From NCBI GenBank assembly GCA_041906785.1, contig JAYRIM010000028.1, positions 35,934-99,933 on the forward strand: 64,000 nucleotides of DNA, in the 5' to 3' direction. Shown here in pieces: positions 1 through 64,000 of this stretch. This DNA is from Candidatus Levyibacteriota bacterium. GTDB taxonomy: Bacteria > Patescibacteriota > Microgenomatia > Levybacterales > UBA12049. The number at the start of each line of letters is the position of its first letter. Position 1 is the stretch's first letter. Below the pieces are notes generated by a model that did not search any database, was not told where the DNA came from, and saw nothing but the letters and a program-made list of their open reading frames with translations. The position numbers and the translations under genes were made by a program.

Positions 1-14
1 AAGACTTGTGTTTG

Positions 15-43
15 TTGCTTGACATTCTGCAATATGGTATACT
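15..43 (+). promoter_or_regulatory. Candidate sigma70-type promoter: -35 TTGCTT (15-20), 17-nt spacer, extended -10 TGgTATACT (35-43), upstream of the RRM gene
   Basis: Read directly from the sequence. A TTGACA at 19-24 also exists but leaves only a 13-nt spacer. It would give a ~110-nt 5' UTR ending in a strong RBS, AAAGGAGG (around 144-151). Confidence 0.4.
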
Positions 44-157
44 GCGGCTAGTGTTGATAAGACTGTGTGTGTTAGTTTAGGTTCATCTTTTATTTATAAA
101 AGTTCCCCTAGTACGATAACCAGTGCTTTCCACAATTGAAAAAGAAAGGAGGTTATC

Positions 158-481
158 ATGAGTACTAAATTATTCGTAGGAAGTCTCGCATGGGCAACCA
201 CAGATGAAAGTCTCGGCAATTTTTTCGCACAAGCAGGTACTGTCGTTTCAGCTAAGGTTATTACAGATAGACAAACAGGAAGATCAAGAGGATTTGGATT
301 TGTAGAAATGGCTTCAGAAGAAGAAGCAAAGAAAGCGATGGAACTTGATGGGAAAGAACTCGATGGAAGACAAATCAAGGTCAATGAGGCAAAACCTCAA
401 GAAGATCGAGGTCCAAGAAATTTTGGCGGAGGCCAAAGATTCGATAATCGAAGAGACGATAGAAGACAAGATAATTATTAA
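158..481 (+). CDS. RNA-recognition-motif (RRM) RNA-binding protein with Arg/Gly/Asp-rich C-terminal tail
   Basis: 107-aa ORF. It has an RNP-2-like LFVGSL and an RNP-1 octamer RGFGFVEM. The C-terminal tail is low-complexity, FGGGQRFDNRRDDRRQD. A strong AAAGGAGG RBS lies 7 nt upstream of the ATG. Confidence 0.85.
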   Translation: MSTKLFVGSLAWATTDESLGNFFAQAGTVVSAKVITDRQTGRSRGFGFVEMASEEEAKKAMELDGKELDGRQIKVNEAKPQEDRGPRNFGGGQRFDNRRDDRRQDNY

Positions 482-500
482 TTTTGTTTTTTATTACTCT

Positions 501-541
501 AAAAAACACTTGTGAAGGGGAACTGGATCAGGTGTTTTTTT
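501..541. terminator. Candidate bidirectional intrinsic terminator between the convergent RRM gene and the 233-aa gene
   Basis: An A-run, then stem ACACTTG...CAGGTGT (one mismatch, 16-nt loop), then a T7 run. It sits exactly between two convergent stop codons. Confidence 0.4.
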
Positions 542-1241
542 ATGTGTACATTGTAATAAGCTTGTGTAAAGCTTTAGTATTCTCTACGAGATGATATTGA
601 TGTTTACCAATAGCTGGGAAATAACCAAAAATTATTTTCTTCGTATGTCTAAAGGTTGGTAATTGTTTATTACTGAGAAAGTCTATCGTTGCTTTTTCTA
701 TATACTCTAATATATCTGGGTGCTGAAAATACATCGAAGATGTTTTCGTAAATTCTTGAGTATTTTTAAAAAATAAACGAAGAAAATCATCCCATGGGAG
801 CCAATATCCTTCAGAAATCTTTTTACAATGAGAATAATTTGGCTCTTGTAAAGATTCAACTAGAAATAAAGATAGTATTTCTTTATTTACCACTGATGGA
901 TCATTTGCATACCGTTTAATAATTCGAAAATTAAAAGGCAACATTTTAGCGTTATATTCAGTGATATTCAATTCCTCTTTTAACCCTCTTTGTAATGTTC
1001 TATAAAGATTAACTTCATCTTCTTGAATCATTTGCGTAGCTAGGCTCTGATCCAGTTTATATTTATTAATATCTACATGTTTTGATCTTCTTTGAATAAA
1101 TATTGAAAAACCTTTTTTTGTTTTTTTTACAAGATGAGCTTGAACACCACGATGCCAATGGCCTATTGAATGGACTTTTTTTCGTTCTACAGTATCTTTA
1201 ACATCAAGCGTAATTGGATCGAAAACAGGAAATTTTTTCAT
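540..1241 (-). CDS. Hypothetical protein (233 aa); the downstream gene of a two-gene minus-strand operon
   Basis: Long ORF. Its ATG overlaps the stop of the upstream 413-aa ORF by 4 bp (ATGA). There is a His-rich patch HSIGHWHRG and no family I can name. Confidence 0.6.
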   Translation of the reverse strand: MKKFPVFDPITLDVKDTVERKKVHSIGHWHRGVQAHLVKKTKKGFSIFIQRRSKHVDINKYKLDQSLATQMIQEDEVNLYRTLQRGLKEELNITEYNAKMLPFNFRIIKRYANDPSVVNKEILSLFLVESLQEPNYSHCKKISEGYWLPWDDFLRLFFKNTQEFTKTSSMYFQHPDILEYIEKATIDFLSNKQLPTFRHTKKIIFGYFPAIGKHQYHLVENTKALHKLITMYT

Positions 1242-2443
1242 AGTGCTATAGTAGAAACTATTGATGCAATTTTTCTTGCATAAGCTGCATTTTGTTCTCT
1301 CATCATCTGGGTAGGCTTATCCTGAGTCTTTGTAAATCCATAAAAATCCCCATCAGCATAGAGGTTCTTAGTTGGTCCTGTCGTTGTAATTATTCTTGGA
1401 AAGAAATCTGCCGTCATTCTACCTTCTGGATGTGTCGTAAACATAAACCCGCCTGCGAAGCCTCTTGTAATATGTACTTTTGCAGCATTAGTTATGTGCG
1501 CTGTACCATTTACTAAACGTGTAGAAGCGGGTTGTACATTATGTGCAAGGTATTTTAATAATCTTAATGATTCAGGGGAAAATTCTATATTATTATTCCC
1601 AACGAACTGTTCAAATCTATCGCCTCGTTCTTGAGTAGGTAAAGGAATATACTTGTCAGAATCTGGATCAATCTGACCGTCAGTAAAGATATTACGAACT
1701 GTTTCATAACTAGCTCTGCCGTCCTCATATAATTGTCTGAATGCCTTTGCATATGAGTCAGCATCAGCGATGGCTTGGGTTTGGTATTCAATGTATCCAC
1801 TGGGATGGATAGTAGGCATAGTCCATCCTAAGACTTGCCCTATCTCTGGTTTTTGTAGCAAGCTTGCAAGAATATCTGCTGCAATAGGCGTAAAAGGTTC
1901 TATGCTCGTCAGTCTGTCATACCATGTACTGTCTTTCCAGGGAGTTGTAACAACATTTCGCTGATCTAAAGGATTACCTAATCCTCTAATATGTGTATGA
2001 AATCGTTTGACTGAGTGATGACCTGGAGAGAAGTCTTCGGGATTATAACCAAAACCCCATTGTAATGTTCTTCCCTCTCTGGCAAATTGTTTTGCAATTT
2101 CACTATGTATAGTAAACAAGTCAGCTAATGCTACCGTGGAAAAATCTGTTATTTCATCAATTGGTATTCTAGAGCTTCCCACCCACATATTTACATCTTC
2201 AATAGACCAAGGTGTACTCTTCTGTGTGAAGGCAAACTCAGTTATTCCATCTCTACTCGAGATTAAAGAAAAAGGTTGCATTTTATCTTTAAATTCTTCC
2301 CACGGTAGGGTATTCGCTTCACAAGTTGTGACTGCAGGTTCACTATATTTTGGCATTTTCGCAACTCGAACTGCTTCCCTTCTAACATGGTTAACATTTC
2401 TCGCTAGTAAATATCCAGCAGGAATACTTCCCTTTTCGCTCAT
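1238..2443 (-). CDS. Hypothetical protein (about 401 aa from the ATG at 2443; the ORF track extends to a TTG at 2479)
   Basis: Long ORF translationally coupled to 540..1241. It contains an HHSVKRFHTHIRG patch. No confident family assignment. Confidence 0.55.
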   Translation of the reverse strand: MSEKGSIPAGYLLARNVNHVRREAVRVAKMPKYSEPAVTTCEANTLPWEEFKDKMQPFSLISSRDGITEFAFTQKSTPWSIEDVNMWVGSSRIPIDEITDFSTVALADLFTIHSEIAKQFAREGRTLQWGFGYNPEDFSPGHHSVKRFHTHIRGLGNPLDQRNVVTTPWKDSTWYDRLTSIEPFTPIAADILASLLQKPEIGQVLGWTMPTIHPSGYIEYQTQAIADADSYAKAFRQLYEDGRASYETVRNIFTDGQIDPDSDKYIPLPTQERGDRFEQFVGNNNIEFSPESLRLLKYLAHNVQPASTRLVNGTAHITNAAKVHITRGFAGGFMFTTHPEGRMTADFFPRIITTTGPTKNLYADGDFYGFTKTQDKPTQMMREQNAAYARKIASIVSTIAL

Positions 2444-2510
2444 AGTAAAAAATAAGTATAGCAAAGAAGAGCCAGGCAATCAATACTATAAGATAAAAGA
2501 AGTCTGAAAA

Positions 2511-2858
2511 TTATAATTCCGTATATTTCTTATGCGAGTTTTTTGATTTTTCGATAGGATACTTTTTTTCGTTTTTAAGCATCTTCTTACTAAACGCTTT
2601 TGCAAGATCAATCTTCAGATCGTGGCTTAAAAGGAGTGTATAAAACAGAACATCTGCTAGTTCTTCTCCGATTGCTTCTCTATGTTGTTTAATATATTGT
2701 TCAATTTCATCGTTAGTTTTCCACTGGAAATGTTCCATGACTTCTGCAGCTTCTAAGACAAGAGATAGAGAAACGTCTTTAGGGTTATGAAATTGCTTCC
2801 AATTTCGTAAATTACGAAATTTAACTACTTTATCGGTTAGTTTTTTTAGTTCATTCAT
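2511..2858 (-). CDS. MazG-like nucleotide pyrophosphohydrolase (all-alpha NTP-PPase fold), small form
   Basis: 115 aa. Motifs LSLVLEAAEVMEHFQWK ... EELADVLFYTLLLSHDLKIDL are typical of the EExxE/D metal-binding helices of MazG/YpjD-type NTP pyrophosphatases. Confidence 0.7.
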   Translation of the reverse strand: MNELKKLTDKVVKFRNLRNWKQFHNPKDVSLSLVLEAAEVMEHFQWKTNDEIEQYIKQHREAIGEELADVLFYTLLLSHDLKIDLAKAFSKKMLKNEKKYPIEKSKNSHKKYTEL

Positions 2859-2987
2859 ATATTATTTGGATTATAAGCTGAAGAGCAAGAGATAACAATA
2901 TCTTATCTGAAATATTATCTAAGATTATGTCTTTACTAGAAATTAGTATATCTATATAATCTCTCTAGCCTTAGAAGATAATTTTAT

Positions 2988-4148
2988 ATGCCGAATCCAG
3001 AATTTCAACTTGGTTTTTTTATTAATGGGCAACAAAAAGAACGACTTTATTTGTCCCGTCCCGAAATACGGGAAAACAGAGAATTAGGTATATGTGCAGT
3101 AAATAATCGCTGGGGTGATGAATTCTTAGCTTCTGATCTTGAAAGGAGAATAAAAGAGGCGACTGGCGTTGATGTTTTTCCTTCTGGATTTAAAACAATC
3201 TTTCGCAGTTCGCCTGATCTCACAGATGCAGAGGCTGAAGAACAGGAAATAAGAACAGTCGTTGAGTCTACGAAATTACTATTGAAAGTTAATGGTTGGG
3301 AACCAGAGAGTGTAGAAGCACTAAGTTTGGGTTGCGGGACACCTCCTGTAGAAGATTATGGAAGATTACTTGCTGATGAAGTTGGATTAGTTAATGCTGA
3401 TGTGCTGAATACCTATGCTGCATGTAATAGTTCTGGTCGCGCTCTACAGCGTGTTTTATCTGCAGATGGAGCATATAATGGTCGTCGCGTTTTAGTAGCT
3501 GGAGTGGAAGGAATGACTCGTATGGCTAGAAATTTAGATGATCGTGTGGCAGATCCTTCATCACTTGCAGTTTTTAGCAATGGAGCATCTGTAATGAGTT
3601 TAGTTCCAGGTCAAAGCTTACGGTATATTAATGGCTCATTTATGAGTGAAAGGGATACAAGAAACCTCTTAGGAGTTCCTACGTATTCCGTGGATCCTGC
3701 TGGTCCATTAATCCAGAAAGAAGGTAATACAGAAAAGATTGATTTGACCGTTCCGCAAAATGGCAGATTAATTGATATGAATGGAAAAGGAACTGCAATA
3801 ATGTTCGCAAAATTCGGTCGTGCATTAGGGACAGGAGTTATGACAGAATATGATAACTTGGTTGCAGGAGGTGTAATAGAACCAAGAGATATTAATACTG
3901 TTGTCGCTCATCATCCTAGTAAGCCTGTCGGGGATTTATTAAGGTCTACTTTAGAGAAGGCTGGGTTGTCTTTTACTAATTGGCCATGGGTTGTTACTGA
4001 AGGTAACTCGAGTGCTTCTACCTCACAATTTGCATTTACCAGAATGATGGAACGATTTACTCCTGGAGAAAGATTTCTTTATCTTAGTTTCGGCGCTGGA
4101 ATGTCAGGAACTGGGATGGTCTTAGAAGCAGGAAATGTACGCCAGTAA
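2988..4148 (+). CDS. Thiolase-fold condensing-enzyme homolog (FabH/KAS-III-like)
   Basis: 386 aa. Candidate active-site Cys in YAACNSSGRAL. The His and Asn regions VVAHHPSKP and EGNSSASTSQFA resemble the FabH HQAN and GNTSAAS motifs. The Gly-rich C-terminus SFGAGMSGTGM fits as well. Confidence 0.55.
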   Translation: MPNPEFQLGFFINGQQKERLYLSRPEIRENRELGICAVNNRWGDEFLASDLERRIKEATGVDVFPSGFKTIFRSSPDLTDAEAEEQEIRTVVESTKLLLKVNGWEPESVEALSLGCGTPPVEDYGRLLADEVGLVNADVLNTYAACNSSGRALQRVLSADGAYNGRRVLVAGVEGMTRMARNLDDRVADPSSLAVFSNGASVMSLVPGQSLRYINGSFMSERDTRNLLGVPTYSVDPAGPLIQKEGNTEKIDLTVPQNGRLIDMNGKGTAIMFAKFGRALGTGVMTEYDNLVAGGVIEPRDINTVVAHHPSKPVGDLLRSTLEKAGLSFTNWPWVVTEGNSSASTSQFAFTRMMERFTPGERFLYLSFGAGMSGTGMVLEAGNVRQ

Positions 4149-4166
4149 TAATTTCCTAATAGTTAA

Positions 4167-4523
4167 TTATTCTTGTTCTTTTCCTTTACGCATCCCTTCG
4201 ATGAATTCTTGTTCAGCTCTATATGCATACTCACTAAAATCTGCTTGTGCTTCATCTACCCTCTGCCATTTTTCATCTACTAAATCTGATACTTTCATCC
4301 ACCATTCTTGAATGTCCTCAGGAACAGGGTCTGAAGATCCTCTAATTGGATATCTGCTTTCTAAGACTTGCTGTATTAATGATGAAAAACCTGGTTCATC
4401 TGACTCATACATTGTAATAACATCTTTATCAGACATAGTTATATATTCATCAGGAATAACACCACGATTCGTGGTAAGACCGATTGCATCTCTTATAATA
4501 TTAGCTCTTGTATGGTCATCCAT
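4167..4523 (-). CDS. Hypothetical acidic protein (118 aa)
   Basis: Clean ORF filling the gap between convergent and divergent neighbours. No recognisable motif. Confidence 0.45.
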   Translation of the reverse strand: MDDHTRANIIRDAIGLTTNRGVIPDEYITMSDKDVITMYESDEPGFSSLIQQVLESRYPIRGSSDPVPEDIQEWWMKVSDLVDEKWQRVDEAQADFSEYAYRAEQEFIEGMRKGKEQE

Positions 4524-4607
4524 GACAAAGATTATAGGACTTTACGCCTTTTCTGTCAAAATATATTGTTAATTGTTATAGAAAATGAGTATCCTCAAAT
4601 AAATAAT

Positions 4608-5309
4608 ATGATTAAAAATTTTTTTTGTTTCTATATTATTTTTCTTTCTTTTCAGCTTTCTGAATTGGCTTTTGCCGATACAAACGGGAAAATAGTTATC
4701 TCAGGTGCGAAGAAAAAGGATGACGCTATGGTGATAACTGCCACACTTAGTGGGAGCAGTTGTGGAGATACAGAAAGGAATATTGTAGAAGTGTTAGTTC
4801 ATGGAGCAGGTGCTGGATATCCATTTGCTGCAGATTTTTCAAATGCTGAGATAGTGGCATATAAAAATGGTCAGCAAATTTCAGGCCATAGACGTTATGT
4901 GACAAATCCACCCATGATTAATGACATAATGCTTCATGCAAATCCTTCTTTTACGTACGATCCGAAAAAAGATACAGTAACAGTACGAGTTACAGGAGCA
5001 AAAAGGGGGAATGTCGGAGGGATGGCTCTCGGCGTATATCTTATGGAACATGAACCGAATGATACCCCGGCGTATGATGGTTGTGCTTCTCTATACAGTT
5101 TCTACAATACTATTACTCCTCTTTCAGACAGTGGACTCATGGAAGGGTATATTCCAGGACAACAACCACACAAAGAAGACGTGAAAGGACTACAGAAAAA
5201 TGCAGTTTTTGAATACATTCCAGTAGTATTGCCACATAAAATTAAGTCTCCTTTTTTCTCTTCTCTGGCTCCTGTGGTTTTAAAAGATGTTCAAAAATTT
5301 CTACCCTGA
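4608..5309 (+). CDS. Secreted hypothetical protein with N-terminal signal peptide
   Basis: The internal Met at 4608 begins MIKNFFCFYIIFLSFQLSELAFA-DTNGK, a classic signal peptide with an AxA cleavage site. The upstream 32 codons of the tracked ORF overlap the neighbouring minus gene and look like a spurious extension. Confidence 0.55.
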   Translation: MIKNFFCFYIIFLSFQLSELAFADTNGKIVISGAKKKDDAMVITATLSGSSCGDTERNIVEVLVHGAGAGYPFAADFSNAEIVAYKNGQQISGHRRYVTNPPMINDIMLHANPSFTYDPKKDTVTVRVTGAKRGNVGGMALGVYLMEHEPNDTPAYDGCASLYSFYNTITPLSDSGLMEGYIPGQQPHKEDVKGLQKNAVFEYIPVVLPHKIKSPFFSSLAPVVLKDVQKFLP

Positions 5310-5338
5310 GGTTAATTTAGTGTGGTAGAATTTCATTT

Positions 5339-5947
5339 ATGAATATTCATGAAGCATTAGAGACTGTTTGGAATTATTTACGGATTGAAAATAAAACTTG
5401 TCCTGCTGATGTGATTTTTCTTTTTGGAGGTGCCACTTTATATCCAGTTTTTAAAGCAGCTGAATTATATAAAGCTGGAGTATGTAGAAATATAGTTTTT
5501 GTTTCGAACCGTGGAACATTTTCAAATCCTGAATGGAAAGATGTAGAAGCGAAAATGTATGCAAAAACATTCGTAGAACTTGGTATTCCAAAAAACAGCT
5601 TATTCTATACACCAGAATGTTCAAATACACTTGAAGAGGCGAGATTTGCAATTCCTTTTATGGAGAAAAACGGTTTACATCCTAAAAAGATTATTCTTAT
5701 TTCACGACCTACTCACCAAAGACGTGCGTTTGCCACATTTAAAAAGCAAAACCCAGATATAGTATGTATAAATGTACCAGCAGACGAACCATTCGTTGAA
5801 AGCCAAGATTTAATTGATAGAATGGTGGCAGAAATAAAGCGGCTACAATTATATGGGAAAAAAGGAGATATAGTTCCACAAGAAATTCTTCAAGATGTTA
5901 AAAGCGCATGGAAAATATTGAAAAATAATGTCAAGAGAATCTATTAA
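5339..5947 (+). CDS. DUF218 / YdcF (ElyC-SanA family) domain protein
   Basis: 202 aa. The architecture FLFGGA ... NIVFVSNRG ... PKKIILISRPTHQRRA matches DUF218 Rossmann-like proteins. Confidence 0.65.
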   Translation: MNIHEALETVWNYLRIENKTCPADVIFLFGGATLYPVFKAAELYKAGVCRNIVFVSNRGTFSNPEWKDVEAKMYAKTFVELGIPKNSLFYTPECSNTLEEARFAIPFMEKNGLHPKKIILISRPTHQRRAFATFKKQNPDIVCINVPADEPFVESQDLIDRMVAEIKRLQLYGKKGDIVPQEILQDVKSAWKILKNNVKRIY

Positions 5948-5950
5948 AGT

Positions 5951-6898
5951 ATGAAAAAGTATCTATTTTTTATTATATTTATATCTTTGATTGTAATTTT
6001 TATATTTCTTAAACAGAAGGCAGTTATTTTACCAAATAGAAACAATAACGAAATGAAACAAATGTCCTACCCAATTGTAATTGCTGCAGCAGGGGATATT
6101 GCATGTAATGACGAAAGAAAAGAAGGAGAGTGCTATCAGGATAAAACTGCCAAATTAATAGTAGATAAAAATCCCGATATAGTCCTTGCTCTGGGAGATT
6201 TGCAATACGATTCAGGTTTATATAATGATTTCTTAACTTATTACGATAAAACCTGGGGGATCTTTAAAAACAAGACGAAACCTGTTCCAGGAAATCATGA
6301 TTATGGTACTCAGAAAGCTAAAGGATATTTCGACTATTTTAACGGCATGGGTTCTGATAGCGGTCAAGCAGGAGAACGGGATAAAGGATACTATAGTTTT
6401 ACAAAAGGAAATTGGAAATTGCTCGCATTAAATAGTAACTGTTGGGCTATGGGTGGATGCGACGATTCATCAGCCCAGTACGCATTCGTAAAAAAAGAAT
6501 TAGATAAAACGAAAGAAACTTGCACTATTGCCTATTGGCATCATCCAGTTTTCTCTTCTGGGCCGCATGGAAATGATGCAAACATGCGAGCTATCTGGAG
6601 ATTGCTTTATGAAAAAAATGTTGAAATAGTATTAAATGGTCACGATCATCTATATGAAAGGTTTGAGAAACAGAATCCTTCTGGAGATATTGAAAAAGAA
6701 AAAGGTATTCAGGAATTTATAGTTGGAACTGGAGGAAGAAACCTTTATGCTTTAAAAGCTAAACAACAAAATAGCGTTTTTAGTGATTCAGAACACTATG
6801 GAGTTCTTTTTTTATCTTTTCATGAACGTTCTTATGATTGGCAATTCATCACAATAGATAATACAGTGGTGGATTCAGGAACAGAAAAGTGTTTTTGA
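5951..6898 (+). CDS. Calcineurin-like metallophosphoesterase (purple-acid-phosphatase-like), membrane-anchored or secreted
   Basis: N-terminal TM/signal segment. It carries the canonical MPE motifs GDIACND (GD), ALGDLQYD (GDxxY), PGNHDY (GNH[DE]) and GHDHLYERF (GHxH). Confidence 0.85.
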   Translation: MKKYLFFIIFISLIVIFIFLKQKAVILPNRNNNEMKQMSYPIVIAAAGDIACNDERKEGECYQDKTAKLIVDKNPDIVLALGDLQYDSGLYNDFLTYYDKTWGIFKNKTKPVPGNHDYGTQKAKGYFDYFNGMGSDSGQAGERDKGYYSFTKGNWKLLALNSNCWAMGGCDDSSAQYAFVKKELDKTKETCTIAYWHHPVFSSGPHGNDANMRAIWRLLYEKNVEIVLNGHDHLYERFEKQNPSGDIEKEKGIQEFIVGTGGRNLYALKAKQQNSVFSDSEHYGVLFLSFHERSYDWQFITIDNTVVDSGTEKCF

Positions 6899-6900
6899 TA

Positions 6901-7314
6901 TTATTTTTTAGGATACTTTTTATCGAGTGTAGCAATAATTTTTTCTCCTTCTTTTCCTTTAAGACTACGGAGTAATGCATCTATTTTTTCTTCTTTTCGA
7001 TCATCTCCTTCTTTCGATTGTGGAGAACCGAGATACCAAAGGTACGATAATCCTGCAACTTGCCAAATTAATTGAAGAAATTCTGATTGCCAATTTTCAA
7101 ATGTATCCCGAGTCGTTTCCATAATGTACTGATTTACTTCAATAGGTTGTTTATGTGTTTTTTGTTCGTCAGTATACGCATACCAAGCAGTTATCCAATG
7201 TCCAGCTAGCGAAAAAAGAAAAAGTATTAGGGTAACCCAAAGATATCCATAGTCTTTTAAAACGGATCTGTTATTCATAAAGGTGAGATTAATGAATATA
7301 GGTAAGAGATACAT
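6901..7314 (-). CDS. Hypothetical small membrane protein (137 aa)
   Basis: Two hydrophobic helices and a Lys/Glu-rich C-terminus. It is convergent with the phosphoesterase, 2 nt apart. Confidence 0.5.
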   Translation of the reverse strand: MYLLPIFINLTFMNNRSVLKDYGYLWVTLILFLFSLAGHWITAWYAYTDEQKTHKQPIEVNQYIMETTRDTFENWQSEFLQLIWQVAGLSYLWYLGSPQSKEGDDRKEEKIDALLRSLKGKEGEKIIATLDKKYPKK

Positions 7315-7352
7315 GTAGAAGCGGTAAACGAAGGGTAATAAGAATAATCTTG

Positions 7353-7425
7353 TGACCCCACCGGAAGTCGAATCCGGGTTTGCAGGATGAGAACCTGCCG
7401 TCCTAGGCCACTAGACGATGGGGCC
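7353..7425 (-). tRNA. tRNA-Glu (anticodon CUC)
   Basis: The reverse complement folds as a cloverleaf. The acceptor is GGCCCCA/TGGGGTC, the D-stem GTCT/GGAC and the anticodon stem GCAGG/CCTGC with loop TTCTCAT (anticodon CTC). The T-arm is CCGGA-TTCGACT-TCCGG and the discriminator is A. No encoded CCA. Confidence 0.85.
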
Positions 7426-7513
7426 GTTTCAGTTATTCGTTATCTGTGTAGGGAACACAAATAACATTCAGCATATTTTACTGCATTCACTTCCATAAGA
7501 CAATCTTCCACAA

Positions 7514-7564
7514 CTTCGTTCCAATACAAAAACATTTTGGTCACTTGAAGCTAAGTCAAAATTG
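7514..7564 (+). repeat. Intergenic repeat/motif copy A (ttccaatacaaaaacattttggtcacttgaagctaagtca)
   Basis: Shares an about 25-nt core (ttcYaatWcaRaaaYatttKggtYa) and the downstream 'cttgaag..taagt.ca' with copies at 8226-8301 and 8995-9023. Confidence 0.5.
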
Positions 7565-7577
7565 TTTGTTGTAATCT

Positions 7578-8141
7578 TTAAAGAAATTCTAAGATAAGTG
7601 GAAATTGTCTATAATCTTCTGAAACTTCTAAGTTAAAGTGTCCCTGTCCTGCTTTTATTATTAACTCTCCCCCAAGTCTTTCATGCATGACTTTTGCGTG
7701 GCGTTCTCCACAGTCGTAAGGATCGTTGTCGGACGCAACAAAAACAAAACGACTGCAAGAAACTTTTATCTTCTCCCAATCACATGGTTCTTTTGTTAAG
7801 TCTTCTTTATATTGGAAGAATTCTGAAAACTTTCCTTTATCAATAGGCCCCGCTACAAGAATTGCTTTATCAATTTTAACTCCTTCTGGTAATTTTTCTA
7901 AAATTCTAAGTATTAATGTTGCACCTGCGGAGTGACCAATAATTACAGACTCGCTATTTAATTCCCAATCTTTATTATTTAATATTGTATCTAACCACTC
8001 TTTTTGAATAGGAACATCGGAATTTGGTAAATCTGGAGACCAGGTCTTGTAGCCTTTCTTTTCAAGTTCTGACTTTAACCAGGGAAACCAGTTTCCTTGT
8101 GAGTTATTACCAGCACCGTGTAAGATTAAAGCATTCTTCAC
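7578..8141 (-). CDS. Alpha/beta-fold serine hydrolase, RBBP9/YdeN (Ser_hydrolase) family
   Basis: 187 aa. Nucleophile elbow GHSAG, N-terminal ILHGAGNNS, a downstream Asp and a C-terminal GHF. This is the typical size for this family. Confidence 0.7.
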   Translation of the reverse strand: MKNALILHGAGNNSQGNWFPWLKSELEKKGYKTWSPDLPNSDVPIQKEWLDTILNNKDWELNSESVIIGHSAGATLILRILEKLPEGVKIDKAILVAGPIDKGKFSEFFQYKEDLTKEPCDWEKIKVSCSRFVFVASDNDPYDCGERHAKVMHERLGGELIIKAGQGHFNLEVSEDYRQFPLILEFL

Positions 8142-8225
8142 TAAGTTGATTCTAATATCTTATGGTAGTTAAGTCAAAAATAATCTGTGCTTGAATTTAT
8201 AACTCGCTTCCATTGTTCAACAGTG

Positions 8226-8301
8226 CTTCGAAGATGGTTCTAATTCAAAAACATTTGGGTTACAATCTTTCGCCAAACTTGAAGATAGTAAGTTCAGCTT
8301 G
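8226..8301 (+). repeat. Intergenic repeat/motif copy B (longest copy)
   Basis: It aligns with copy A over about 50 nt: cttcg..ttcYaatWcaaaaacattt(t)gg(g)tYac...cttgaag(c/a)ta(a)gt(t)ca. It lies in the divergent promoter region between the hydrolase gene and the 8367 gene. Confidence 0.5.
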
Positions 8302-8366
8302 CACATCACAAGAAATTACTTTTGTTTTTCTTAGCTATTTACTCATCTATAAAGTATAATTAAGCT

Positions 8367-8909
8367 ATGAAAATTATACTTTCAGCACATATGGACTTAG
8401 CACGTCCTGTTATGTCAATAAAAATGAATGATAAACACCTAAATGGTTTAGTTGATAATTTCACAGGAATTTTTGCTTCCTACCAAGCATCTAGGAAAAC
8501 AGGAGTTACTGTTCATTTTACAAATTTTGAGGAGCTTGATTATGACGGGGCGGATGCAGTAGCAAAAAGCTTAGATAAAGATACGCTTGTGTTTGTCGTT
8601 GATACGATACTAGAAAAAGATGTCAATGGAAAAGTTGCATCAATTACAAATGCATATGGAATTCAAAAATATTGGGATGAACTAAAAGTAAAATTCTCAG
8701 ACGAGGTTCATTTCATTGATGGCTTCTTTGAAGAGACAGAGGATGAGACATGGATTTATGGAAATAGATATAAACTAAAAACATTTTACTTAGGAATACC
8801 TATTCCAGGTCCATACTACCACAGTACTGAATTAACTGTTCAACTTACATCTATAGATAAAATTACAGAAATTATTGTTAAACTAATAAACTTCTTTGAT
8901 TCTAAATAG
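8367..8909 (+). CDS. Hypothetical protein (180 aa)
   Basis: Clean ORF. TATAAT at 8355-8360 sits 6 nt upstream of the ATG, a leaderless-type arrangement. The N-terminal ILSAHMD faintly recalls M42/M20 peptidase metal ligands, but the protein is far too short for that fold. Confidence 0.5.
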   Translation: MKIILSAHMDLARPVMSIKMNDKHLNGLVDNFTGIFASYQASRKTGVTVHFTNFEELDYDGADAVAKSLDKDTLVFVVDTILEKDVNGKVASITNAYGIQKYWDELKVKFSDEVHFIDGFFEETEDETWIYGNRYKLKTFYLGIPIPGPYYHSTELTVQLTSIDKITEIIVKLINFFDSK

Positions 8910-8994
8910 TTCAGCTTTTGTTGATTCTACTTGTCTTTGGTGATCTGGAAAGGATAGGAGAAAAATTGTTGCAGCCGAAGAAAAACCTTGACCT

Positions 8995-9023
8995 CCGTTC
9001 CAATTCAGAAATATTTGGGTCAT
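8995..9023 (+). repeat. Intergenic repeat/motif copy C (ccgttccaattcagaaatatttgggtcat)
   Basis: Core motif shared with copies A and B. It lies about 100 nt upstream of the 9125 gene. Confidence 0.45.
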
Positions 9024-9124
9024 TTTTCGACAAGCTCACGGCTTTATATATATAAACATGCTGTATAATATACCTAATAAGTAAAAAGATTCTATTTCTT
9101 ATTAATTAGAAAATAAATAACACT

Positions 9125-9457
9125 ATGAAAACGAAAAGGACTGATATCATTATGCAAAATAAAATCTTTCTTTACATTGCATTCGGTACAACTTTCATTT
9201 TATTGATCCCTTTTTTAGCGATGCAATTAAACTGGCAATTTCCTGACCCTGGTAGCTCAACTAACAATAGAGTGAATTGGACAATTAGTGATTTTGTTGT
9301 CATGGGAACTCTTCTGTTCGTTACAGGGAGCACTTTTGTATTGGCAGCAAGAAAGTTTCCTAAACATCAACTTATTATCGGTTTAATTATCGGTTTTTTG
9401 TTTCTTTGGTTATGGGCGGAGCTTGCAGTTGGTATTTTCACAAACTGGGGGAGCTAG
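9125..9457 (+). CDS. Hypothetical small membrane protein (110 aa; the start may be the internal Met at 9152)
   Basis: Three predicted hydrophobic helices. Its 3' end overlaps the convergent NUDIX gene by 20 bp. Confidence 0.45.
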   Translation: MKTKRTDIIMQNKIFLYIAFGTTFILLIPFLAMQLNWQFPDPGSSTNNRVNWTISDFVVMGTLLFVTGSTFVLAARKFPKHQLIIGLIIGFLFLWLWAELAVGIFTNWGS

Positions 9458-9989
9458 ACCGAAATTTTCTAACTATTATTTGAATGACATTTGCTGTCAT
9501 AGCATCATTTATTTCTCCTCTATCTATCATATCCAACGCATTTGTGAATGTTACATATCTCTGTTCACTTACCTGTTCATCAGTTTCTGTTTTAGCTGTA
9601 GTGATTGATGTCGGTTCAATTACCGTGAAAAAAACAGTTACACTTTCTGAGTTGAAACTGTTTAGCGGATAAAACAAATTCAATCTCTCAATTTTATTTA
9701 CTTGTATTCCTGTCTCTTCATATAATTCTCTCTTTGCAGCTTCTTCTTCAGTCTCACCTTCATCTATTCCACCCCCAGGAATTTCCCAACTATAGGTATC
9801 TATCACATATCTGTATTCTTTATTCAGGAGAATTCGTTTATCAGTAGTTACGACAGCGATACCTACACCATCTTTTCGATCTGTGAGTGCATATGTGCTC
9901 CTCTCCCCATTTGGAAACTCTATTTCATCTTGATAAAAGGTTAGCCATTTATCTTTATATACTTCTTTTCGCGATATTCGTTTAAACAT
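9438..9989 (-). CDS. NUDIX hydrolase (ADP-ribose pyrophosphatase-like)
   Basis: 183 aa. Perfect Nudix box GGGIDEGETEEEAAKRELYEETG (Gx5Ex7REUxEExGU). Confidence 0.85.
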   Translation of the reverse strand: MFKRISRKEVYKDKWLTFYQDEIEFPNGERSTYALTDRKDGVGIAVVTTDKRILLNKEYRYVIDTYSWEIPGGGIDEGETEEEAAKRELYEETGIQVNKIERLNLFYPLNSFNSESVTVFFTVIEPTSITTAKTETDEQVSEQRYVTFTNALDMIDRGEINDAMTANVIQIIVRKFRSSSPSL

Positions 9990-10049
9990 TCATTAGCATT
10001 ATAGATTATTTACTACGTCTATGGAAGTTCATAATTAGTAGTAAACATA

Positions 10050-10847
10050 ATGGTGTATAATAGTTCTGCTAGTCACGAGACTCAAAAAATCATGAAACAA
10101 CCATTCCTTTCAGTAGTTATTCCGTGTTACGATGAAATGGCGAATCTTCGGAAGGGAGTCCTCGATAAAGTTGACCATTTTCTCAAAAAACAACAATATT
10201 CGTACGAAGTTATCATAGTTGATGATGGGTCAACTGATGGAAGTGTTGAATTTATACAAAAATTTATAAAGGAATACCCACATTTTAAGCTTATCGCGAG
10301 CGAGCATTTAGGAAAAGCAGGTGCAGTTACTAAAGGAGTATTAGAGGCGACAGGAGAACTTGTGCTTTTTACAGATATGGATCAAGCTACACCAATAGAA
10401 GAGGTAAAGAAATTGTTACCATTTTTTGACGAAGGATATAGTATCGCAATTGGGGCAAGGAACTCTGGTAAAGAAGGATATCCCTTTTCTAGATTAGCAA
10501 TGCATAAGGGTATGATTCTACTTCGAAAGATACTTGTTGGTCTTCCTGAGATTACTGATACACAGTGTGGATTCAAAATATTTTCAAAGGATGCTGCACA
10601 AAATATATTTGAGAAGGTAAGAAGTATGCATAAAGGGTTTAAAAAGATATCAGGTTCAGCAGTAAAGGCTGGATTCGATGTTGAATTATTATTATTAGCA
10701 CATAAACTTGGCTATAAAATAAAAGAAGTACCGGTTAGCTGGCTCTACGTTGAGAGTAGAAGAGTTAGCCCTTTACGTGATTCTATAGACGGCGTTTTAG
10801 ATCTCATACGGATTAAACTAAACGATCTCACAGGAAAATACGCATAA
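10050..10847 (+). CDS. GT2 polyprenyl-phosphate sugar synthase (Dpm1/GtrB-like) - alternative start at 10092
   Basis: Motifs LSVVIPCYDE ... IIVDDGSTDGS ... DMD ... QCGFK(IF) are typical of GT-A dolichyl/undecaprenyl-phosphate hexose synthases. It is the first gene of the glycosylation locus. Confidence 0.8.
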   Translation: MVYNSSASHETQKIMKQPFLSVVIPCYDEMANLRKGVLDKVDHFLKKQQYSYEVIIVDDGSTDGSVEFIQKFIKEYPHFKLIASEHLGKAGAVTKGVLEATGELVLFTDMDQATPIEEVKKLLPFFDEGYSIAIGARNSGKEGYPFSRLAMHKGMILLRKILVGLPEITDTQCGFKIFSKDAAQNIFEKVRSMHKGFKKISGSAVKAGFDVELLLLAHKLGYKIKEVPVSWLYVESRRVSPLRDSIDGVLDLIRIKLNDLTGKYA

Positions 10848-10849
10848 TT

Positions 10850-12037
10850 ATGAGAATTTTTTCTCAAAAAAAAACAGTCTTAATTTATATTCTTTCACTC
10901 GTAGCTTTATTTCTTTATTCATTCACTCAAATTTCATTAAGTCTTGCCTTAGTTAGGTATCCCGCTATCTATAGTATTCAACAGTGGTTTCAGCATATTG
11001 GATATTTTGATAGACCTTTATCAACATATATATTTTTGGTTATTTTAGTGGGAATGTTTTCTTCTTATTTCTTGTTCCTGAAAAATGCAAAAACTATCTT
11101 TAGAGAAAGAAGTTTAGTATGGAAACTTATATTCGCCACTGCCATTCTTCTCTTTTTTTCATTTCCTGCATTTTCAAACGACATATTTAACTATATTTTC
11201 GATGCGAAAATTTTCACTTTTTATGGAAAAAATCCGTATCAATACAAAGCACTTGATTTTCCAAATGATCCAATGCTCAGTTTTATGCATTGGACACATA
11301 GAACGTATCCTTATGGTCCTGTTTGGTTACTTTTAAGTATTCCTATTTCTTATATAGGGTTTCAGATATTTTTAATAACACTTTTCCTTTTTAAAATTCT
11401 AGCAGTATGCGGGTATTTAGGAAGCATCTATTTTCTTGGAAAAATTATGGAAAAAATTGATAAAGAGAAAGAGATACTTACAATTATTTTCTTTGCTTTT
11501 AATCCTCTAGTTATTATCGAATCTCTTGTTTCTGCTCATCATGATATTATCATGATATTTTTCGCATTAGCTTGCTTGCATTATCTTATTGAAAAGCGTT
11601 ACATAGTTTCGTTTATTTTCTTTCTATTATCAATAGGTATTAAATTCGTCACCATCTTTATGTTCCCTGTATTTTTAGCAATTGTTGTGATGCAGATGCT
11701 AAAAGAAAAAATACCATGGAATGCTTTTATAGGAACCCTGATTCTTTGTATGTTTTTAGGAGTCTTAGGAGCTTCACGATTTTCAGGAAATTTTCAACCA
11801 TGGTATTTGATTTTTGTTGTGCCTTTTATTGCACTTGTAGTAAAGAATGTTTTCTATGCGATTCCAGCAATGATTCTTAGTATAGGTGGGTTACTTACCT
11901 ACGTACCGTATCTCTACTTAGGAAATTGGGATAAACCTGTTCCAGATTATTTGAGAACCATTTATTTGGTATCAACTGGATTCTGCATTGCCTCAATCTT
12001 TCTACTATATAAGAAAAAAAGAGATAGTAAAACATGA
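10850..12037 (+). CDS. Polytopic membrane protein, GT-C-fold / GT87(DUF2029)-like putative glycosyltransferase (paralog group E)
   Basis: 395 aa with about 10 TM segments. N-terminal loop motif NDIFNY..DAK....GKNPYQY and an internal NPLVIIESLVSAHHDI. It is a paralog of 59714..60832 and more distantly of 42115..43389. An A9 tract sits at codons 6-8. Confidence 0.55.
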   Translation: MRIFSQKKTVLIYILSLVALFLYSFTQISLSLALVRYPAIYSIQQWFQHIGYFDRPLSTYIFLVILVGMFSSYFLFLKNAKTIFRERSLVWKLIFATAILLFFSFPAFSNDIFNYIFDAKIFTFYGKNPYQYKALDFPNDPMLSFMHWTHRTYPYGPVWLLLSIPISYIGFQIFLITLFLFKILAVCGYLGSIYFLGKIMEKIDKEKEILTIIFFAFNPLVIIESLVSAHHDIIMIFFALACLHYLIEKRYIVSFIFFLLSIGIKFVTIFMFPVFLAIVVMQMLKEKIPWNAFIGTLILCMFLGVLGASRFSGNFQPWYLIFVVPFIALVVKNVFYAIPAMILSIGGLLTYVPYLYLGNWDKPVPDYLRTIYLVSTGFCIASIFLLYKKKRDSKT

Positions 12038-12048
12038 AGCTGGAGCAT

Positions 12049-12077
12049 TTGCTTCTCTTAGCACCCTTTCGTATAAT
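12049..12077 (+). promoter_or_regulatory. Candidate internal promoter: -35 TTGCTT (12049-12054), 17-nt spacer, -10 TATAAT (12072-12077), 8 nt before the ATG at 12086
   Basis: Read directly from the sequence. It sits in the largest intergenic gap (48 bp) of the first sub-operon. The geometry implies a leaderless or near-leaderless transcript. Confidence 0.4.
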
Positions 12078-12085
12078 CATCCTAT

Positions 12086-13606
12086 ATGCGCTTTCTTAAA
12101 AAGTACAATCTGCCGTTAGGAATTTTTTTCCTTTTATCACTTCTTTATTTTACTATTCGAATCTCTACATTGCTTCAACTGCCAATTTTTACAGATGAAG
12201 CTATTTATATCAGATGGGCTCAAGTAGGATCACAAGATGCAAATTGGCGGTTTATTTCACTGACTGACGGTAAACAACCTCTCTTTACATGGCTCGTAAT
12301 GCTCACAGTTCGAATTTTTTCTGATCCTCTTTTTGCTGGAAGAATCGTTTCAGTTTTTGCAGGATTTCTCACATTGATTGGGCTTTTTTTCCTTACGTAT
12401 GAACTTTTCAGAAAGTATAAGATAGCTTTGATATCGTCAGTATTATATGTTTTTTACCCGTTTGCCTTAGTGTATGACAGAATGGCTTTATATGATAGTT
12501 CAGTCGGTACATTCGCCGTATGGGGATTATACTGTATTGTGTTGTTGGTGAGATATATTCGGTTGGATGTCGCACTGCTTCTAGGAATAGTTAGCGGGTT
12601 GGGAGTTTTAAATAAAACAAATGGTTTTTTTACAGTGTATTTACTTCCATTCTCATTAATTCTCTTTAACTGGAAAAATGATAAACGAATAGTGCGGTTT
12701 TTAAAATGGTTAGGCTTGAGCATAATTGCAGTAATTCTGACATATGGCATATACGCAATTCTCCGGCTTTCACCGTTCTTCTATATTATTGGGCAGAAAA
12801 ATGCGCTGTTTGTTTTTCCTTTTAAAGAATGGCTTCAACATCCATTCACTTTCTTTTGGGGGAACCTTTGGGCTGGAATGAGGGATTGGTTAATACGATA
12901 TTTTAGTTTTCCATTTTTAATACTTACAGTTATTTCATTTGTGATACAAAGAAAATATTTTAAAGAGAAATTGCTTCTCTTAATATGGTGTACGGTTCCT
13001 TTTTTCGCTCTCGCTTTATTCGGAAATACATTATATCCCAGATATATTTTTTTCATGACGTTGTCGTTACTTCCTTTAGTTGCATTTTCTCTTCATGAAC
13101 TATTTTTTACATTTAGATATAGAATGATAGGATTAGCAGTTACCATTCCTTTTTTACTAATTCCTCTCTGGACATTCCTTATGGTTTTAATTGATTTTCC
13201 ACATTCGCCTATTCCAGCATCTGATAGAGACCAATATAATAATGATTGGCCATCAGGAGTAGGAATTAAAGAATCAATAGCATTTTTAAAAGAGAAAGAG
13301 AGAGGGAACCATATAACGCTCTTTACACAAGGGACATTTGGACTTATGCCATATGCTTATGAAATATATACGAAAGATGAAAGCGATCGTTTTACTATAA
13401 AAGGTATTTGGCCAATTGAACACCAACCACCAAAAGATTTACTAAATTCAGCGAAGAAAGGCTCCACATATGTTGTGTTTTACCAACCATGTGTTGTATG
13501 TGAATTCCCGGGTGCTGCTCCAGATACCTGGCCAATAACAGAAATAAAAAGATATAAAAAAGTGGATGTCGATAGATATTTAATACTTTATAAGGTTAAC
13601 CCATGA
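12086..13606 (+). CDS. ArnT/PMT-like GT-C glycosyltransferase (GT39/GT83 type)
   Basis: 506 aa polytopic protein. The first periplasmic loop carries IFTDEAIYIRWA (the D-E motif of ArnT/PMT-type GT-C enzymes), followed by about 12 TM helices and a soluble C-terminal domain. Confidence 0.7.
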   Translation: MRFLKKYNLPLGIFFLLSLLYFTIRISTLLQLPIFTDEAIYIRWAQVGSQDANWRFISLTDGKQPLFTWLVMLTVRIFSDPLFAGRIVSVFAGFLTLIGLFFLTYELFRKYKIALISSVLYVFYPFALVYDRMALYDSSVGTFAVWGLYCIVLLVRYIRLDVALLLGIVSGLGVLNKTNGFFTVYLLPFSLILFNWKNDKRIVRFLKWLGLSIIAVILTYGIYAILRLSPFFYIIGQKNALFVFPFKEWLQHPFTFFWGNLWAGMRDWLIRYFSFPFLILTVISFVIQRKYFKEKLLLLIWCTVPFFALALFGNTLYPRYIFFMTLSLLPLVAFSLHELFFTFRYRMIGLAVTIPFLLIPLWTFLMVLIDFPHSPIPASDRDQYNNDWPSGVGIKESIAFLKEKERGNHITLFTQGTFGLMPYAYEIYTKDESDRFTIKGIWPIEHQPPKDLLNSAKKGSTYVVFYQPCVVCEFPGAAPDTWPITEIKRYKKVDVDRYLILYKVNP

Positions 13607-15273
13607 TTCGCTATAAAAATCATCTCCTTATTATCATCATATCCTTTATTCCTTTTCTACCGGTATTACTACGTCCGGAATTACCTCATACACATGATGG
13701 ATTAGTTCACTTGCCGCGAATGGCAGCTTTTTATAAAGCATTACTCTCAGGTCATATACCTGTACGATGGGCTGGAGAATTAAATTATGGATATGGAATG
13801 CCTTTATTTAACTTCGTATACCACATGCCTTATATTATTGCCTCATTTTTCCTGTTTTTCGGAAGCGGTTTAGTTTTTGCTTTTAAACTAACGCTTTTAG
13901 TAAGCTATATTCTGTCCGGTTTGGGAATGTATCTTTTCGCTAAAACTTTTTTTGAAGATGAAAAGAAAGGTTTTTTATGTGCAGTTTTTTATCAATTTGC
14001 AACATTCCGATTTGTCGAGTTATTTATTCGAGGGAGTTTTGGAGAGGTATATACATATTCCTTCCTACCATTTATTCTCTATAGTTTATTACAACTGCAG
14101 AGGTATCGATCTTTAAGATACTTTTTACATTCTGTTTTTTTTACAGCATGTTTGATTCTTTCACATAATTCAGTAAGTTTAATCTTTTTTGGCATAAGCT
14201 TCCTTTTTATATTGCTATTTATTAAAAATTTTAGAGATAAAATTATTAGTTTCCTTTCACTTTTTGCTGGGTTACTACTTTCTTTATATTACTGGTTACC
14301 AGCACTTGCCGAACATAAATATACCTATGGTAATTTATTTATGAAAGATCTTTACTTAGAACATTTTGCTCCTATACATCAGTTTTTTCTTCCTAATTTT
14401 ATTAATTCATCAGCTCTGCAAACGGGTGGAATTTCTGTGCAAATAGGATTTTTACATGTTTTTGCTTTACTTTTGGCATTATTTCCAGTTCTTTTACAAG
14501 ATATTCCAGTTGTTAAAAAAAACACGATAAAACTTCTCCGTTTATTCGTAGGGGTTCTTACTGGTATAGCTTTATTTTTTATGTTACCTGTCTCAAAAAT
14601 AGTATGGGGAGAAATAAGTATTCTTAGACAATTCCAATTTCCATGGAGATTTCTTTCTGTTATTGTTTTTTCATCTTCTTTAGCAAGTTTTTTTCTTTTC
14701 TCTATTCCTTTCATTAAAAAGAAAAACTTTTATTTAGGTACAATTTTTTTAGTAGTTATAACAAGTATTTGGTATTGGAACCCCTCCTTAGGATTTGAGA
14801 AAGTGAATGAGTCATATTATTGGAATTTCCCTCTTAATACAACATATTATGGTGAGACAGACGTTATTTGGTCAGCCGGTCCAGCAAAATCATATCCGAA
14901 AAAAAGAATCGAAATAATCAGCGGAAAGGGCACTGTTAATGACTTTATTAAAGAAAATCACTGCCAGACATTCACGGTTAATGCAAAAACTGATCTTTCA
15001 ATATTGAGTCATACACAATATTTTCCAGGTTGGGAGGTGTCTATTGACGGAATAAGACATACAAACGCAGTACAATTCCAAGATCCGAATCACAGAGGAG
15101 AAATCGTCTTCTCTGTACCGAAAGGTAAGCACGCCGTGCGGTTACAATTTACTGAAACGAAAATAAGGTATATCGCAGATTCAATATCCGCCGTGATTTT
15201 TTCACTGTTTGTACTTTTTCTTGTATTTCATAAACACTTAGAGAAACGTTTTTCAAAACTATATGGGAAGTAA
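13603..15273 (+). CDS. GT-C-like membrane protein, PF10131 'PTPS-related' type (paralog group B)
   Basis: 556 aa. N-terminal motif PHTHDGLVHLPRM...GHIPVRW...LNYGYGMPLFNFVYHMPY. The C-terminus is YFPGWEVSIDG...KGKHAVRLQF plus a TM anchor. The start overlaps the previous stop (ATGA). Confidence 0.6.
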   Translation: MIRYKNHLLIIIISFIPFLPVLLRPELPHTHDGLVHLPRMAAFYKALLSGHIPVRWAGELNYGYGMPLFNFVYHMPYIIASFFLFFGSGLVFAFKLTLLVSYILSGLGMYLFAKTFFEDEKKGFLCAVFYQFATFRFVELFIRGSFGEVYTYSFLPFILYSLLQLQRYRSLRYFLHSVFFTACLILSHNSVSLIFFGISFLFILLFIKNFRDKIISFLSLFAGLLLSLYYWLPALAEHKYTYGNLFMKDLYLEHFAPIHQFFLPNFINSSALQTGGISVQIGFLHVFALLLALFPVLLQDIPVVKKNTIKLLRLFVGVLTGIALFFMLPVSKIVWGEISILRQFQFPWRFLSVIVFSSSLASFFLFSIPFIKKKNFYLGTIFLVVITSIWYWNPSLGFEKVNESYYWNFPLNTTYYGETDVIWSAGPAKSYPKKRIEIISGKGTVNDFIKENHCQTFTVNAKTDLSILSHTQYFPGWEVSIDGIRHTNAVQFQDPNHRGEIVFSVPKGKHAVRLQFTETKIRYIADSISAVIFSLFVLFLVFHKHLEKRFSKLYGK

Positions 15274-17659
15274 ATATTTTGGTTTTATTTTTTCGTGTTT
15301 ATTTGTATTTTCTCTTTTTTATAAAACTTTTTTATTTGGCTTGTTACCGTTCCCTGGAGATCTATTAATTGCTGAATATTCTCCATGGAAATATGACGCA
15401 CATGTAGGTTATAGCCCGGGTTCGTATCCCAATAAAGCTCAATATTTTGATTCGCTTCGCCAAATGTATCCATGGAGAATGTTAGGAATTACTTCTTTCT
15501 CACAAGGTTTTATTCCTCTTTGGAATCCATATAATTTTTCGGGAGCGCCTTTATTAGCAAATTTTCAATCCGCTGTTTTTTATCCACTTAACATCGTTTT
15601 TTTAATTTTATCTGAACATTATGCATGGACAGGTTTGATTATTTTACAAATATTTCTAGCTCTCTGGTTTACGTATTTGTATGCAAAAGAAATTGGTCTA
15701 TCTCATTTTGGTTCCATGTTTTCTGCTATTAGTTTTGTATGTTCGTCATTCGTAATCGTTTGGCTTGAATATAATACGATTGTTCACGTAATACTTTGGC
15801 TTCCGCTTATCTTATTGTCTATTGAAAATCTTGTAAAGGCTTTTACAAAACGATGGGCTTTTGTTTTACTTTTCTCTCTCAGCTCTTCGATTTTGGCAGG
15901 ACATCCACAAGTCTTTTTTTATCTTTATCTATTTACCTTCATATACTTTATTTGGAAACTGAAATCACTTCATAAACATATACGTAATGAAACAGCTACA
16001 TTAACCTGTTTGCTTTTACCCCTAGGACTGACAGCTTTTCAAATACTACCCGGTATTGAACTTACTTTACTCTCTGCAAGAAGTAGTCATGATATCTCAA
16101 CATTATTAACAAAAATTCTTATTCAACCATGGCAGCTTATTATGGCTTTCGTTCCTGATTTTTTTGGAAACCCCGCGAACAGAAATTATTATATTTCAGA
16201 TACATATATCGGAAAAATGTTTTCAATTGGAATTATTCCATCTTTTTTTGCTTTTTATGCATTATTTACTAAAAGACGTGGTTATATTCAGCTTTTTTTC
16301 ATTACTACTATTATTATTCTTCTTCTTACTGTACATTCACCATTTACATGGGTACTGTATGCTTTTCCAATTCCATTTTTTTCTGCAAGCTCACCAACGC
16401 TCTCCTTATTTCTCATTGTTTTTTCCACAGCTTTATTAAGCGGTTTTGGAGTAGATTTATGGTTACGAGAAAAACAAACTGTTAAAATCTTTTTAAAACG
16501 CTTTTCTCAATTACCGTTATTTTTTCTCGGAATCTGGATGTATCTTACGTTTGCAAAAACTGGGATAGTTGATTCACTCTTACCTGAACAATTATCAATC
16601 ACAATACGAAATTTTCTTTTAATATCGGCAATATTATTTTTTGCGTTTATTTTGGTATTCATATCTTCATTCTTTTTACGATATAAAAAAATATTTTTTT
16701 TGGTATTACTGTTTATTTCATTAGGTGAAAGTTTTCGAAATTTTCATAAGTTTAATCCTTTTGTACCTGAACCATTAATTTTTCCTAAAAACGAAATATT
16801 TACATATTTACAAAGTACAGCAGCTACTTCGCGATTTTATGGATATGGCGCTGCAAATATCCAAGCTAACTTTGGTACGTATTATCATAATTTTTCACCT
16901 GACGGCTATGATCCGTTATATCCTAAGTCGTACGGGGAATTTATAGCGTTATCGAGAGATGGAGCTTTTCCTAATCGGTTTACTACTGAAACACGTTCAG
17001 ATGCGATGCTTGCACCTGGATTTGGTGATGAGGATTTCACAGAGAATACCTATCGTATAAAAGTTATGAATCTTTTAGGAGTTTCATATATTCTTGATAG
17101 AGAAGAAAATGGCAGTACTGCCAAACGTTTTCCTCCAGGACAATTCCCAATTGTATATAAAAATAATAATTGGATAATATATAAGAATGTTGATTCTCTA
17201 CAAAGAGCTTTTTTTGCATCTTCATATCAACTATATAAAAATGAAAAGGACTTCGAAAAAATATTTTTTTCAAAAAATTTTGATTACCAAAAAACAATCC
17301 TTTTAGAAAAACCGCTAGGAGAAAAGGCTCAGTTTGCTATTGGCAAAGCTGAGATTAGCACGTATTCACCAAATAAAATAATTATAAAGACAGAAAATAC
17401 TGGTGATGGTCTACTTTTTCTCTCCGATACATTTTTTCCCGGATGGAAAGCGTTTATCGATGAAAAAGAGACGGTAATTCATAAAGCAGATTTTACTTTT
17501 CGGGCTGTGTTAGTTCCTCCAGGTAGACACTCTGTGCGATTTATATATGATCCTGATTCATTTAAAATTGGAATAGTTATCTCTCTGTTAAGTATGATTA
17601 TCGCTTCAATATTTCTATTCTTCAAGAAAAAAGTATCATATAATGGAACTGATCTATGA
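15263..17659 (+). CDS. YfhO-family large membrane protein (GT-C-like; putative glycosyltransferase, paralog group C)
   Basis: 798 aa. N-terminal loop LWNPYNFSGAPLLANFQSAVFYPLN. C-terminal beta-rich domain LFLSDTFFPGWKAFIDEKET...ADFTFRAVLVPPGRHSVRF, then a TM anchor. Confidence 0.65.
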   Translation: MGSKYFGFIFSCLFVFSLFYKTFLFGLLPFPGDLLIAEYSPWKYDAHVGYSPGSYPNKAQYFDSLRQMYPWRMLGITSFSQGFIPLWNPYNFSGAPLLANFQSAVFYPLNIVFLILSEHYAWTGLIILQIFLALWFTYLYAKEIGLSHFGSMFSAISFVCSSFVIVWLEYNTIVHVILWLPLILLSIENLVKAFTKRWAFVLLFSLSSSILAGHPQVFFYLYLFTFIYFIWKLKSLHKHIRNETATLTCLLLPLGLTAFQILPGIELTLLSARSSHDISTLLTKILIQPWQLIMAFVPDFFGNPANRNYYISDTYIGKMFSIGIIPSFFAFYALFTKRRGYIQLFFITTIIILLLTVHSPFTWVLYAFPIPFFSASSPTLSLFLIVFSTALLSGFGVDLWLREKQTVKIFLKRFSQLPLFFLGIWMYLTFAKTGIVDSLLPEQLSITIRNFLLISAILFFAFILVFISSFFLRYKKIFFLVLLFISLGESFRNFHKFNPFVPEPLIFPKNEIFTYLQSTAATSRFYGYGAANIQANFGTYYHNFSPDGYDPLYPKSYGEFIALSRDGAFPNRFTTETRSDAMLAPGFGDEDFTENTYRIKVMNLLGVSYILDREENGSTAKRFPPGQFPIVYKNNNWIIYKNVDSLQRAFFASSYQLYKNEKDFEKIFFSKNFDYQKTILLEKPLGEKAQFAIGKAEISTYSPNKIIIKTENTGDGLLFLSDTFFPGWKAFIDEKETVIHKADFTFRAVLVPPGRHSVRFIYDPDSFKIGIVISLLSMIIASIFLFFKKKVSYNGTDL

Positions 17660-19290
17660 AAAGAGATTTTCTTATATTATTTTTTTCTATAGTTGTTATT
17701 GCAACTTTTTTACGTTTATTCCGGTTAGATACAGTTCCTCCAGGAATTAACCAAGACGAGGGAGCGATAGGTTATAATGCATACTCGATCCTGAGAACTG
17801 GTAAAGATGAATATGGAAGACCTTTTCCTGTATCTTTCCAGTCATTTGGTGATTGGAAACTACCTTTATATATTTATGCTACTGTTCCTCTGGTTGGGGT
17901 TTTTGGTATTACCGAGGTAAGTGTTCGTTTGGTTTCTGCATTAGCAGGGGTTGGAACTGTTATACTTACATTTTTTCTCATATATGAGCTTTTTAATAAT
18001 TATTTTTTGGCATTTCTTTCAATGTTTCTTCTAGCCATTTCTCCCTGGCATCTACATATCTCGCGCGTTGAATCAGAGGCGAATACAGCCGTTTTTTTTG
18101 TAACTTTAGCTACATTGTTATTTTTGCGTAGTTTGCGGACAAAAGATTGGTTAATCATTCCTAGCTCTTTTTTCTTCGTCCTAACATACTATACCTATGC
18201 AGGAAATCATGTATTTACTACATTGTTACTTTTATCTTTAGTTGTTCTGTATTGGAAACAAATTCCACGAACCAAATATGCAATTATTGCAATAGTATTA
18301 TTTGCATCCCTCTTTAGTATAATTGCGTATTTTACTTTATTTGAAGCAAGTAAAACGAAAATATCTGGTATAGGCATTTTCGGAGATCCATCAGTAGTTC
18401 ATGCGAAAATAGAAATTCCTCGGAATGAACATACAGATCCTGGGTCGATTGCAGCAAAAATTTTTCATAATAAAATATACTTTGGCATAGAACGTTTTAT
18501 GCAAAACTATCTTAACGCCTTTTCTCCTGAGTTCCTATTTATAAAGGGAGGTACGAATCATGCACATAACATCGAAGGATTTGGCAATATGTATATTGTA
18601 GAATCGTTATTTTTCCTTACAGGCTTTATCTATCTTATTGTTACGAAAAAAAACCCTTCTCATTATCTTGTTATATTATGGTTGCTTATAGCACCTATTG
18701 CACCGAGCGTCACAAAGGACGCTCCTCACAGCAATAGAATGTTTGCTATTTTTCCAATGTTACCTGTCGTAACAGCTTCTGGTTTTTATTATGTATTTAC
18801 TATTTTGAGAAAAAATAAGATATTAGTACTCAGTTTATTTTGTATCTCATTTTTTTTATTAACAATTAATTTCGGCAAATATATTGACCAGTATTATGTT
18901 CATTTTCCCCGAAACGAAGGAGAACATTGGGGAGTAGGCTATAAACGATTACTGAATATTCTCAATAGTTCAGAATACCGTTCGAAACATATTGTTATGA
19001 GTCACCCTGAATATTCTCATTATATGTATCTGCTTTTTTACGATCCATATGACCCCGAACAGTATCAAAAAGAAGCGATGCGATATGCTCCGACAAGTGA
19101 TGGGTTTTATCATGTGAAATCTTTTGGTAGATATGAATTTAGAAATATCAACTGGGAATACGATATAGAAAATAGTGATATTGTAGTTTCATTATCAAAA
19201 GAAGTTCCTGAAAATATTAAACATGCATATAAAACCGAGGAGGTTATTCTCGATAATAATGAATCTATGTTTACCGTTATAAAAAAGTGA
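17656..19290 (+). CDS. PMT_2/GT39-like GT-C glycosyltransferase (paralog group A)
   Basis: 544 aa. Loop-1 motif PPGINQDEGAIGYNAYSILRTGKDEYGRPFP plus S(I/P)WH...SR. The start overlaps the previous stop (ATGA). Confidence 0.7.
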   Translation: MKRDFLILFFSIVVIATFLRLFRLDTVPPGINQDEGAIGYNAYSILRTGKDEYGRPFPVSFQSFGDWKLPLYIYATVPLVGVFGITEVSVRLVSALAGVGTVILTFFLIYELFNNYFLAFLSMFLLAISPWHLHISRVESEANTAVFFVTLATLLFLRSLRTKDWLIIPSSFFFVLTYYTYAGNHVFTTLLLLSLVVLYWKQIPRTKYAIIAIVLFASLFSIIAYFTLFEASKTKISGIGIFGDPSVVHAKIEIPRNEHTDPGSIAAKIFHNKIYFGIERFMQNYLNAFSPEFLFIKGGTNHAHNIEGFGNMYIVESLFFLTGFIYLIVTKKNPSHYLVILWLLIAPIAPSVTKDAPHSNRMFAIFPMLPVVTASGFYYVFTILRKNKILVLSLFCISFFLLTINFGKYIDQYYVHFPRNEGEHWGVGYKRLLNILNSSEYRSKHIVMSHPEYSHYMYLLFYDPYDPEQYQKEAMRYAPTSDGFYHVKSFGRYEFRNINWEYDIENSDIVVSLSKEVPENIKHAYKTEEVILDNNESMFTVIKK

Positions 19291-20837
19291 AAAAAACAAT
19301 TATTCTTCTTTTTATATTAATTATAGTTAGTTTGCCTTCCATCTTTCCTTTATTCCATGCAGGCTTTTTGCAGACAGACGATGGGGAATGGATGATTATT
19401 CGTTTTAGTGCATTTCATCAGGTACTTCGTGATGGACAATTCCCTGTTCGATTTTTAAGTCGCTTAAACTATGGATATGGTTATCCCGTTTCAAATTTTC
19501 TTTATCCTGGGTTTATGTATTTGGCAGAACCATTTAAAATTTTGGGATTTGGTTTTCTAAATGCAATTAAAATTATTATTGGTTTTTCAATGCTCGGTTC
19601 AGCAATCTTTACCTTTTTATGGTTAAAGAAATTATTTAATAATCTTTCTGCACTCCTGGGGTCCGTAGTCTATTTATACTATCCTTATCATTTATATGAT
19701 TTATATAAACGGGGATCTGTAGGGGAATTATTGGCATTAGCTGTTTTACCGTTTGTTCTTTGGCAAATAGAACGAAACAATTTTTTCTTAATCTCATTAG
19801 GAATAGCATTTTTAATACTCTCTCATAATACATTGGCGGTTCTTTTTCTACCTGTCTTAGTGTTTTATATGTTAATAAAAATATTAAAGTCGAAAGAACA
19901 AAGTAGAGCTTTACTACAATATATTGGGATACTTCTTTTCGGTTTTGGATTATCTGCCTTTTTCTGGATTCCTGCTATTTTGGAACTTTCTATTACTAAA
20001 TTCCATCAAACACAAGTCTCTGAATGGAATAGATATTTCGCAAATATAGAACTGATAGGCTTAGGTGCTTTTATTTTAGCTGCAAGTTTACCTCTTTTTT
20101 TTATTAAGAAATTAAAAAAAACTAGTATAGTTCTAGAGAGTTATTTATTTTTTTTTGTTGGTGCCTTAAGTATTTTTTTTAGTAGTTCAATCAGTAGTGC
20201 TTCTTGGAATAGTTTACCTGTCACATTTATCCAATTTCCTTTTAGGTTTCTTTCGCTTACGATTATATGTTCATCATTTTTAGTAGCAACTTTTTTATCA
20301 ATCACTTCAGATAGATTGAAAAATATTGCATCTATTATCTTTCTTTTTGTTCTTTTAATTATAAGTTTTCCTTTTACAGAGGTGAAAAGATATGTGTATT
20401 TTCCTGATGATTACTATGCTACTAATGAAGATACTACTACTGTAAAAAATGAATATATGCCACGTTGGGTGATACAGGAACCTCGTACGCATTTTGCTAA
20501 TAAAGTGGAAGTATTGGAAGGAACAGAAAATGTACGGGTAACATACACTTCAAATAAACTTGAGATATTTCCTAATACGACACAAAAAAAATTTCTTATT
20601 CATACAATCTATTACCCTGGGTGGATTGCATATGCAGATGGAAAAGAGATTAAAATTTTAATTAAACAACCTCAAGGTACTATGATAATAAATGTTCCTG
20701 AACATACTAAAAAAATTGAAGTAATCTTTAAAGAAACATCCCTAAGAATCTTTGCTGATTTCCTAAGCATCATTTCATTATGTATTCTTTTTATAAAGTT
20801 TCTTTTTGATAAAAAAATAATTACTCAGAAAAAATGA
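19287..20837 (+). CDS. GT-C-like membrane protein, PF10131 'PTPS-related' type (group B)
   Basis: 516 aa with a GTG start overlapping the previous stop (GTGA). Motif FLQTDDGEWMIIRF...GQFPVRF..LNYGYGYPVSNFLYP. C-terminus YYPGWIAYADGKEIKI. Confidence 0.6.
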   Translation: MKKTIILLFILIIVSLPSIFPLFHAGFLQTDDGEWMIIRFSAFHQVLRDGQFPVRFLSRLNYGYGYPVSNFLYPGFMYLAEPFKILGFGFLNAIKIIIGFSMLGSAIFTFLWLKKLFNNLSALLGSVVYLYYPYHLYDLYKRGSVGELLALAVLPFVLWQIERNNFFLISLGIAFLILSHNTLAVLFLPVLVFYMLIKILKSKEQSRALLQYIGILLFGFGLSAFFWIPAILELSITKFHQTQVSEWNRYFANIELIGLGAFILAASLPLFFIKKLKKTSIVLESYLFFFVGALSIFFSSSISSASWNSLPVTFIQFPFRFLSLTIICSSFLVATFLSITSDRLKNIASIIFLFVLLIISFPFTEVKRYVYFPDDYYATNEDTTTVKNEYMPRWVIQEPRTHFANKVEVLEGTENVRVTYTSNKLEIFPNTTQKKFLIHTIYYPGWIAYADGKEIKILIKQPQGTMIINVPEHTKKIEVIFKETSLRIFADFLSIISLCILFIKFLFDKKIITQKK

Positions 20838-22419
20838 TTGCAGGATTAGAGTCAAAAAATCGTATAATATGTAAGGGGTTCGAAGGCATTTCAATAGGTG
20901 CAAGAACATACAGAGTCTTTCCATCGTGAACTTCATGCTGCAAATCAATTTCTCTAAACGTGAAAATATCGAATGCATTCGTTTTTCGTGTTCCTCCATT
21001 AGAAAGATATGATTTTGGATCATATCGTGTATAAAACAGGAAGAAAATGTAAGGTTGTTCTAGTTTGGTGGAGACTACAACTTTCTTATGTTGCTCACGG
21101 TGTTGATTAACATAGCTCACAGCATCTCCATACCCGAATTGCCAGACATTCGAAACTTCATGATTCATTTGGAAAAAATATAAATAAAAATATTGAAAGA
21201 AAAGAAAGATTACTATTACCGTAATCCATGCAAAAAATATTAGCTGTTTTGCTATTGAAAATTTTCGAAAATAAAAAAAACTTACGTATATCCCTAATGC
21301 AATAATAATTTGAAAAGAAGGTAGAAAAAGCAATGTTCGTACTGCATGGGGAACTTCAGAAGTTAATGAGGCAGGTACAGGAGCAAGAAACAACCATAAG
21401 AAAAGAATAGACCGGAGTTTTGAGTTTCGGCAGAGAAGTGTCAATAATCCGGCGAATAAAAATGGAGCTTCCCAAATATAGAGTAAGCCGGTTGACGGTG
21501 CATGATGACGATCGTTATCTCCAGTTATAAATAACCATTTAGGTGAAAAATGCGATAGATAATTTGATGGAATTTCATATAATTTTGTTAATACAGGAAA
21601 ATCGAACAGTAAATAATTAATTCCGAAATAAGTATTGCTGCTATTCGTTTTAGAATTTGCATTATTAAATATTGATGTTTGAGAAAATCTTCCTGTTATT
21701 TTATATAATTGGTTTTGAGAAACAAAATAGATAAAAGGACTTAAAAATAAAAAAATTATGCATAATAATATGCATAAATATTTTTTAGAAATGTTTATCT
21801 GTTTTATAAACAATAAGCATAATCCAACAGTAAAAAGCGGTATAAACAATTTCTGACTATGGTAGCTATGAAGTGCCAGTCCATAAAAAATAACACTAGG
21901 AATAAAATACATAGATTTCCGTAATCCCATAAGGAAAAATAGTAGTCCGAAAATTGTAAAGCTTAAAGCGATATTTGCTTCATAGGCAACTCTTGAGAAT
22001 TGTACGTGCCAAGGAGATATTGCTAACAGAAAAGATGCAAGAAGACTTATAGATAGCGCATGTTTATTGCTTCTATCTAATAATAATAGTTCTCTTGTTA
22101 AAAAAAAGGTTCCTATTACTGCGAGCACACCCATAATGACAGAAGGAAATCTTACAGCAAAAGCATTTAACCCAAAAAAAGCGATAGAAGGTATTGCTGC
22201 ATACACATACATTGGTGGTTTATAGTCATTAAACGATCGGATTGAAAGTGGAAGTAGTTCTCCATACTCATCTTTACCAGTTAATAAAATAGAATATGCA
22301 TTGTATCCCAATGAGACTTCATCCCAGTTTGGAGTTATTGGCACACCGCTTAGATGCCAAATTCTCAGAAAAGTTGCAATGAAAATTATGAGAGAAAAAA
22401 TCAAAATAGTGTATTTCAT
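20821..22419 (-). CDS. PMT_2/GT39-like GT-C glycosyltransferase (group A), first inverted block
   Basis: 532 aa. Motif PITPNWDEVSLGYNAYSILLTGKDEYGELLP. Its 3' end overlaps the convergent 19287..20837 gene by 17 bp. Confidence 0.7.
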   Translation of the reverse strand: MKYTILIFSLIIFIATFLRIWHLSGVPITPNWDEVSLGYNAYSILLTGKDEYGELLPLSIRSFNDYKPPMYVYAAIPSIAFFGLNAFAVRFPSVIMGVLAVIGTFFLTRELLLLDRSNKHALSISLLASFLLAISPWHVQFSRVAYEANIALSFTIFGLLFFLMGLRKSMYFIPSVIFYGLALHSYHSQKLFIPLFTVGLCLLFIKQINISKKYLCILLCIIFLFLSPFIYFVSQNQLYKITGRFSQTSIFNNANSKTNSSNTYFGINYLLFDFPVLTKLYEIPSNYLSHFSPKWLFITGDNDRHHAPSTGLLYIWEAPFLFAGLLTLLCRNSKLRSILFLWLFLAPVPASLTSEVPHAVRTLLFLPSFQIIIALGIYVSFFYFRKFSIAKQLIFFAWITVIVIFLFFQYFYLYFFQMNHEVSNVWQFGYGDAVSYVNQHREQHKKVVVSTKLEQPYIFFLFYTRYDPKSYLSNGGTRKTNAFDIFTFREIDLQHEVHDGKTLYVLAPIEMPSNPLHIIRFFDSNPAIIFSE

Positions 22420-22422
22420 TTT

Positions 22423-23985
22423 TTATAATGTAAATATACTAATAGCTCTATCGTCTTTTCCTTCTGTTTGATGTATTAGTTTAGCTTCATTAGGACTATT
22501 TTTAGTAGGTTGTATATAAAGAGTATTAACACTATATATTTTAGGAGTCTCAGTTAAGAAAATATATTTTTTGTTATTTATAGATATTTCTTGGGTAATT
22601 TTCGTTGTTTTCCAGGATTGTATGTGTGATTTTTCATAGAATAGGAAATATAAGAAAATGTTTTTCCCAAATGTTACATCCGTAACGTAAACAATCCCAG
22701 CATTTTTTGCATGAGTTTCAATATATGAGAATGCTTGTATATATTTAACTTGGATATTTTCATCTGCCGGATATTTTAAAAAATACATATATGAAAATCT
22801 TCCGAGAAAATATATATAGGAAATTATAATAAAAGGAAGAATTATCATTTTGCTATTTTTTTCTAAAAAAGACATGTAGAAATTCAAACTCTTTGAAATA
22901 AAAACTGCAAATAATGGTATGAAAAGTGAAGTTATAAGCATATTTGGAGAACTTTTGTTAATAGTAAAGGGGAATATTGTAAGTATAAAAAATAACAGTA
23001 GACAAAGCATTAGTTTTTGTCTATTTCTGCTGATGTAAAATAAACCAAGAATTAGAAAAACAAGCTCGATTGGAGAAAATAATCCTGTATATGGATTCAA
23101 AGAATCTACATTTTTATCCCAGTTGAAAAATAATGAGCGAGGTTCAATATAATCAGTAAAACGTGATAGATATAACTTAGTTTTTTCAATAGTACTATCA
23201 TGCAGAATGTGTGCTGCTAGGGTATTTCCGCTATATATAATTCGATTAGTTGCTTTTTGTTCTAGAGTAATATCCCAGTAAACACTTGTATCATCTTTTT
23301 TAGAATAATATAAAAAAATGTTATTAACTATTGGTAGAAGTAAAATGAGAAAGAATATAGCAGGAAGTAGGGAAGAGAACATTTTTATTTTGCGTTTTTT
23401 TGCCACATAATATAAACCGAAAACGAATAGTAAAGTTGATGGAATAAAAAATGAATAATCACTATATATTGAGAGTATGAGTAAAGGAATTGTTATTAAA
23501 ATGAATTTCTCGTTATCTAAAAACTTTATAAAACAGTAGAAAGCAAGAAGTAAGAAAAAAATTCCTACATTTGTTCCTATATCAATGCGTGATATTTGCA
23601 TATGCCAAAAAGACAAACCATAAATTGTAGTAGCTATTAAAATTTCGTTTTCACTAAATAGCGAAGTTCGTTTTTTTACTTCATTAAGTAAACTAAAAAA
23701 TAAAAAAACAGTAAATGTTCCGAAAAAAGCAGAAGGCATTCTTACTGACCATTCATTTAATCCAAATATTGTTATAAAAGAAGAAGTAAAATATACCGGC
23801 AACGGTGCAATATACGTTGCAAATTGGTTAAGATTATTCATGAGCAGTTTATCATGCGTTACCATTGCTTTTGCGAGCAATCCAGTCAGTACTTCTTTTT
23901 CAAGTAAAACGGAGGGAGTTGAAGAAAGTTGAAATATTCTGAAGAAAAAAGATACGAAAAGGATAATAATAAGAAAAAAACGCAT
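22423..23985 (-). CDS. PMT_2/GT39-like paralog lacking the catalytic D-E loop motif (possibly non-catalytic)
   Basis: 520 aa. It is clearly homologous to group A (LNEWSVRMPSAFFGTFTVF matches LNEFATRFPSAFFGTFTVF of 48087). The position of ..DE..GYNAYS.. reads LLEKEVLTGLLAKA instead. Confidence 0.6.
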   Translation of the reverse strand: MRFFLIIILFVSFFFRIFQLSSTPSVLLEKEVLTGLLAKAMVTHDKLLMNNLNQFATYIAPLPVYFTSSFITIFGLNEWSVRMPSAFFGTFTVFLFFSLLNEVKKRTSLFSENEILIATTIYGLSFWHMQISRIDIGTNVGIFFLLLAFYCFIKFLDNEKFILITIPLLILSIYSDYSFFIPSTLLFVFGLYYVAKKRKIKMFSSLLPAIFFLILLLPIVNNIFLYYSKKDDTSVYWDITLEQKATNRIIYSGNTLAAHILHDSTIEKTKLYLSRFTDYIEPRSLFFNWDKNVDSLNPYTGLFSPIELVFLILGLFYISRNRQKLMLCLLLFFILTIFPFTINKSSPNMLITSLFIPLFAVFISKSLNFYMSFLEKNSKMIILPFIIISYIYFLGRFSYMYFLKYPADENIQVKYIQAFSYIETHAKNAGIVYVTDVTFGKNIFLYFLFYEKSHIQSWKTTKITQEISINNKKYIFLTETPKIYSVNTLYIQPTKNSPNEAKLIHQTEGKDDRAISIFTL

Positions 23986-24034
23986 TGTATACAGCTAGAA
24001 AATATTATACTATACTTACACATCAATATTTTTC

Positions 24035-25717
24035 ATGATTATAAAAAAACTCACCTCTCTTTCTAGCTACTGGTATCTAGCATTGTTATTATTACTCGCG
24101 TTCACTCTTAGAATATATGATTTAACTAATCTGCCTGCGGGTATACATGGAGATGAAGCAAGCATAGGTTATAATGCGTATTCCTTATTAAAAACTGGCT
24201 ACGATCAAAATGGTACGTTTCTACCTCTCGCGATCGACCAGTTTGGTGATTTTAGACCTCCCGGGTATCACTATATAGATATACCTTTTGTGGCACTCCT
24301 AGGGTTGAATGAACTTTCTACCAGATTACCTGCAGCATTATTTGGTTCAGCTACAATACTTGTTTTTTACTTCTTTCTTTTAGAAATTTTTAAAAATAAG
24401 AATATATCACTTATAGGATCTGGGTTACTAGCAATTTCTCCTTGGCATATAGTTATTTCTAGAGCTACGTCAGAAGGAATTATCGCAGCTTTTTTCATAT
24501 TATTCGGTGTTCTTTTTATGTTTAAAGCAAATCAAAAAAAAGAAAAATCATCATTTTTTGTAGTAAGCTTTCTTTCTTTTCTTCTAAGTTTTCTTTTTTA
24601 TCATTCAGCACGGTTCTTTGTTCCGGTGTTTCTCATCCCATTCATATTGTTGTTATTTCAGAAATATAAGGTTAGTCGTAAGATTATCTTGTATGTTTCT
24701 ATTTTATTTATTTCTCTTATAGCAATTCTGTATTTACTTTTTTCAGTCGGTAAAGGAGAAGCTCGTCCTTTAACAGTTAGTATATTTAATTTTCCGATGG
24801 GAACTCATGATTTAGAGCAGCAGATAGGTCAAGACGGAAATCAAAATCCTTATATAACTCGATTTTTTCATAATAAAGTTTTTTACTATGGTAGAATTTT
24901 TTTAACAAATTATTTTCAGCATTTCGATGGTGATTTTCTTTTTGTAAACAACGGATTGCCTGTACGTTATAAAGTACCGTGGACAGGAAATTTAAATCTC
25001 ATAGATCTTCCTTTTCTTCTTTTCGGTTTTTCTGTGTTACTTACGGAAGGAATTAAAAATAAAAAAACATTTTATTTAATTCCTGTTCTTTGGCTTATTG
25101 TTGCCGCAATACCAGCTGGTCTTACCTGGGAAGATATTCCAAACATTCAACGATCGAGCTTAATGCTTTATGGTTTTCTTGCAATTACGGCATTTGGGAT
25201 AAATGAATTTTTTCAAATTCCTAATAAAAAAGTAAAACCGATATTACTAATCGTTTTCTTACTTTTTTTGACACATAATTTTTTCTATTTCATTCATAAT
25301 TATTATTATCATGCACGTATTTATGAACCTTGGCATAGAAGTGCTGCGGCTAAAGAAGTCGTCTTTACCGTAAATGAATTATCTAAAACATATGATACTA
25401 TCAGAATGACAACACAAGGTAATAATAATTTAGTTCATCATCTTTTTTATAATAAGTTTGATCCAGTGCTTTTTAAAAAGATGGGATCTCCTCGAGAAGA
25501 AGAAAACCTCCGTTTCGGAAAAGTAATCTTTACTGGGAATTATTGTCCATTAGAAGGAGATCCTGAAAAATATGCTACTCACTATAAAAAAGGAATCATA
25601 TATATCGATATGCCCCAATGCAAACTGCCTAAAAATGCAGAAATCATAAAGACAATTCGTCATCCTGATGGGATACCTGCGTATTACGTAGTTAAATTAA
25701 ATCCAATTCCTTCTTAA
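24035..25717 (+). CDS. PMT_2/GT39-like GT-C glycosyltransferase (group A)
   Basis: 560 aa. Motif PAGIHGDEASIGYNAYSLLKTGYDQNGTFLP. It is divergent from the minus block across a 49-bp gap. Confidence 0.7.
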   Translation: MIIKKLTSLSSYWYLALLLLLAFTLRIYDLTNLPAGIHGDEASIGYNAYSLLKTGYDQNGTFLPLAIDQFGDFRPPGYHYIDIPFVALLGLNELSTRLPAALFGSATILVFYFFLLEIFKNKNISLIGSGLLAISPWHIVISRATSEGIIAAFFILFGVLFMFKANQKKEKSSFFVVSFLSFLLSFLFYHSARFFVPVFLIPFILLLFQKYKVSRKIILYVSILFISLIAILYLLFSVGKGEARPLTVSIFNFPMGTHDLEQQIGQDGNQNPYITRFFHNKVFYYGRIFLTNYFQHFDGDFLFVNNGLPVRYKVPWTGNLNLIDLPFLLFGFSVLLTEGIKNKKTFYLIPVLWLIVAAIPAGLTWEDIPNIQRSSLMLYGFLAITAFGINEFFQIPNKKVKPILLIVFLLFLTHNFFYFIHNYYYHARIYEPWHRSAAAKEVVFTVNELSKTYDTIRMTTQGNNNLVHHLFYNKFDPVLFKKMGSPREEENLRFGKVIFTGNYCPLEGDPEKYATHYKKGIIYIDMPQCKLPKNAEIIKTIRHPDGIPAYYVVKLNPIPS

Positions 25718-25753
25718 AGCACATCAGTTATTTGCTTAGTATATAATAAAGAT

Positions 25754-27538
25754 ATGCTTCAGCATATAAAGACACTAGCCAATTTTTTATTAGTACTTTT
25801 TCTTTCTTTTTTTGCAATTTTGCCTTTGACGATCCCGGGATTTTTTCCAATGCATGATGACACGCAGCCTGCGAGAGTACAGCAGATGGCACAATCTCTA
25901 AAAGATGGTATGTTTCCTGTACGTTGGGTAGCGGATTTAGGTTACGGTTATGGGTATCCACTGTTTAATTTTTATGCACCTTTTGCTTACTATATCGGCG
26001 CTTCTTTTATCTTTCTTGGATTTAATGCCCTTATTGCAACCAAATTTATGATGGGATTGCCTATATTATTTGCAGGTATATCAATGTATTTTTTAGCTAA
26101 GCAGTTTTGGGGAACTACGGGCGGAATAATCTCGGGCTTACTATATGTGTATGCGCCTTATACGGCAGTTAATCTCTACGTTCGAGGGGATGTAGCAGAA
26201 CTTTGGGCGTATGGATTCATACCCACGGTATTTCTAGGCCTTTATAAAATAATTGTGCTTGTAAACCAAGACAACAGTATACGGATTGATAAATCAAATA
26301 TCAAAAATCAAATATCGAAAATACAGAGAAGAAATAAAAAAGTAGTTTGGAGTTGGATGACAGTAATAGCCCTAAGTTATTCAGCTATTATTCTCTCGCA
26401 TAATCTAACAGCGATGATGGTCACGCCATTTATATTTTGTACCATCCTAATTTCCGACATAGTATTTTTAAAAGATAAAAATCTATACGCTCTGCGATAT
26501 ACGCTATCTGCTATACTCCTTGGAATTTTACTGTCTACATTTTACTGGCTTCCGGCATTAACAGAAATGAAATACACAAATGTTTTATCCCAGATAGGCG
26601 GAAAAGCAGATTATAATCTGCATTTCGTTTGTCCTGAACAATTATGGGAAAGTAATTGGGGATTTGGTGGATCAACTCCTAGTTGTGTTGATGGTATGTC
26701 GTTTCGAATAGGAAAATTACATATTTCATTAACTATCCTTTCTCTTTGTTTATTACCAGTATTAAAAAGAAAAAGCGAAAAGCTACCCATTGTTTTAGCT
26801 TTTTTCGGTGTTTTAGTTGGAATATTTTTTAGTTTACATATTTCTTCATTTATATGGAATATGATACCTATCATAGCTTTTTTTCAATATCCATGGAGGT
26901 TTCTGCTTCTAATTTCATTTTTTAGTTCGTTTGTTGGGGGATCTATCGTTTTATTTAAGCAGGTACTACATAGTGAAAAATCAAAACAATTACTATTTGA
27001 AGTAACTATTTTTTTATTTGTCATAGCAGGAGTATATATACTGTATGGAAGATTATTTAAGCCCCAGTATGTCCAGCCTAAAACAGCAGAAGATTATGTG
27101 AGTACAGACATACTACGCTGGAATATATCAAGAATATCTGATGAATATTTACCTAAGAACTTTCAGAAACCATTAGATCCGAGGGATAGAGTTCAGGATA
27201 AATTTCTTGTTTTATCTGGGAAAGTTGCAATTCAAGAGAAAACAAATAAAACAGCATCTTTGGTTGCTAATATTTTAAGTAAAACAGATTCAAAAATACG
27301 AATTCTCACAACACCCTTTCCAGCCTGGCAAGTATTTTACAATAACACAAAACTTTCATACTCTGCTACCGATAAAGGAATAGAATTTGTTCTTCCACCT
27401 TCAAGTGGAGAATTAAAGCTTGTATACGTTTCAACGCCATTCGAATATTTTGGGAATATAGTTAGTCTAATTGGTATTACGCTGCTTTTTATTGGTATAA
27501 TTGGTTTACCCGTAAAACGGAATTTATTTAGCAAATAA
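25754..27538 (+). CDS. GT-C-like membrane protein, PF10131 'PTPS-related' type (group B)
   Basis: 594 aa. Motif FPMHDDTQPARV...GMFPVRWVADLGYGYGYPLFNFYAPFAY. Confidence 0.6.
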   Translation: MLQHIKTLANFLLVLFLSFFAILPLTIPGFFPMHDDTQPARVQQMAQSLKDGMFPVRWVADLGYGYGYPLFNFYAPFAYYIGASFIFLGFNALIATKFMMGLPILFAGISMYFLAKQFWGTTGGIISGLLYVYAPYTAVNLYVRGDVAELWAYGFIPTVFLGLYKIIVLVNQDNSIRIDKSNIKNQISKIQRRNKKVVWSWMTVIALSYSAIILSHNLTAMMVTPFIFCTILISDIVFLKDKNLYALRYTLSAILLGILLSTFYWLPALTEMKYTNVLSQIGGKADYNLHFVCPEQLWESNWGFGGSTPSCVDGMSFRIGKLHISLTILSLCLLPVLKRKSEKLPIVLAFFGVLVGIFFSLHISSFIWNMIPIIAFFQYPWRFLLLISFFSSFVGGSIVLFKQVLHSEKSKQLLFEVTIFLFVIAGVYILYGRLFKPQYVQPKTAEDYVSTDILRWNISRISDEYLPKNFQKPLDPRDRVQDKFLVLSGKVAIQEKTNKTASLVANILSKTDSKIRILTTPFPAWQVFYNNTKLSYSATDKGIEFVLPPSSGELKLVYVSTPFEYFGNIVSLIGITLLFIGIIGLPVKRNLFSK

Positions 27539-27556
27539 TTTAAGCGAGGAACATAC

Positions 27557-28288
27557 GTGAAAAAAACTGTAGAAATAACTGTGCCTGTTTATAATGAAGA
27601 AAAAGAACTCGAAAAAAGCATTTTAACGCTTCATTCTTTTTGTGTTAAAAACCTAAAAGATTATGATTGGAATATTACTATTGCTGATAATGCCTCAACA
27701 GATAACACCCCTATTGTTGGTGCTACTTTAGCGAAACATAATGCGCATATTAAACTTTTCCGTCTTGAGGAAAAAGGAAGAGGGAGGGCAGTGAAAAGAC
27801 TGTGGAGCCAAGCAAAAACTGATTTCTGTGCATATATGGATTTAGATCTTTCGACAGATCTCATTCATTTGCCGAATATCTTGAAGTCTCTTGAAGACGG
27901 ATATGACATAGCTATCGGTTCGAGGCTAGCTAAAGGTGCGAAAGTGGAAGGGAGAACTTGGATTCGTGAATTAATATCTAGAACATTGAATTTTATGTTT
28001 ATCCAATTATTATTTCGAACCCATTTCACCGACGCCCAATGCGGATTTAAAGCTGTAACACGAGATGTAGTAGATAACCTTATTCCGCATATAAAAGATA
28101 ATGGATGGTTTTTTGATGGTGAATTACTTATTGTTGCAGAAAAGGCTGGATATAAGATTTACGAAGAACCTGTTCACTGGGTTGATAATCCTGGATCAAC
28201 TGTGAGATTGATGTCAACAATTTCAGGAGATATACAAGTTATGGTCAGACTCTTACGTGCACAACCATGGAAAAAATTAAAAAAATAA
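27557..28288 (+). CDS. GT2 polyprenyl-phosphate sugar synthase (Dpm1/GtrB-like), GTG start
   Basis: 243 aa. Motifs ITVPVYNEE ... IADNASTDNT ... DLD ... QCGFKAV. GAGGA RBS 6 nt upstream of the GTG. Confidence 0.75.
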   Translation: MKKTVEITVPVYNEEKELEKSILTLHSFCVKNLKDYDWNITIADNASTDNTPIVGATLAKHNAHIKLFRLEEKGRGRAVKRLWSQAKTDFCAYMDLDLSTDLIHLPNILKSLEDGYDIAIGSRLAKGAKVEGRTWIRELISRTLNFMFIQLLFRTHFTDAQCGFKAVTRDVVDNLIPHIKDNGWFFDGELLIVAEKAGYKIYEEPVHWVDNPGSTVRLMSTISGDIQVMVRLLRAQPWKKLKK

Positions 28289-28292
28289 ATGT

Positions 28293-29756
28293 ATGGATGA
28301 ATTGGATATCGCTACCATTACGAAACGTACTGTTCAAGGAATAATTGCACTTGTTACCCGATCTTTTATTCTTCAATTAATATCATTTGCAGCTTTTATT
28401 ATTGTCGCAACAAATCTGAATGCAGGAGAATTCGGGACATTTATTATTGTTTCAAATATCCAGTTAATTATTAGTTTTTTCATTGATTTTGGCTTGGGAG
28501 CGGCGCTTGTACAAAAAAAAGAAGAACTTGAACAAGAAGAAATAAACACTGTCTTTACTGTTCAATTTTTGGTAACAGGATTTATTTTTTTATTGATTTT
28601 TATTTTTCGTGACAAAGCGAAAGATTTTGTTGCTTTCTTTTCGTCCGATAAACTCTCAGATGAAGGAACATGGCTTTTAGTATCATTAACATTTACACTG
28701 TTCCTTTCATCCTTTAAGCTCATACCATCAATCTTATTAGAAAGAAAAATTCAGTTTCAAAAACTTGTTATTCCTCAGATAGTTGAATCATTATTCTTTA
28801 ATTTAATTTTAGTTATCCTTTTACTTCAAGGCTTCGGTATACGAAGTTATACCTTCGCATTTGCTATATCGAGCCTTATAGGAATTCCAGCCTATTATGT
28901 TATTTCGCCATGGGTTGTTCGCTTCCAGATCACAAAAAGAGCACTTTTCCATTTAAAGTTTGGCGTTCAATTTCAAGCGAAAAATATATTAGCGAATATT
29001 AAAGATAGATTCCTGTGGCTATTTTTAGGAGCGTCACTGGGAAGTGTGAAAGTTGGTTATATAGGATTTGCTGAAAAGTTGGCTTACTTTGTTTATAGAT
29101 TCGTTGTAGATAGTGTAACTAAAGTTATTTTTTCGACATATGCTCGATTACAAGGAGAGAAAGAACATCTTGAGAGATCACTAGAAAAATCACTTTTTTA
29201 TGTATCGAGCATTATGTTTCCGGCAATTGTAGGCGTTATGATTATTATGCCGTATTTTTTTTCCTTTTATGAAAAATGGCATAAATGGCAACCGACAGTA
29301 TTAAGCCTGATTTTCTACTGTCTTGCTGCTGCAGTTTCATCTCTTTCCGGGATTTTAGTAAATGTTCTTGATGCAAACGGAAAAGTAAAAAAAACGCTTC
29401 AGCTTATGGTTATTTGGACAGTATTAACCTGGGGGTTAACGATATTCTTTATTCAATTCTACGATTTTAATGGGGTTGCAATTGCTTCGTTTTTTGTGAC
29501 ATTAACAATTGCATATACAATTTATCTCGTAAAACAAATCGTTCGCTTTCATTTTTTTCAATCAATCAGTAAGCCTTTAGCGGGAACGATCGTAATGGGG
29601 TTATTTATTATGGCATTAGCACAAGTTGTGGCGAAAAATATTATGACTGTATTTTTTGTTATACTCATGGGAGCAGCAGTATATATCACAAGTATGTATT
29701 TTCTTGCTGGTAAAGAAATCATTCAAGATATTAAAAAAATTCGATTTAAACAATGA
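28293..29756 (+). CDS. Wzx/MurJ-superfamily (MOP) lipid-linked oligosaccharide flippase
   Basis: 487 aa. It has about 12-14 TM helices and a Polysacc_synt-like organisation. Confidence 0.6.
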   Translation: MDELDIATITKRTVQGIIALVTRSFILQLISFAAFIIVATNLNAGEFGTFIIVSNIQLIISFFIDFGLGAALVQKKEELEQEEINTVFTVQFLVTGFIFLLIFIFRDKAKDFVAFFSSDKLSDEGTWLLVSLTFTLFLSSFKLIPSILLERKIQFQKLVIPQIVESLFFNLILVILLLQGFGIRSYTFAFAISSLIGIPAYYVISPWVVRFQITKRALFHLKFGVQFQAKNILANIKDRFLWLFLGASLGSVKVGYIGFAEKLAYFVYRFVVDSVTKVIFSTYARLQGEKEHLERSLEKSLFYVSSIMFPAIVGVMIIMPYFFSFYEKWHKWQPTVLSLIFYCLAAAVSSLSGILVNVLDANGKVKKTLQLMVIWTVLTWGLTIFFIQFYDFNGVAIASFFVTLTIAYTIYLVKQIVRFHFFQSISKPLAGTIVMGLFIMALAQVVAKNIMTVFFVILMGAAVYITSMYFLAGKEIIQDIKKIRFKQ

Positions 29757-30670
29757 GTAAAACATCATCCGTTTCTGTTGTCATTTCCGCATTTAATGAG
29801 GAAAAAAAGATTAGAGAATGTATTGAATCAGTTCAGTGGGCTGCTGAAATTATTCTTATAGATAACACCTCAACAGATAGCACCGCCGCAATAGCGAAAA
29901 AGCTTGGTGCGAAAGTATATACGCGTAAAAATAATCTGATGCTCAATGTAAATAAAAACTTCGGTTTTTCGAAAGCATCACACAACTGGATACTAAGCCT
30001 TGATGCAGATGAGAGAATTACTCCAGATTTACAAAAAGAAATTATTGAAACATTGTCTAATGAAAATCTTCAGTACAATGCTTTTTCTATTCCTAGGAAA
30101 AATATTATTTTTGGAAAATGGATAGAACATACTGGTTGGTATCCTGATTATCAATTGCGCTTATTTAAAAAAAATTTTGGAAAATTCGAAGAAAGGCATG
30201 TTCATGAGCAGATTGTAGTAGAAGGGCAGATAAGTACATTGAAAAATCCTATGACTCATATGCACTATGATTCAATCTCGCAATTCCTCCATAAAACATT
30301 TATTATTTACGCTCCAAACGAAGCATCTGAATACTTGCGAAAAGGATATCAATTTAATTATCTTGATGCTTTACGGTTCCCTCTTAATGAGTTTTTTAGT
30401 CGATATTTTGCTCGTGAAGGATATAAAGATGGTCTACATGGTTTAGTATTATCATTATTAATGGCAGCCTATCATTTAGTAGTTTTTTCTCTCATTTGGG
30501 AACAAAAAAATTTTATTGAGAAAGATAATATTGAACATGAAGTAGAAGAAGAATTAAAAAAAGAGTCTAGAGATATGCGATATTGGTTTACTACATTATC
30601 ACTTAACAGATCTTCAAATATTTTAAGAGAAATATTCTTGCGATTAAAAAGAAAGATGTATACTCGTTAA
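29753..30670 (+). CDS. GT2 (GT-A) glycosyltransferase (paralog group with 32276 and 57444)
   Basis: 305 aa. Motifs VSVVISAFNEE ... LIDNTSTDST ... LSLDADE (DxD) ... WYPDYQLRLFKK. The start overlaps the previous stop (ATGA). Confidence 0.75.
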   Translation: MSKTSSVSVVISAFNEEKKIRECIESVQWAAEIILIDNTSTDSTAAIAKKLGAKVYTRKNNLMLNVNKNFGFSKASHNWILSLDADERITPDLQKEIIETLSNENLQYNAFSIPRKNIIFGKWIEHTGWYPDYQLRLFKKNFGKFEERHVHEQIVVEGQISTLKNPMTHMHYDSISQFLHKTFIIYAPNEASEYLRKGYQFNYLDALRFPLNEFFSRYFAREGYKDGLHGLVLSLLMAAYHLVVFSLIWEQKNFIEKDNIEHEVEEELKKESRDMRYWFTTLSLNRSSNILREIFLRLKRKMYTR

Positions 30671-30679
30671 TAATGAAAT

Positions 30680-31336
30680 ATGAAACGTTTTGGTCATTAT
30701 TTTGCTTTATTTTGCTACCTTTTGATAATTACAAATATTTTATATATTGATTTATTTATTCTAACAAAAAAAGACAGCGATCCTAACACCATTTTCCGCA
30801 GTGAAAATCCCCAAGTAGAGAAAAAACTATCCGATCAAATTATTACAGAAGAATCAAGTGTTCTTTGCGATGCAGCATGTATCTCAAAAATATATGCTTC
30901 AATTGAAAACGCCACAAAGTCAGCATTAAAAGCGATTCCGAAAAACAGTAATACAATTCAAAATACCTCAACGGTAAAAGAGTTTTTTATTCCATTCGGA
31001 TCTGGATTTTCATCTGCTGAAGAATGGACAGATGTTCCTGGTATGTCTGCTACAATAGATACGAATAATTATAAGAAAATAAAAACTGTTTTTTTTGAAG
31101 CATCGCTTCGTATTCCTACAGGGAATCAGAAAGCATATGCTCGGTTGTTCAATATAACGGATAAGCATCCTGTATGGTTTTCTGAAGTTTCTATTGAAGG
31201 AGGAACTCCAACCCTCGTAACATCCCAACCAATTACTTTAGATGAAGGAAATAACGTATATCAAGTACAGATGAAGACTAGTTTAAAATATCAGAGTTTT
31301 ATTGATCAAGCGAGAATTAAAATTACTATTCAATAA
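30680..31336 (+). CDS. Hypothetical membrane-anchored exported protein (218 aa)
   Basis: Single N-terminal TM/signal anchor followed by a Ser/Thr/Asn-rich soluble domain. No identifiable family. Confidence 0.5.
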   Translation: MKRFGHYFALFCYLLIITNILYIDLFILTKKDSDPNTIFRSENPQVEKKLSDQIITEESSVLCDAACISKIYASIENATKSALKAIPKNSNTIQNTSTVKEFFIPFGSGFSSAEEWTDVPGMSATIDTNNYKKIKTVFFEASLRIPTGNQKAYARLFNITDKHPVWFSEVSIEGGTPTLVTSQPITLDEGNNVYQVQMKTSLKYQSFIDQARIKITIQ

Positions 31337-32247
31337 TGAAAAAGGTTCTCATTTCTCTTATTACATTCAATTCTGAAAAAGAAACATTAGCGTGTTTAAC
31401 TTCTTTAGAGCAAATTGATAAAGACGGCATTTCTCTAGAAATAGTAGTGGTCGATAATGCTTCAAAAATACACTTTGAGTTGCCGAAAAAACATGAGTCA
31501 TTACCAATAAAAATAATGAGAGTTGAAAAAAACATTGGTTTTTCCGGAGGTCACAATATGTCATTACGTTATGCGTTAGAACATGATATAGATTATGTTG
31601 TTTTATTAAATAACGACACAGTAGTAGAGAAAAATTTCTTAAAAGGTTTATTGAAGGCTGCAGAAGAAAACGATGCAGGTTTAGTCAGCCCTAAAATCTA
31701 TTTTTCAAATGGATCAGAGTTTCATAAAGATAGATATAAAAAAGAAGAACTTGGGAAAGTAATATGGTATGCAGGTGGAACAATGGATTGGAATAACATA
31801 ATTGGTAAACACCGAGGTGTAGATGAAGTAGATAGAGGACAATATCAGAATATCGAAAGTATATGTTTCGCGACAGGATGCTGCATGCTCATTAAAAAAG
31901 ATGTAGTAGAAAAGGTTGGAATATTAGATGAACGATATTTTCTCTATTATGAAGATGCAGATTATAGCGAGCGTGTAAAAAATGCTGGATTTTCAATATA
32001 CTATACACCTGAATCCATCATTTGGCATGAGAACGCTGGCTCTGCAGGTGGATCGGGGTCTATATTGCAGGATTATTTTATAAGTAGAAATAGATTATTA
32101 TTTGGTTTGCAATACGCACCATACAGATCTCGTATAGCCTTATTGCGAGAGAGTTTTCAACTTTTAGTAAATGGAAGGAAATGGCAGAAAAACGGAGTTA
32201 TTGATTTTTATTTAAGAAAATTTGGTAGAGGAACTTTCGAAATATAA
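31336..32247 (+). CDS. GT2 glycosyltransferase (rhamnosyl/glucosyl-transferase WbbL/RfbF-like)
   Basis: 303 aa. Motifs LITFNSEKET ... VVDNAS ... NIGFSGGHN ... LLNNDT ... YYEDADYS. Confidence 0.7.
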   Translation: MKKVLISLITFNSEKETLACLTSLEQIDKDGISLEIVVVDNASKIHFELPKKHESLPIKIMRVEKNIGFSGGHNMSLRYALEHDIDYVVLLNNDTVVEKNFLKGLLKAAEENDAGLVSPKIYFSNGSEFHKDRYKKEELGKVIWYAGGTMDWNNIIGKHRGVDEVDRGQYQNIESICFATGCCMLIKKDVVEKVGILDERYFLYYEDADYSERVKNAGFSIYYTPESIIWHENAGSAGGSGSILQDYFISRNRLLFGLQYAPYRSRIALLRESFQLLVNGRKWQKNGVIDFYLRKFGRGTFEI

Positions 32248-32275
32248 TGTCCAGTATACTGGACAGCACTGTGCG

Positions 32276-33040
32276 ATGAATAAATTGTCTGCAATAATTT
32301 TAGCGAAGAACGAGGAGCAACTAATAGCTGATTGTATTGATTCAGTTTCTTTTTGTGATGAAATTATTGTTATTGATAATAATTCAGAAGATAGAACTGC
32401 GGAAATTGCAGAGAAAATGAATGTGAAAGTATATAAAGAAAAAAGTACTAACTTTTCTGAATTAAGAAATATCGGCATGAAAAAAGCGAGGGGTAACTGG
32501 GTGTTGTATGTTGACGCGGATGAACGTGTGAATGATGTATTGCGGAGACATATTCAACAAAATATTGCGAATAACGGAAACAGCAAAATAATAGCATATA
32601 CAGTGAAGAGAAAAAATTTTTACTTAGGAAATAACGAATGGCCTGTTATAGAATCATTTGATAGGTTATTTAAGAAAAAATATTTTAAAGAATGGAGTGG
32701 AGAGCTTCATGAAACACCATATTACGAAGGTGAAAGTCATATGCTTGATGGTTTTTTACTGCATTATACACATCGAGATCTTTATTCAATGCTTGAAAAA
32801 ACAATTCAATGGTCTGCTATAGAAGCACAACTGCGTTTTGATGCGAATCATCCGAAAATGACGTGGTGGAGATTTCCACGCGTAATGATAACAGCATTTT
32901 ATGATTATTATATAACGCAAAAAGGATATAAGGTCGGAACAGCAGGATTAATTGAAAGTATGTATCAAGCATTTAGTATATTTATAACTTATGCAAGACT
33001 TTGGGAATTGCAGAATAAATATCAAAATAAAGCAACATGA
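32276..33040 (+). CDS. GT2 (GT-A) glycosyltransferase (paralog of 29753 and 57444)
   Basis: Motifs LSAIILAKNEE ... VIDNNSEDRT ... YVDADE ... The tracked ORF begins at a TTG at 32222. The ATG at 32276 avoids overlap with the upstream gene. Confidence 0.7.
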   Translation: MNKLSAIILAKNEEQLIADCIDSVSFCDEIIVIDNNSEDRTAEIAEKMNVKVYKEKSTNFSELRNIGMKKARGNWVLYVDADERVNDVLRRHIQQNIANNGNSKIIAYTVKRKNFYLGNNEWPVIESFDRLFKKKYFKEWSGELHETPYYEGESHMLDGFLLHYTHRDLYSMLEKTIQWSAIEAQLRFDANHPKMTWWRFPRVMITAFYDYYITQKGYKVGTAGLIESMYQAFSIFITYARLWELQNKYQNKAT

Positions 33041-35274
33041 AAACATTTTTTCTTCGGTATTATTCAATTATTTATATACTGCTCGTCTGGCTGCTTTTTT
33101 CATTCCCATATTTTTTTCAAGGATTAGTGCCTTATCCATCCACTTATCAAGTTAATTTTTTCCCTCCATGGAGACATTATCAAGAATGGGCAGGCCCTGT
33201 GAAAAACAATGCGATGCCGGATGTGATCGATCAAATATATCCATGGAAACACTTTACAATCGAATGGATGAAGCAAGGAGTTATCCCTTTGTGGAATCCT
33301 TATAATTTTGCAGGAAATCCTCATGTTGGTAATTATCAATCAGCGGTTTACTCTCCTTTTAATCTTTTTTATTTCATACTGCCTTTCATTGATGCATGGT
33401 CTCTAACAGTTCTTTTACAACCCCTTATAGCTGGATTATCGACATATCTTTTTGTACGTGAATTAAAAATAAGTAAAGCAGGTTCTATATTAGCGAGTGT
33501 ATCGTATATGTTTTGTGGATTTATTGTAGTATGGATGGCATATGGAACCCTCTCAATGGCGATTGCTTTCCTCCCTTTAGCACTGTACAGCATTGAAAAA
33601 GTTTATGCTTCAAAAAAAATACGGTATTTACTATTCTTTCCAATCACAATAGCAATATCTTTTTTCTCTGGACATTTCCAGACAAGTTTATATTTTGCGT
33701 TATATACCCTTTGTTTTATCCTATTTAAAATAATTACCAATAAGAAAGAAAAAAAACTGCACTTTTTTGTAATAATGTTTTTCATTATTGGAATACTCAT
33801 TAGTTTGCTTCAAGTGATTCCTACAATACGTTTATATAGTACATCTGTGAGAAGTGAACTAGTTCATGCAGGAGGTGGCATTCCTTTCGATCATTTAATC
33901 ACAATCGTAGCACCAGATTTTTTTGGAAATCCAGTTACACGTAATGATTGGGTTGGGAACTATGCAGAATGGGCTTCTTTTATCGGTATCATTCCTTTCT
34001 TTTTCGCACTTGTCTCAGTATTAAAAGGTAAAAAACAAACGATTTTTTTTGGCTGCATGGCTTTTATCACGTTATTATTATCGATGGATACACCTATACA
34101 TAGTCTTCTTATTAAATCTGGAATTCCTGTTATTGCTACCAGTATTCCATCACGAATGATTGTGTTAAGCAGTTTTTCATTAGCCATATTAAGTGCTTTT
34201 GGTATGGATGCGTATGTAAATAGGCATGCGAAAAAAGAAACATTGTTTATTATTTTCTTTTTAGGTGTAGCATTAAGCATTGTTATATTCTCATTAGCAG
34301 TTTTTCATGTATTACCAGACGAAAAAAACAATCTTGCATTAAAGAATAGCATTGTTCCCATTGTATTTTGGTTTATACTGACAGTTTTTATCGCAGGAGA
34401 ATATATTTTTAAAAATATTAAAAAATTATCTATCGGCATCAGCATCCTGATTCTTTTAGCAACTATAGATAGCCTGCGGTTTGGATCGAAATGGATGCCA
34501 TTCGATCCAAGATCACTCGTGTTTCCCGAAGTTCCTGTTATAGCCGCTATGAAAAAAAATATAGGAAATGGGAGAGTTTTCGGAAATCTTGGTACTGAAG
34601 TAACAACGTATTATGGTTTAAGTTCTCTAGAAGGGTATGATCCTCTTTATAATAAACGATATGGTGAATTGGTACGTTATGCAATAGATGGCACATGGTT
34701 ACCTGCAGAACGTTCTGTCGCGAAGATAGATCGTAAAGGTAAGTATACGGATACACTTATCGATTTACTAGCGGTTACTATCCTTTTCCATCCTCGGGCA
34801 GATACGAACCAAGTCTGGGCATATCCTATTTGGGAAAAAGAAAAAAAATACACCTTAGTTTATGAAGACAAAAAGTTCCAGATATTTAGAAACAACACAG
34901 CATTGCCTAGAGCGGCATTATTTTATAACTATGTGGTTAAGCAAAATGGACATGATATTCTAGCGACGCTTTTTTCAAAAGACTTTTCTTTTAGGAATAC
35001 ACTTCTTTTAGAAAAAAAACCTTTACGTGTTGAAAAAACTCATGTTGGTGTAGGAAAAGTCGAAATCGTTAGCTACATGCCAAATAAAGTTACTATTCAT
35101 GTCGAGAGTTCGGCTCCGGCTTTACTGTTTTTATCAGATACCTTTTATCCCCAATGGCTCGCAACACTAAACGGTAAAAAGACAGAGATTTTTAGAGCAG
35201 ATTATGCATTCCGTGCGGTAGAAGTTCCAAAAGGAAAAAGTACTGTGGAGTTTATATATAGAGAATTATTTTGA
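33037..35274 (+). CDS. YfhO-family large membrane protein (group C)
   Basis: 745 aa. Motifs LWNPYNFAGNPHVGNYQSAVYSPFN and C-terminal LFLSDTFYPQWLATLNGKKTEIFRADYAFRAVEVPKGKSTVEF. ATGA overlap with the previous gene. Confidence 0.65.
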   Translation: MKTFFLRYYSIIYILLVWLLFSFPYFFQGLVPYPSTYQVNFFPPWRHYQEWAGPVKNNAMPDVIDQIYPWKHFTIEWMKQGVIPLWNPYNFAGNPHVGNYQSAVYSPFNLFYFILPFIDAWSLTVLLQPLIAGLSTYLFVRELKISKAGSILASVSYMFCGFIVVWMAYGTLSMAIAFLPLALYSIEKVYASKKIRYLLFFPITIAISFFSGHFQTSLYFALYTLCFILFKIITNKKEKKLHFFVIMFFIIGILISLLQVIPTIRLYSTSVRSELVHAGGGIPFDHLITIVAPDFFGNPVTRNDWVGNYAEWASFIGIIPFFFALVSVLKGKKQTIFFGCMAFITLLLSMDTPIHSLLIKSGIPVIATSIPSRMIVLSSFSLAILSAFGMDAYVNRHAKKETLFIIFFLGVALSIVIFSLAVFHVLPDEKNNLALKNSIVPIVFWFILTVFIAGEYIFKNIKKLSIGISILILLATIDSLRFGSKWMPFDPRSLVFPEVPVIAAMKKNIGNGRVFGNLGTEVTTYYGLSSLEGYDPLYNKRYGELVRYAIDGTWLPAERSVAKIDRKGKYTDTLIDLLAVTILFHPRADTNQVWAYPIWEKEKKYTLVYEDKKFQIFRNNTALPRAALFYNYVVKQNGHDILATLFSKDFSFRNTLLLEKKPLRVEKTHVGVGKVEIVSYMPNKVTIHVESSAPALLFLSDTFYPQWLATLNGKKTEIFRADYAFRAVEVPKGKSTVEFIYRELF

Positions 35275-35541
35275 TTTTCTTCTTAAATGTTTAAACCAAC
35301 CTGTAATTTCATGCACTGTTAAGCGGTGTTTTGCGAATCTAAAGAGATAAATAATCTCAAGAAGCCCTACAGTATTAAAAATGAGCATAGGAATAAACCA
35401 ATATTTGTTACCTTCTTTTGCTGCTCGCCATAATGCTAAACCTTTCCAAATTGAGGCCCAGATGAGGAGAAGATAGATAAGCGTATAGTTTGGCTGTTGA
35501 GTCATACTTCTCATCATACCAGCCTTGCTTCGCATATGCAA
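35266..35541 (-). CDS. Small conserved-looking 2-TM membrane protein (about 75-91 aa)
   Basis: It fills a 300-bp gap between YfhO and GT4 genes. Two hydrophobic helices flank WKGLALWRAAKEGNKYWF, and the C-terminus is basic. I vaguely recall a widespread small-protein family with this pattern but cannot confirm it. Confidence 0.45.
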   Translation of the reverse strand: MHMRSKAGMMRSMTQQPNYTLIYLLLIWASIWKGLALWRAAKEGNKYWFIPMLIFNTVGLLEIIYLFRFAKHRLTVHEITGWFKHLRRKSK

Positions 35542-35573
35542 GTGTAAGAAAACCTGGTAAAATAATTTTAATC

Positions 35574-36644
35574 ATGAGAATTGGTATCTATGATCCTTAT
35601 CTGGACACAATGTCAGGTGGGGAAAAATATATGTTAACTGCTGCAAGTTGTCTAGTATCAGAGCATAACGTATCAATTTTTTGGAATGATGAAGAGTTTA
35701 TTAGAACAGAAGCTATAAGAAAATTCGGTATAGATTTACAAAATATATCATTTCATAAAAACATTTTTAATCAAGATACGTCTCTTATTTCGCGATTATC
35801 TGAATCCCAAAAGTATGATTACATCATTTTTCTAAGTGATGGAAGTATACCACTTATCGCTTGTAGTCTTATTCTCCATTTTCAAACACCTGTCGAATGG
35901 GTAATAAATAATCCAATAAAAACTAAGATAAAGTTATTAAGAACAAAAAAAATTATTTGTAATTCTTTCTACACTAAAAAATACATTGATAAAAAATACG
36001 GAGTAAACAGTGACGTTCTATATCCTCCTATAACTATTGGTGAGGAAATACAAAAAGTAAAAAAAGAAAATATTATTCTTAATATTGGAAGATTCGGTAT
36101 ACAAATGGCAGGATCAAGTTATAAAAAACAAGAAATACTCGTCGATGTATTTAAAGAGATGGTAAAAAAAGGATTAAAGAATTGGTCATTAGTATTGCTG
36201 GTCAGCGGAGCGGAAGATGATCTTAAAAAACTTGATACTTTAAAAGATTCTGCGAAAGGGTATCCAATAGAATTTGTATCTAATCCAAATAAAGATTTTT
36301 TCTGGAAATATTGTAGAAAAAGTAAGATTTATTGGCATGCCTCAGGCTATGGAGAAGATCTTTTTAAACATCCAGACCGTGCCGAACATTTCGGAATGTC
36401 AACAGTAGAAGCAATGAGTGTAGGTAATGTGCCAATTGTTATCAATGCTGGTGGCCAACCAGAAATCGTCCAAGATAATAAAAACGGTTATGTATGGAAT
36501 ACGATTGAAGAATTAATGCAAAAAACAAACAAAATTATAAAAGATCCGAAACTTTGGGAATCTTTCTCAGAAGAAGCAATAGATTCTGCAAAGCGTTTTA
36601 GTAAAGAAAGATTTTGTAAAGAACTTAGAGATATTTTTATATGA
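35574..36644 (+). CDS. GT4 (GT-B fold) glycosyltransferase
   Basis: Starts MRIGIYDPYLDTMSGGE. The C-terminal EHFGMSTVEAMSVGNVPIV matches the EX7E motif region of GT4 enzymes. The upstream 28 codons of the tracked ORF are probably not translated. Confidence 0.7.
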   Translation: MRIGIYDPYLDTMSGGEKYMLTAASCLVSEHNVSIFWNDEEFIRTEAIRKFGIDLQNISFHKNIFNQDTSLISRLSESQKYDYIIFLSDGSIPLIACSLILHFQTPVEWVINNPIKTKIKLLRTKKIICNSFYTKKYIDKKYGVNSDVLYPPITIGEEIQKVKKENIILNIGRFGIQMAGSSYKKQEILVDVFKEMVKKGLKNWSLVLLVSGAEDDLKKLDTLKDSAKGYPIEFVSNPNKDFFWKYCRKSKIYWHASGYGEDLFKHPDRAEHFGMSTVEAMSVGNVPIVINAGGQPEIVQDNKNGYVWNTIEELMQKTNKIIKDPKLWESFSEEAIDSAKRFSKERFCKELRDIFI

Positions 36645-38953
36645 AAGAGAAACTATTCCCTTTACTATTCCTCTTTATCATTTTCATTTTTTTCAATCCG
36701 CTATTCCTCTCGGGTAAAGTGCCTATCGCTTCTGATACGATTGTCGGTCTCTATCATCCATATAGAGATGTGTATGCTAAAGAGTATCCACGAGGTATAC
36801 CATTTAAAAACGCTCTCATAACAGATCCTATTAGACAGCAGTATCCTTGGAGAATATTAACAATTAATGTATTAAAGCAATTAGATCTTCCGCTGTGGAA
36901 TCCATATGCTTTTTCAGGAACACCTTTGTTAGGAAATCTCCAGAATGCTGCTTTCTATCCTTTAAATGTATTATTTTTCTTTTTTCCATTCGAAATCGCC
37001 TGGACCATTTTAGTCTTCTTACAGCCTTTTCTCTCTGGAATCTTTCTTTATTTTTATTTAAGAAAAATTAACCTTCAGCAGCTTTCGTCTTTTTTAGGTG
37101 GAGTTGTTTTTGCTTTTTGCGGATTTAATGTTGCATGGTTAGAATGGAATACTATTGTCCACACAGCATTATGGCTTCCCCTAATACTTTTAGCAAAGGA
37201 ATATTTATTAGAAAAGATAACCTGGAAATGGGTTATTATTTTAATTTTTGCTGAATCTTCCCAATTCTTTGCAGGACATCTTCAAATTTGGTTTTATTCT
37301 TTTCTTATTAGTAATGTATATTTATGGATTCGTATTTGGTCAATAACAAAACCAGAACAGATATCTTTTAAATCAACTTTTTTTTCTTTTTTTCGAAAGT
37401 ATAAACCTTTCATGTGGATCGGTTTTTTTATTCTTCTTCTTACTTCAATTGTTTGGATTCAAACGTTTCAGTTTATAGGATTATCATCTAGAGATATCGA
37501 TGTTCAATGGCAAAAGGAAGGTTGGTTTTTACCATGGCAACATCTTATTCAATTTGTAATACCAGATTTCTTCGGTAATCCGTCTACATTAAACTACTGG
37601 GGAGTTTGGAATTATGGGGAATTTATTGGTTATGTTAGTTTACTGCCGTTATTATTTGCAATATATTCACTGCTATTTCGATATGATAAAAAAACATTTT
37701 TTTTTGGAACATTATTTTTTGTTTCACTTATTTTTTCTTTACCTTCTTTCCTATCTACGTCTATTTTTCTTTTACATATTCCTTTTTTGTCTACAGCTCA
37801 GCCAACCAGACTTTTATTCATTACGGATTTTTCCCTTGCAGTATTAGCAGCATTAGGATGTGATAACTTTCTTAAAAAGAAAACCAGAATCTATCTTCCT
37901 CTTCTTGCGATGAGTTCTTTGTTTATCTTACTATGGACTTTTATCTTTCTCGGAAATACTATGTTTCATATTCCTCTTGATTATCTTGCTACAGCAAAAC
38001 GAAATAGTATTCTTCCCACCCTCATTTTTATCAGTCTTTGTGTATTTCTTTTACTCTATATAAAAGTAACTATTAAATATAAACAAGCTATTGTTATCAT
38101 TCTGCTTGTAATAACATTGTTTGATTTGTATAGATTTCATACGAAATTTAATACATTTTCAAATGCAGCATACCTTTATCCCACGACGGAAACGATCTCA
38201 TTCTTAAAGAAAAATCTTGGGAATTACCGTATTATGTCCTTAGACTCACGAATATTGCCACCAAATTTCCCATCAGTTTATAAGTTACAAAGTATTGAAG
38301 GGTACGATCCTTTATACTTAAGAAGATACGCTGAATTGATAGCTGCCTCTGAACGAGGAGAACCAAATATAAATCCTCCATTTGGGTTAAATCGTATTAT
38401 TACTCCACATAATTTTAACTCAAAAGTAATTGACTTACTTAGTGTAAAATATATATTGAGTTTGTCTGATATTTCATCACCGAAAGTGAAAAAAGTTTTT
38501 CAAGAGGGAGAAACAAGAATTTATCAAAACCTCTTAGCACAACCTAAAGTTTTCTTAGTTAAGAAGACATCTTACGCAAAAAATAAAAGTGACGCAATTA
38601 AAAAAATGTTTAATGAAAGTTTTAATATAAAAGATGAAGCGATTGTGGAAGATAAGAGAATTGTGAGAGGGAAACCTATTGAAAGAAATTGGTCAGGGGG
38701 AGAAGTTAAAGTTTTGCAATACAGTGAAAATAAAATTAGTATTGAAACGAATATTGAAAGAAGTGAAAATCATGAAAATGAAGGTTTCGTTGTATTAACA
38801 GATACATACTATCCTGGATGGAGGGCATTTATAATAAATAAGGAAACGGATTTTTCATATGATACTGATATACTCCGAACAGATTATAATTTTCGAGGGA
38901 TTATTGTACCAGAAGGGAAAAGTGAAATTCTTTTAATAATTGGTCTTTTTTAG
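36641..38953 (+). CDS. YfhO-family large membrane protein (group C)
   Basis: 770 aa. Motifs LWNPYAFSGTPLLGNLQNAAFYPLN and C-terminal VLTDTYYPGWRAFIINKETDF...DYNFRGIIVPEGKSEI. Confidence 0.65.
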   Translation: MKEKLFPLLFLFIIFIFFNPLFLSGKVPIASDTIVGLYHPYRDVYAKEYPRGIPFKNALITDPIRQQYPWRILTINVLKQLDLPLWNPYAFSGTPLLGNLQNAAFYPLNVLFFFFPFEIAWTILVFLQPFLSGIFLYFYLRKINLQQLSSFLGGVVFAFCGFNVAWLEWNTIVHTALWLPLILLAKEYLLEKITWKWVIILIFAESSQFFAGHLQIWFYSFLISNVYLWIRIWSITKPEQISFKSTFFSFFRKYKPFMWIGFFILLLTSIVWIQTFQFIGLSSRDIDVQWQKEGWFLPWQHLIQFVIPDFFGNPSTLNYWGVWNYGEFIGYVSLLPLLFAIYSLLFRYDKKTFFFGTLFFVSLIFSLPSFLSTSIFLLHIPFLSTAQPTRLLFITDFSLAVLAALGCDNFLKKKTRIYLPLLAMSSLFILLWTFIFLGNTMFHIPLDYLATAKRNSILPTLIFISLCVFLLLYIKVTIKYKQAIVIILLVITLFDLYRFHTKFNTFSNAAYLYPTTETISFLKKNLGNYRIMSLDSRILPPNFPSVYKLQSIEGYDPLYLRRYAELIAASERGEPNINPPFGLNRIITPHNFNSKVIDLLSVKYILSLSDISSPKVKKVFQEGETRIYQNLLAQPKVFLVKKTSYAKNKSDAIKKMFNESFNIKDEAIVEDKRIVRGKPIERNWSGGEVKVLQYSENKISIETNIERSENHENEGFVVLTDTYYPGWRAFIINKETDFSYDTDILRTDYNFRGIIVPEGKSEILLIIGLF

Positions 38954-38961
38954 TATTTACT

Positions 38962-39912
38962 ATGAGGTTGAGTATTATCATTCCAAATTATAATGGGGAA
39001 GAATTATTAAGGAAAAATCTTCCGGATGTTATCGATGCGCTTTCTTCTTTTTTAAAAAATCATAATGAAAAAGGAGAAATTATTATTGTTGATGACGCGT
39101 CTGAGGATCATTCTGTAGCTTTTATCCAGGAGGTTCAAATAGTGTTGCGTAAAAGTTCACTAATCACTCTAAAATCTTTAGTGAATAATAAAAATCATGG
39201 TTTCTCTTCAACGGTTAATAAAGGAGTTTCTGCAGCTGATGGTGAGATAATCGTACTTTTAAATACAGATGTATCACCGGAAAAGGATTTTCTTTCAGCT
39301 CTTGTAAAACATTTCAGTAACGAACAAATTTTTGCTGTCGGATGCATGGATAAAAGTATAGAAAATGGGGATATTGTTTTTCGTGGACGGGGGGTAGGCA
39401 GCTGGCAAAAAGGATTACTTGTACACAAAAAAGGAGATATCAATAAAATGAACACGCTTTGGGCAAGCGGTGGAAGTAGTGCATTTAATAAGAAACTTTG
39501 GGAATCGTTAGGTGGGCTTTATGATATTTATAATCCATTTTATTGGGAAGATATTGATTTGTCATATAGAGCACAAAAAGCAGGATATATTGTTCTTTTT
39601 GAAAAAGAAAGCATTGTTACACATAAGCATGAATCAGGTGTAATTAAAACACGATATTCTCATGCTGATATTCTTACAATTGCCTACCGTAACCAGTTTC
39701 TTTTCGTGTGGATAAACGTCAGTGATATAAATATTTTACTCGAACATCTTGCATGGTTGCCTTACCATATCCTCTCTGCTTTTCTTAGAGGTGATGTTTT
39801 ATTATTAAAAGGATTTTTTAAGGCATTTTTCCTATTACCTCAAGCATTGTCGTATAGGGGGAAAACCCAACAGTTCCATATTAAAAAAGATAGTGAGATT
39901 GTAGTATCATAA
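38962..39912 (+). CDS. GT2 (GT-A) glycosyltransferase
   Basis: 316 aa. Motifs LSIIIPNYNGEE ... IIVDDASEDHS ... LLNTDV ... FYWEDIDLSYR. Confidence 0.7.
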   Translation: MRLSIIIPNYNGEELLRKNLPDVIDALSSFLKNHNEKGEIIIVDDASEDHSVAFIQEVQIVLRKSSLITLKSLVNNKNHGFSSTVNKGVSAADGEIIVLLNTDVSPEKDFLSALVKHFSNEQIFAVGCMDKSIENGDIVFRGRGVGSWQKGLLVHKKGDINKMNTLWASGGSSAFNKKLWESLGGLYDIYNPFYWEDIDLSYRAQKAGYIVLFEKESIVTHKHESGVIKTRYSHADILTIAYRNQFLFVWINVSDINILLEHLAWLPYHILSAFLRGDVLLLKGFFKAFFLLPQALSYRGKTQQFHIKKDSEIVVS

Positions 39913-39913
39913 A

Positions 39914-40633
39914 ATGATGAGCATTTCAGTTATTATTCCAGTATTTAACGAAGAAAAAACTATCGGATTGGTTGTAGAACATTTGAATAAAGTAGACTTT
40001 GGAAAAAATGCAAAAGAAATAATCATCGTGAATGATGGATCTTCAGATAATACTGCCGAAGAAATAGATAAACTTAAAAAGAAGTATAGAGAGGTTATTG
40101 CACTTCATCACGAGAAAAATAAAGGAAAAGGAGTAGCTGTAAAAACAGGGATTAACGCTGCAACAGGTGAATACATCATAATCCAAGATGCAGATCAAGA
40201 ATATAATCCCTCAGATATTCCAAGTTTGCTTGAACCGATTTTAAGTGGTAAAACAAAAATAGTATATGGGACACGTTTAAAAAGAATGCCGGATTTTTCA
40301 AGAGATGAACGGTCTGTTCGCTTTTTACTTCATTATATAGGTAATAAATTTCTTAGTTTGTTAATCAGCGTGTTATATGGTCAATGGGTGACTGATATGG
40401 AGACGGGTTATAAAGTATTCCCTAAAAAATATCTAGATGGGATAACGCTGCGTTCAAGAAGTTTCGAATTGGAGCCTGAAATTACAGCGAAATTTATGAA
40501 GAGAGGATATAAAATAGTAGAAGTGCCGATTTCAACAAATCCTAGAAATTATAAAGAAGGAAAAAAATTACATACTGTCCGAGACGGTCTTATAGCCTTA
40601 TGGACAATTTTCAAATACAGGTTTACTGAATGA
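39914..40633 (+). CDS. GT2 polyprenyl-phosphate sugar synthase (Dpm1-like)
   Basis: 239 aa. Motifs ISVIIPVFNEE ... IIVNDGSSDNT ... IQDADQEY ... a C-terminal amphipathic segment. Confidence 0.75.
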   Translation: MMSISVIIPVFNEEKTIGLVVEHLNKVDFGKNAKEIIIVNDGSSDNTAEEIDKLKKKYREVIALHHEKNKGKGVAVKTGINAATGEYIIIQDADQEYNPSDIPSLLEPILSGKTKIVYGTRLKRMPDFSRDERSVRFLLHYIGNKFLSLLISVLYGQWVTDMETGYKVFPKKYLDGITLRSRSFELEPEITAKFMKRGYKIVEVPISTNPRNYKEGKKLHTVRDGLIALWTIFKYRFTE

Positions 40634-40634
40634 A

Positions 40635-42113
40635 ATGAAAAAACTGATTAAAATATACTGGTTCCCAGCTGGAGTAATAATAATTCTTCTGCTAGGAGCA
40701 TTTCTTCGCTTTTATAGGTATGAAGATCGATGGGGTTTTGCATATGACCAAGCATATGATGTTATTGTCGCAAAGTATGCGATAGAAGAACATAAACTCC
40801 CAATACTCGGACGTTTCTCTTCTGCTGGACCGTTCCAAACAGGGGGACAATGGTACTGGATTATCATGGCTGGTATTCTTATATTCCCTTTTTGGGTTAA
40901 TGGGCCATGGATTTTTATTACTTTGTTATATCTTTTATTTGTTCTGGGAATGATTTATTTTGGTAAGGAACTTTTAGGAAAATCTTTTGGGTTGCTTGTT
41001 GGTTTGTTTACTGCAGTATCGACAGCACAAATTACACAAGGAACAAACTTAACTAATCAATCTCCTCTGGCACTTTTTTCTTTGTTAACGCTTTGGTCTG
41101 GATATCTGTACGTTAAAACAAAAAAACCTGTATGGATTTTTATTATGGGTTTTAGCACATCTACTGCTGCTACAATACATTTGCAGGGGGTTATGGTTTT
41201 TCTTCCGCTTGTTCTGACATTAGTATTAGCTGGAAAATTACCTACAAGAAAAAATATACTTTTTCTTTTTTTGGGAATATTATTACCACTTGTTCCTCTA
41301 CTAATGTATGAGATAAATCATGGCTTTTATAATACAAAAAACATTATCACGTATCAGTTTTTTAATAAACATAAAATTTCTTATGATCAGTTAGGCAGGC
41401 GATGGTTAACATATATTGGTAATTTTTGGCCAGAAAATTGGTCTTTTATTATAGGTGGCAATATAATGATAGGCTATCTGTTCTTTTTTGGTACACCGTT
41501 TCTTGTTATTTGGCACGCATTAAAGAAGAAAGTAAAAAAAGAATGGTATGTTATATTTCTGACATGTGCAATCTCTGTGATATATCTGCGATATGTTAGA
41601 ACTCCTTTATTTCAGAGTTACTTAGTGTTTCTTCATCCTTTTGTTTTACTTATTACAGCTCGGGCCGTATATTATTTTCTGCGATTTAGATTCATCATTG
41701 GACTTCTACTAACAGTGGTGATTGTATTAATGAGCTTTATGCTATCTGTGGATCATATACAGCGAGCAACAAATCGAATGTCCGAGGAAGCAGGACATTG
41801 GGCAGATGTATTAGTTAACAATTATCCTAATAAAAAATTTACAATGTTTGACTATAAATATTACTCAGGAAGTTATAGTTTACCACTTGTTTATTACTTA
41901 TATCATAAAGATAAAATTGACGATTCGGGATATAGAGTAAGTTTTGGAATATCATCAGAAGATAAAAAATTTCATAAAATGATTAAAGGAAATAAAATGC
42001 GATTTGAATTATGGGACATGAATGCGAGTTCTTCAGCGCAGTTACAAAAAGCAGGATATGCTTTTATGAATCCAAGTGAAGTGTACCGATCAACACAAGA
42101 TTGGCAAAAATAA
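40635..42113 (+). CDS. GT-C-like polytopic membrane protein, uncharacterised subgroup with N-terminal F-x-x-D-Q motif (group D)
   Basis: 492 aa. Motif LRFYRYEDRWGFAYDQAYDV ... LPILGRFSSAGPFQTGGQWYW. It is a paralog of 51422..52711 and 54317..55831. Confidence 0.5.
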   Translation: MKKLIKIYWFPAGVIIILLLGAFLRFYRYEDRWGFAYDQAYDVIVAKYAIEEHKLPILGRFSSAGPFQTGGQWYWIIMAGILIFPFWVNGPWIFITLLYLLFVLGMIYFGKELLGKSFGLLVGLFTAVSTAQITQGTNLTNQSPLALFSLLTLWSGYLYVKTKKPVWIFIMGFSTSTAATIHLQGVMVFLPLVLTLVLAGKLPTRKNILFLFLGILLPLVPLLMYEINHGFYNTKNIITYQFFNKHKISYDQLGRRWLTYIGNFWPENWSFIIGGNIMIGYLFFFGTPFLVIWHALKKKVKKEWYVIFLTCAISVIYLRYVRTPLFQSYLVFLHPFVLLITARAVYYFLRFRFIIGLLLTVVIVLMSFMLSVDHIQRATNRMSEEAGHWADVLVNNYPNKKFTMFDYKYYSGSYSLPLVYYLYHKDKIDDSGYRVSFGISSEDKKFHKMIKGNKMRFELWDMNASSSAQLQKAGYAFMNPSEVYRSTQDWQK

Positions 42114-42114
42114 T

Positions 42115-43389
42115 ATGAAATCTTTACGGTTTGATTCAATTCTTCTCATGATTCTTGTTATACCTTTTATCATGAGCTATAGAATAAGCCCATTTGCAAC
42201 TCAATATTGGTACTTTAGCATAATATTTTTTTTCTTATTACTATATTTGTTACTAGATTTCATAAAAACTAATGAAAAAGTTTTTAATTTTCGAAAAGAT
42301 AAAGTATTAATACTAACTATTGTCATAGTGATTGGGGGAGCTTTTTCATCGGCTGTTATAACTAGACATAAAATCCATCCTATTTACCAAGTCCATGATA
42401 TTATACTTCAGCAAGAGGCAGCCATGCGTTACTTTCTTGACGGGAAGAATCCTTACAAAGAGACATATTTTGGAACCTTTTTGGAACAATGGCATTATTC
42501 TGATAAAGAGGTAAATCCGGCTTTATACCATTTCGTGATGGAACCGTTTTATCTTCTTTTTCCTCTTCCTTTTTATTTCGTATCGAATAGACTCATCGGA
42601 TATTTCGATGCCAGGATACCGCTTTTCCTTCTTTTTTTCGGTTTACTAGGTTTTGCATACCATTTGGTAAAAGATTTCGAGAAGAGACGGTTATTTATCA
42701 TTTTACTTGCATTTCATCCCGCCATGCTTCCTTATACATTAGAAGGACGCTCAGATATTTTTATGTTTACTTTTCTTTTTTTAAGTTTATATCTTCTTCA
42801 TAAGAAAAAAATGTTATTAAGTGGCATGTTTATGGCTGCATCTTTTGCTACGAAACAATCATCCTGGTTCATTTTTCCATTTTATGTATTCTATATATAC
42901 TTCGTCTTAGAAAAAAATGTAAAGTATATTTTTAAATCATTACTAGGTTTTTTCTTAATATGTAGTTTAATAATATTTCCTTTTGCTGTATGGGATTGGA
43001 AGGCTTTTTATGACAGCACTATTGGATACTTAAATGGTAGTATTCAGCATAGTTATCCCATCTCAGGATATGGATTTGGTAGTAGTCTTGTGGAGTTAGG
43101 AATTATTTCAAATAAATTTTCTTATTATCCATTCATTATCTGGCAACTTTTATTCGGATTTCCCGTTCTTTTAATTCTTCTAAAATTTATTAATAAAGAA
43201 AAAACATTAAAAAGTGTTATCGCATCGTATGGAATATTTTTGTTTATTTTTTGGTATTTTTCGCGCTATTTTAACAATAGCCACATAGCATATATTTCTC
43301 TAATTTTTCTTACTGCTTATTTTTGGCCAGAAGAGCCAAGCCAAATAACTACAGATGGCGGTAATAGAAAAGATAAAACCAATCATTAA
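42115..43389 (+). CDS. Polytopic membrane protein, GT87/DUF2029-like (distant member of group E)
   Basis: About 425 aa from the ATG at 42115. Loop motif HDIILQQEAAMRYFLDGKNPYKETY is comparable to group E. The last about 30 codons overlap the convergent YfhO gene. Confidence 0.5.
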   Translation: MKSLRFDSILLMILVIPFIMSYRISPFATQYWYFSIIFFFLLLYLLLDFIKTNEKVFNFRKDKVLILTIVIVIGGAFSSAVITRHKIHPIYQVHDIILQQEAAMRYFLDGKNPYKETYFGTFLEQWHYSDKEVNPALYHFVMEPFYLLFPLPFYFVSNRLIGYFDARIPLFLLFFGLLGFAYHLVKDFEKRRLFIILLAFHPAMLPYTLEGRSDIFMFTFLFLSLYLLHKKKMLLSGMFMAASFATKQSSWFIFPFYVFYIYFVLEKNVKYIFKSLLGFFLICSLIIFPFAVWDWKAFYDSTIGYLNGSIQHSYPISGYGFGSSLVELGIISNKFSYYPFIIWQLLFGFPVLLILLKFINKEKTLKSVIASYGIFLFIFWYFSRYFNNSHIAYISLIFLTAYFWPEEPSQITTDGGNRKDKTNH

Positions 43390-45699
43390 AGATTTCGGCT
43401 CATATTTAAATTCTACTAGGTGTGAACCAGAAGGTATTACAATTGCACGGAAAGTATAATTGGCGCGAAATACTTTTGTTTCTCTTCCATCTACATATGC
43501 TTTCCAGCCAGGATAATAGTTATCTGTTAGTACAAGCAAGGCATTGGTGTCTGTAACTACTTGTAAGAAAACTTCATTCTCTCTATATGTATCTATTTTT
43601 ACGGTTCTAGAAGTTCTTTTATTAACACCCTTATGCGATTTAAAACCTGGATTGTTTTCTAAAATAACACTTTCTGTAACAGCAAAGCTTGGATTAAATA
43701 GCCGTTCTAATATATCTTTTTTATTTTTCTTTATTTCGTATGAAGTTACTAAATATGCCCGTGGTAAAGCTTTCTGATTCTCTACAACAGTCCACGTATT
43801 GTCTCTCCAAACAATTTTTTCTTTTTCTAATAAAGTTTCTGTATTTTTATATATCAGATATTTTACACTTAAGATAGAGAGTAATGTATTCCTTGATTTT
43901 TTTAATTCTGGTTTTTCTTTTATAGCAATATCATTTCTTATGTTTGCATCACCACGTGGTAATATCTCTTTTAATTCTCCTGTATTTGCAAACTCAAGTA
44001 ACTCCCGATAGCGCGTAATGTATAGTGGATGATAGTATTGGGGATCATAAAATCGAAAATGAGTAGCAAAATTCGTCGGAATTGTACCACCACCTAATCC
44101 AAATACTCTACCGTCTCTTGTATTGTTAAAAAGTGCTGAAAGAAGAGGAATTTCAGGAAGAACAGAATCTCGAGGGGAAAACGGTAGATACTTTTCGCTA
44201 TTATATAATCCCAGAAATATAACAAGCAGAATAATCCCAATGGGTAGAGCATGTTTTAATTTATTATGTAAACGCTGAAAAAAAAATAATGCAAATGCTA
44301 CTGGAAGAAACACAGCCAGCTGCAGTAATGTATTACGTAAACTAATGTCATAACATTGCGGAATAAATTGTGAAGGACAGGGCTTTTTAGAAAAGAGAAG
44401 AAATAACGTGTAAAAAAGTATTATGAAAATTATTGTCGTATATGAGATAAAGCTATACATGTTAACTCTTTTCTTTTCTAACCATTCTTGATAACCTATT
44501 CCTGCAAGAATCGCTCCAGAAAACGTAGTAAGCATAAAAATCCGAGACGGAACACCTGTCGAAATAAGTGGAATTGGAAGAGATGATACGATACGTGCAG
44601 GTAACCAATCGAGTGTCATGGCTATAGTTACAATAATGGCTAAAACATAAAAATTCTTGAAAATGCTTTTTTGTTTTACTATGCCGAATAAAGATATAAA
44701 AATAAAAAAGCAGGAAATTATTCCAATTGAATTAACTGTTTGGACATAATCTCCTTTCCCCCAGTAATTATATGTTCCAAGGTTACCAAAATAATTTGGA
44801 ATAATGATTGCAATAAGATTATTAAAAGGTAATAAGAACTCATTAAAAATATTTCCTGATGTTTCAGTCCGCACATTAGAATATTTATATAGTTCATATG
44901 TAGGCAATAATTGGATAGATGCGGTCCCAATACCAAGAATATAGAGAGAAATAATAAAAAATAGTTGTTTTAGATGTATTTTTGGCCCAAGTGAGCTAAG
45001 GCGAATAAGAGCATATAGTAAGGTAAAAGATAACACATAGAATGTGATCTGAGGTTGAGTAATAACAGTTAATAAAAAGACAAATATGGGTAATAAATAG
45101 ATGTTCCTTGAATGTTTATTCTGAATAAATGACTCTAAAAAATACAGTAAAAGAGGAAGTATAGCAATAGCTAAACCGTACATACCGAAAATAAGTCGGG
45201 CAATTGTAAACCCTGAAAAAACGAAAGTAATAGCTGAAAAAAAAGCAGCAGTTGTACTTAACGAAATTTTTTTAGCATATAAATATGTAAAGTATCCTAT
45301 TAAAAATGGCTGTAGAATAATATATATACTCCATGCATATTCATTTGGAAGAAAAAAATACAATATATTAAAAGGATCGAGAAACCCTATATTTATTGTT
45401 GCAAATAATGGTTGTCCAGCGCCATTATAAGGATTCCAGAGTGGCATGCTGCCTCCTTTTATGAGATCCATAGCTAAGACTTTAAATGGAAATATTTGCC
45501 GAAATACATCATCAGCTACAGGCTTATGAGCTAATGTAATAGCATTATTTTGGAAATTACTGCTTTTCCATGGTTCAAACCAGGCTAACAAAAAATTTCC
45601 CGGAAATGGAAGAAGACCGAACAGGAAAAATTTCCAGAAAATGAAGAGAGAAATACAACAGAAAAGGAAAATAATCGCTTTTTTTCTATCCATGTACAA
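43300..45699 (-). CDS. YfhO-family large membrane protein (group C), second inverted block
   Basis: 799 aa. Motifs LWNPYNGAGQPLFATINIGFLDPFN and C-terminal LVLTDNYYPGWKAYVDGRETKVFRANYTFRAIVIPSGSHLVEF plus a TM anchor. Confidence 0.65.
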   Translation of the reverse strand: MYMDRKKAIIFLFCCISLFIFWKFFLFGLLPFPGNFLLAWFEPWKSSNFQNNAITLAHKPVADDVFRQIFPFKVLAMDLIKGGSMPLWNPYNGAGQPLFATINIGFLDPFNILYFFLPNEYAWSIYIILQPFLIGYFTYLYAKKISLSTTAAFFSAITFVFSGFTIARLIFGMYGLAIAILPLLLYFLESFIQNKHSRNIYLLPIFVFLLTVITQPQITFYVLSFTLLYALIRLSSLGPKIHLKQLFFIISLYILGIGTASIQLLPTYELYKYSNVRTETSGNIFNEFLLPFNNLIAIIIPNYFGNLGTYNYWGKGDYVQTVNSIGIISCFFIFISLFGIVKQKSIFKNFYVLAIIVTIAMTLDWLPARIVSSLPIPLISTGVPSRIFMLTTFSGAILAGIGYQEWLEKKRVNMYSFISYTTIIFIILFYTLFLLFSKKPCPSQFIPQCYDISLRNTLLQLAVFLPVAFALFFFQRLHNKLKHALPIGIILLVIFLGLYNSEKYLPFSPRDSVLPEIPLLSALFNNTRDGRVFGLGGGTIPTNFATHFRFYDPQYYHPLYITRYRELLEFANTGELKEILPRGDANIRNDIAIKEKPELKKSRNTLLSILSVKYLIYKNTETLLEKEKIVWRDNTWTVVENQKALPRAYLVTSYEIKKNKKDILERLFNPSFAVTESVILENNPGFKSHKGVNKRTSRTVKIDTYRENEVFLQVVTDTNALLVLTDNYYPGWKAYVDGRETKVFRANYTFRAIVIPSGSHLVEFKYEPKSLMIGFIFSITAICSYLAWLFWPKISSKKN

Positions 45700-45753
45700 T
45701 CAGTTTTTATGCATGTTTATGATATCATATTACCAGAAGAGTTATAGAAAAGA

Positions 45754-46518
45754 ATGGAAACGCAAAGAAAGTTGAAAAAGAAAGTTATCGTAGTGATGCC
45801 TGCATATAACGCTGCAGATACACTTGAGCGTACTTACAAAGATATTCCTCCACAGGTAGTTGATGAAGTTATTCTGGTTGATGATGCAAGTAAAGATAAG
45901 ACTGTAGAGGTTGCCAAAAGATTGGGAATCACTGTCATTGAACATAAGAAAAATCTTGGATATGGTGGAAATCAAAAAACATGCTATAAAGAAGCTTTAA
46001 AACGAAAAGCTGACATTATTATTATGCTCCACCCAGATTATCAATATGATAGTACTTTGACAGCTGAGTTAATACGGCCTATCGAACAGGGAAGATTCGA
46101 TATTATGTTTGGCAGTAGAATTCGTACTAGAAAAGAAGCATTAGCTGGTGGAATGCCTAGAGTTAAATATTTCGTAAATAGATTAGTAAGTCTTATCGAA
46201 AATATTATCTTAGGGGTTAATTTTACTGAACATTTAAGTGGTTTTCGTGCATATTCTGCTAAAGTATTACAAACATTACCGATTGATTTTTTCTCGAATG
46301 ATTTTGTTTTCGATCAGGAATTGATGATCTCGGCGATAGCTTCAGACTTTAAGGTTGCAGAATATCCTGTCCCAGTTCGTTATTTCTCTGAAGCGTCTTC
46401 TATAAAGTATAAAGCAGGAATAAAGTTTCTCCTTCAAACATTCTGGGTTTTATTTCTTTTCGTTCTTTTACGATTACACATATATAAAGCAAAAATTTTT
46501 ATCTCTTATGAACGCTAA
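45754..46518 (+). CDS. GT2 polyprenyl-phosphate sugar synthase (Dpm1-like) with C-terminal TM helix
   Basis: 254 aa. Motifs VIVVMPAYNAAD ... ILVDDASKDKT ... and a C-terminal hydrophobic helix FWVLFLFVLLRL. Confidence 0.75.
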   Translation: METQRKLKKKVIVVMPAYNAADTLERTYKDIPPQVVDEVILVDDASKDKTVEVAKRLGITVIEHKKNLGYGGNQKTCYKEALKRKADIIIMLHPDYQYDSTLTAELIRPIEQGRFDIMFGSRIRTRKEALAGGMPRVKYFVNRLVSLIENIILGVNFTEHLSGFRAYSAKVLQTLPIDFFSNDFVFDQELMISAIASDFKVAEYPVPVRYFSEASSIKYKAGIKFLLQTFWVLFLFVLLRLHIYKAKIFISYER

Positions 46519-48106
46519 AAAAAGTTTATTTTTTCTAGTGCTTTTCTTTGCAGCATTTCTTCGTTTATACAAGCTAGATCAGATCCCGATAAGTATGAGT
46601 GACGATGAAATAAGACTTTCTTATACAGCGTATAGCATTTGGCATACAGGGAAAGACTTGTATGGTAAGTATTTACCGTTAGCTTTTGTTATTGATGATT
46701 TCGCATTTAATCCAGTTCCAATATACTTAGTTAGTCCTGTCGTAGGTATAGCTGGCTTAACAATGTTCTCTTCCCGACTTTTATTTGCACTTTCTGGAGT
46801 TATATCTATAGTTCTCCTCTATAAAATAACGAAAAAAATTACAGAAAACGATACTATTGCATTGTTATCGATGGCAGTTCTTACGTTTTCCGCATGGCAT
46901 ATACAGCTATCACGTTTTGCTTATGAAGGTTCAATGGCACTATTATTTTTTCTTTTAGGTATTTATTTGTTTTTAATAGCTACAAAACGCTTTGTAGTAT
47001 TTGTTTTTTCTTTTTGTTCCTTTGTGCTTGCGTTTTATAGCTATAGCGGGACGAAACTGATTCTTATTCCTATAGTATTTTCTCTTCTTTGGTTTGCGCG
47101 GAAAAACACGAGTAATAAACGAAAAGTTGCAACTATTTCTCTTATATTCTTTTGCTTCATATCTTTTTCCTTATTAAGTAAATTTCAAGGTGCCTCTCAA
47201 TACGGTTCTACTCCATTCTTTTTCCAACAAGGGAATGTAGCAGAGGCAGTAGAGTTAGAGCGAAGAGCTTCCCAGGCCCCAGAGTTTTTAAAGCGCATGT
47301 ATCATAATAAAGCGACATATTGGGGTAAAATATTTTTTGACCATTATTTATATGCGCTTTCACCCCAACACTTATTTCTCAATCAAGAAGGAAGTGGCAT
47401 TTTCTCGGTATGGTTTAGGGGACAATTTTATTATATTGATGTTATTTTCCTACTAATAGGATTTCTCTATTTATTTTTATATAAAAGAAAAGCATGGACA
47501 CTACTATTATTATTTATCCTTATTGGGCCTTTACCTTCTGCTCTAGGTGGAGTTCCTTTTACGTATACAATTCGTTCTAGTTTCTTACTGCCTTGGCTCG
47601 CTGTTTGTATTGGGGCAGGAATATATGCAGTTCACGTATTTGCGAAAGGTAAATATGCTTTATTAGTGTATACGTTGATTTTTACATCTTACGTTTATTT
47701 TATTGGTGGATATTTAACGCAGTATTACTTTGAATGGATGAGATATGGTTCGAAATATTATTCTAAAGGAGCAAAAGATTTTACTTTATTTGTCCAACAA
47801 CAAAAAGATAAAAAGATTATCGCATATAATACTAATTCCATTCAGCTACTGCATTATGGATTTTATACACAGACCGATCCGAGTAAAATGCAATATGCTT
47901 TAAAAAATAAACCTTTTCAAATTGACAATGTTCGTTTTTTGCCAGTTTGTAAGCAATTTGACAACGAAACACATGCTGAGATTCCTCATGATACTATTTA
48001 TATAGTAAAAGAACCGTGTAATAGTCCAATAAAACCAAACAGTATTATTAAATCATCTGATAATCTTGTTGAATGGAGGATGTATTATGCAACTAACAAA
48101 AAATAG
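46508..48106 (+). CDS. PMT_2/GT39-like GT-C glycosyltransferase (group A, divergent)
   Basis: 532 aa. Motif PISMSDDEIRLSYTAYSIWHTGKDLYGKYLP, then S(A)WH..SR. Confidence 0.65.
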   Translation: MNAKKSLFFLVLFFAAFLRLYKLDQIPISMSDDEIRLSYTAYSIWHTGKDLYGKYLPLAFVIDDFAFNPVPIYLVSPVVGIAGLTMFSSRLLFALSGVISIVLLYKITKKITENDTIALLSMAVLTFSAWHIQLSRFAYEGSMALLFFLLGIYLFLIATKRFVVFVFSFCSFVLAFYSYSGTKLILIPIVFSLLWFARKNTSNKRKVATISLIFFCFISFSLLSKFQGASQYGSTPFFFQQGNVAEAVELERRASQAPEFLKRMYHNKATYWGKIFFDHYLYALSPQHLFLNQEGSGIFSVWFRGQFYYIDVIFLLIGFLYLFLYKRKAWTLLLLFILIGPLPSALGGVPFTYTIRSSFLLPWLAVCIGAGIYAVHVFAKGKYALLVYTLIFTSYVYFIGGYLTQYYFEWMRYGSKYYSKGAKDFTLFVQQQKDKKIIAYNTNSIQLLHYGFYTQTDPSKMQYALKNKPFQIDNVRFLPVCKQFDNETHAEIPHDTIYIVKEPCNSPIKPNSIIKSSDNLVEWRMYYATNKK

Positions 48107-49745
48107 TTTTTTTTGGTTATTATGTATAACCATACTGGCACTTTTTTTACGTTTCTATAAGATAGACGTAAATCCTCCTTCTTTAACATGGGATGAAGTT
48201 GCCTGGGGATATAATGCATACTCATTAGGTATTGACGGGAAAGATGAATTTGGGAAATTTCTGCCGTATTCATTTCTGGAGTCATTTGGTGATTTTAAAC
48301 CTCCTGTATACGCGTATCTTACTATTTTGCCAGTAAAAATTTTTGGGCTTAACGAATTTGCCACCCGGTTTCCTTCAGCATTTTTCGGTACATTTACTGT
48401 TTTTGTAACTTTCTTTCTTGTTAAAGAAATTTTTTACTCTTCTGAAAGGAAAAATATATATGCCTTATGTACAGCTTTTTTGTTAGCGATCTCACCTTGG
48501 CATATTAATCTCTCTCGTGCTGCATTTGAAGCAAATGTTTCATCTTTTTTCATTATTTCTGGTGTTTGGCTCTATTACAAAGGGATTAGAAATACGCCTT
48601 GGTTACTTTTGTTATCAGCTTGTTCTTTTGTATTATCTTTTTATACATTTAATACTGCACGAATTGTTGTCCCATTATTACTGTTTGTTTTAGTAATTGG
48701 CACTTGGAATAGCATAAAGAAAATAAAAAAAGTTTCAGTATTAGCTGGTGCTATTTTTGTTACTTTATTACTTCCTATTTTACCTTTTCTATTATCTCCC
48801 CAAGCTAAACTTCGGTTTAATGAAGTTAATATCTTTTCTGATATTGCAGTTATTTACCGTACAAATGACCAGATGTTGCAAGATAATAATGTTTGGTGGT
48901 CAAAGTTTATTCATAATAGACGTTTAGCATTTGCAGTGGAATATTTGCGACATTATTTCGATAATCTTAATCCAAAATTCCTCTTTATTTCTGGAGATGG
49001 GAATCCTAAATTTTCTACTCAAGATGTAGGACAATTATATATCTGGGAACTGCCATTTCTTATTTTTGGAATCCTTATGCTTTTACGTCGAAAAGAAGGA
49101 TATTGGTGGTTTATACCGTTGTGGCTTCTTCTTGGTATTATTCCTGCCGCTACAGCACGGGAAACGCCGCATGCATTACGGATCGAAACAGTATTACCTA
49201 CATTTCAGATATTCACGGCATATGGTTTCATTCATGTCTTAACGAAAATATCAAATAGTAAATATCAAATAGCAAATATTAAACTTAAAAATTTAGTAGC
49301 CGCCTGTTTTATTTTATTTTTCATTTTTAATTTTTTATATTATGTTTATGATTATTATGTTCATTACTCAAGAGATTACTCTGGTGAGTGGCAATATGGT
49401 TATAAAGAAGCTATTAGTTATATAACGAAAAACGAGTCTAAATATAACAAAGTTTATTTTACAGATAGTCTTGGAAGACCATATGCCTATGTTCTTTTTT
49501 ATACTAAGTACAATCCACAACTTTTTAGAAAGCAAGCTAAAGTTGAACGAGAGGCATTAGGTTTCGCGCATGTGAAATCGTTTGGAAAATATTACTTTGC
49601 AAAAAACATCAGATTGTTATCAGGAGATAATAAACAGAAAATACTATACATAGATGTCAAAAACAATGTACCAGAGCATGCCCATATTCTAAACACATTT
49701 TATTTATTGAATAGCGAGACGAGTCTAGTTGCCTATACATTATGA
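48087..49745 (+). CDS. PMT_2/GT39-like GT-C glycosyltransferase (group A)
   Basis: Motif PPSLTWDEVAWGYNAYSLGIDGKDEFGKFLP. The ATG at 48087 is preceded by GGAGGA. The tracked ORF starts 21 nt earlier. Confidence 0.7.
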   Translation: MQLTKNSFFWLLCITILALFLRFYKIDVNPPSLTWDEVAWGYNAYSLGIDGKDEFGKFLPYSFLESFGDFKPPVYAYLTILPVKIFGLNEFATRFPSAFFGTFTVFVTFFLVKEIFYSSERKNIYALCTAFLLAISPWHINLSRAAFEANVSSFFIISGVWLYYKGIRNTPWLLLLSACSFVLSFYTFNTARIVVPLLLFVLVIGTWNSIKKIKKVSVLAGAIFVTLLLPILPFLLSPQAKLRFNEVNIFSDIAVIYRTNDQMLQDNNVWWSKFIHNRRLAFAVEYLRHYFDNLNPKFLFISGDGNPKFSTQDVGQLYIWELPFLIFGILMLLRRKEGYWWFIPLWLLLGIIPAATARETPHALRIETVLPTFQIFTAYGFIHVLTKISNSKYQIANIKLKNLVAACFILFFIFNFLYYVYDYYVHYSRDYSGEWQYGYKEAISYITKNESKYNKVYFTDSLGRPYAYVLFYTKYNPQLFRKQAKVEREALGFAHVKSFGKYYFAKNIRLLSGDNKQKILYIDVKNNVPEHAHILNTFYLLNSETSLVAYTL

Positions 49746-51418
49746 AAAAATACATATTTCTTTTTATCATTATTTTTCTTGCAGCTGTTCTTCGTTTATG
49801 GCATTTAGGTGAAGTCCCTCCTTCACCTAATTGGGATGAAGTGGCTCTAGGATATAATGCATATTCAATTCGTGAGACAGGAAAGGATGAATACGGTAAA
49901 CCGTTTCCTATCATATTACGATCATATGATGATTATAAACCTGCTCTTTATTCATATTTAGCTATTCCTTCAATAACCCTTTTCGGTTTAAGTGCTTTTG
50001 CTGTCCGTTTACCTTCTGCAATTTTTGGAGTTCTAACAGTTCTCATCACTTATGCACTTGTTATGGAGTTATTTCTAAGAAATACTGTAAAAAAAGAATT
50101 GACAGATGTATACCGTACGCATATTGCCTTATTTGCAGCATTATTATTAGCGATTTCTCCTTGGCATATTCAGTTTTCCCGTATAGCATTTGAATCAAAT
50201 ATAGGTTTAGCATTTAATGTTATTGGGATATATTTCTTTTTTCTAGGTTTACGCAAGCCTTATGCTCTTTCTTTTGCAACACTCTCCTGGGCTCTAGCTT
50301 TATACGTTTACCAAAGTGAAAAGGTATTTACCCCATTGATAGCATTTGTATTAATTTGTCTTTTTTGTAGAGAGCTTTTCAAATTACCGAAACGATTCCT
50401 TATAGTTGCCGCTTTATTAGGAGTGATCATTGCATTTCCAATGCTTTATGTTTCACTTACTGATAAGCAGGCACTTGCGAGAGCAAAAGGTGTCAGTGTT
50501 TTTTCCGATACAACTCATTTATTAGAGCAAAGTTCTCAACGTTTAGCTTTGAGTAAAGAGAAAAATGATTTTCTGGGAATCATATTTAATAACAGGAGAG
50601 TAGTTTTTGCAAAAACTGTTATGTCAAATTATCTTTCACACTATGATTTAAACTGGCTATTTATAACTGGTGATTTAGCAAGACATCATGCCCCTGATAT
50701 GGGACTGCTATACATTATGGAAATACCATTTTTCCTTCTGGGAATATACGTCTTAGCTTGGGAATCTTTCTCTAAAAAAATAAAATTGTTTCTTTTACTT
50801 TGGTTTTTAATTGCACCTATTCCTGCTTCGATTACAAGTGGAGTGCCACATGCTGTAAGAACACTAAATTTTCTTCCAACATTTCAAATAATAACCGCAT
50901 TAGGTATTATAGGATTTTTCTTTTATACCGGAAGATTACAAATGGGTATTAAAAAATATCTTCTTATGGTTGTCTTTCTACCAACTGTGTTTATATTATC
51001 AATTATTAATTTTTCCTATTATCTCAATCAATATTTTGTACAGCAAAATAAGATAGTTTCCCAAGACTGGCAGTTCGGTTATAAAGAAACAGTGGAAGAG
51101 GTTAAAAAAATCGAGAAGAATTATAAGAAAATTGTTGTTTCAAATGTACCTCATTTGGATCAGTCATATATGTTTTTCTTATTTTATTTACAATACCCAC
51201 CTATTAAATACCAGGAGGCGTCACAAAACAGTTCTGGTGGTTTTCGCGAAAATCATAGTTTCGATAAATATGAATTCAGACCGATTGATTGGAAAAATGA
51301 GAAGAGAGATGCTGAGACATTGTTCGTAGGATTACCGAGTGATTTTAGTACAAATGCAGAAGAGATAAAGACTGTTTATTTTTTAAATGGTAAGCCATCA
51401 ATTAAAATTGTTCGATAA
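49742..51418 (+). CDS. PMT_2/GT39-like GT-C glycosyltransferase (group A)
   Basis: 558 aa. Motif PPSPNWDEVALGYNAYSIRETGKDEYGKPFP. ATGA overlap with the previous gene. Confidence 0.7.
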   Translation: MKKYIFLFIIIFLAAVLRLWHLGEVPPSPNWDEVALGYNAYSIRETGKDEYGKPFPIILRSYDDYKPALYSYLAIPSITLFGLSAFAVRLPSAIFGVLTVLITYALVMELFLRNTVKKELTDVYRTHIALFAALLLAISPWHIQFSRIAFESNIGLAFNVIGIYFFFLGLRKPYALSFATLSWALALYVYQSEKVFTPLIAFVLICLFCRELFKLPKRFLIVAALLGVIIAFPMLYVSLTDKQALARAKGVSVFSDTTHLLEQSSQRLALSKEKNDFLGIIFNNRRVVFAKTVMSNYLSHYDLNWLFITGDLARHHAPDMGLLYIMEIPFFLLGIYVLAWESFSKKIKLFLLLWFLIAPIPASITSGVPHAVRTLNFLPTFQIITALGIIGFFFYTGRLQMGIKKYLLMVVFLPTVFILSIINFSYYLNQYFVQQNKIVSQDWQFGYKETVEEVKKIEKNYKKIVVSNVPHLDQSYMFFLFYLQYPPIKYQEASQNSSGGFRENHSFDKYEFRPIDWKNEKRDAETLFVGLPSDFSTNAEEIKTVYFLNGKPSIKIVR

Positions 51419-51421
51419 ACT

Positions 51422-52711
51422 ATGACAACACAAAAAGGAATTTTACATACTGTATCTAAAACATGGAATAACTTTGATAAGATACTACTGTTTATTCTTC
51501 TTATTCATATTTTCTTAAGAACGTATCAACTGGACATGAGAAATCCTTTTGGGTGGGATCAAGTAAATAACGCTTGGGCAGCAAAAGGAATTATTATCGA
51601 TAATAATTTACCTTTACTAGGCATGGTAGCGAAAAACAATAGCGGAATTTATATTGGGCCTCTTTATTATTACATGATCACTCCCTTTTATTTTTTAACG
51701 AATCTTGATCCTATAGCTTCTGGCTTTTTTGCGGTTTTTACAAGTATTATTTCTGCGCTGATCCTCTTTGGAGTAGCTAAAAAACTTTTTAATAAAAACG
51801 TTACATATATTATTTTAGGAATAAATGCAGTAAGTTTTTCTGGCATTGATTTTGATCGTGTGCAATGGCCAGTAGGATTAATCCCTGCTTGTTCAATGCT
51901 TATTTTTTATTTTCTTTATAAAGTCATTTCAGATAACCCTAAATATATTATTCCTTTAGCGATTCTCATAGGTTTTTCTATGCATTTGCATTTTACATCA
52001 GTGTTTTATCCAATAATTGTATTATTTACTCTTCCATTTTTTCCTAAGTCATTGAAAACCGTCTATTATTCTATCTATGGAATATTGATTTTTACTCTTT
52101 TTCTTTTACCAAACATTCTTTTTGAACTGCAACATAGAAATAGAGGGACTGGAAATATGTTTCAATATCTAAATACGTATTTCCATGGTGTTCACTTACG
52201 TAGGATTATGCAATTAACGAAAGATGCATTTATACAATTTGAAGCATTACTCTTCTTTCCATTCTTAAAGTTCCTTAAGTATATTATTCTTCCATTGTTT
52301 TCTTTCCTCTATATATTTAAAAAACCTCAAAGAGAGCGTTTTTATCTGGTTTATCTATTATGGCTTTGGTTTCTAGTTCCATGGATAGTTTTTTCGGTAT
52401 ATAGCGGTGAGATAAGTGATTACTATTTTTCAATAAATAGATACCTGGTTTATATTAGTGTAGGATATATTCTTTCTTTACTTCTGCACAGAAATATTTT
52501 TATCAAAAGTGCTGTTGCAATCTTGTTACTATTATTTATCTTTGTAAATATAAAAAGATCTTTTGAAATAAACGTAGTGGGTCTACGTTATCATAAAAAA
52601 AGTGTTATCGATGCAATTGAACTAAAGAAGGTAATACCATTTAAGGAGGGAGATCCTCAGGCATATATTTATTATGTTCTTACTAGGAATAAAGAAAAAA
52701 CTGGAAAATAA
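51422..52711 (+). CDS. GT-C-like polytopic membrane protein, F-x-x-D-Q subgroup (group D)
   Basis: 429 aa. Motif LRTYQLDMRNPFGWDQVNNAWAAKGII....LPLLGMVAKNNSGIYIGPLYYY. Confidence 0.5.
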   Translation: MTTQKGILHTVSKTWNNFDKILLFILLIHIFLRTYQLDMRNPFGWDQVNNAWAAKGIIIDNNLPLLGMVAKNNSGIYIGPLYYYMITPFYFLTNLDPIASGFFAVFTSIISALILFGVAKKLFNKNVTYIILGINAVSFSGIDFDRVQWPVGLIPACSMLIFYFLYKVISDNPKYIIPLAILIGFSMHLHFTSVFYPIIVLFTLPFFPKSLKTVYYSIYGILIFTLFLLPNILFELQHRNRGTGNMFQYLNTYFHGVHLRRIMQLTKDAFIQFEALLFFPFLKFLKYIILPLFSFLYIFKKPQRERFYLVYLLWLWFLVPWIVFSVYSGEISDYYFSINRYLVYISVGYILSLLLHRNIFIKSAVAILLLLFIFVNIKRSFEINVVGLRYHKKSVIDAIELKKVIPFKEGDPQAYIYYVLTRNKEKTGK

Positions 52712-54329
52712 CACTATTATTTTGCTGTTTATTATTTTACTAGCAGTAATCCTACGGTTATACGCGATAGATAGCGTTCCACCTAACGCATCTCTCGATG
52801 AAGCTTCTATAGGTTATAACGCATATTCAATTTTAAAAACTGGAAAAGATGAATATGGAAATTATATTCCTTTTCTTTTAAGAGCGTATGATGATTGGCG
52901 TCCTGGATTATATGTATATCTAGTAATTCCATTTATTTTTATCTTTGATTTATCTGTAACTGCGGTAAGATTTCCTTCCGTGCTCCTTTCGATTTCTTCC
53001 TTAGTATTAACATATTATTTAGTAAAGGAATTATTTCATAGAAAAACAGTTGCTCTTTTAGCAATATTTTTTCTGGCAATATCTCCGTGGAATATTTATA
53101 TTTCGCGTTTAGGTCATGAGGTTAACTTAGGATATTTCTTCACCGTTTTAGGAATGTTTTCGTTCGTGAAAGCGCTTAAGACTCAAAGACCATTGTTTTT
53201 TTTCTGCATATTTACAATCTCATTCGCTCTTTCTATGGGTAGTTATCAAAGCGAAAAAATTATTGCACCTGTTTTGGGAATATCCCTATTACTTATTTTT
53301 TTCAAAGAAATTTGGTTAAAGAAAAGAGAGTTTTTGATAGCTTGTATAGTTGGTTTGATTTTTTTTATTCCGACATTACAATCGTCCTTTTCTCCAAATG
53401 CATTGATACGTTTTAATGCTACAAACGCTTTTAATGAAAACGATCCGAGATACTATGAGCGCGCAAAATTGTTACTTGAAGCTAAGAAAAAAAATAATTT
53501 TCTCGCTCATGTCTATTATAATAGGCGTCTAACTCCGATTATTATAGCGAGTTCAAATTATTTTTCTCATTTTAATCCTATCTGGCTCACAACGAATGGT
53601 GGGGAAGAAAGGCACAAAGTTCCCAATTTAGGATTACTTTATTCCTGGGAATGTATTCTTTTTCTTTTAGGGATATTTTTTCTTTGGAAAAGCGCTTTCT
53701 CAAAAAAAACAAAATTACTTTTACTTATGTGGTTATTAACAGCACCCTTACCAGCAGCAATTACTACTGACGCTCCTCATGCGATGAGAATATACACATC
53801 CTTACCTGTCTGGCAAATATATGCAGCATTTGGGTTATTTTCACTTATTCGTTTCATACAATCCCGGAAAGTTTCCATTATACCCTTTACGATAGCTTTT
53901 ACTTTTATTATTATTGCGAGTATTCTAAAACTAAGTCTTGAATATTTTTATGTATTTCCGAGAGAACAATCAGACTCATTCCAATATCCCTTAAAACAAG
54001 CAATACTATTCTCTCAACAAAACGAGGAAAAATATTCAAAGATTATATTTTCTAACGAAAATGACTTAATGCAATCATACATGCACTTCTTATTTCATAC
54101 GAAATACGATCCTGCAGCATATCTTTCTGCTGGTGGAACTAAGTCCGGTGGGTTTGCAGAATCACATGCCATTAAAAAATATTTTTTCCAATCACTGAGA
54201 TATATATCGTTAAAGCAATCTGGAAGTATATTGGTCATAGCTAATAAAAATGAAGATATAGATGGAAATAAAATAAAAAGTTTTTATAATAAGAAAGGAG
54301 AAAAAAGAATTACTGCATGGGAGTTATAA
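52674..54329 (+). CDS. PMT_2/GT39-like GT-C glycosyltransferase (group A)
   Basis: 551 aa. Motif PPNASLDEASIGYNAYSILKTGKDEYGNYIP. It overlaps the upstream gene by 38 bp. Confidence 0.65.
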   Translation: MFLLGIKKKLENNTIILLFIILLAVILRLYAIDSVPPNASLDEASIGYNAYSILKTGKDEYGNYIPFLLRAYDDWRPGLYVYLVIPFIFIFDLSVTAVRFPSVLLSISSLVLTYYLVKELFHRKTVALLAIFFLAISPWNIYISRLGHEVNLGYFFTVLGMFSFVKALKTQRPLFFFCIFTISFALSMGSYQSEKIIAPVLGISLLLIFFKEIWLKKREFLIACIVGLIFFIPTLQSSFSPNALIRFNATNAFNENDPRYYERAKLLLEAKKKNNFLAHVYYNRRLTPIIIASSNYFSHFNPIWLTTNGGEERHKVPNLGLLYSWECILFLLGIFFLWKSAFSKKTKLLLLMWLLTAPLPAAITTDAPHAMRIYTSLPVWQIYAAFGLFSLIRFIQSRKVSIIPFTIAFTFIIIASILKLSLEYFYVFPREQSDSFQYPLKQAILFSQQNEEKYSKIIFSNENDLMQSYMHFLFHTKYDPAAYLSAGGTKSGGFAESHAIKKYFFQSLRYISLKQSGSILVIANKNEDIDGNKIKSFYNKKGEKRITAWEL

Positions 54330-55831
54330 ATAAAACTATTATTTTCTTATTAGCTTTTTCTATAATCTACTTTACGATTTTCCCACGTACAGCAGAAGTA
54401 TTTAGTAAAAATTATCTTTTCGGATTTGATCAAGGAAGAGATTATCTGTCTGTAAAACAAATTGTAGTAGATAGAAAACCTACACTTATTGGTGCAGAGT
54501 TAGGGGCTGGTTCAGCAGGACTTAAAGGAATATTTCATGGACCAGGGTACTATTATTTTCTTTCAATTCCTTTTTTTTTAATGCATGGAGATCCCTATGG
54601 TGGGCAATTATTAATGTTTTCTTTCGGCCTTGCAACTATTATTTTTAGTATATTTTTTTCTAAAAATTTTTTTAATTCCTGGAATATTGCATTATTAACT
54701 GGGTTATTTATAGCGATGTGTCCTATACTCGTTCCCCAAGCACGATTTATTTGGAATTCCCATCCGTCGTCTCTTTTCGTTCTCTTAGTGTTTTTCTTTT
54801 ATTCACAATATTTACATACTAATAAAACACGAGATCTTTTTCTGTCAGGTTTTTTTTCGGGTTTTATTTATAATTTCCAGACAGGTATCGCAATACCTCT
54901 TTGTGTTACAGTTTTTCTGTTTACAATTATTACATCGAATTTTAAAGACTTCAAAAAATATTTTATACTTTTATCTAGTTATGTGTTAGCTTTCCTACCT
55001 CTTATCTTATTTGAGATACGTCATGGTTTTCAGGCAATAAAGGGTTATATAGAGTATTTACATTCTCCTTCAGCAGGTACAGGAAGTTCTTATTATTTTT
55101 GGAACAATCTTAAAGATCACTTCGGGTCATTCAATTATAATTTTTTTCAAACATTTCCAGAGATACATTTTCTACCATCCACTATTTTGTTTTTGCTTTT
55201 TATTCTAGGTATATTTTTTGTGTTAAAAAAGGAAAAGAAAACGGCAAAAAAACATTTTATTTACTTTCTTTTGTTTCTTCCATTTGTAACTTTTTTCATT
55301 TTTTCATTTCTTCGAAATGCTGTTTATCAATACTACTTAACACATCTAAATATTGCATATATTATTTTAGTAAGTTACATTGGTTATTATGCTTTTAAAT
55401 ATAGCAATAAGTTTATACAATGTATTTTTTTATCATTTGTTGTTGTGTTAATAGTTATAAATATACCTCGCGTTTATGCAAATTTTATGTATGACTATCA
55501 GGATTATGGAGGCGATGCTAAAATAAAAGGAAGAATAGATGCTGTGGATTATCTTTATAAACAAGCAAAATATAAACCTTTTAACGTCTTGATTTTTGCT
55601 CCTCCCATTTATACATATGCCTTTGATTACGTTTTTTGGTGGCATGGAAACGAAAAATATGGATTTATGCCAGTAAATAAAAAAGAAGGGACAGTGTATT
55701 TATTAATAGAGAAAGATCCAGGAAAACCATGGAGTTATGAAGGTTGGTTAGAAACAGTAATAAAGGTTGGAAAAGTTGAATATACGAAAAAATTACCTAG
55801 CGGGTTTATTATCCAAAAAAGAAAAATATGA
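54317..55831 (+). CDS. GT-C-like polytopic membrane protein, F-x-x-D-Q subgroup (group D)
   Basis: 504 aa. Motif SKNYLFGFDQGRDYLSVKQIV...PTLIGAELGAGSAGLKGIFHGPGYYY. Confidence 0.5.
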   Translation: MGVINKTIIFLLAFSIIYFTIFPRTAEVFSKNYLFGFDQGRDYLSVKQIVVDRKPTLIGAELGAGSAGLKGIFHGPGYYYFLSIPFFLMHGDPYGGQLLMFSFGLATIIFSIFFSKNFFNSWNIALLTGLFIAMCPILVPQARFIWNSHPSSLFVLLVFFFYSQYLHTNKTRDLFLSGFFSGFIYNFQTGIAIPLCVTVFLFTIITSNFKDFKKYFILLSSYVLAFLPLILFEIRHGFQAIKGYIEYLHSPSAGTGSSYYFWNNLKDHFGSFNYNFFQTFPEIHFLPSTILFLLFILGIFFVLKKEKKTAKKHFIYFLLFLPFVTFFIFSFLRNAVYQYYLTHLNIAYIILVSYIGYYAFKYSNKFIQCIFLSFVVVLIVINIPRVYANFMYDYQDYGGDAKIKGRIDAVDYLYKQAKYKPFNVLIFAPPIYTYAFDYVFWWHGNEKYGFMPVNKKEGTVYLLIEKDPGKPWSYEGWLETVIKVGKVEYTKKLPSGFIIQKRKI

Positions 55832-57468
55832 ATTTAAAAAAACATAGATATTTTCTATCGTTAATCGTTTTACTATGTTTACCTCTTATATTGTTTGCAC
55901 CATCAGGATTACCGGTAACCCATGATGGACAAGATCATGTAGCAAGAATTGCAAACTTTTATCAGAATTTAGAACAGGGAAATCTTATTCCACGCTGGGC
56001 ACCGAATCTTAACTGGGGATATGGGCATCCAATTCTAATGTTTCTTTACCCGCTCCCTTCATATATCGCTTCCGTTTTCAAATATATAGGTTTCTCTTTT
56101 GTGGACAGTACCAAATTAGTTTTTGCATCGGCATATCTCTTGAGCGGTATTACGATGTACCTGTGGATTAAAAAAACCTTTGATGAGCGGACGGGAATTC
56201 TTGCCTCCCTTCTCTATGTGTATGCGCCATACAGGTTTGTCGATATGTATGTACGTGGAGCAATAGGTGAACATGTTGCCTTTATTTTTCCTCCTCTTAT
56301 TTGTTATTTTTTGTTTCTTTTACATAAACGTTTCTCTTATAAATATATTGTCGGAATTGTCTTTTCAGTTGCTGGTTTGATTCTCGCGCATAATGCAATA
56401 AGTTTAATGATGTTGCCTTTAATTTGTTTATATATCATTTATCTAGTGTTACAAACTAAAAATAAAAAAACATTTGCAGTTAATTCTTTACTCTCTATCA
56501 TTTCCGGTTTTGGTCTATCAGCATTTTTCTGGATTCCCGCATTTTTCGAAGGCAAATATACACTTAGGGATATTGTTACGTCAGAAGACTATGCTACACG
56601 TTTCGTGTCGCTTGGCGATTTTTTCTATAAACCATGGAGTTTTGGTGGTACATATACATTAAGTAAAGAGGTGGGATTCATCCACTGGTTGCTTTTACTT
56701 TTCGCTATCCTAATCCTTTTTCGCATGAAACAGAAGAAAAAGAAACTTTTTTTAGCATATTGTATTGGAATATTTTTATTCACTCTTTTTCTTATGACAA
56801 ATTATTCAAAATTTATTTGGGATAGTATCTCAACATTGAGGAAATTTCAATTTCCCTGGCGTTTCTTAACTGTCATAGTTTCTATTTCTTCAGTTATAGG
56901 GTCCTTTACCTTTTCTGCAGTTGCTAAAAAACACCAAGAAAAAGTTTTTGCCCTCATTATAGTCTTACTGCTGGCAACAAGTATAAGATACATTGTGGTT
57001 GATGGATATTTGCATAAAGATGAATCATTTTATTCTGGTATCTATAAGAGTACTACAGATACTGGTGAAAGTTCTCCAATATGGTCTGTACGATTTATGG
57101 AGCGGGAGCCAAAAGCTCCTATAGAAATTTTATCTGGGAAAGCAAATATATCAATAGAAAAAAGGAATACAACAGTACATACCTATGTGATCAAAGCAGA
57201 TACCTCAACTAGGATTCGAGAGAATACGCTTTATTTTCCTGGCTGGATAGTTTTAGTAGATAAAAAACAGGTACCCATTCAATTTCAGGATCCTTCCTCA
57301 CGCGGTTTGATAACCTTTTGGCTTGAACCTGGAAAACATAGCATTGAAATGGTGTTTACCGATACGAAGCTTCGCTTTATAGCAATGTGTATCACATACG
57401 CAACAGTAACATTTCTATTGTTGTGGTTTATAATAATAAGAACATGTATATGGCAACGCTTTCGGTAG
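55828..57468 (+). CDS. GT-C-like membrane protein, PF10131 'PTPS-related' type (group B)
   Basis: 546 aa. Motif LPVTHDGQDHVARI...GNLIPRWAPNLNWGYGHPILMFLYPLPSY. C-terminus YFPGWIVLVDKKQVPIQFQD...PGKHSIEMVF. Confidence 0.6.
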   Translation: MNLKKHRYFLSLIVLLCLPLILFAPSGLPVTHDGQDHVARIANFYQNLEQGNLIPRWAPNLNWGYGHPILMFLYPLPSYIASVFKYIGFSFVDSTKLVFASAYLLSGITMYLWIKKTFDERTGILASLLYVYAPYRFVDMYVRGAIGEHVAFIFPPLICYFLFLLHKRFSYKYIVGIVFSVAGLILAHNAISLMMLPLICLYIIYLVLQTKNKKTFAVNSLLSIISGFGLSAFFWIPAFFEGKYTLRDIVTSEDYATRFVSLGDFFYKPWSFGGTYTLSKEVGFIHWLLLLFAILILFRMKQKKKKLFLAYCIGIFLFTLFLMTNYSKFIWDSISTLRKFQFPWRFLTVIVSISSVIGSFTFSAVAKKHQEKVFALIIVLLLATSIRYIVVDGYLHKDESFYSGIYKSTTDTGESSPIWSVRFMEREPKAPIEILSGKANISIEKRNTTVHTYVIKADTSTRIRENTLYFPGWIVLVDKKQVPIQFQDPSSRGLITFWLEPGKHSIEMVFTDTKLRFIAMCITYATVTFLLLWFIIIRTCIWQRFR

Positions 57469-58205
57469 TTCTCGCAACATTTAATGAAGAAAAGAATTTA
57501 GCAGAGTGTTTGGAGTCTGTAAGGGATATCGCAGATGAAATCGTAATAGTTGATGGGTCCTCAAATGACAACACAGTCGACATTGCCAAACAGTATAAAG
57601 CTAAGGTACTTGTCACTGATAACCCTGAAATTTTTCACATTAATAAACAAAAAGCCATAGATATGGCTACGAAAGACTGGATACTTCAACTAGATGCTGA
57701 CGAACGGGTTACGCCAGATCTTGCTGAAGAAATACATTCTCACATCTCAATTCTCAATTCTCAATTCAATGGCTTTTGGATTCCGAGAAAGAATTGGTTT
57801 CTTGGGCGTTATTTAATGAAAGGTGGACAATATCCGGATTATACGTTACGTTTATATAGAAAAAATAAGGGTAAATTACCCCAAAAAGATGTTCATGAAC
57901 AGGCCATAGTAGATGGAAAAGTAGGATATTTGGAGCATCCCCTTATTCATATTGCTGATCCGGAATTTAAAAGATATTTACTTCGATTTAACCGCTATAC
58001 AGGTATTCTTGCAACACATATAAAAAGTGAGAAAAAAAATATTTTAACTCCTTTTAAATATATATTTCTATTACCGATATGGTGGTTTATGCTAACTTAC
58101 GGTAGACATAAAGGGTTTATGGATGGATGGCAAGGTTTTGTATTTTCCTTCTTTTCAGCGGCTAGATTTCCTGTATCATATATAAAGTACTTAATAAGAA
58201 AATAG
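57444..58205 (+). CDS. GT2 (GT-A) glycosyltransferase (paralog of 29753 and 32276)
   Basis: Motifs LSVVLATFNEE ... IVVDGSSNDNT ... LQLDADE ... QYPDYTLRLYRKN. The start is at ATG 57444 or 57450. The tracked ORF begins earlier inside the upstream gene. Confidence 0.7.
   Translation: MYMATLSVVLATFNEEKNLAECLESVRDIADEIVIVDGSSNDNTVDIAKQYKAKVLVTDNPEIFHINKQKAIDMATKDWILQLDADERVTPDLAEEIHSHISILNSQFNGFWIPRKNWFLGRYLMKGGQYPDYTLRLYRKNKGKLPQKDVHEQAIVDGKVGYLEHPLIHIADPEFKRYLLRFNRYTGILATHIKSEKKNILTPFKYIFLLPIWWFMLTYGRHKGFMDGWQGFVFSFFSAARFPVSYIKYLIRK
57745..57765 (+). repeat. Perfect heptanucleotide tandem repeat (tctcaat)x3 plus a partial fourth unit, inside the GT2 coding sequence
   Basis: Read directly: tctcaat tctcaat tctcaat tcaat. 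It encodes ..SILNSQFNG... The unit length is not a multiple of three. Confidence 0.7.
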
Positions 58206-58206
58206 T

Positions 58207-59193
58207 ATGGCAAATATTTTAATTACCGGAGGAGCAGGGTATATAGGCAGTTTTATGGTAAAGCGTTTACTCGATGATGGTCATAGAGTCACCGTAATAG
58301 ATTCTCTAGAGCGCGGGCATAAAAATGCAATAGATAGCAGAGCAATTCTCAAGATTGGTAATATATTAGATAAAAAATTTTTAAATGAGGTATTTACTGA
58401 GCAGAGCTTTGATGCAATATTGCATTTTGCAGCCTTTATTTCTGTAAATGAATCTACACAACGGCCAGACGATTATTTTAGAAATAACACCTTTGGTAGT
58501 TTTTGTCTTTTTGAACAAATGCGTATACACAATGTTAAACGAATTATTTTTTCCTCAACTGCTACTGTATATGGTATACCTAGAAAAATTCCGATTTCTG
58601 AAGATCACCCAAAAAACCCGGAAAATCCATATGGCGAAAGTAAATTATTAGTTGAACAAGGTTTAGAGTGGTATCATAAAATGTTCGGAATTAGTTTTGC
58701 AGTTTTACGTTATTTTAATGCTGCTGGTGCTGCTCTAGATGGAAGTATGGGAGAAGAGCATTTACAAGAAACCCATTTAATACCGAATGCTATTCAAGCT
58801 GCTATAAAAAAGAAAGAATTTGTTCTCTATGGTACTGATTACAATACTATTGATGGAACAGCTGTCAGAGATTATATTCATGTACTAGATTTAGTTGAAG
58901 CACATATACTTGCCTTAGGAAAGTTGCAAAAAGAAGAAGGATCATTTATCTACAATGTAGGCACTGGAAATGGTTTTACTAATAAGGAAGTTATAGAAAT
59001 GGTAAAGAAAGTTTCAAAAGTTGATTTTCCGGTTAGGCTTGAAAAAAGACGTGAAGGTGATTCAGAAGCTACCGTAGCAGATTCAACAAAAATTAAAAAT
59101 GAACTGGGATTTAAGCCAAGCTATTCTGATCTCGACACTATTATTACCTCTGCATGGAAATGGCATACAAACAAGTTAAAAGTTAAAAGTTAA
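58207..59193 (+). CDS. galE: UDP-glucose 4-epimerase (NAD-dependent SDR epimerase)
   Basis: 328 aa. N-terminal Rossmann ILITGGAGYIGS and catalytic YGESK (YxxxK). The length and overall conservation are typical of GalE. Confidence 0.8.
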   Translation: MANILITGGAGYIGSFMVKRLLDDGHRVTVIDSLERGHKNAIDSRAILKIGNILDKKFLNEVFTEQSFDAILHFAAFISVNESTQRPDDYFRNNTFGSFCLFEQMRIHNVKRIIFSSTATVYGIPRKIPISEDHPKNPENPYGESKLLVEQGLEWYHKMFGISFAVLRYFNAAGAALDGSMGEEHLQETHLIPNAIQAAIKKKEFVLYGTDYNTIDGTAVRDYIHVLDLVEAHILALGKLQKEEGSFIYNVGTGNGFTNKEVIEMVKKVSKVDFPVRLEKRREGDSEATVADSTKIKNELGFKPSYSDLDTIITSAWKWHTNKLKVKS

Positions 59194-59195
59194 AA

Positions 59196-59717
59196 ATGAA
59201 AAGTTATTTTCTTCTCATTTATTTATTTATATTACTTTCTTTTCCACCCCGAATATTTGCAGAATCAACATATGTTCTTCCTTATCCCTCAGCTATGCCG
59301 GGAAGCTTTTGGTATAAATTAAATTATCTTCATGAGTTTTTTGATCGGTTTTGGTATTTTGGTAATTTTTCGCAATTTACATATAGTCTTAAACAGGCAG
59401 ATAAATATTTAGTTGAATCAAAAACATTATTTGAGTATGGACAATATCTTCTCGCATACAGGGCATTAGAAGCATCAAATAAATATTTTAAAGAAGCTCC
59501 ATTTTTTTTATTACGTGCTGAGAAAGAGAATAAAGATATTTCTGAGAAATTCTCATTACTTAAAAATGCCGCTGAAAAACATGCAGAAGTTCTGGGGGAA
59601 ATAAAAGAAGATGTTCCCGCAAACTTTTTATGGAAACCAGAAAAAGAGGAACAGACTTATTTAAGGATACATGAGCTTATTGATAATTCTATCAATGTAC
59701 GTCTGAATTGTTTATGA
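59196..59717 (+). CDS. Secreted hypothetical protein (173 aa) with signal peptide
   Basis: Signal peptide MKSYFLLIYLFILLSFPPRIFA-EST. Largely alpha-helical, Lys/Glu-rich. No family assigned. Confidence 0.5.
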   Translation: MKSYFLLIYLFILLSFPPRIFAESTYVLPYPSAMPGSFWYKLNYLHEFFDRFWYFGNFSQFTYSLKQADKYLVESKTLFEYGQYLLAYRALEASNKYFKEAPFFLLRAEKENKDISEKFSLLKNAAEKHAEVLGEIKEDVPANFLWKPEKEEQTYLRIHELIDNSINVRLNCL

Positions 59718-60832
59718 AAAAAAAACTATTATTTTTTTATATTGTTTTTTTGTTAAGCATTCTCCTTTTTTCCTATCTTTTTATTGATTATAATTTACCA
59801 TATTTTTCTTTTTTCTATACAGGCTTCTATACTAACTTTAGACAAGTAACAACATTACTGTTTTGTCTATTTTTAGGTATTGGACAAATAGTTTATATAC
59901 ATTTTTTTCGTTACTTTAGTAGAGATAATTCTAAAAAAAAATACCTTCGTATAGCATTCTTCACGATAGTATTACTTGCTTTTAGTTATCCAGCGATAGT
60001 GTCATATGATATTTTTAATTATATAGCCACTGCGAAAATAACTTTCTTCTATCATGAGAATCCTTATATCGTTATGCCAAATGAATTTTTGGGAGATCCG
60101 ATGCTCCTTTTTATGCACGCACCAAATAAAACTGCATTATATGGACCCATTTGGATATTACTGACTGGAATACCATATGTGATAGGAAATAGCTATTTTA
60201 TTTTAACTTTGTTTCTTTTTAAATTTATTGTTATTTTATTTTTATTTCTTACTTTATTTGTTATCTACAAATTAACAGAAGATATATATCCTGTCTTACT
60301 TTTTACATTTAATCCTCTGGTTATTTTGGAGACAGTTATCAGCGGACATAATGACATTGTCATGATGAGCTTAGCGCTATCGGGTTTTTATTTATTAAAG
60401 AAAAACAAGGTAGCATTAGGACTTTTGATTTTACTATTATCAATATTAATAAAGTATGCAACATTAATACTCCTTCCGATTTATGTATTTTATGCATATA
60501 GAAAAATCACTAAAAAAGAAATTCATTGGCATATCGTTTTTTCTTACTGTTTTTCCGCTATGCTTTTCATGTTTTTTATCTCGACTTTTCGTGAGGAAAT
60601 ATATCCATGGTATGCTGTTTGGTTTTTTGTATTTACTGTTCTAACAAAAAATAAAATGATGTTATACTTCTCCTTCATTCTTTCTTTTAGTGTACTTTTT
60701 CGTCATGTACCTTATATGTATTGGGGTATGTATGACCAAAGAACAGCAATCGTCAAAACAATTATTACTTTTGTACCAGTGAGTACATATTGCTTTTATG
60801 CATTCTTTAAAAAATTTCAAACAAAAAAGTAA
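59714..60832 (+). CDS. Polytopic membrane protein, GT87/DUF2029-like putative GT-C glycosyltransferase (group E; paralog of 10850)
   Basis: Motifs VSYDIFNYIATAKITFFYHENPY ... NPLVILETVISGHNDIVMM parallel those of 10850..12037. The ATG at 59714 overlaps the previous stop (ATGA). An A9 tract sits at codons 2-4. Confidence 0.55.
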   Translation: MKKKLLFFYIVFLLSILLFSYLFIDYNLPYFSFFYTGFYTNFRQVTTLLFCLFLGIGQIVYIHFFRYFSRDNSKKKYLRIAFFTIVLLAFSYPAIVSYDIFNYIATAKITFFYHENPYIVMPNEFLGDPMLLFMHAPNKTALYGPIWILLTGIPYVIGNSYFILTLFLFKFIVILFLFLTLFVIYKLTEDIYPVLLFTFNPLVILETVISGHNDIVMMSLALSGFYLLKKNKVALGLLILLLSILIKYATLILLPIYVFYAYRKITKKEIHWHIVFSYCFSAMLFMFFISTFREEIYPWYAVWFFVFTVLTKNKMMLYFSFILSFSVLFRHVPYMYWGMYDQRTAIVKTIITFVPVSTYCFYAFFKKFQTKK

Positions 60833-62498
60833 ATATCCTCAAGCAATCATACTTTTTCTACAGAACAAGTATTTATTATTATCCTTATTGTTATCTTTTA
60901 TTGGTTTGTATCCACTTACTCATACTGGTTTACATCCGACACATGATGGAGAATACCATATAATACGATTCTATGAATTTTATAGATCTTTTTCAGAAGG
61001 TAATATCTATCCCCGCTGGGCTTCAGATTTAAATGCAGGATTTGGAGTACCTTTATTTAATTATGTTTATCCATTACCGAACTATATAGCAAGCGTCCTG
61101 CATGTATTAGGATTTAGTTTCATAGATGCTTTTAAACTTAACATGATGCTAGCAACTCTTATTGGATGTCTTTTTTTCTTTTATTTTACACGTTATTTTT
61201 TTGATGATCTTATTGCGCTAGTAGGAGCTGTTTTTTACTCTTTCGCTCCTTATCGCTTCGTAGATATTTATGTACGAGGATCGGTCGGAGAAGTTTGGGC
61301 ATTAGCATTTTTACCTGGAATTTTATTTTTTCTATTAAAATCTACACGTGACAACAGGAAATTCATTATTCCTGGAGGCATCATTTTTTCACTATTAATT
61401 TTTTCGCATAATATTCTGGCAATGCTCTCCAGTATTTTTATTGCCTGTTATGGAACAGTACTCATTCTAGAACAGAAGCAGAAGTTGAGGTCATGTATAA
61501 CTGTACTATTTTTCTTTTTAATTGGGTTAAGTATTTCTGCAATTTTTTGGCTTCCAGCATTAGGTGAAACATCATATGTGAAAGGGCTTGAAATTTACGA
61601 CGTGAGACAAAGTTTTGTAGAAGCTTATCAATTACTTTTTCCTTCATGGGGAACAGGATTTTCTTCGAAAGATAGCGGGAATGAGATGTCTCTGCAGATT
61701 GGATTTATTCACACAGTAATTACTGTTTTTTGTATTTTTTTATTCTTCTTAAAAAGAAGATCGGGAAAAGAACGGCTAACAATCATTTTTATGATTCTAA
61801 CTCTTAATTTTTCAATTTATATGATGCTCTCTACATCATCCTTTATTTGGGAGTCTGTTCCTCTGTTAGGTTTCGTCCAATTTCCATGGAGAATTCTAAG
61901 CATCGTTATTTTTACTACATCCTTTCTAGCGGCTTATTCTTTAACTTTTTTTTCTTCAAAACAAAAAACTATAGTATCTTATATATATATTTTATTATTG
62001 ATATTGACTACAATCTCCTATACAAAACCTGCGTATTATCATATGAGGGATGATGGGTATTACATACGTCGCCCAAACTTTATTCGAGGTACAAACAGCA
62101 TCGGAAATCTTTTCAATACGATTTGGATAGATGAAATTCCCAGAAATAAAAAAAAAGAGATTACATTTTCAGCTAAAGGTTTGGTGCTAAACAGCGTAGA
62201 AAAAACTCAACAAAAAACGTATACGGTTTACCTGGAACAGTCAGGTGATATTACTTTTCCTATTGCTTATTTTCCTGGGTGGAGTATATATGTCGACAGA
62301 ACACGATATCCAACTCAAATAACAACGGATGGTTTGGTAAAAACGCATATTCCAGCAGGCAAGCATAGTATTGAAGTCGTATTTCTTGATACAATTATTA
62401 GAAAGATAGCAAAAAGTTGGACATTAATCACAATTCTTTTTTTAACAATTATTACATTTAAGTTATTTGTTCTAAAAAAAAATGAACGTAGCAATTGA
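60798..62498 (+). CDS. GT-C-like membrane protein, PF10131 'PTPS-related' type (group B)
   Basis: 566 aa. Motif LHPTHDGEYHIIRF...GNIYPRWASDLNAGFGVPLFNYVYPLPNY. C-terminus YFPGWSIYVDRTRYPTQI...AGKHSIEVVF. Confidence 0.6.
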   Translation: MHSLKNFKQKSKYPQAIILFLQNKYLLLSLLLSFIGLYPLTHTGLHPTHDGEYHIIRFYEFYRSFSEGNIYPRWASDLNAGFGVPLFNYVYPLPNYIASVLHVLGFSFIDAFKLNMMLATLIGCLFFFYFTRYFFDDLIALVGAVFYSFAPYRFVDIYVRGSVGEVWALAFLPGILFFLLKSTRDNRKFIIPGGIIFSLLIFSHNILAMLSSIFIACYGTVLILEQKQKLRSCITVLFFFLIGLSISAIFWLPALGETSYVKGLEIYDVRQSFVEAYQLLFPSWGTGFSSKDSGNEMSLQIGFIHTVITVFCIFLFFLKRRSGKERLTIIFMILTLNFSIYMMLSTSSFIWESVPLLGFVQFPWRILSIVIFTTSFLAAYSLTFFSSKQKTIVSYIYILLLILTTISYTKPAYYHMRDDGYYIRRPNFIRGTNSIGNLFNTIWIDEIPRNKKKEITFSAKGLVLNSVEKTQQKTYTVYLEQSGDITFPIAYFPGWSIYVDRTRYPTQITTDGLVKTHIPAGKHSIEVVFLDTIIRKIAKSWTLITILFLTIITFKLFVLKKNERSN

Positions 62499-63531
62499 TA
62501 TTTCACCATTAGAAACAGGGCATAAAGTTAGAGGGACTGGATTCTATTTATTTCATTTGAAAGAAGCATTATTGAAGTATCACTCTGATATTTCATACGC
62601 GTTTTTCAACAAAGAAAATGAAATTAGTTTAGACACAGATATAGTACATTATCCATATTTTGAACCGTTCTTTAAAACATTGCCTCTTTTTAAAAGAAAA
62701 AAAACAATAGTAACTGTGCATGATTTAACTCCACTTGTTTTTCCCCAACACTTTCCTGCAGGAATAAAAGGTAAATTTAAATGGCTATATCAAAAAAAAA
62801 TGCTTCAGCAAGTAGACGCAGTTATTACTGATTCAGAGTCATCAAGAAAAGATATTATCCGTATTGCAGGTGTTTCAGAGAAAAAAATTAGTGCTATTTA
62901 TCTTGCTGCTGATGAAACATTTACATCCTTACCAAATAAGGAAGTTGCTACTATTCGAAAAAAGTATGATCTTCCTGAACAATTTATTCTCTATGTCGGA
63001 GATGCAACGTGGAATAAAAATCTACCGAGACTAATGCAAGCTGTAAAAAAAACATCACATCAACTTATTCTTGTAGGAAAAGTCTTCGAGCAGGAAAATA
63101 TTGACTTGCATAATGATTGGAATAAAGATCTACTACAAGCTAGGAAAATGCTTCATGAATGCACTAACATTAGAACATTGGGTTTTGTGTCGTCTATTGA
63201 TCTCCCAGGTATATATAATGCCGCAACAATGCTCGCTATGCCATCTTTATATGAAGGGTTTGGATTACCCATTTTGGAAGCGATGCAAAGTGGATGTCCG
63301 GTTTTAACTTCACGTGCTGGTTCACTTGCTGAAGTTGCAGAAGAAGCTGCCTTTTACATTGATCCCTTTTCTATTGAAAACATTGTAAGTGGCATTGAGC
63401 AAATAATGGAGAAAGAAACATTACGAAAACAACTCTCTGAGAAAGGATTAAACCAAGCAAAGAAATTTTCCTGGAAACGTACCGCAGGGCAAACAGTAGA
63501 TATATATAAACAGGTAATAGATAGTAAGTAA
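62482..63531 (+). CDS. GT4 (GT-B fold) glycosyltransferase
   Basis: 349 aa. C-terminal PSLYEGFGLPILEAMQSGCPVL (the E-X7-E region). The N-terminal domain is typical of GT4. Confidence 0.75.
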   Translation: MNVAIDISPLETGHKVRGTGFYLFHLKEALLKYHSDISYAFFNKENEISLDTDIVHYPYFEPFFKTLPLFKRKKTIVTVHDLTPLVFPQHFPAGIKGKFKWLYQKKMLQQVDAVITDSESSRKDIIRIAGVSEKKISAIYLAADETFTSLPNKEVATIRKKYDLPEQFILYVGDATWNKNLPRLMQAVKKTSHQLILVGKVFEQENIDLHNDWNKDLLQARKMLHECTNIRTLGFVSSIDLPGIYNAATMLAMPSLYEGFGLPILEAMQSGCPVLTSRAGSLAEVAEEAAFYIDPFSIENIVSGIEQIMEKETLRKQLSEKGLNQAKKFSWKRTAGQTVDIYKQVIDSK

Positions 63532-63575
63532 ATGTGTATATGATTATTAATCATTTCTTGTCGTGATATATTTAT

Positions 63576-63605
63576 TTGACATCAGATTATTACAAGCAAT
63601 ATAAT
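63576..63605 (+). promoter_or_regulatory. Candidate promoter: -35 TTGACA (63576-63581), 18-nt spacer, -10 TATAAT (63600-63605), 6 nt before the ATG at 63612
   Basis: Read directly from the sequence. The geometry implies a leaderless transcript for the downstream cupin gene. Confidence 0.45.
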
Positions 63606-63611
63606 CAACCT

Positions 63612-64000
63612 ATGGTTCAGCTGATAGGACTCAAGAATTTACATGAACACCCCATAATCGATGGAGTAATAACACGACCATTAAAAATTAATAGAGATGA
63701 AACAGGAATTCTTGTAGAAACAATGCGAAAGGACTGGCAAGATGTCTATGGTGAAGGAAGAGATTTCGCAATGCAATATTACTCTGTTACACAGTCTGGT
63801 ATCGCGAGAGACGAATCAGTATGGCATTACCATCCAGGAGGTCAAGAAGATCGTTTTCTCGTCGTTTCTGGGACTATTGTTACAGCAATCGCAGATCAAC
63901 GAAAAGAATCACCGACATTTGGTTTACTGAATCTTTTTGTTATGGATAGTGAAAAAAGTCCATATATAATTGTTATTCCCAAACGCACATTACATGGTTT
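63612..64000 (+). CDS. RmlC-like cupin (dTDP-sugar 3,5-epimerase / ketoisomerase family), 3'-truncated by the window edge
   Basis: The frame stays open to the end of the window. N-terminal HPIIDGVITRPLKINRDETGILVETMRKDW resembles the RmlC I.GV...PKVFGDERGFF.E.FR..W region. WHYHPGGQEDRFLVVSG is cupin-like. Confidence 0.5.
   Translation, partial: MVQLIGLKNLHEHPIIDGVITRPLKINRDETGILVETMRKDWQDVYGEGRDFAMQYYSVTQSGIARDESVWHYHPGGQEDRFLVVSGTIVTAIADQRKESPTFGLLNLFVMDSEKSPYIIVIPKRTLHG

Follow-up and report, generated by a model that had tools for sequence, protein, structure and literature searches.

Mycobacteria and corynebacteria assemble LM, LAM and arabinogalactan from Ppm1- and DprE-derived donors with PimE, MptA, MptB, MptC, EmbA/B/C and AftA-D, and lipomannan is the substrate of MptA, MptB and PimE. 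Their ca. 15 to 20 GT-C enzymes, dominated by the Emb and Aft families and encoded at scattered sites of a genome exceeding 4 Mb, each form one defined extracytoplasmic linkage from polyprenyl-phosphate sugars. Protein O-mannosylation by PMT (GT39) together with Dpm1/Ppm1 usually involves one paralog. In the multi-component (three-component) systems of Gram-positive bacteria (CsbB/GtcA/YfhO, GtlA/GtlB, GacI-J/GacK/GacL, CsdAB/CD/EF), a GT-A enzyme makes C55-P-sugar that a YfhO- or PMT_2-type GT-C transfers outside the membrane, with one to three GT-C enzymes per genome in scattered pairs (Rismondo, Gillis & Gründling 2021, PMC8035078; Rismondo 2018, PMC5836110). Their YfhO and PMT_2 enzymes have been characterised on LTA, WTA, rhamnan and SCWP, and variants with a soluble GT-A and Wzx exist (PMC8035078). 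For CPR bacteria, a glycosylated S-layer was suggested (Kantor 2013, PMC3812714) and "29 glycosyl transferases" were reported in one Microgenomates genome (Kadnikov 2020, PMC7143001); as far as it is searchable, this literature does not mention GT-C enzymes, their family make-up, a single conserved super-locus or a polyprenyl-phosphate-sugar logic.

Positions 10050 to 63531 of the window, the whole 64,000-nucleotide stretch analysed, carry 39 tightly packed genes that we call g01 to g39 in their order along it (Table 1; ORF listing, Pfam scans and all-against-all BLASTP), with an operon-like arrangement and overlaps of 1 to 40 bp. We reproduced the count of an earlier note on this DNA, by which 24 of them encode polytopic membrane glycosyltransferases of GT-C type, which fall into five groups (nine PMT/PMT_2, three F-x-x-D-Q, five PTPS_related, four YfhO and three MptA_B/GT87-like); together, these candidates take up 75% of the 53.5 kb. 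The remaining genes encode nine GT2 enzymes (four DPMS/GtrB/ArnC-like and five others), two GT4 enzymes, one Wzx, GalE and two small uncharacterised proteins (g15 and g36). This agrees with the earlier inventory except that its RmlC-like cupin lies outside the end it had set, and its statement that almost every gene is a glycosylation component left g15 and g36 unmentioned. At least 5.7 kb more of the locus follow past the window end, with RmlC and an SDR dehydratase/epimerase downstream of g39 and a fifth DPMS-like GT2 just beyond the window. What is new is a single GT-C super-locus of more than 53 kb in a tiny-genome CPR bacterium that recurs across related lineages; we found no description of such a super-locus in the searchable literature, within which the earlier failure to tie it to a described system still holds.

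Table 1. Genes of the GT-C super-locus, with positions in the window.
Gene	Assignment	Position	Strand	Matches and remarks
g01	Short soluble GT2, DPMS/GtrB/ArnC-like, candidate polyprenyl-phosphate sugar synthase	10050..10847	+	PF00535 101 bits
g02	GT-C, MptA_B family	10850..12037	+	
g03	GT-C, PMT_2/PMT type	12086..13606	+	PF13231 42.4 bits, PF02366 39.3 bits; DE motif
g04	GT-C, PTPS_related	13603..15273	+	PF10131 40.7 bits; T-H-D-G motif
g05	GT-C, YfhO	15263..17659	+	PF09586 66.6 bits
g06	GT-C, PMT type	17656..19290	+	PF02366 31.6 bits; DE motif
g07	GT-C, PTPS_related	19287..20837	+	PF10131 35.4 bits
g08	GT-C, PMT_2	20821..22419	-	PF13231 35.1 bits
g09	GT-C, PMT_2	22423..23985	-	PF13231 26.9 bits
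g10	GT-C, PMT/PMT_2	24035..25717	+	PF02366 40.2 bits, PF13231 39.7 bits
g11	GT-C, PTPS_related	25754..27538	+	PF10131 39.1 bits
g12	Short soluble GT2, DPMS-like	27557..28288	+	PF00535 80.5 bits
g13	Wzx/MOP-type flippase	28293..29756	+	PF13440 119 bits
g14	GT2 (cytoplasmic)	29753..30670	+	PF00535 91 bits
g15	Membrane-anchored orphan protein	30680..31336	+	No family match
g16	GT2, rhamnosyltransferase-like	31336..32247	+	PF00535 63 bits; TIGR01556 75.9 bits, under cut-off
g17	GT2	32222..33040	+	PF00535 68 bits
g18	GT-C, YfhO	33037..35274	+	PF09586 63.6 bits
g19	GT4	35490..36644	+	PF00534 74.5 bits
g20	GT-C, YfhO, conserved core position	36641..38953	+	PF09586 51.6 bits; orthologs in 28 related loci
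g21	GT2	38962..39912	+	PF00535 80 bits; orthologs in 37 related loci
g22	Short soluble GT2, DPMS/AglJ-like	39914..40633	+	PF00535 122.9 bits; AglJ model 135.9 bits, under cut-off
g23	GT-C, PMT_2-like, F-x-x-D-Q group	40635..42113	+	PF13231 29.4 bits
g24	GT-C candidate, GT87-like	42076..43389	+	PF09594 23.1 bits, below gathering score 25
g25	GT-C, YfhO	43300..45699	-	PF09586 95.5 bits
g26	GT2, DPMS/PpgS-like, one C-terminal TM	45754..46518	+	PF00535 79.3 bits; PpgS 74 and AglJ 77.6 bits, under cut-off
g27	GT-C, PMT_2	46508..48106	+	PF13231 38 bits
g28	GT-C, PMT/PMT_2	48066..49745	+	PF02366 47.2 bits
g29	GT-C, PMT_2	49742..51418	+	PF13231 35.1 bits
g30	GT-C, PMT_2-like, F-x-x-D-Q group	51422..52711	+	PF13231 29.0 bits
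g31	GT-C, PMT_2/PMT	52674..54329	+	PF13231 46.4 bits
g32	GT-C candidate, F-x-x-D-Q group	54317..55831	+	PF13231 23.6 bits, below gathering score 26.1
g33	GT-C, PTPS_related	55828..57468	+	PF10131 44.5 bits
g34	GT2, conserved core	57387..58205	+	PF00535 85.7 bits; orthologs in 51 related loci
g35	UDP-glucose 4-epimerase GalE	58207..59193	+	TIGR01179 398.5 bits, above equivalog cut-off 262.3
g36	DUF5667 helical-bundle protein, signal- or TM-anchored	59196..59717	+	PF18915 26.9 bits, gathering score 27
g37	GT-C, MptA_B family	59708..60832	+	PF26314 (precomputed annotation); 31% identical to g02
g38	GT-C, PTPS_related, C-terminus YfhO-like	60798..62498	+	PF10131 47.2 bits, PF09586 45.6 bits
g39	GT4	62482..63531	+	PF00534 92.5 bits
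	RmlC-type dTDP-sugar isomerase	63612..64000	+	Truncated by window end; PF00908 on full gene in L082

In the HMM searches that the earlier note had suggested, 20 of the 24 GT-C proteins scored above the gathering thresholds of Pfam's GT-C models, and alignments revealed the acidic catalytic loop-1 motif (aspartate) in 23. With the local Pfam library, five of the 24 candidates had a sub-threshold match or none; the MptA_B-type group lacking a local match clearly has a GT-C fold, that of g02 matching PimE and AftA/B/D, while BLAST links g32 to g23 (7e-11) and g24 to g37 (9e-6), the latter two with an x-D-I loop motif in common. Superfamily links by hhalign connect PMT with PTPS (95.6%), PMT with the F-x-x-D-Q group (97.5%) and PTPS with YfhO (98.9%), and the F-x-x-D-Q group (FAYDQ, FGWDQ or FGFDQ) is itself PMT_2-like. 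Likeness to characterised GT-C enzymes was marginal in PDB profile searches (ArnT, E 0.05), which gave no match to them for four of the groups. Among PMT-type members, g03 is the most divergent with a still intact DE motif, and g09 has KE instead of DE in loop 1, with the aspartate replaced, and is possibly inactive or altered in function.

The Dpm1-like identity proposed for g01, g12, g22 and g26 is borne out by their profile, whose best PDB match is P. furiosus DPMS (5mlz, 3e-37), followed by GtrB and ArnC; g12 also aligns over its full length to AglJ and dolichyl-P-hexose transferase models, under their cut-offs. Three of the four lack a membrane anchor by TM prediction, including g01 with no predicted TM helix. 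That each heads a run of GT-C genes is true of three, with runs of ten behind g01 and seven behind g26, but g12 directly precedes the Wzx gene and cytoplasmic glycosyltransferases. The Wzx protein (g13) also matches NCBIfam models of MOP flippases and O-glycosylation flippases under their cut-offs.

A search anchored on g29 recovered 80 related loci in other species of Levy-, Gottesman-, Woese-, Curtiss- and Roizmanbacteria, all of which (80/80) carry 2 to 13 GT-C genes within ca. 20 kb and among which gene order recurs. Full-length related loci (n = 44) have a median of nine GT-C genes, and 20 of these 44 contain all five families. Nearly every paralog has a nearer ortholog in another species than its nearest paralog within the window: g28 is the most widely conserved (70/80 loci, median 54% identity), g06 has matches beating its best paralog in 66/80 loci, g04 has a 49% ortholog in a Gottesmanbacteria locus, and orthologs of g22 and g32 occur in 39 and 36 related loci. 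By these comparisons, the locus is characteristic of Microgenomates, with conserved synteny, and no single-genome oddity. As the earlier note had supposed of a small-genome host, the organism belongs to a small-genome Patescibacteria lineage of Levybacteria-like Microgenomates, its own genome likely being near 1 Mb. Its judgement that the paralogs are old also holds: they are 22% to 43% identical within the window (all-against-all BLASTP; closest pair g08/g29 at 43%), and DNA repeats within the locus reach 97 nt and 79% identity at most, so that there are no recent duplications. Related loci also contain further GT-C-like families that are absent from this window.

With the Gram-positive systems, in which one synthase can serve several GT-C enzymes, the locus shares the proposed logic of a C55-P-sugar synthase and a GT-C enzyme, the adjacency of their genes and the combination of soluble GT-A and Wzx-type flippase known from GacI/K/L. 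It differs from them in assembling 24 GT-C enzymes of five families with four to five synthases in one locus, in its CPR host, in having no GtrA-type flippase and in that the window gave no genes for a teichoic-acid or rhamnan backbone. Its scale is similar to that of mycobacterial LM, LAM and arabinogalactan assembly, with which it has the MptA/MptB and GT87 (PimE-type) families (PF26314, PF09594) and the fold of g02 in common, though here the genes form one continuous block in a genome of probably about 1 Mb, PMT_2, PTPS_related and YfhO dominate, and there is no sequence-level orthology past family membership. PMT (GT39) O-mannosylation shares the loop-1 DE motif, the PMT/PMT_2 Pfam matches and DPMS-like synthases adjoining the transferases, but PMT-model matches here are weak (24 to 47 bits) and overlap generic PMT_2 matches, the proteins have 430 to 560 aa and no MIR domain, and nine to twelve paralogs stand in place of one. 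Heavy investment in glycosyltransferases is also what the CPR reports describe (Kantor 2013, PMC3812714; Kadnikov 2020, PMC7143001), with polysaccharides, glycoproteins or a glycosylated S-layer as possible products.

We favor the interpretation that the locus is a cell-surface glycan factory, a multiplied multi-component transmembrane glycosylation system, as reasonably probable, and are largely confident that its GT-C enzymes use polyprenyl-phosphate sugars; that the main acceptor is a glycopolymer or lipoglycan rather than protein has about an even chance. In such a pathway, g01, g12, g22, g26 and the fifth synthase past the window end would charge polyprenyl phosphate with single sugars at the inner membrane face, the nucleotide sugars coming in part from GalE and dTDP-rhamnose-type enzymes. 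The lipid-linked sugars would be flipped over the membrane by Wzx-type proteins, which are the sole flippase candidates since the GtrA type is missing, and each of the 24 GT-C enzymes would then add a sugar extracytoplasmically at a particular acceptor position. A lipid-linked oligosaccharide, serving as primer or repeat unit, is probably the product of the cytoplasmic GT2 and GT4 enzymes together with Wzx; its elongation and branching by the GT-C enzymes would yield a heteropolysaccharide or lipoglycan anchored in the wall or membrane, by a logic like that of mycobacterial LM, LAM and arabinogalactan assembly and of the Gram-positive systems that glycosylate teichoic acids and rhamnans. Since the GT-C paralogs are ancient, have their own orthologs across Microgenomates classes and in 23 of 24 cases keep the loop-1 aspartate, we read them as non-redundant steps or specificities of one pathway. 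The pathway cannot be closed from the window sequence because Pfam scans found no genes there for an acceptor, initiating phosphoglycosyl transferase, Wzy, LCP ligase or GtrA flippase. The lack of a membrane anchor in three of the four DPMS-like enzymes and the marginal likeness to characterised GT-C enzymes also speak against this reading.

S-layers and many pili have been reported for CPR cells, and the main role of the GT-C enzymes might instead be glycosylation of an S-layer protein, type IV pilins or secreted Ser/Thr-rich proteins, as in actinobacterial Pmt/Ppm1 O-mannosylation, streptococcal GT-C activity on disordered regions or TfpW-type pilin arabinosylation. Twelve of the 24 match PMT/PMT_2 models with a DE or D-x loop motif, and PMT-family matches are equally compatible with protein O-glycosylation; some three-component systems are known to modify proteins (PMC12041528, PMC11127046), and the S-layer suggestion of Kantor 2013 (PMC3812714) and the conserved secreted protein g36 within the locus point the same way. 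However, g36 is a short helical bundle free of Ser/Thr-rich tracts, the window encodes no candidate acceptor (S-layer protein, pilin or Ser/Thr-rich protein), and characterised MptA_B/GT87 and YfhO relatives target lipoglycans and teichoic acids. We regard a mainly protein-directed role as rather unlikely, given also neighbors typical of polysaccharide loci (Wzx, GT2/GT4, GalE and rhamnose-pathway genes) and 24 conserved, distinct enzymes that far exceed the needs of known protein O-glycosylation systems.

For either type of acceptor, the paralogs might also be a menu of alternative decorating enzymes for variable surface antigens or phage/host receptors, with subsets differing by species or condition, instead of sequential steps. 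GT-C numbers vary between species from 4 to 13 per ca. 21 kb, a spread that suits a variable decoration set no less than a fixed assembly line; moreover, g28, g29, g20 and g33 alone are near-universal, with other paralogs in few loci, relatives have extra GT-C-like families missing here, and surface-glycan genes are often hypervariable under phage pressure (PMC9426551). Against this, the window showed no phase-variation signatures (invertible repeats, long simple repeats, recent duplications or pseudogenes), its long co-directional runs are translationally coupled, suggesting joint expression, and the paralogs are old and conserved with no rapid turnover, making such a menu a doubtful explanation. 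An assembly or binning chimera, or membrane proteins that are not glycosyltransferases (e.g., transporters), is effectively refuted: Logan, a second assembler, has a contig break within g32 (54787-54812), but its two contigs match the window at 100% identity and share 26 bp at their ends, tetranucleotide correlation stays at 0.96 to 0.99 along the window and 80 independent genomes have the same gene order, while the Pfam scores and the fold of the MptA_B-type group outweigh the five candidates with weak or missing local matches.

The two small proteins differ in their conservation. No Pfam/NCBIfam match and no homolog among the 80 related loci was found for g15. A fold search with the AF2 model of g36 (pLDDT 88) gave no informative match; its orthologs are 50% to 58% identical, and it is a conserved partner of the following gene, g37.

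The locus from 10050 to 63531 consists of 39 open reading frames (ORFs; numbered g01 to g39 in order) of at least 173 aa each, and the ORF listing leaves non-coding DNA nearly absent: neighboring genes overlap by 1 to 40 bp or lie a few bases apart, with a widest gap of 215 bp. All but three genes are on the plus strand (36 plus, 3 minus), and the 24 candidate GT-C glycosyltransferases make up 75% of the 53.5 kb. Grouping these polytopic membrane proteins by Pfam scans and all-against-all BLASTP reproduced exactly the five groups, with their counts, of an earlier note made from the sequence alone. Its overall observation of a glycosylation super-locus with about 24 GT-C paralogs is confirmed, and its interpretation is supported with minor corrections. 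At the convergent pair g24 (+) and g25 (-), the 3' ends share 90 bp, while the spacers of the divergent pairs g09/g10 and g25/g26 measure just 49 and 54 bp and would need to hold promoters for both directions.

Features of the locus, its surroundings and related loci (window coordinates unless a related locus is named)
Feature	Genes or number	Position	Remark
PMT/PMT_2-type (9)	g03, g06, g08, g09, g10, g27, g28, g29, g31		g09 at 22423-23985, minus strand
PMT_2-like with F-x-x-D-Q motif (3)	g23, g30, g32		
PTPS_related, PF10131 (5)	g04, g07, g11, g33, g38		
YfhO, PF09586 (4)	g05, g18, g20, g25		
GT87/MptA_B-like (3)	g02, g24, g37		
GT2 (9)	g01, g12, g14, g16, g17, g21, g22, g26, g34		
GT4 (2)	g19, g39		
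Wzx/MOP flippase	g13		
GalE	g35		NCBIfam equivalog TIGR01179, 398.5 bits (cut-off 262.3)
Small DUF5667 protein	g36	59196-59717	
Orphan membrane-anchored protein	g15	30680-31336	
Shared 3' ends	g24/g25	43300-43389	
Divergent spacers	g09/g10; g25/g26	23986-24034; 45700-45753	
NUDIX hydrolases	2	540-1241; 9438-9989	upstream
ORFs without family match	3	1238-2479; 4512-5309; 8367-8909	upstream
KAS-III-like protein	1	2988-4148	upstream
tRNA-Glu(CTC)	1	7352-7425	upstream, minus strand
DUF218, metallophosphoesterase, serine hydrolase		within 1-10000	upstream
RmlC-type dTDP-sugar isomerase	1	63612-64000	cut by window end
Second Wzx, fifth DPMS/PpgS-like GT2, SDR dehydratase/epimerase, GT4, GT2		in L082	beyond window
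Inverted PTPS_related-YfhO-PMT block		about 1-5600 in L044, L045, L049, L063, L072	related loci
Examples of families absent from the window		L051 2272-4248; L065 17354-18535; L031 2600-4024; L043 278-1651; L036 5346-5978	related loci

The left boundary at 10050 is real, because the genes upstream of it are unrelated to glycosylation. On the right, the same organism's locus goes on past the window end (window 63612-64000, then 8826-14407 of L082, the record that carries the continuation). The earlier note had counted an RmlC-like cupin within the locus; a gene of RmlC type does exist, but as the cut ORF just outside the end at 63531. The orphan g15 was considered for this role and rejected, as it has no family match and the true RmlC begins at 63612. 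A chimeric assembly is excluded: two Logan contigs produced by another assembler (run SRR26835457) are 100% identical to 39742-54812 and 54787-64000, a 285,396-bp NCBI contig likewise carries proteins of the locus, the tetranucleotide correlation with the whole window is 0.96 to 0.99 in every 8-kb block, and GC stays at 0.29 to 0.37 throughout the window. The Logan assembly is broken inside g32, where its two contigs overlap by 26 bp (54787-54812) and where strain variation or a change of coverage is possible. An exact protein look-up found a record for GalE (g35) and none for g38 and g39.

Whether the membrane proteins might instead be transporters or unrelated polytopic proteins can be answered from Pfam, BLAST, profile-profile comparison and a conserved loop acid, all of which point to GT-C enzymes. 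Each of the 24 has 6 to 12 hydrophobic segments by Kyte-Doolittle scan (an approximate count, made with no dedicated TM predictor; GT-C proteins have about 8 to 13 TM helices), and 20 of them pass the Pfam gathering score of curated GT-C family models (PMT, PMT_2, PTPS_related, YfhO). These include g03, g06, g10, g27, g28 and g31, with more than 22.7 bits to PF02366 (PMT) plus the DE motif, and the four YfhO proteins, which match PF09586 over its full length at a threshold of 28.5 (g05, 66.6; g18, 63.6; g20, 51.6; g25, 95.5 bits). Just below their gathering scores are g24 (GT87, PF09594; 23.1 bits, gathering score 25) and g32 (PMT_2; 23.6 bits, gathering score 26.1), both linked by BLAST to their group-mates. 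No match in the local Pfam copy was found for g02 and g37; in the protein collection, precomputed annotation assigns both to PF26314 (MptA_B_family) and some homologs of 50% to 62% identity to PF09594, and the three-dimensional GT-C core is clear for this MptA_B-type group.

The first extracytoplasmic loop retains its acidic residue in 23 of the 24 proteins, as DE in the PMT group (8 of 9), D-Q in the FxxDQ group (3 of 3), (H/D)-D in the PTPS group (5 of 5), D-x-x-x-Q in the YfhO group (4 of 4) and x-D-I in the MptA_B/GT87 group (3 of 3). In g09, DE has changed to KE, and the neighboring GYNAYS/GKDEYG motifs, which the other eight PMT-group proteins keep, are lost. This protein may be catalytically dead or altered in function. 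MIR and PMT_4TMC Pfam domains were found on no locus protein, and the PMT-type proteins are 430 to 560 aa long; bacterial Pmt is likewise not known to carry MIR, and its absence therefore excludes a eukaryote-type PMT architecture only. Profile-profile alignment with hhalign joined PMT to PTPS (95.6%), PMT to FxxDQ (97.5%) and PTPS to YfhO (98.9%), which unites these four groups in one superfamily, while PMT against MptA_B was not significant (4%) and the MptA_B group is thus tied to the rest by fold only. Searched against PDB sequences, the PMT-group profile gave only marginal matches (OST subunit, E 0.002; ArnT, 0.05) and the profiles of the other four groups gave none, so closeness to a solved enzyme is unusable for inferring the acceptor. 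Taken one by one, the genes are new and distant members of known families.

Candidates for the donor side are four short GT2 proteins resembling dolichyl-phosphate mannose synthase (DPMS), namely g01, g12, g22 and g26 (239 to 265 aa, mutual identity 23% to 31% by BLASTP), which score 79 to 123 bits against PF00535. Their joint profile matches Pyrococcus DPMS (5mlz) best, at E 3e-37 over residues 4-233 and thus near full length, followed by GtrB (5e-24) and ArnC (6e-24). The NCBIfam models of AglJ, dolichyl-phosphate hexose transferase and PpgS align at full length, though none of the four proteins reaches an equivalog cut-off. PpgS is one of the soluble or partner-dependent synthases, and a C-terminal TM anchor is predicted for g26 (one helix) and for none of the other three. 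The four proteins resemble soluble or partner-dependent GT-A types such as GacI, and Gram-positive variants of this kind also work with a Wzx-type flippase (PMC8035078). Two such proteins, g13 and a second one just past the window end, are the candidate flippases here; a GtrA-like gene is absent from the window, and the intergenic gaps in the locus, of at most 215 bp, leave no room for one.

Three of the synthase genes are encoded together with GT-C genes (g01 with the ten of g02-g11, g22 with the three of g23-g25 and g26 with the seven of g27-g33), an adjacency that recurs in most related loci among the best 80 of at least 581. The generalization in the earlier note that each Dpm1-like gene heads a run of GT-C genes is therefore three-quarters right, with the exception of g12, which leads into Wzx and cytoplasmic GT2 and GT4 genes. 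The window contains no initiating phosphoglycosyl transferase, Wzy, LCP ligase or teichoic-acid genes, and neither the window nor L082 has a match to Bac_transf, Glycos_transf_4, Wzy_C or Wzz; unlike a Wzx/Wzy-dependent polysaccharide locus, this one has only Wzx of the set.

The locus is a conserved hallmark of Microgenomates and not peculiar to one genome. Motifs for the g29 subfamily, resting on five PMT paralogs (all nine together lack conserved stretches), were scanned against GTDB with a single genome for each species and gave at least 581 relatives, and the ORFs of the best 80 loci were scanned with HMMs built from the gene groups of the window. Candidatus Levybacteria/Levyibacteriota lead these 80 (identity up to 56%), followed by Gottesman-, Woese-, Curtiss- and Roizmanbacteria; every one of these lineages belongs to the Microgenomates within the Patescibacteria/CPR. 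Many carrier records (L006, L008, L015-L017 and others) are titled "uncultured Gammaproteobacteria bacterium" and one "Bacteroidia", titles that seem to be placeholders or taxonomic errors. Each of the best 80 loci has 2 to 13 GT-C ORFs around the anchor; in the 44 with full 10-kb flanks the median is 9 (range 4 to 13), with all five families present in 20. The window, having 12 GT-C genes in the same frame, is therefore typical and not extreme.

A recurrent gene order (GT4, YfhO, GT2, DPMS-like GT2, one or more PMT and one or more FxxDQ-type genes, then PTPS, GT2, GalE, DUF5667, MptA_B, PTPS and GT4) corresponds to window positions 35490-63531, and the upstream Wzx-GT2-GT2-GT2 block is also found in some Levybacteria and Gottesmanbacteria loci. 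The PTPS-YfhO-PMT block g04-g05-g06 (13603-19290) adjoins this core upstream in Gottesmanbacteria-type loci, where it is inverted as a unit and thus points to an ancient inversion or transposition. For nearly every GT-C protein of the window, some homolog in another species is closer than any paralog within the window, as for g28 (best ortholog 63%, best paralog 34%; orthologs in 70 of the 80 loci). Repeats in the DNA of the locus are conserved coding motifs of at most 97 nt and 79% identity, and a search for direct, inverted and tandem repeats as signatures of phase variation or recent duplication turned up only such motifs and short AT-rich chance matches. Since orthologs beat paralogs and recent DNA duplications are absent, the expansions predate the divergence of these Microgenomates lineages, which bears out their old age as proposed before.

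What the sequence shows is a conserved, operon-like locus of DPMS-type synthases, Wzx-type flippases, nucleotide-sugar enzymes, cytoplasmic GT2 and GT4 enzymes and 24 GT-C proteins, in all but one of which (g09) the catalytic loop is intact. In the pathway that we propose, the DPMS-like synthases would make several different polyprenyl-phosphate monosaccharides that would be flipped across the membrane, each GT-C enzyme would then attach one sugar to an acceptor outside the cytoplasm, always at a defined position, and the cytoplasmic glycosyltransferases together with Wzx would contribute a primer or repeat unit carried on a lipid. We see about an even chance that the main acceptor is a glycopolymer or lipoglycan. 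It is favored because glycopolymers and lipoglycans are the acceptors of characterized YfhO, PMT_2 and MptA/B/PimE enzymes, because the neighboring genes are of the kind seen in polysaccharide loci, and because a set of 24 conserved enzymes without redundancy points to many different linkages; glycosylation of proteins such as S-layer proteins or pilins by the GT-C enzymes is a serious rival, though on balance an unlikely one. The same rather low likelihood applies to the paralogs being a menu of alternative decorations: the GT-C copy number of 4 to 13 between species speaks for it.

In scale and in its MptA/B- and PimE-like families, the locus comes closest to the assembly of mycobacterial LM, LAM and arabinogalactan. 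To the best of our knowledge, there is no other case of two dozen contiguous GT-C genes of five families with class-level conservation in genomes of ca. 1 Mb. The Gram-positive multi-component transmembrane glycosylation systems (PMC8035078, PMC5836110), and three-component systems generally (PMC11127046), follow the logic proposed here, which the locus would multiply roughly tenfold. The novelty is in the system-level arrangement, and the class of mechanism is already known. Our full-text literature search, with subscription journals mostly outside its reach, found no papers on GT-C expansions in CPR bacteria, for which a richness in glycosyltransferases has been remarked in general terms (Kantor 2013, PMC3812714; Kadnikov 2020, PMC7143001).

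Contigs of relatives reach 0.99 to 1.2 Mb, suggesting a genome of about 1 Mb of which the locus would be ca. 5%. The genomes of CPR/Patescibacteria are reduced, and these bacteria probably live in attachment to other cells, yet to our knowledge almost nothing is known of their surface chemistry. This organism and, judging by synteny, many relatives in five or more named candidate lineages of Microgenomates spend ca. 55 to 60 kb on an extracytoplasmic glycosylation machine, which implies an elaborate glycan essential to their lifestyle. Tentatively, and with more doubt than confidence, we suggest that Microgenomates might own a lineage-defining envelope glycoconjugate, built on the outer side of the membrane by a GT-C pathway that would be the largest contiguous one known (more than 20 enzymes of at least five families, with more in relatives, in ca. 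5% of a genome of ca. 1 Mb), as an independent counterpart of mycobacterial LAM/arabinogalactan biosynthesis and probably central to the attachment of these ultra-small cells to hosts and phages or to their recognition by them. Should the glycan be a lipoglycan or wall polysaccharide, large-scale GT-C glycan assembly would have a second, independent example beside that of the mycobacterial envelope.

Beyond the first reading, the analysis adds the status as a Microgenomates hallmark, the GT-C fold of the group without local Pfam match and the extension past the window. For glycobiologists and CPR researchers the locus is striking and, in organisms that are uncultivated, offers concrete experimental handles: g28, g29, g20-g22 and g33-g38 can serve as marker genes for finding and comparing the trait, and the paired synthase and GT-C genes are suited to heterologous reconstitution. 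Five poorly characterized GT-C families (among them PTPS_related, MptA_B-like proteins outside actinobacteria and the FxxDQ group) also gain a context that suggests function.

Related loci carry further families that are absent from the window, including a polytopic family of ca. 650 aa without Pfam match (20 loci), a PIG-V-like Mannosyl_trans2 (8 loci), DUF2079 and a weak Alg6_Alg8-like match, besides a SAM methyltransferase (16 loci) and a second Wzx. The orphan g15 (218 aa, with an N-terminal hydrophobic anchor) lies between GT2 genes that adjoin directly in loci such as L033, and it has no match in Pfam or NCBIfam; none of the 80 related loci contains a homolog of it. The DUF5667 protein g36 is modeled as a helical bundle, for which structure comparison gave no informative match. 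Its sequence has an invariant YVLPYP..MPG motif after a signal or anchor sequence, and with identities of 50% to 58% it is better conserved than the majority of the enzymes. Its gene is always flanked by GalE and the gene of MptA_B type.
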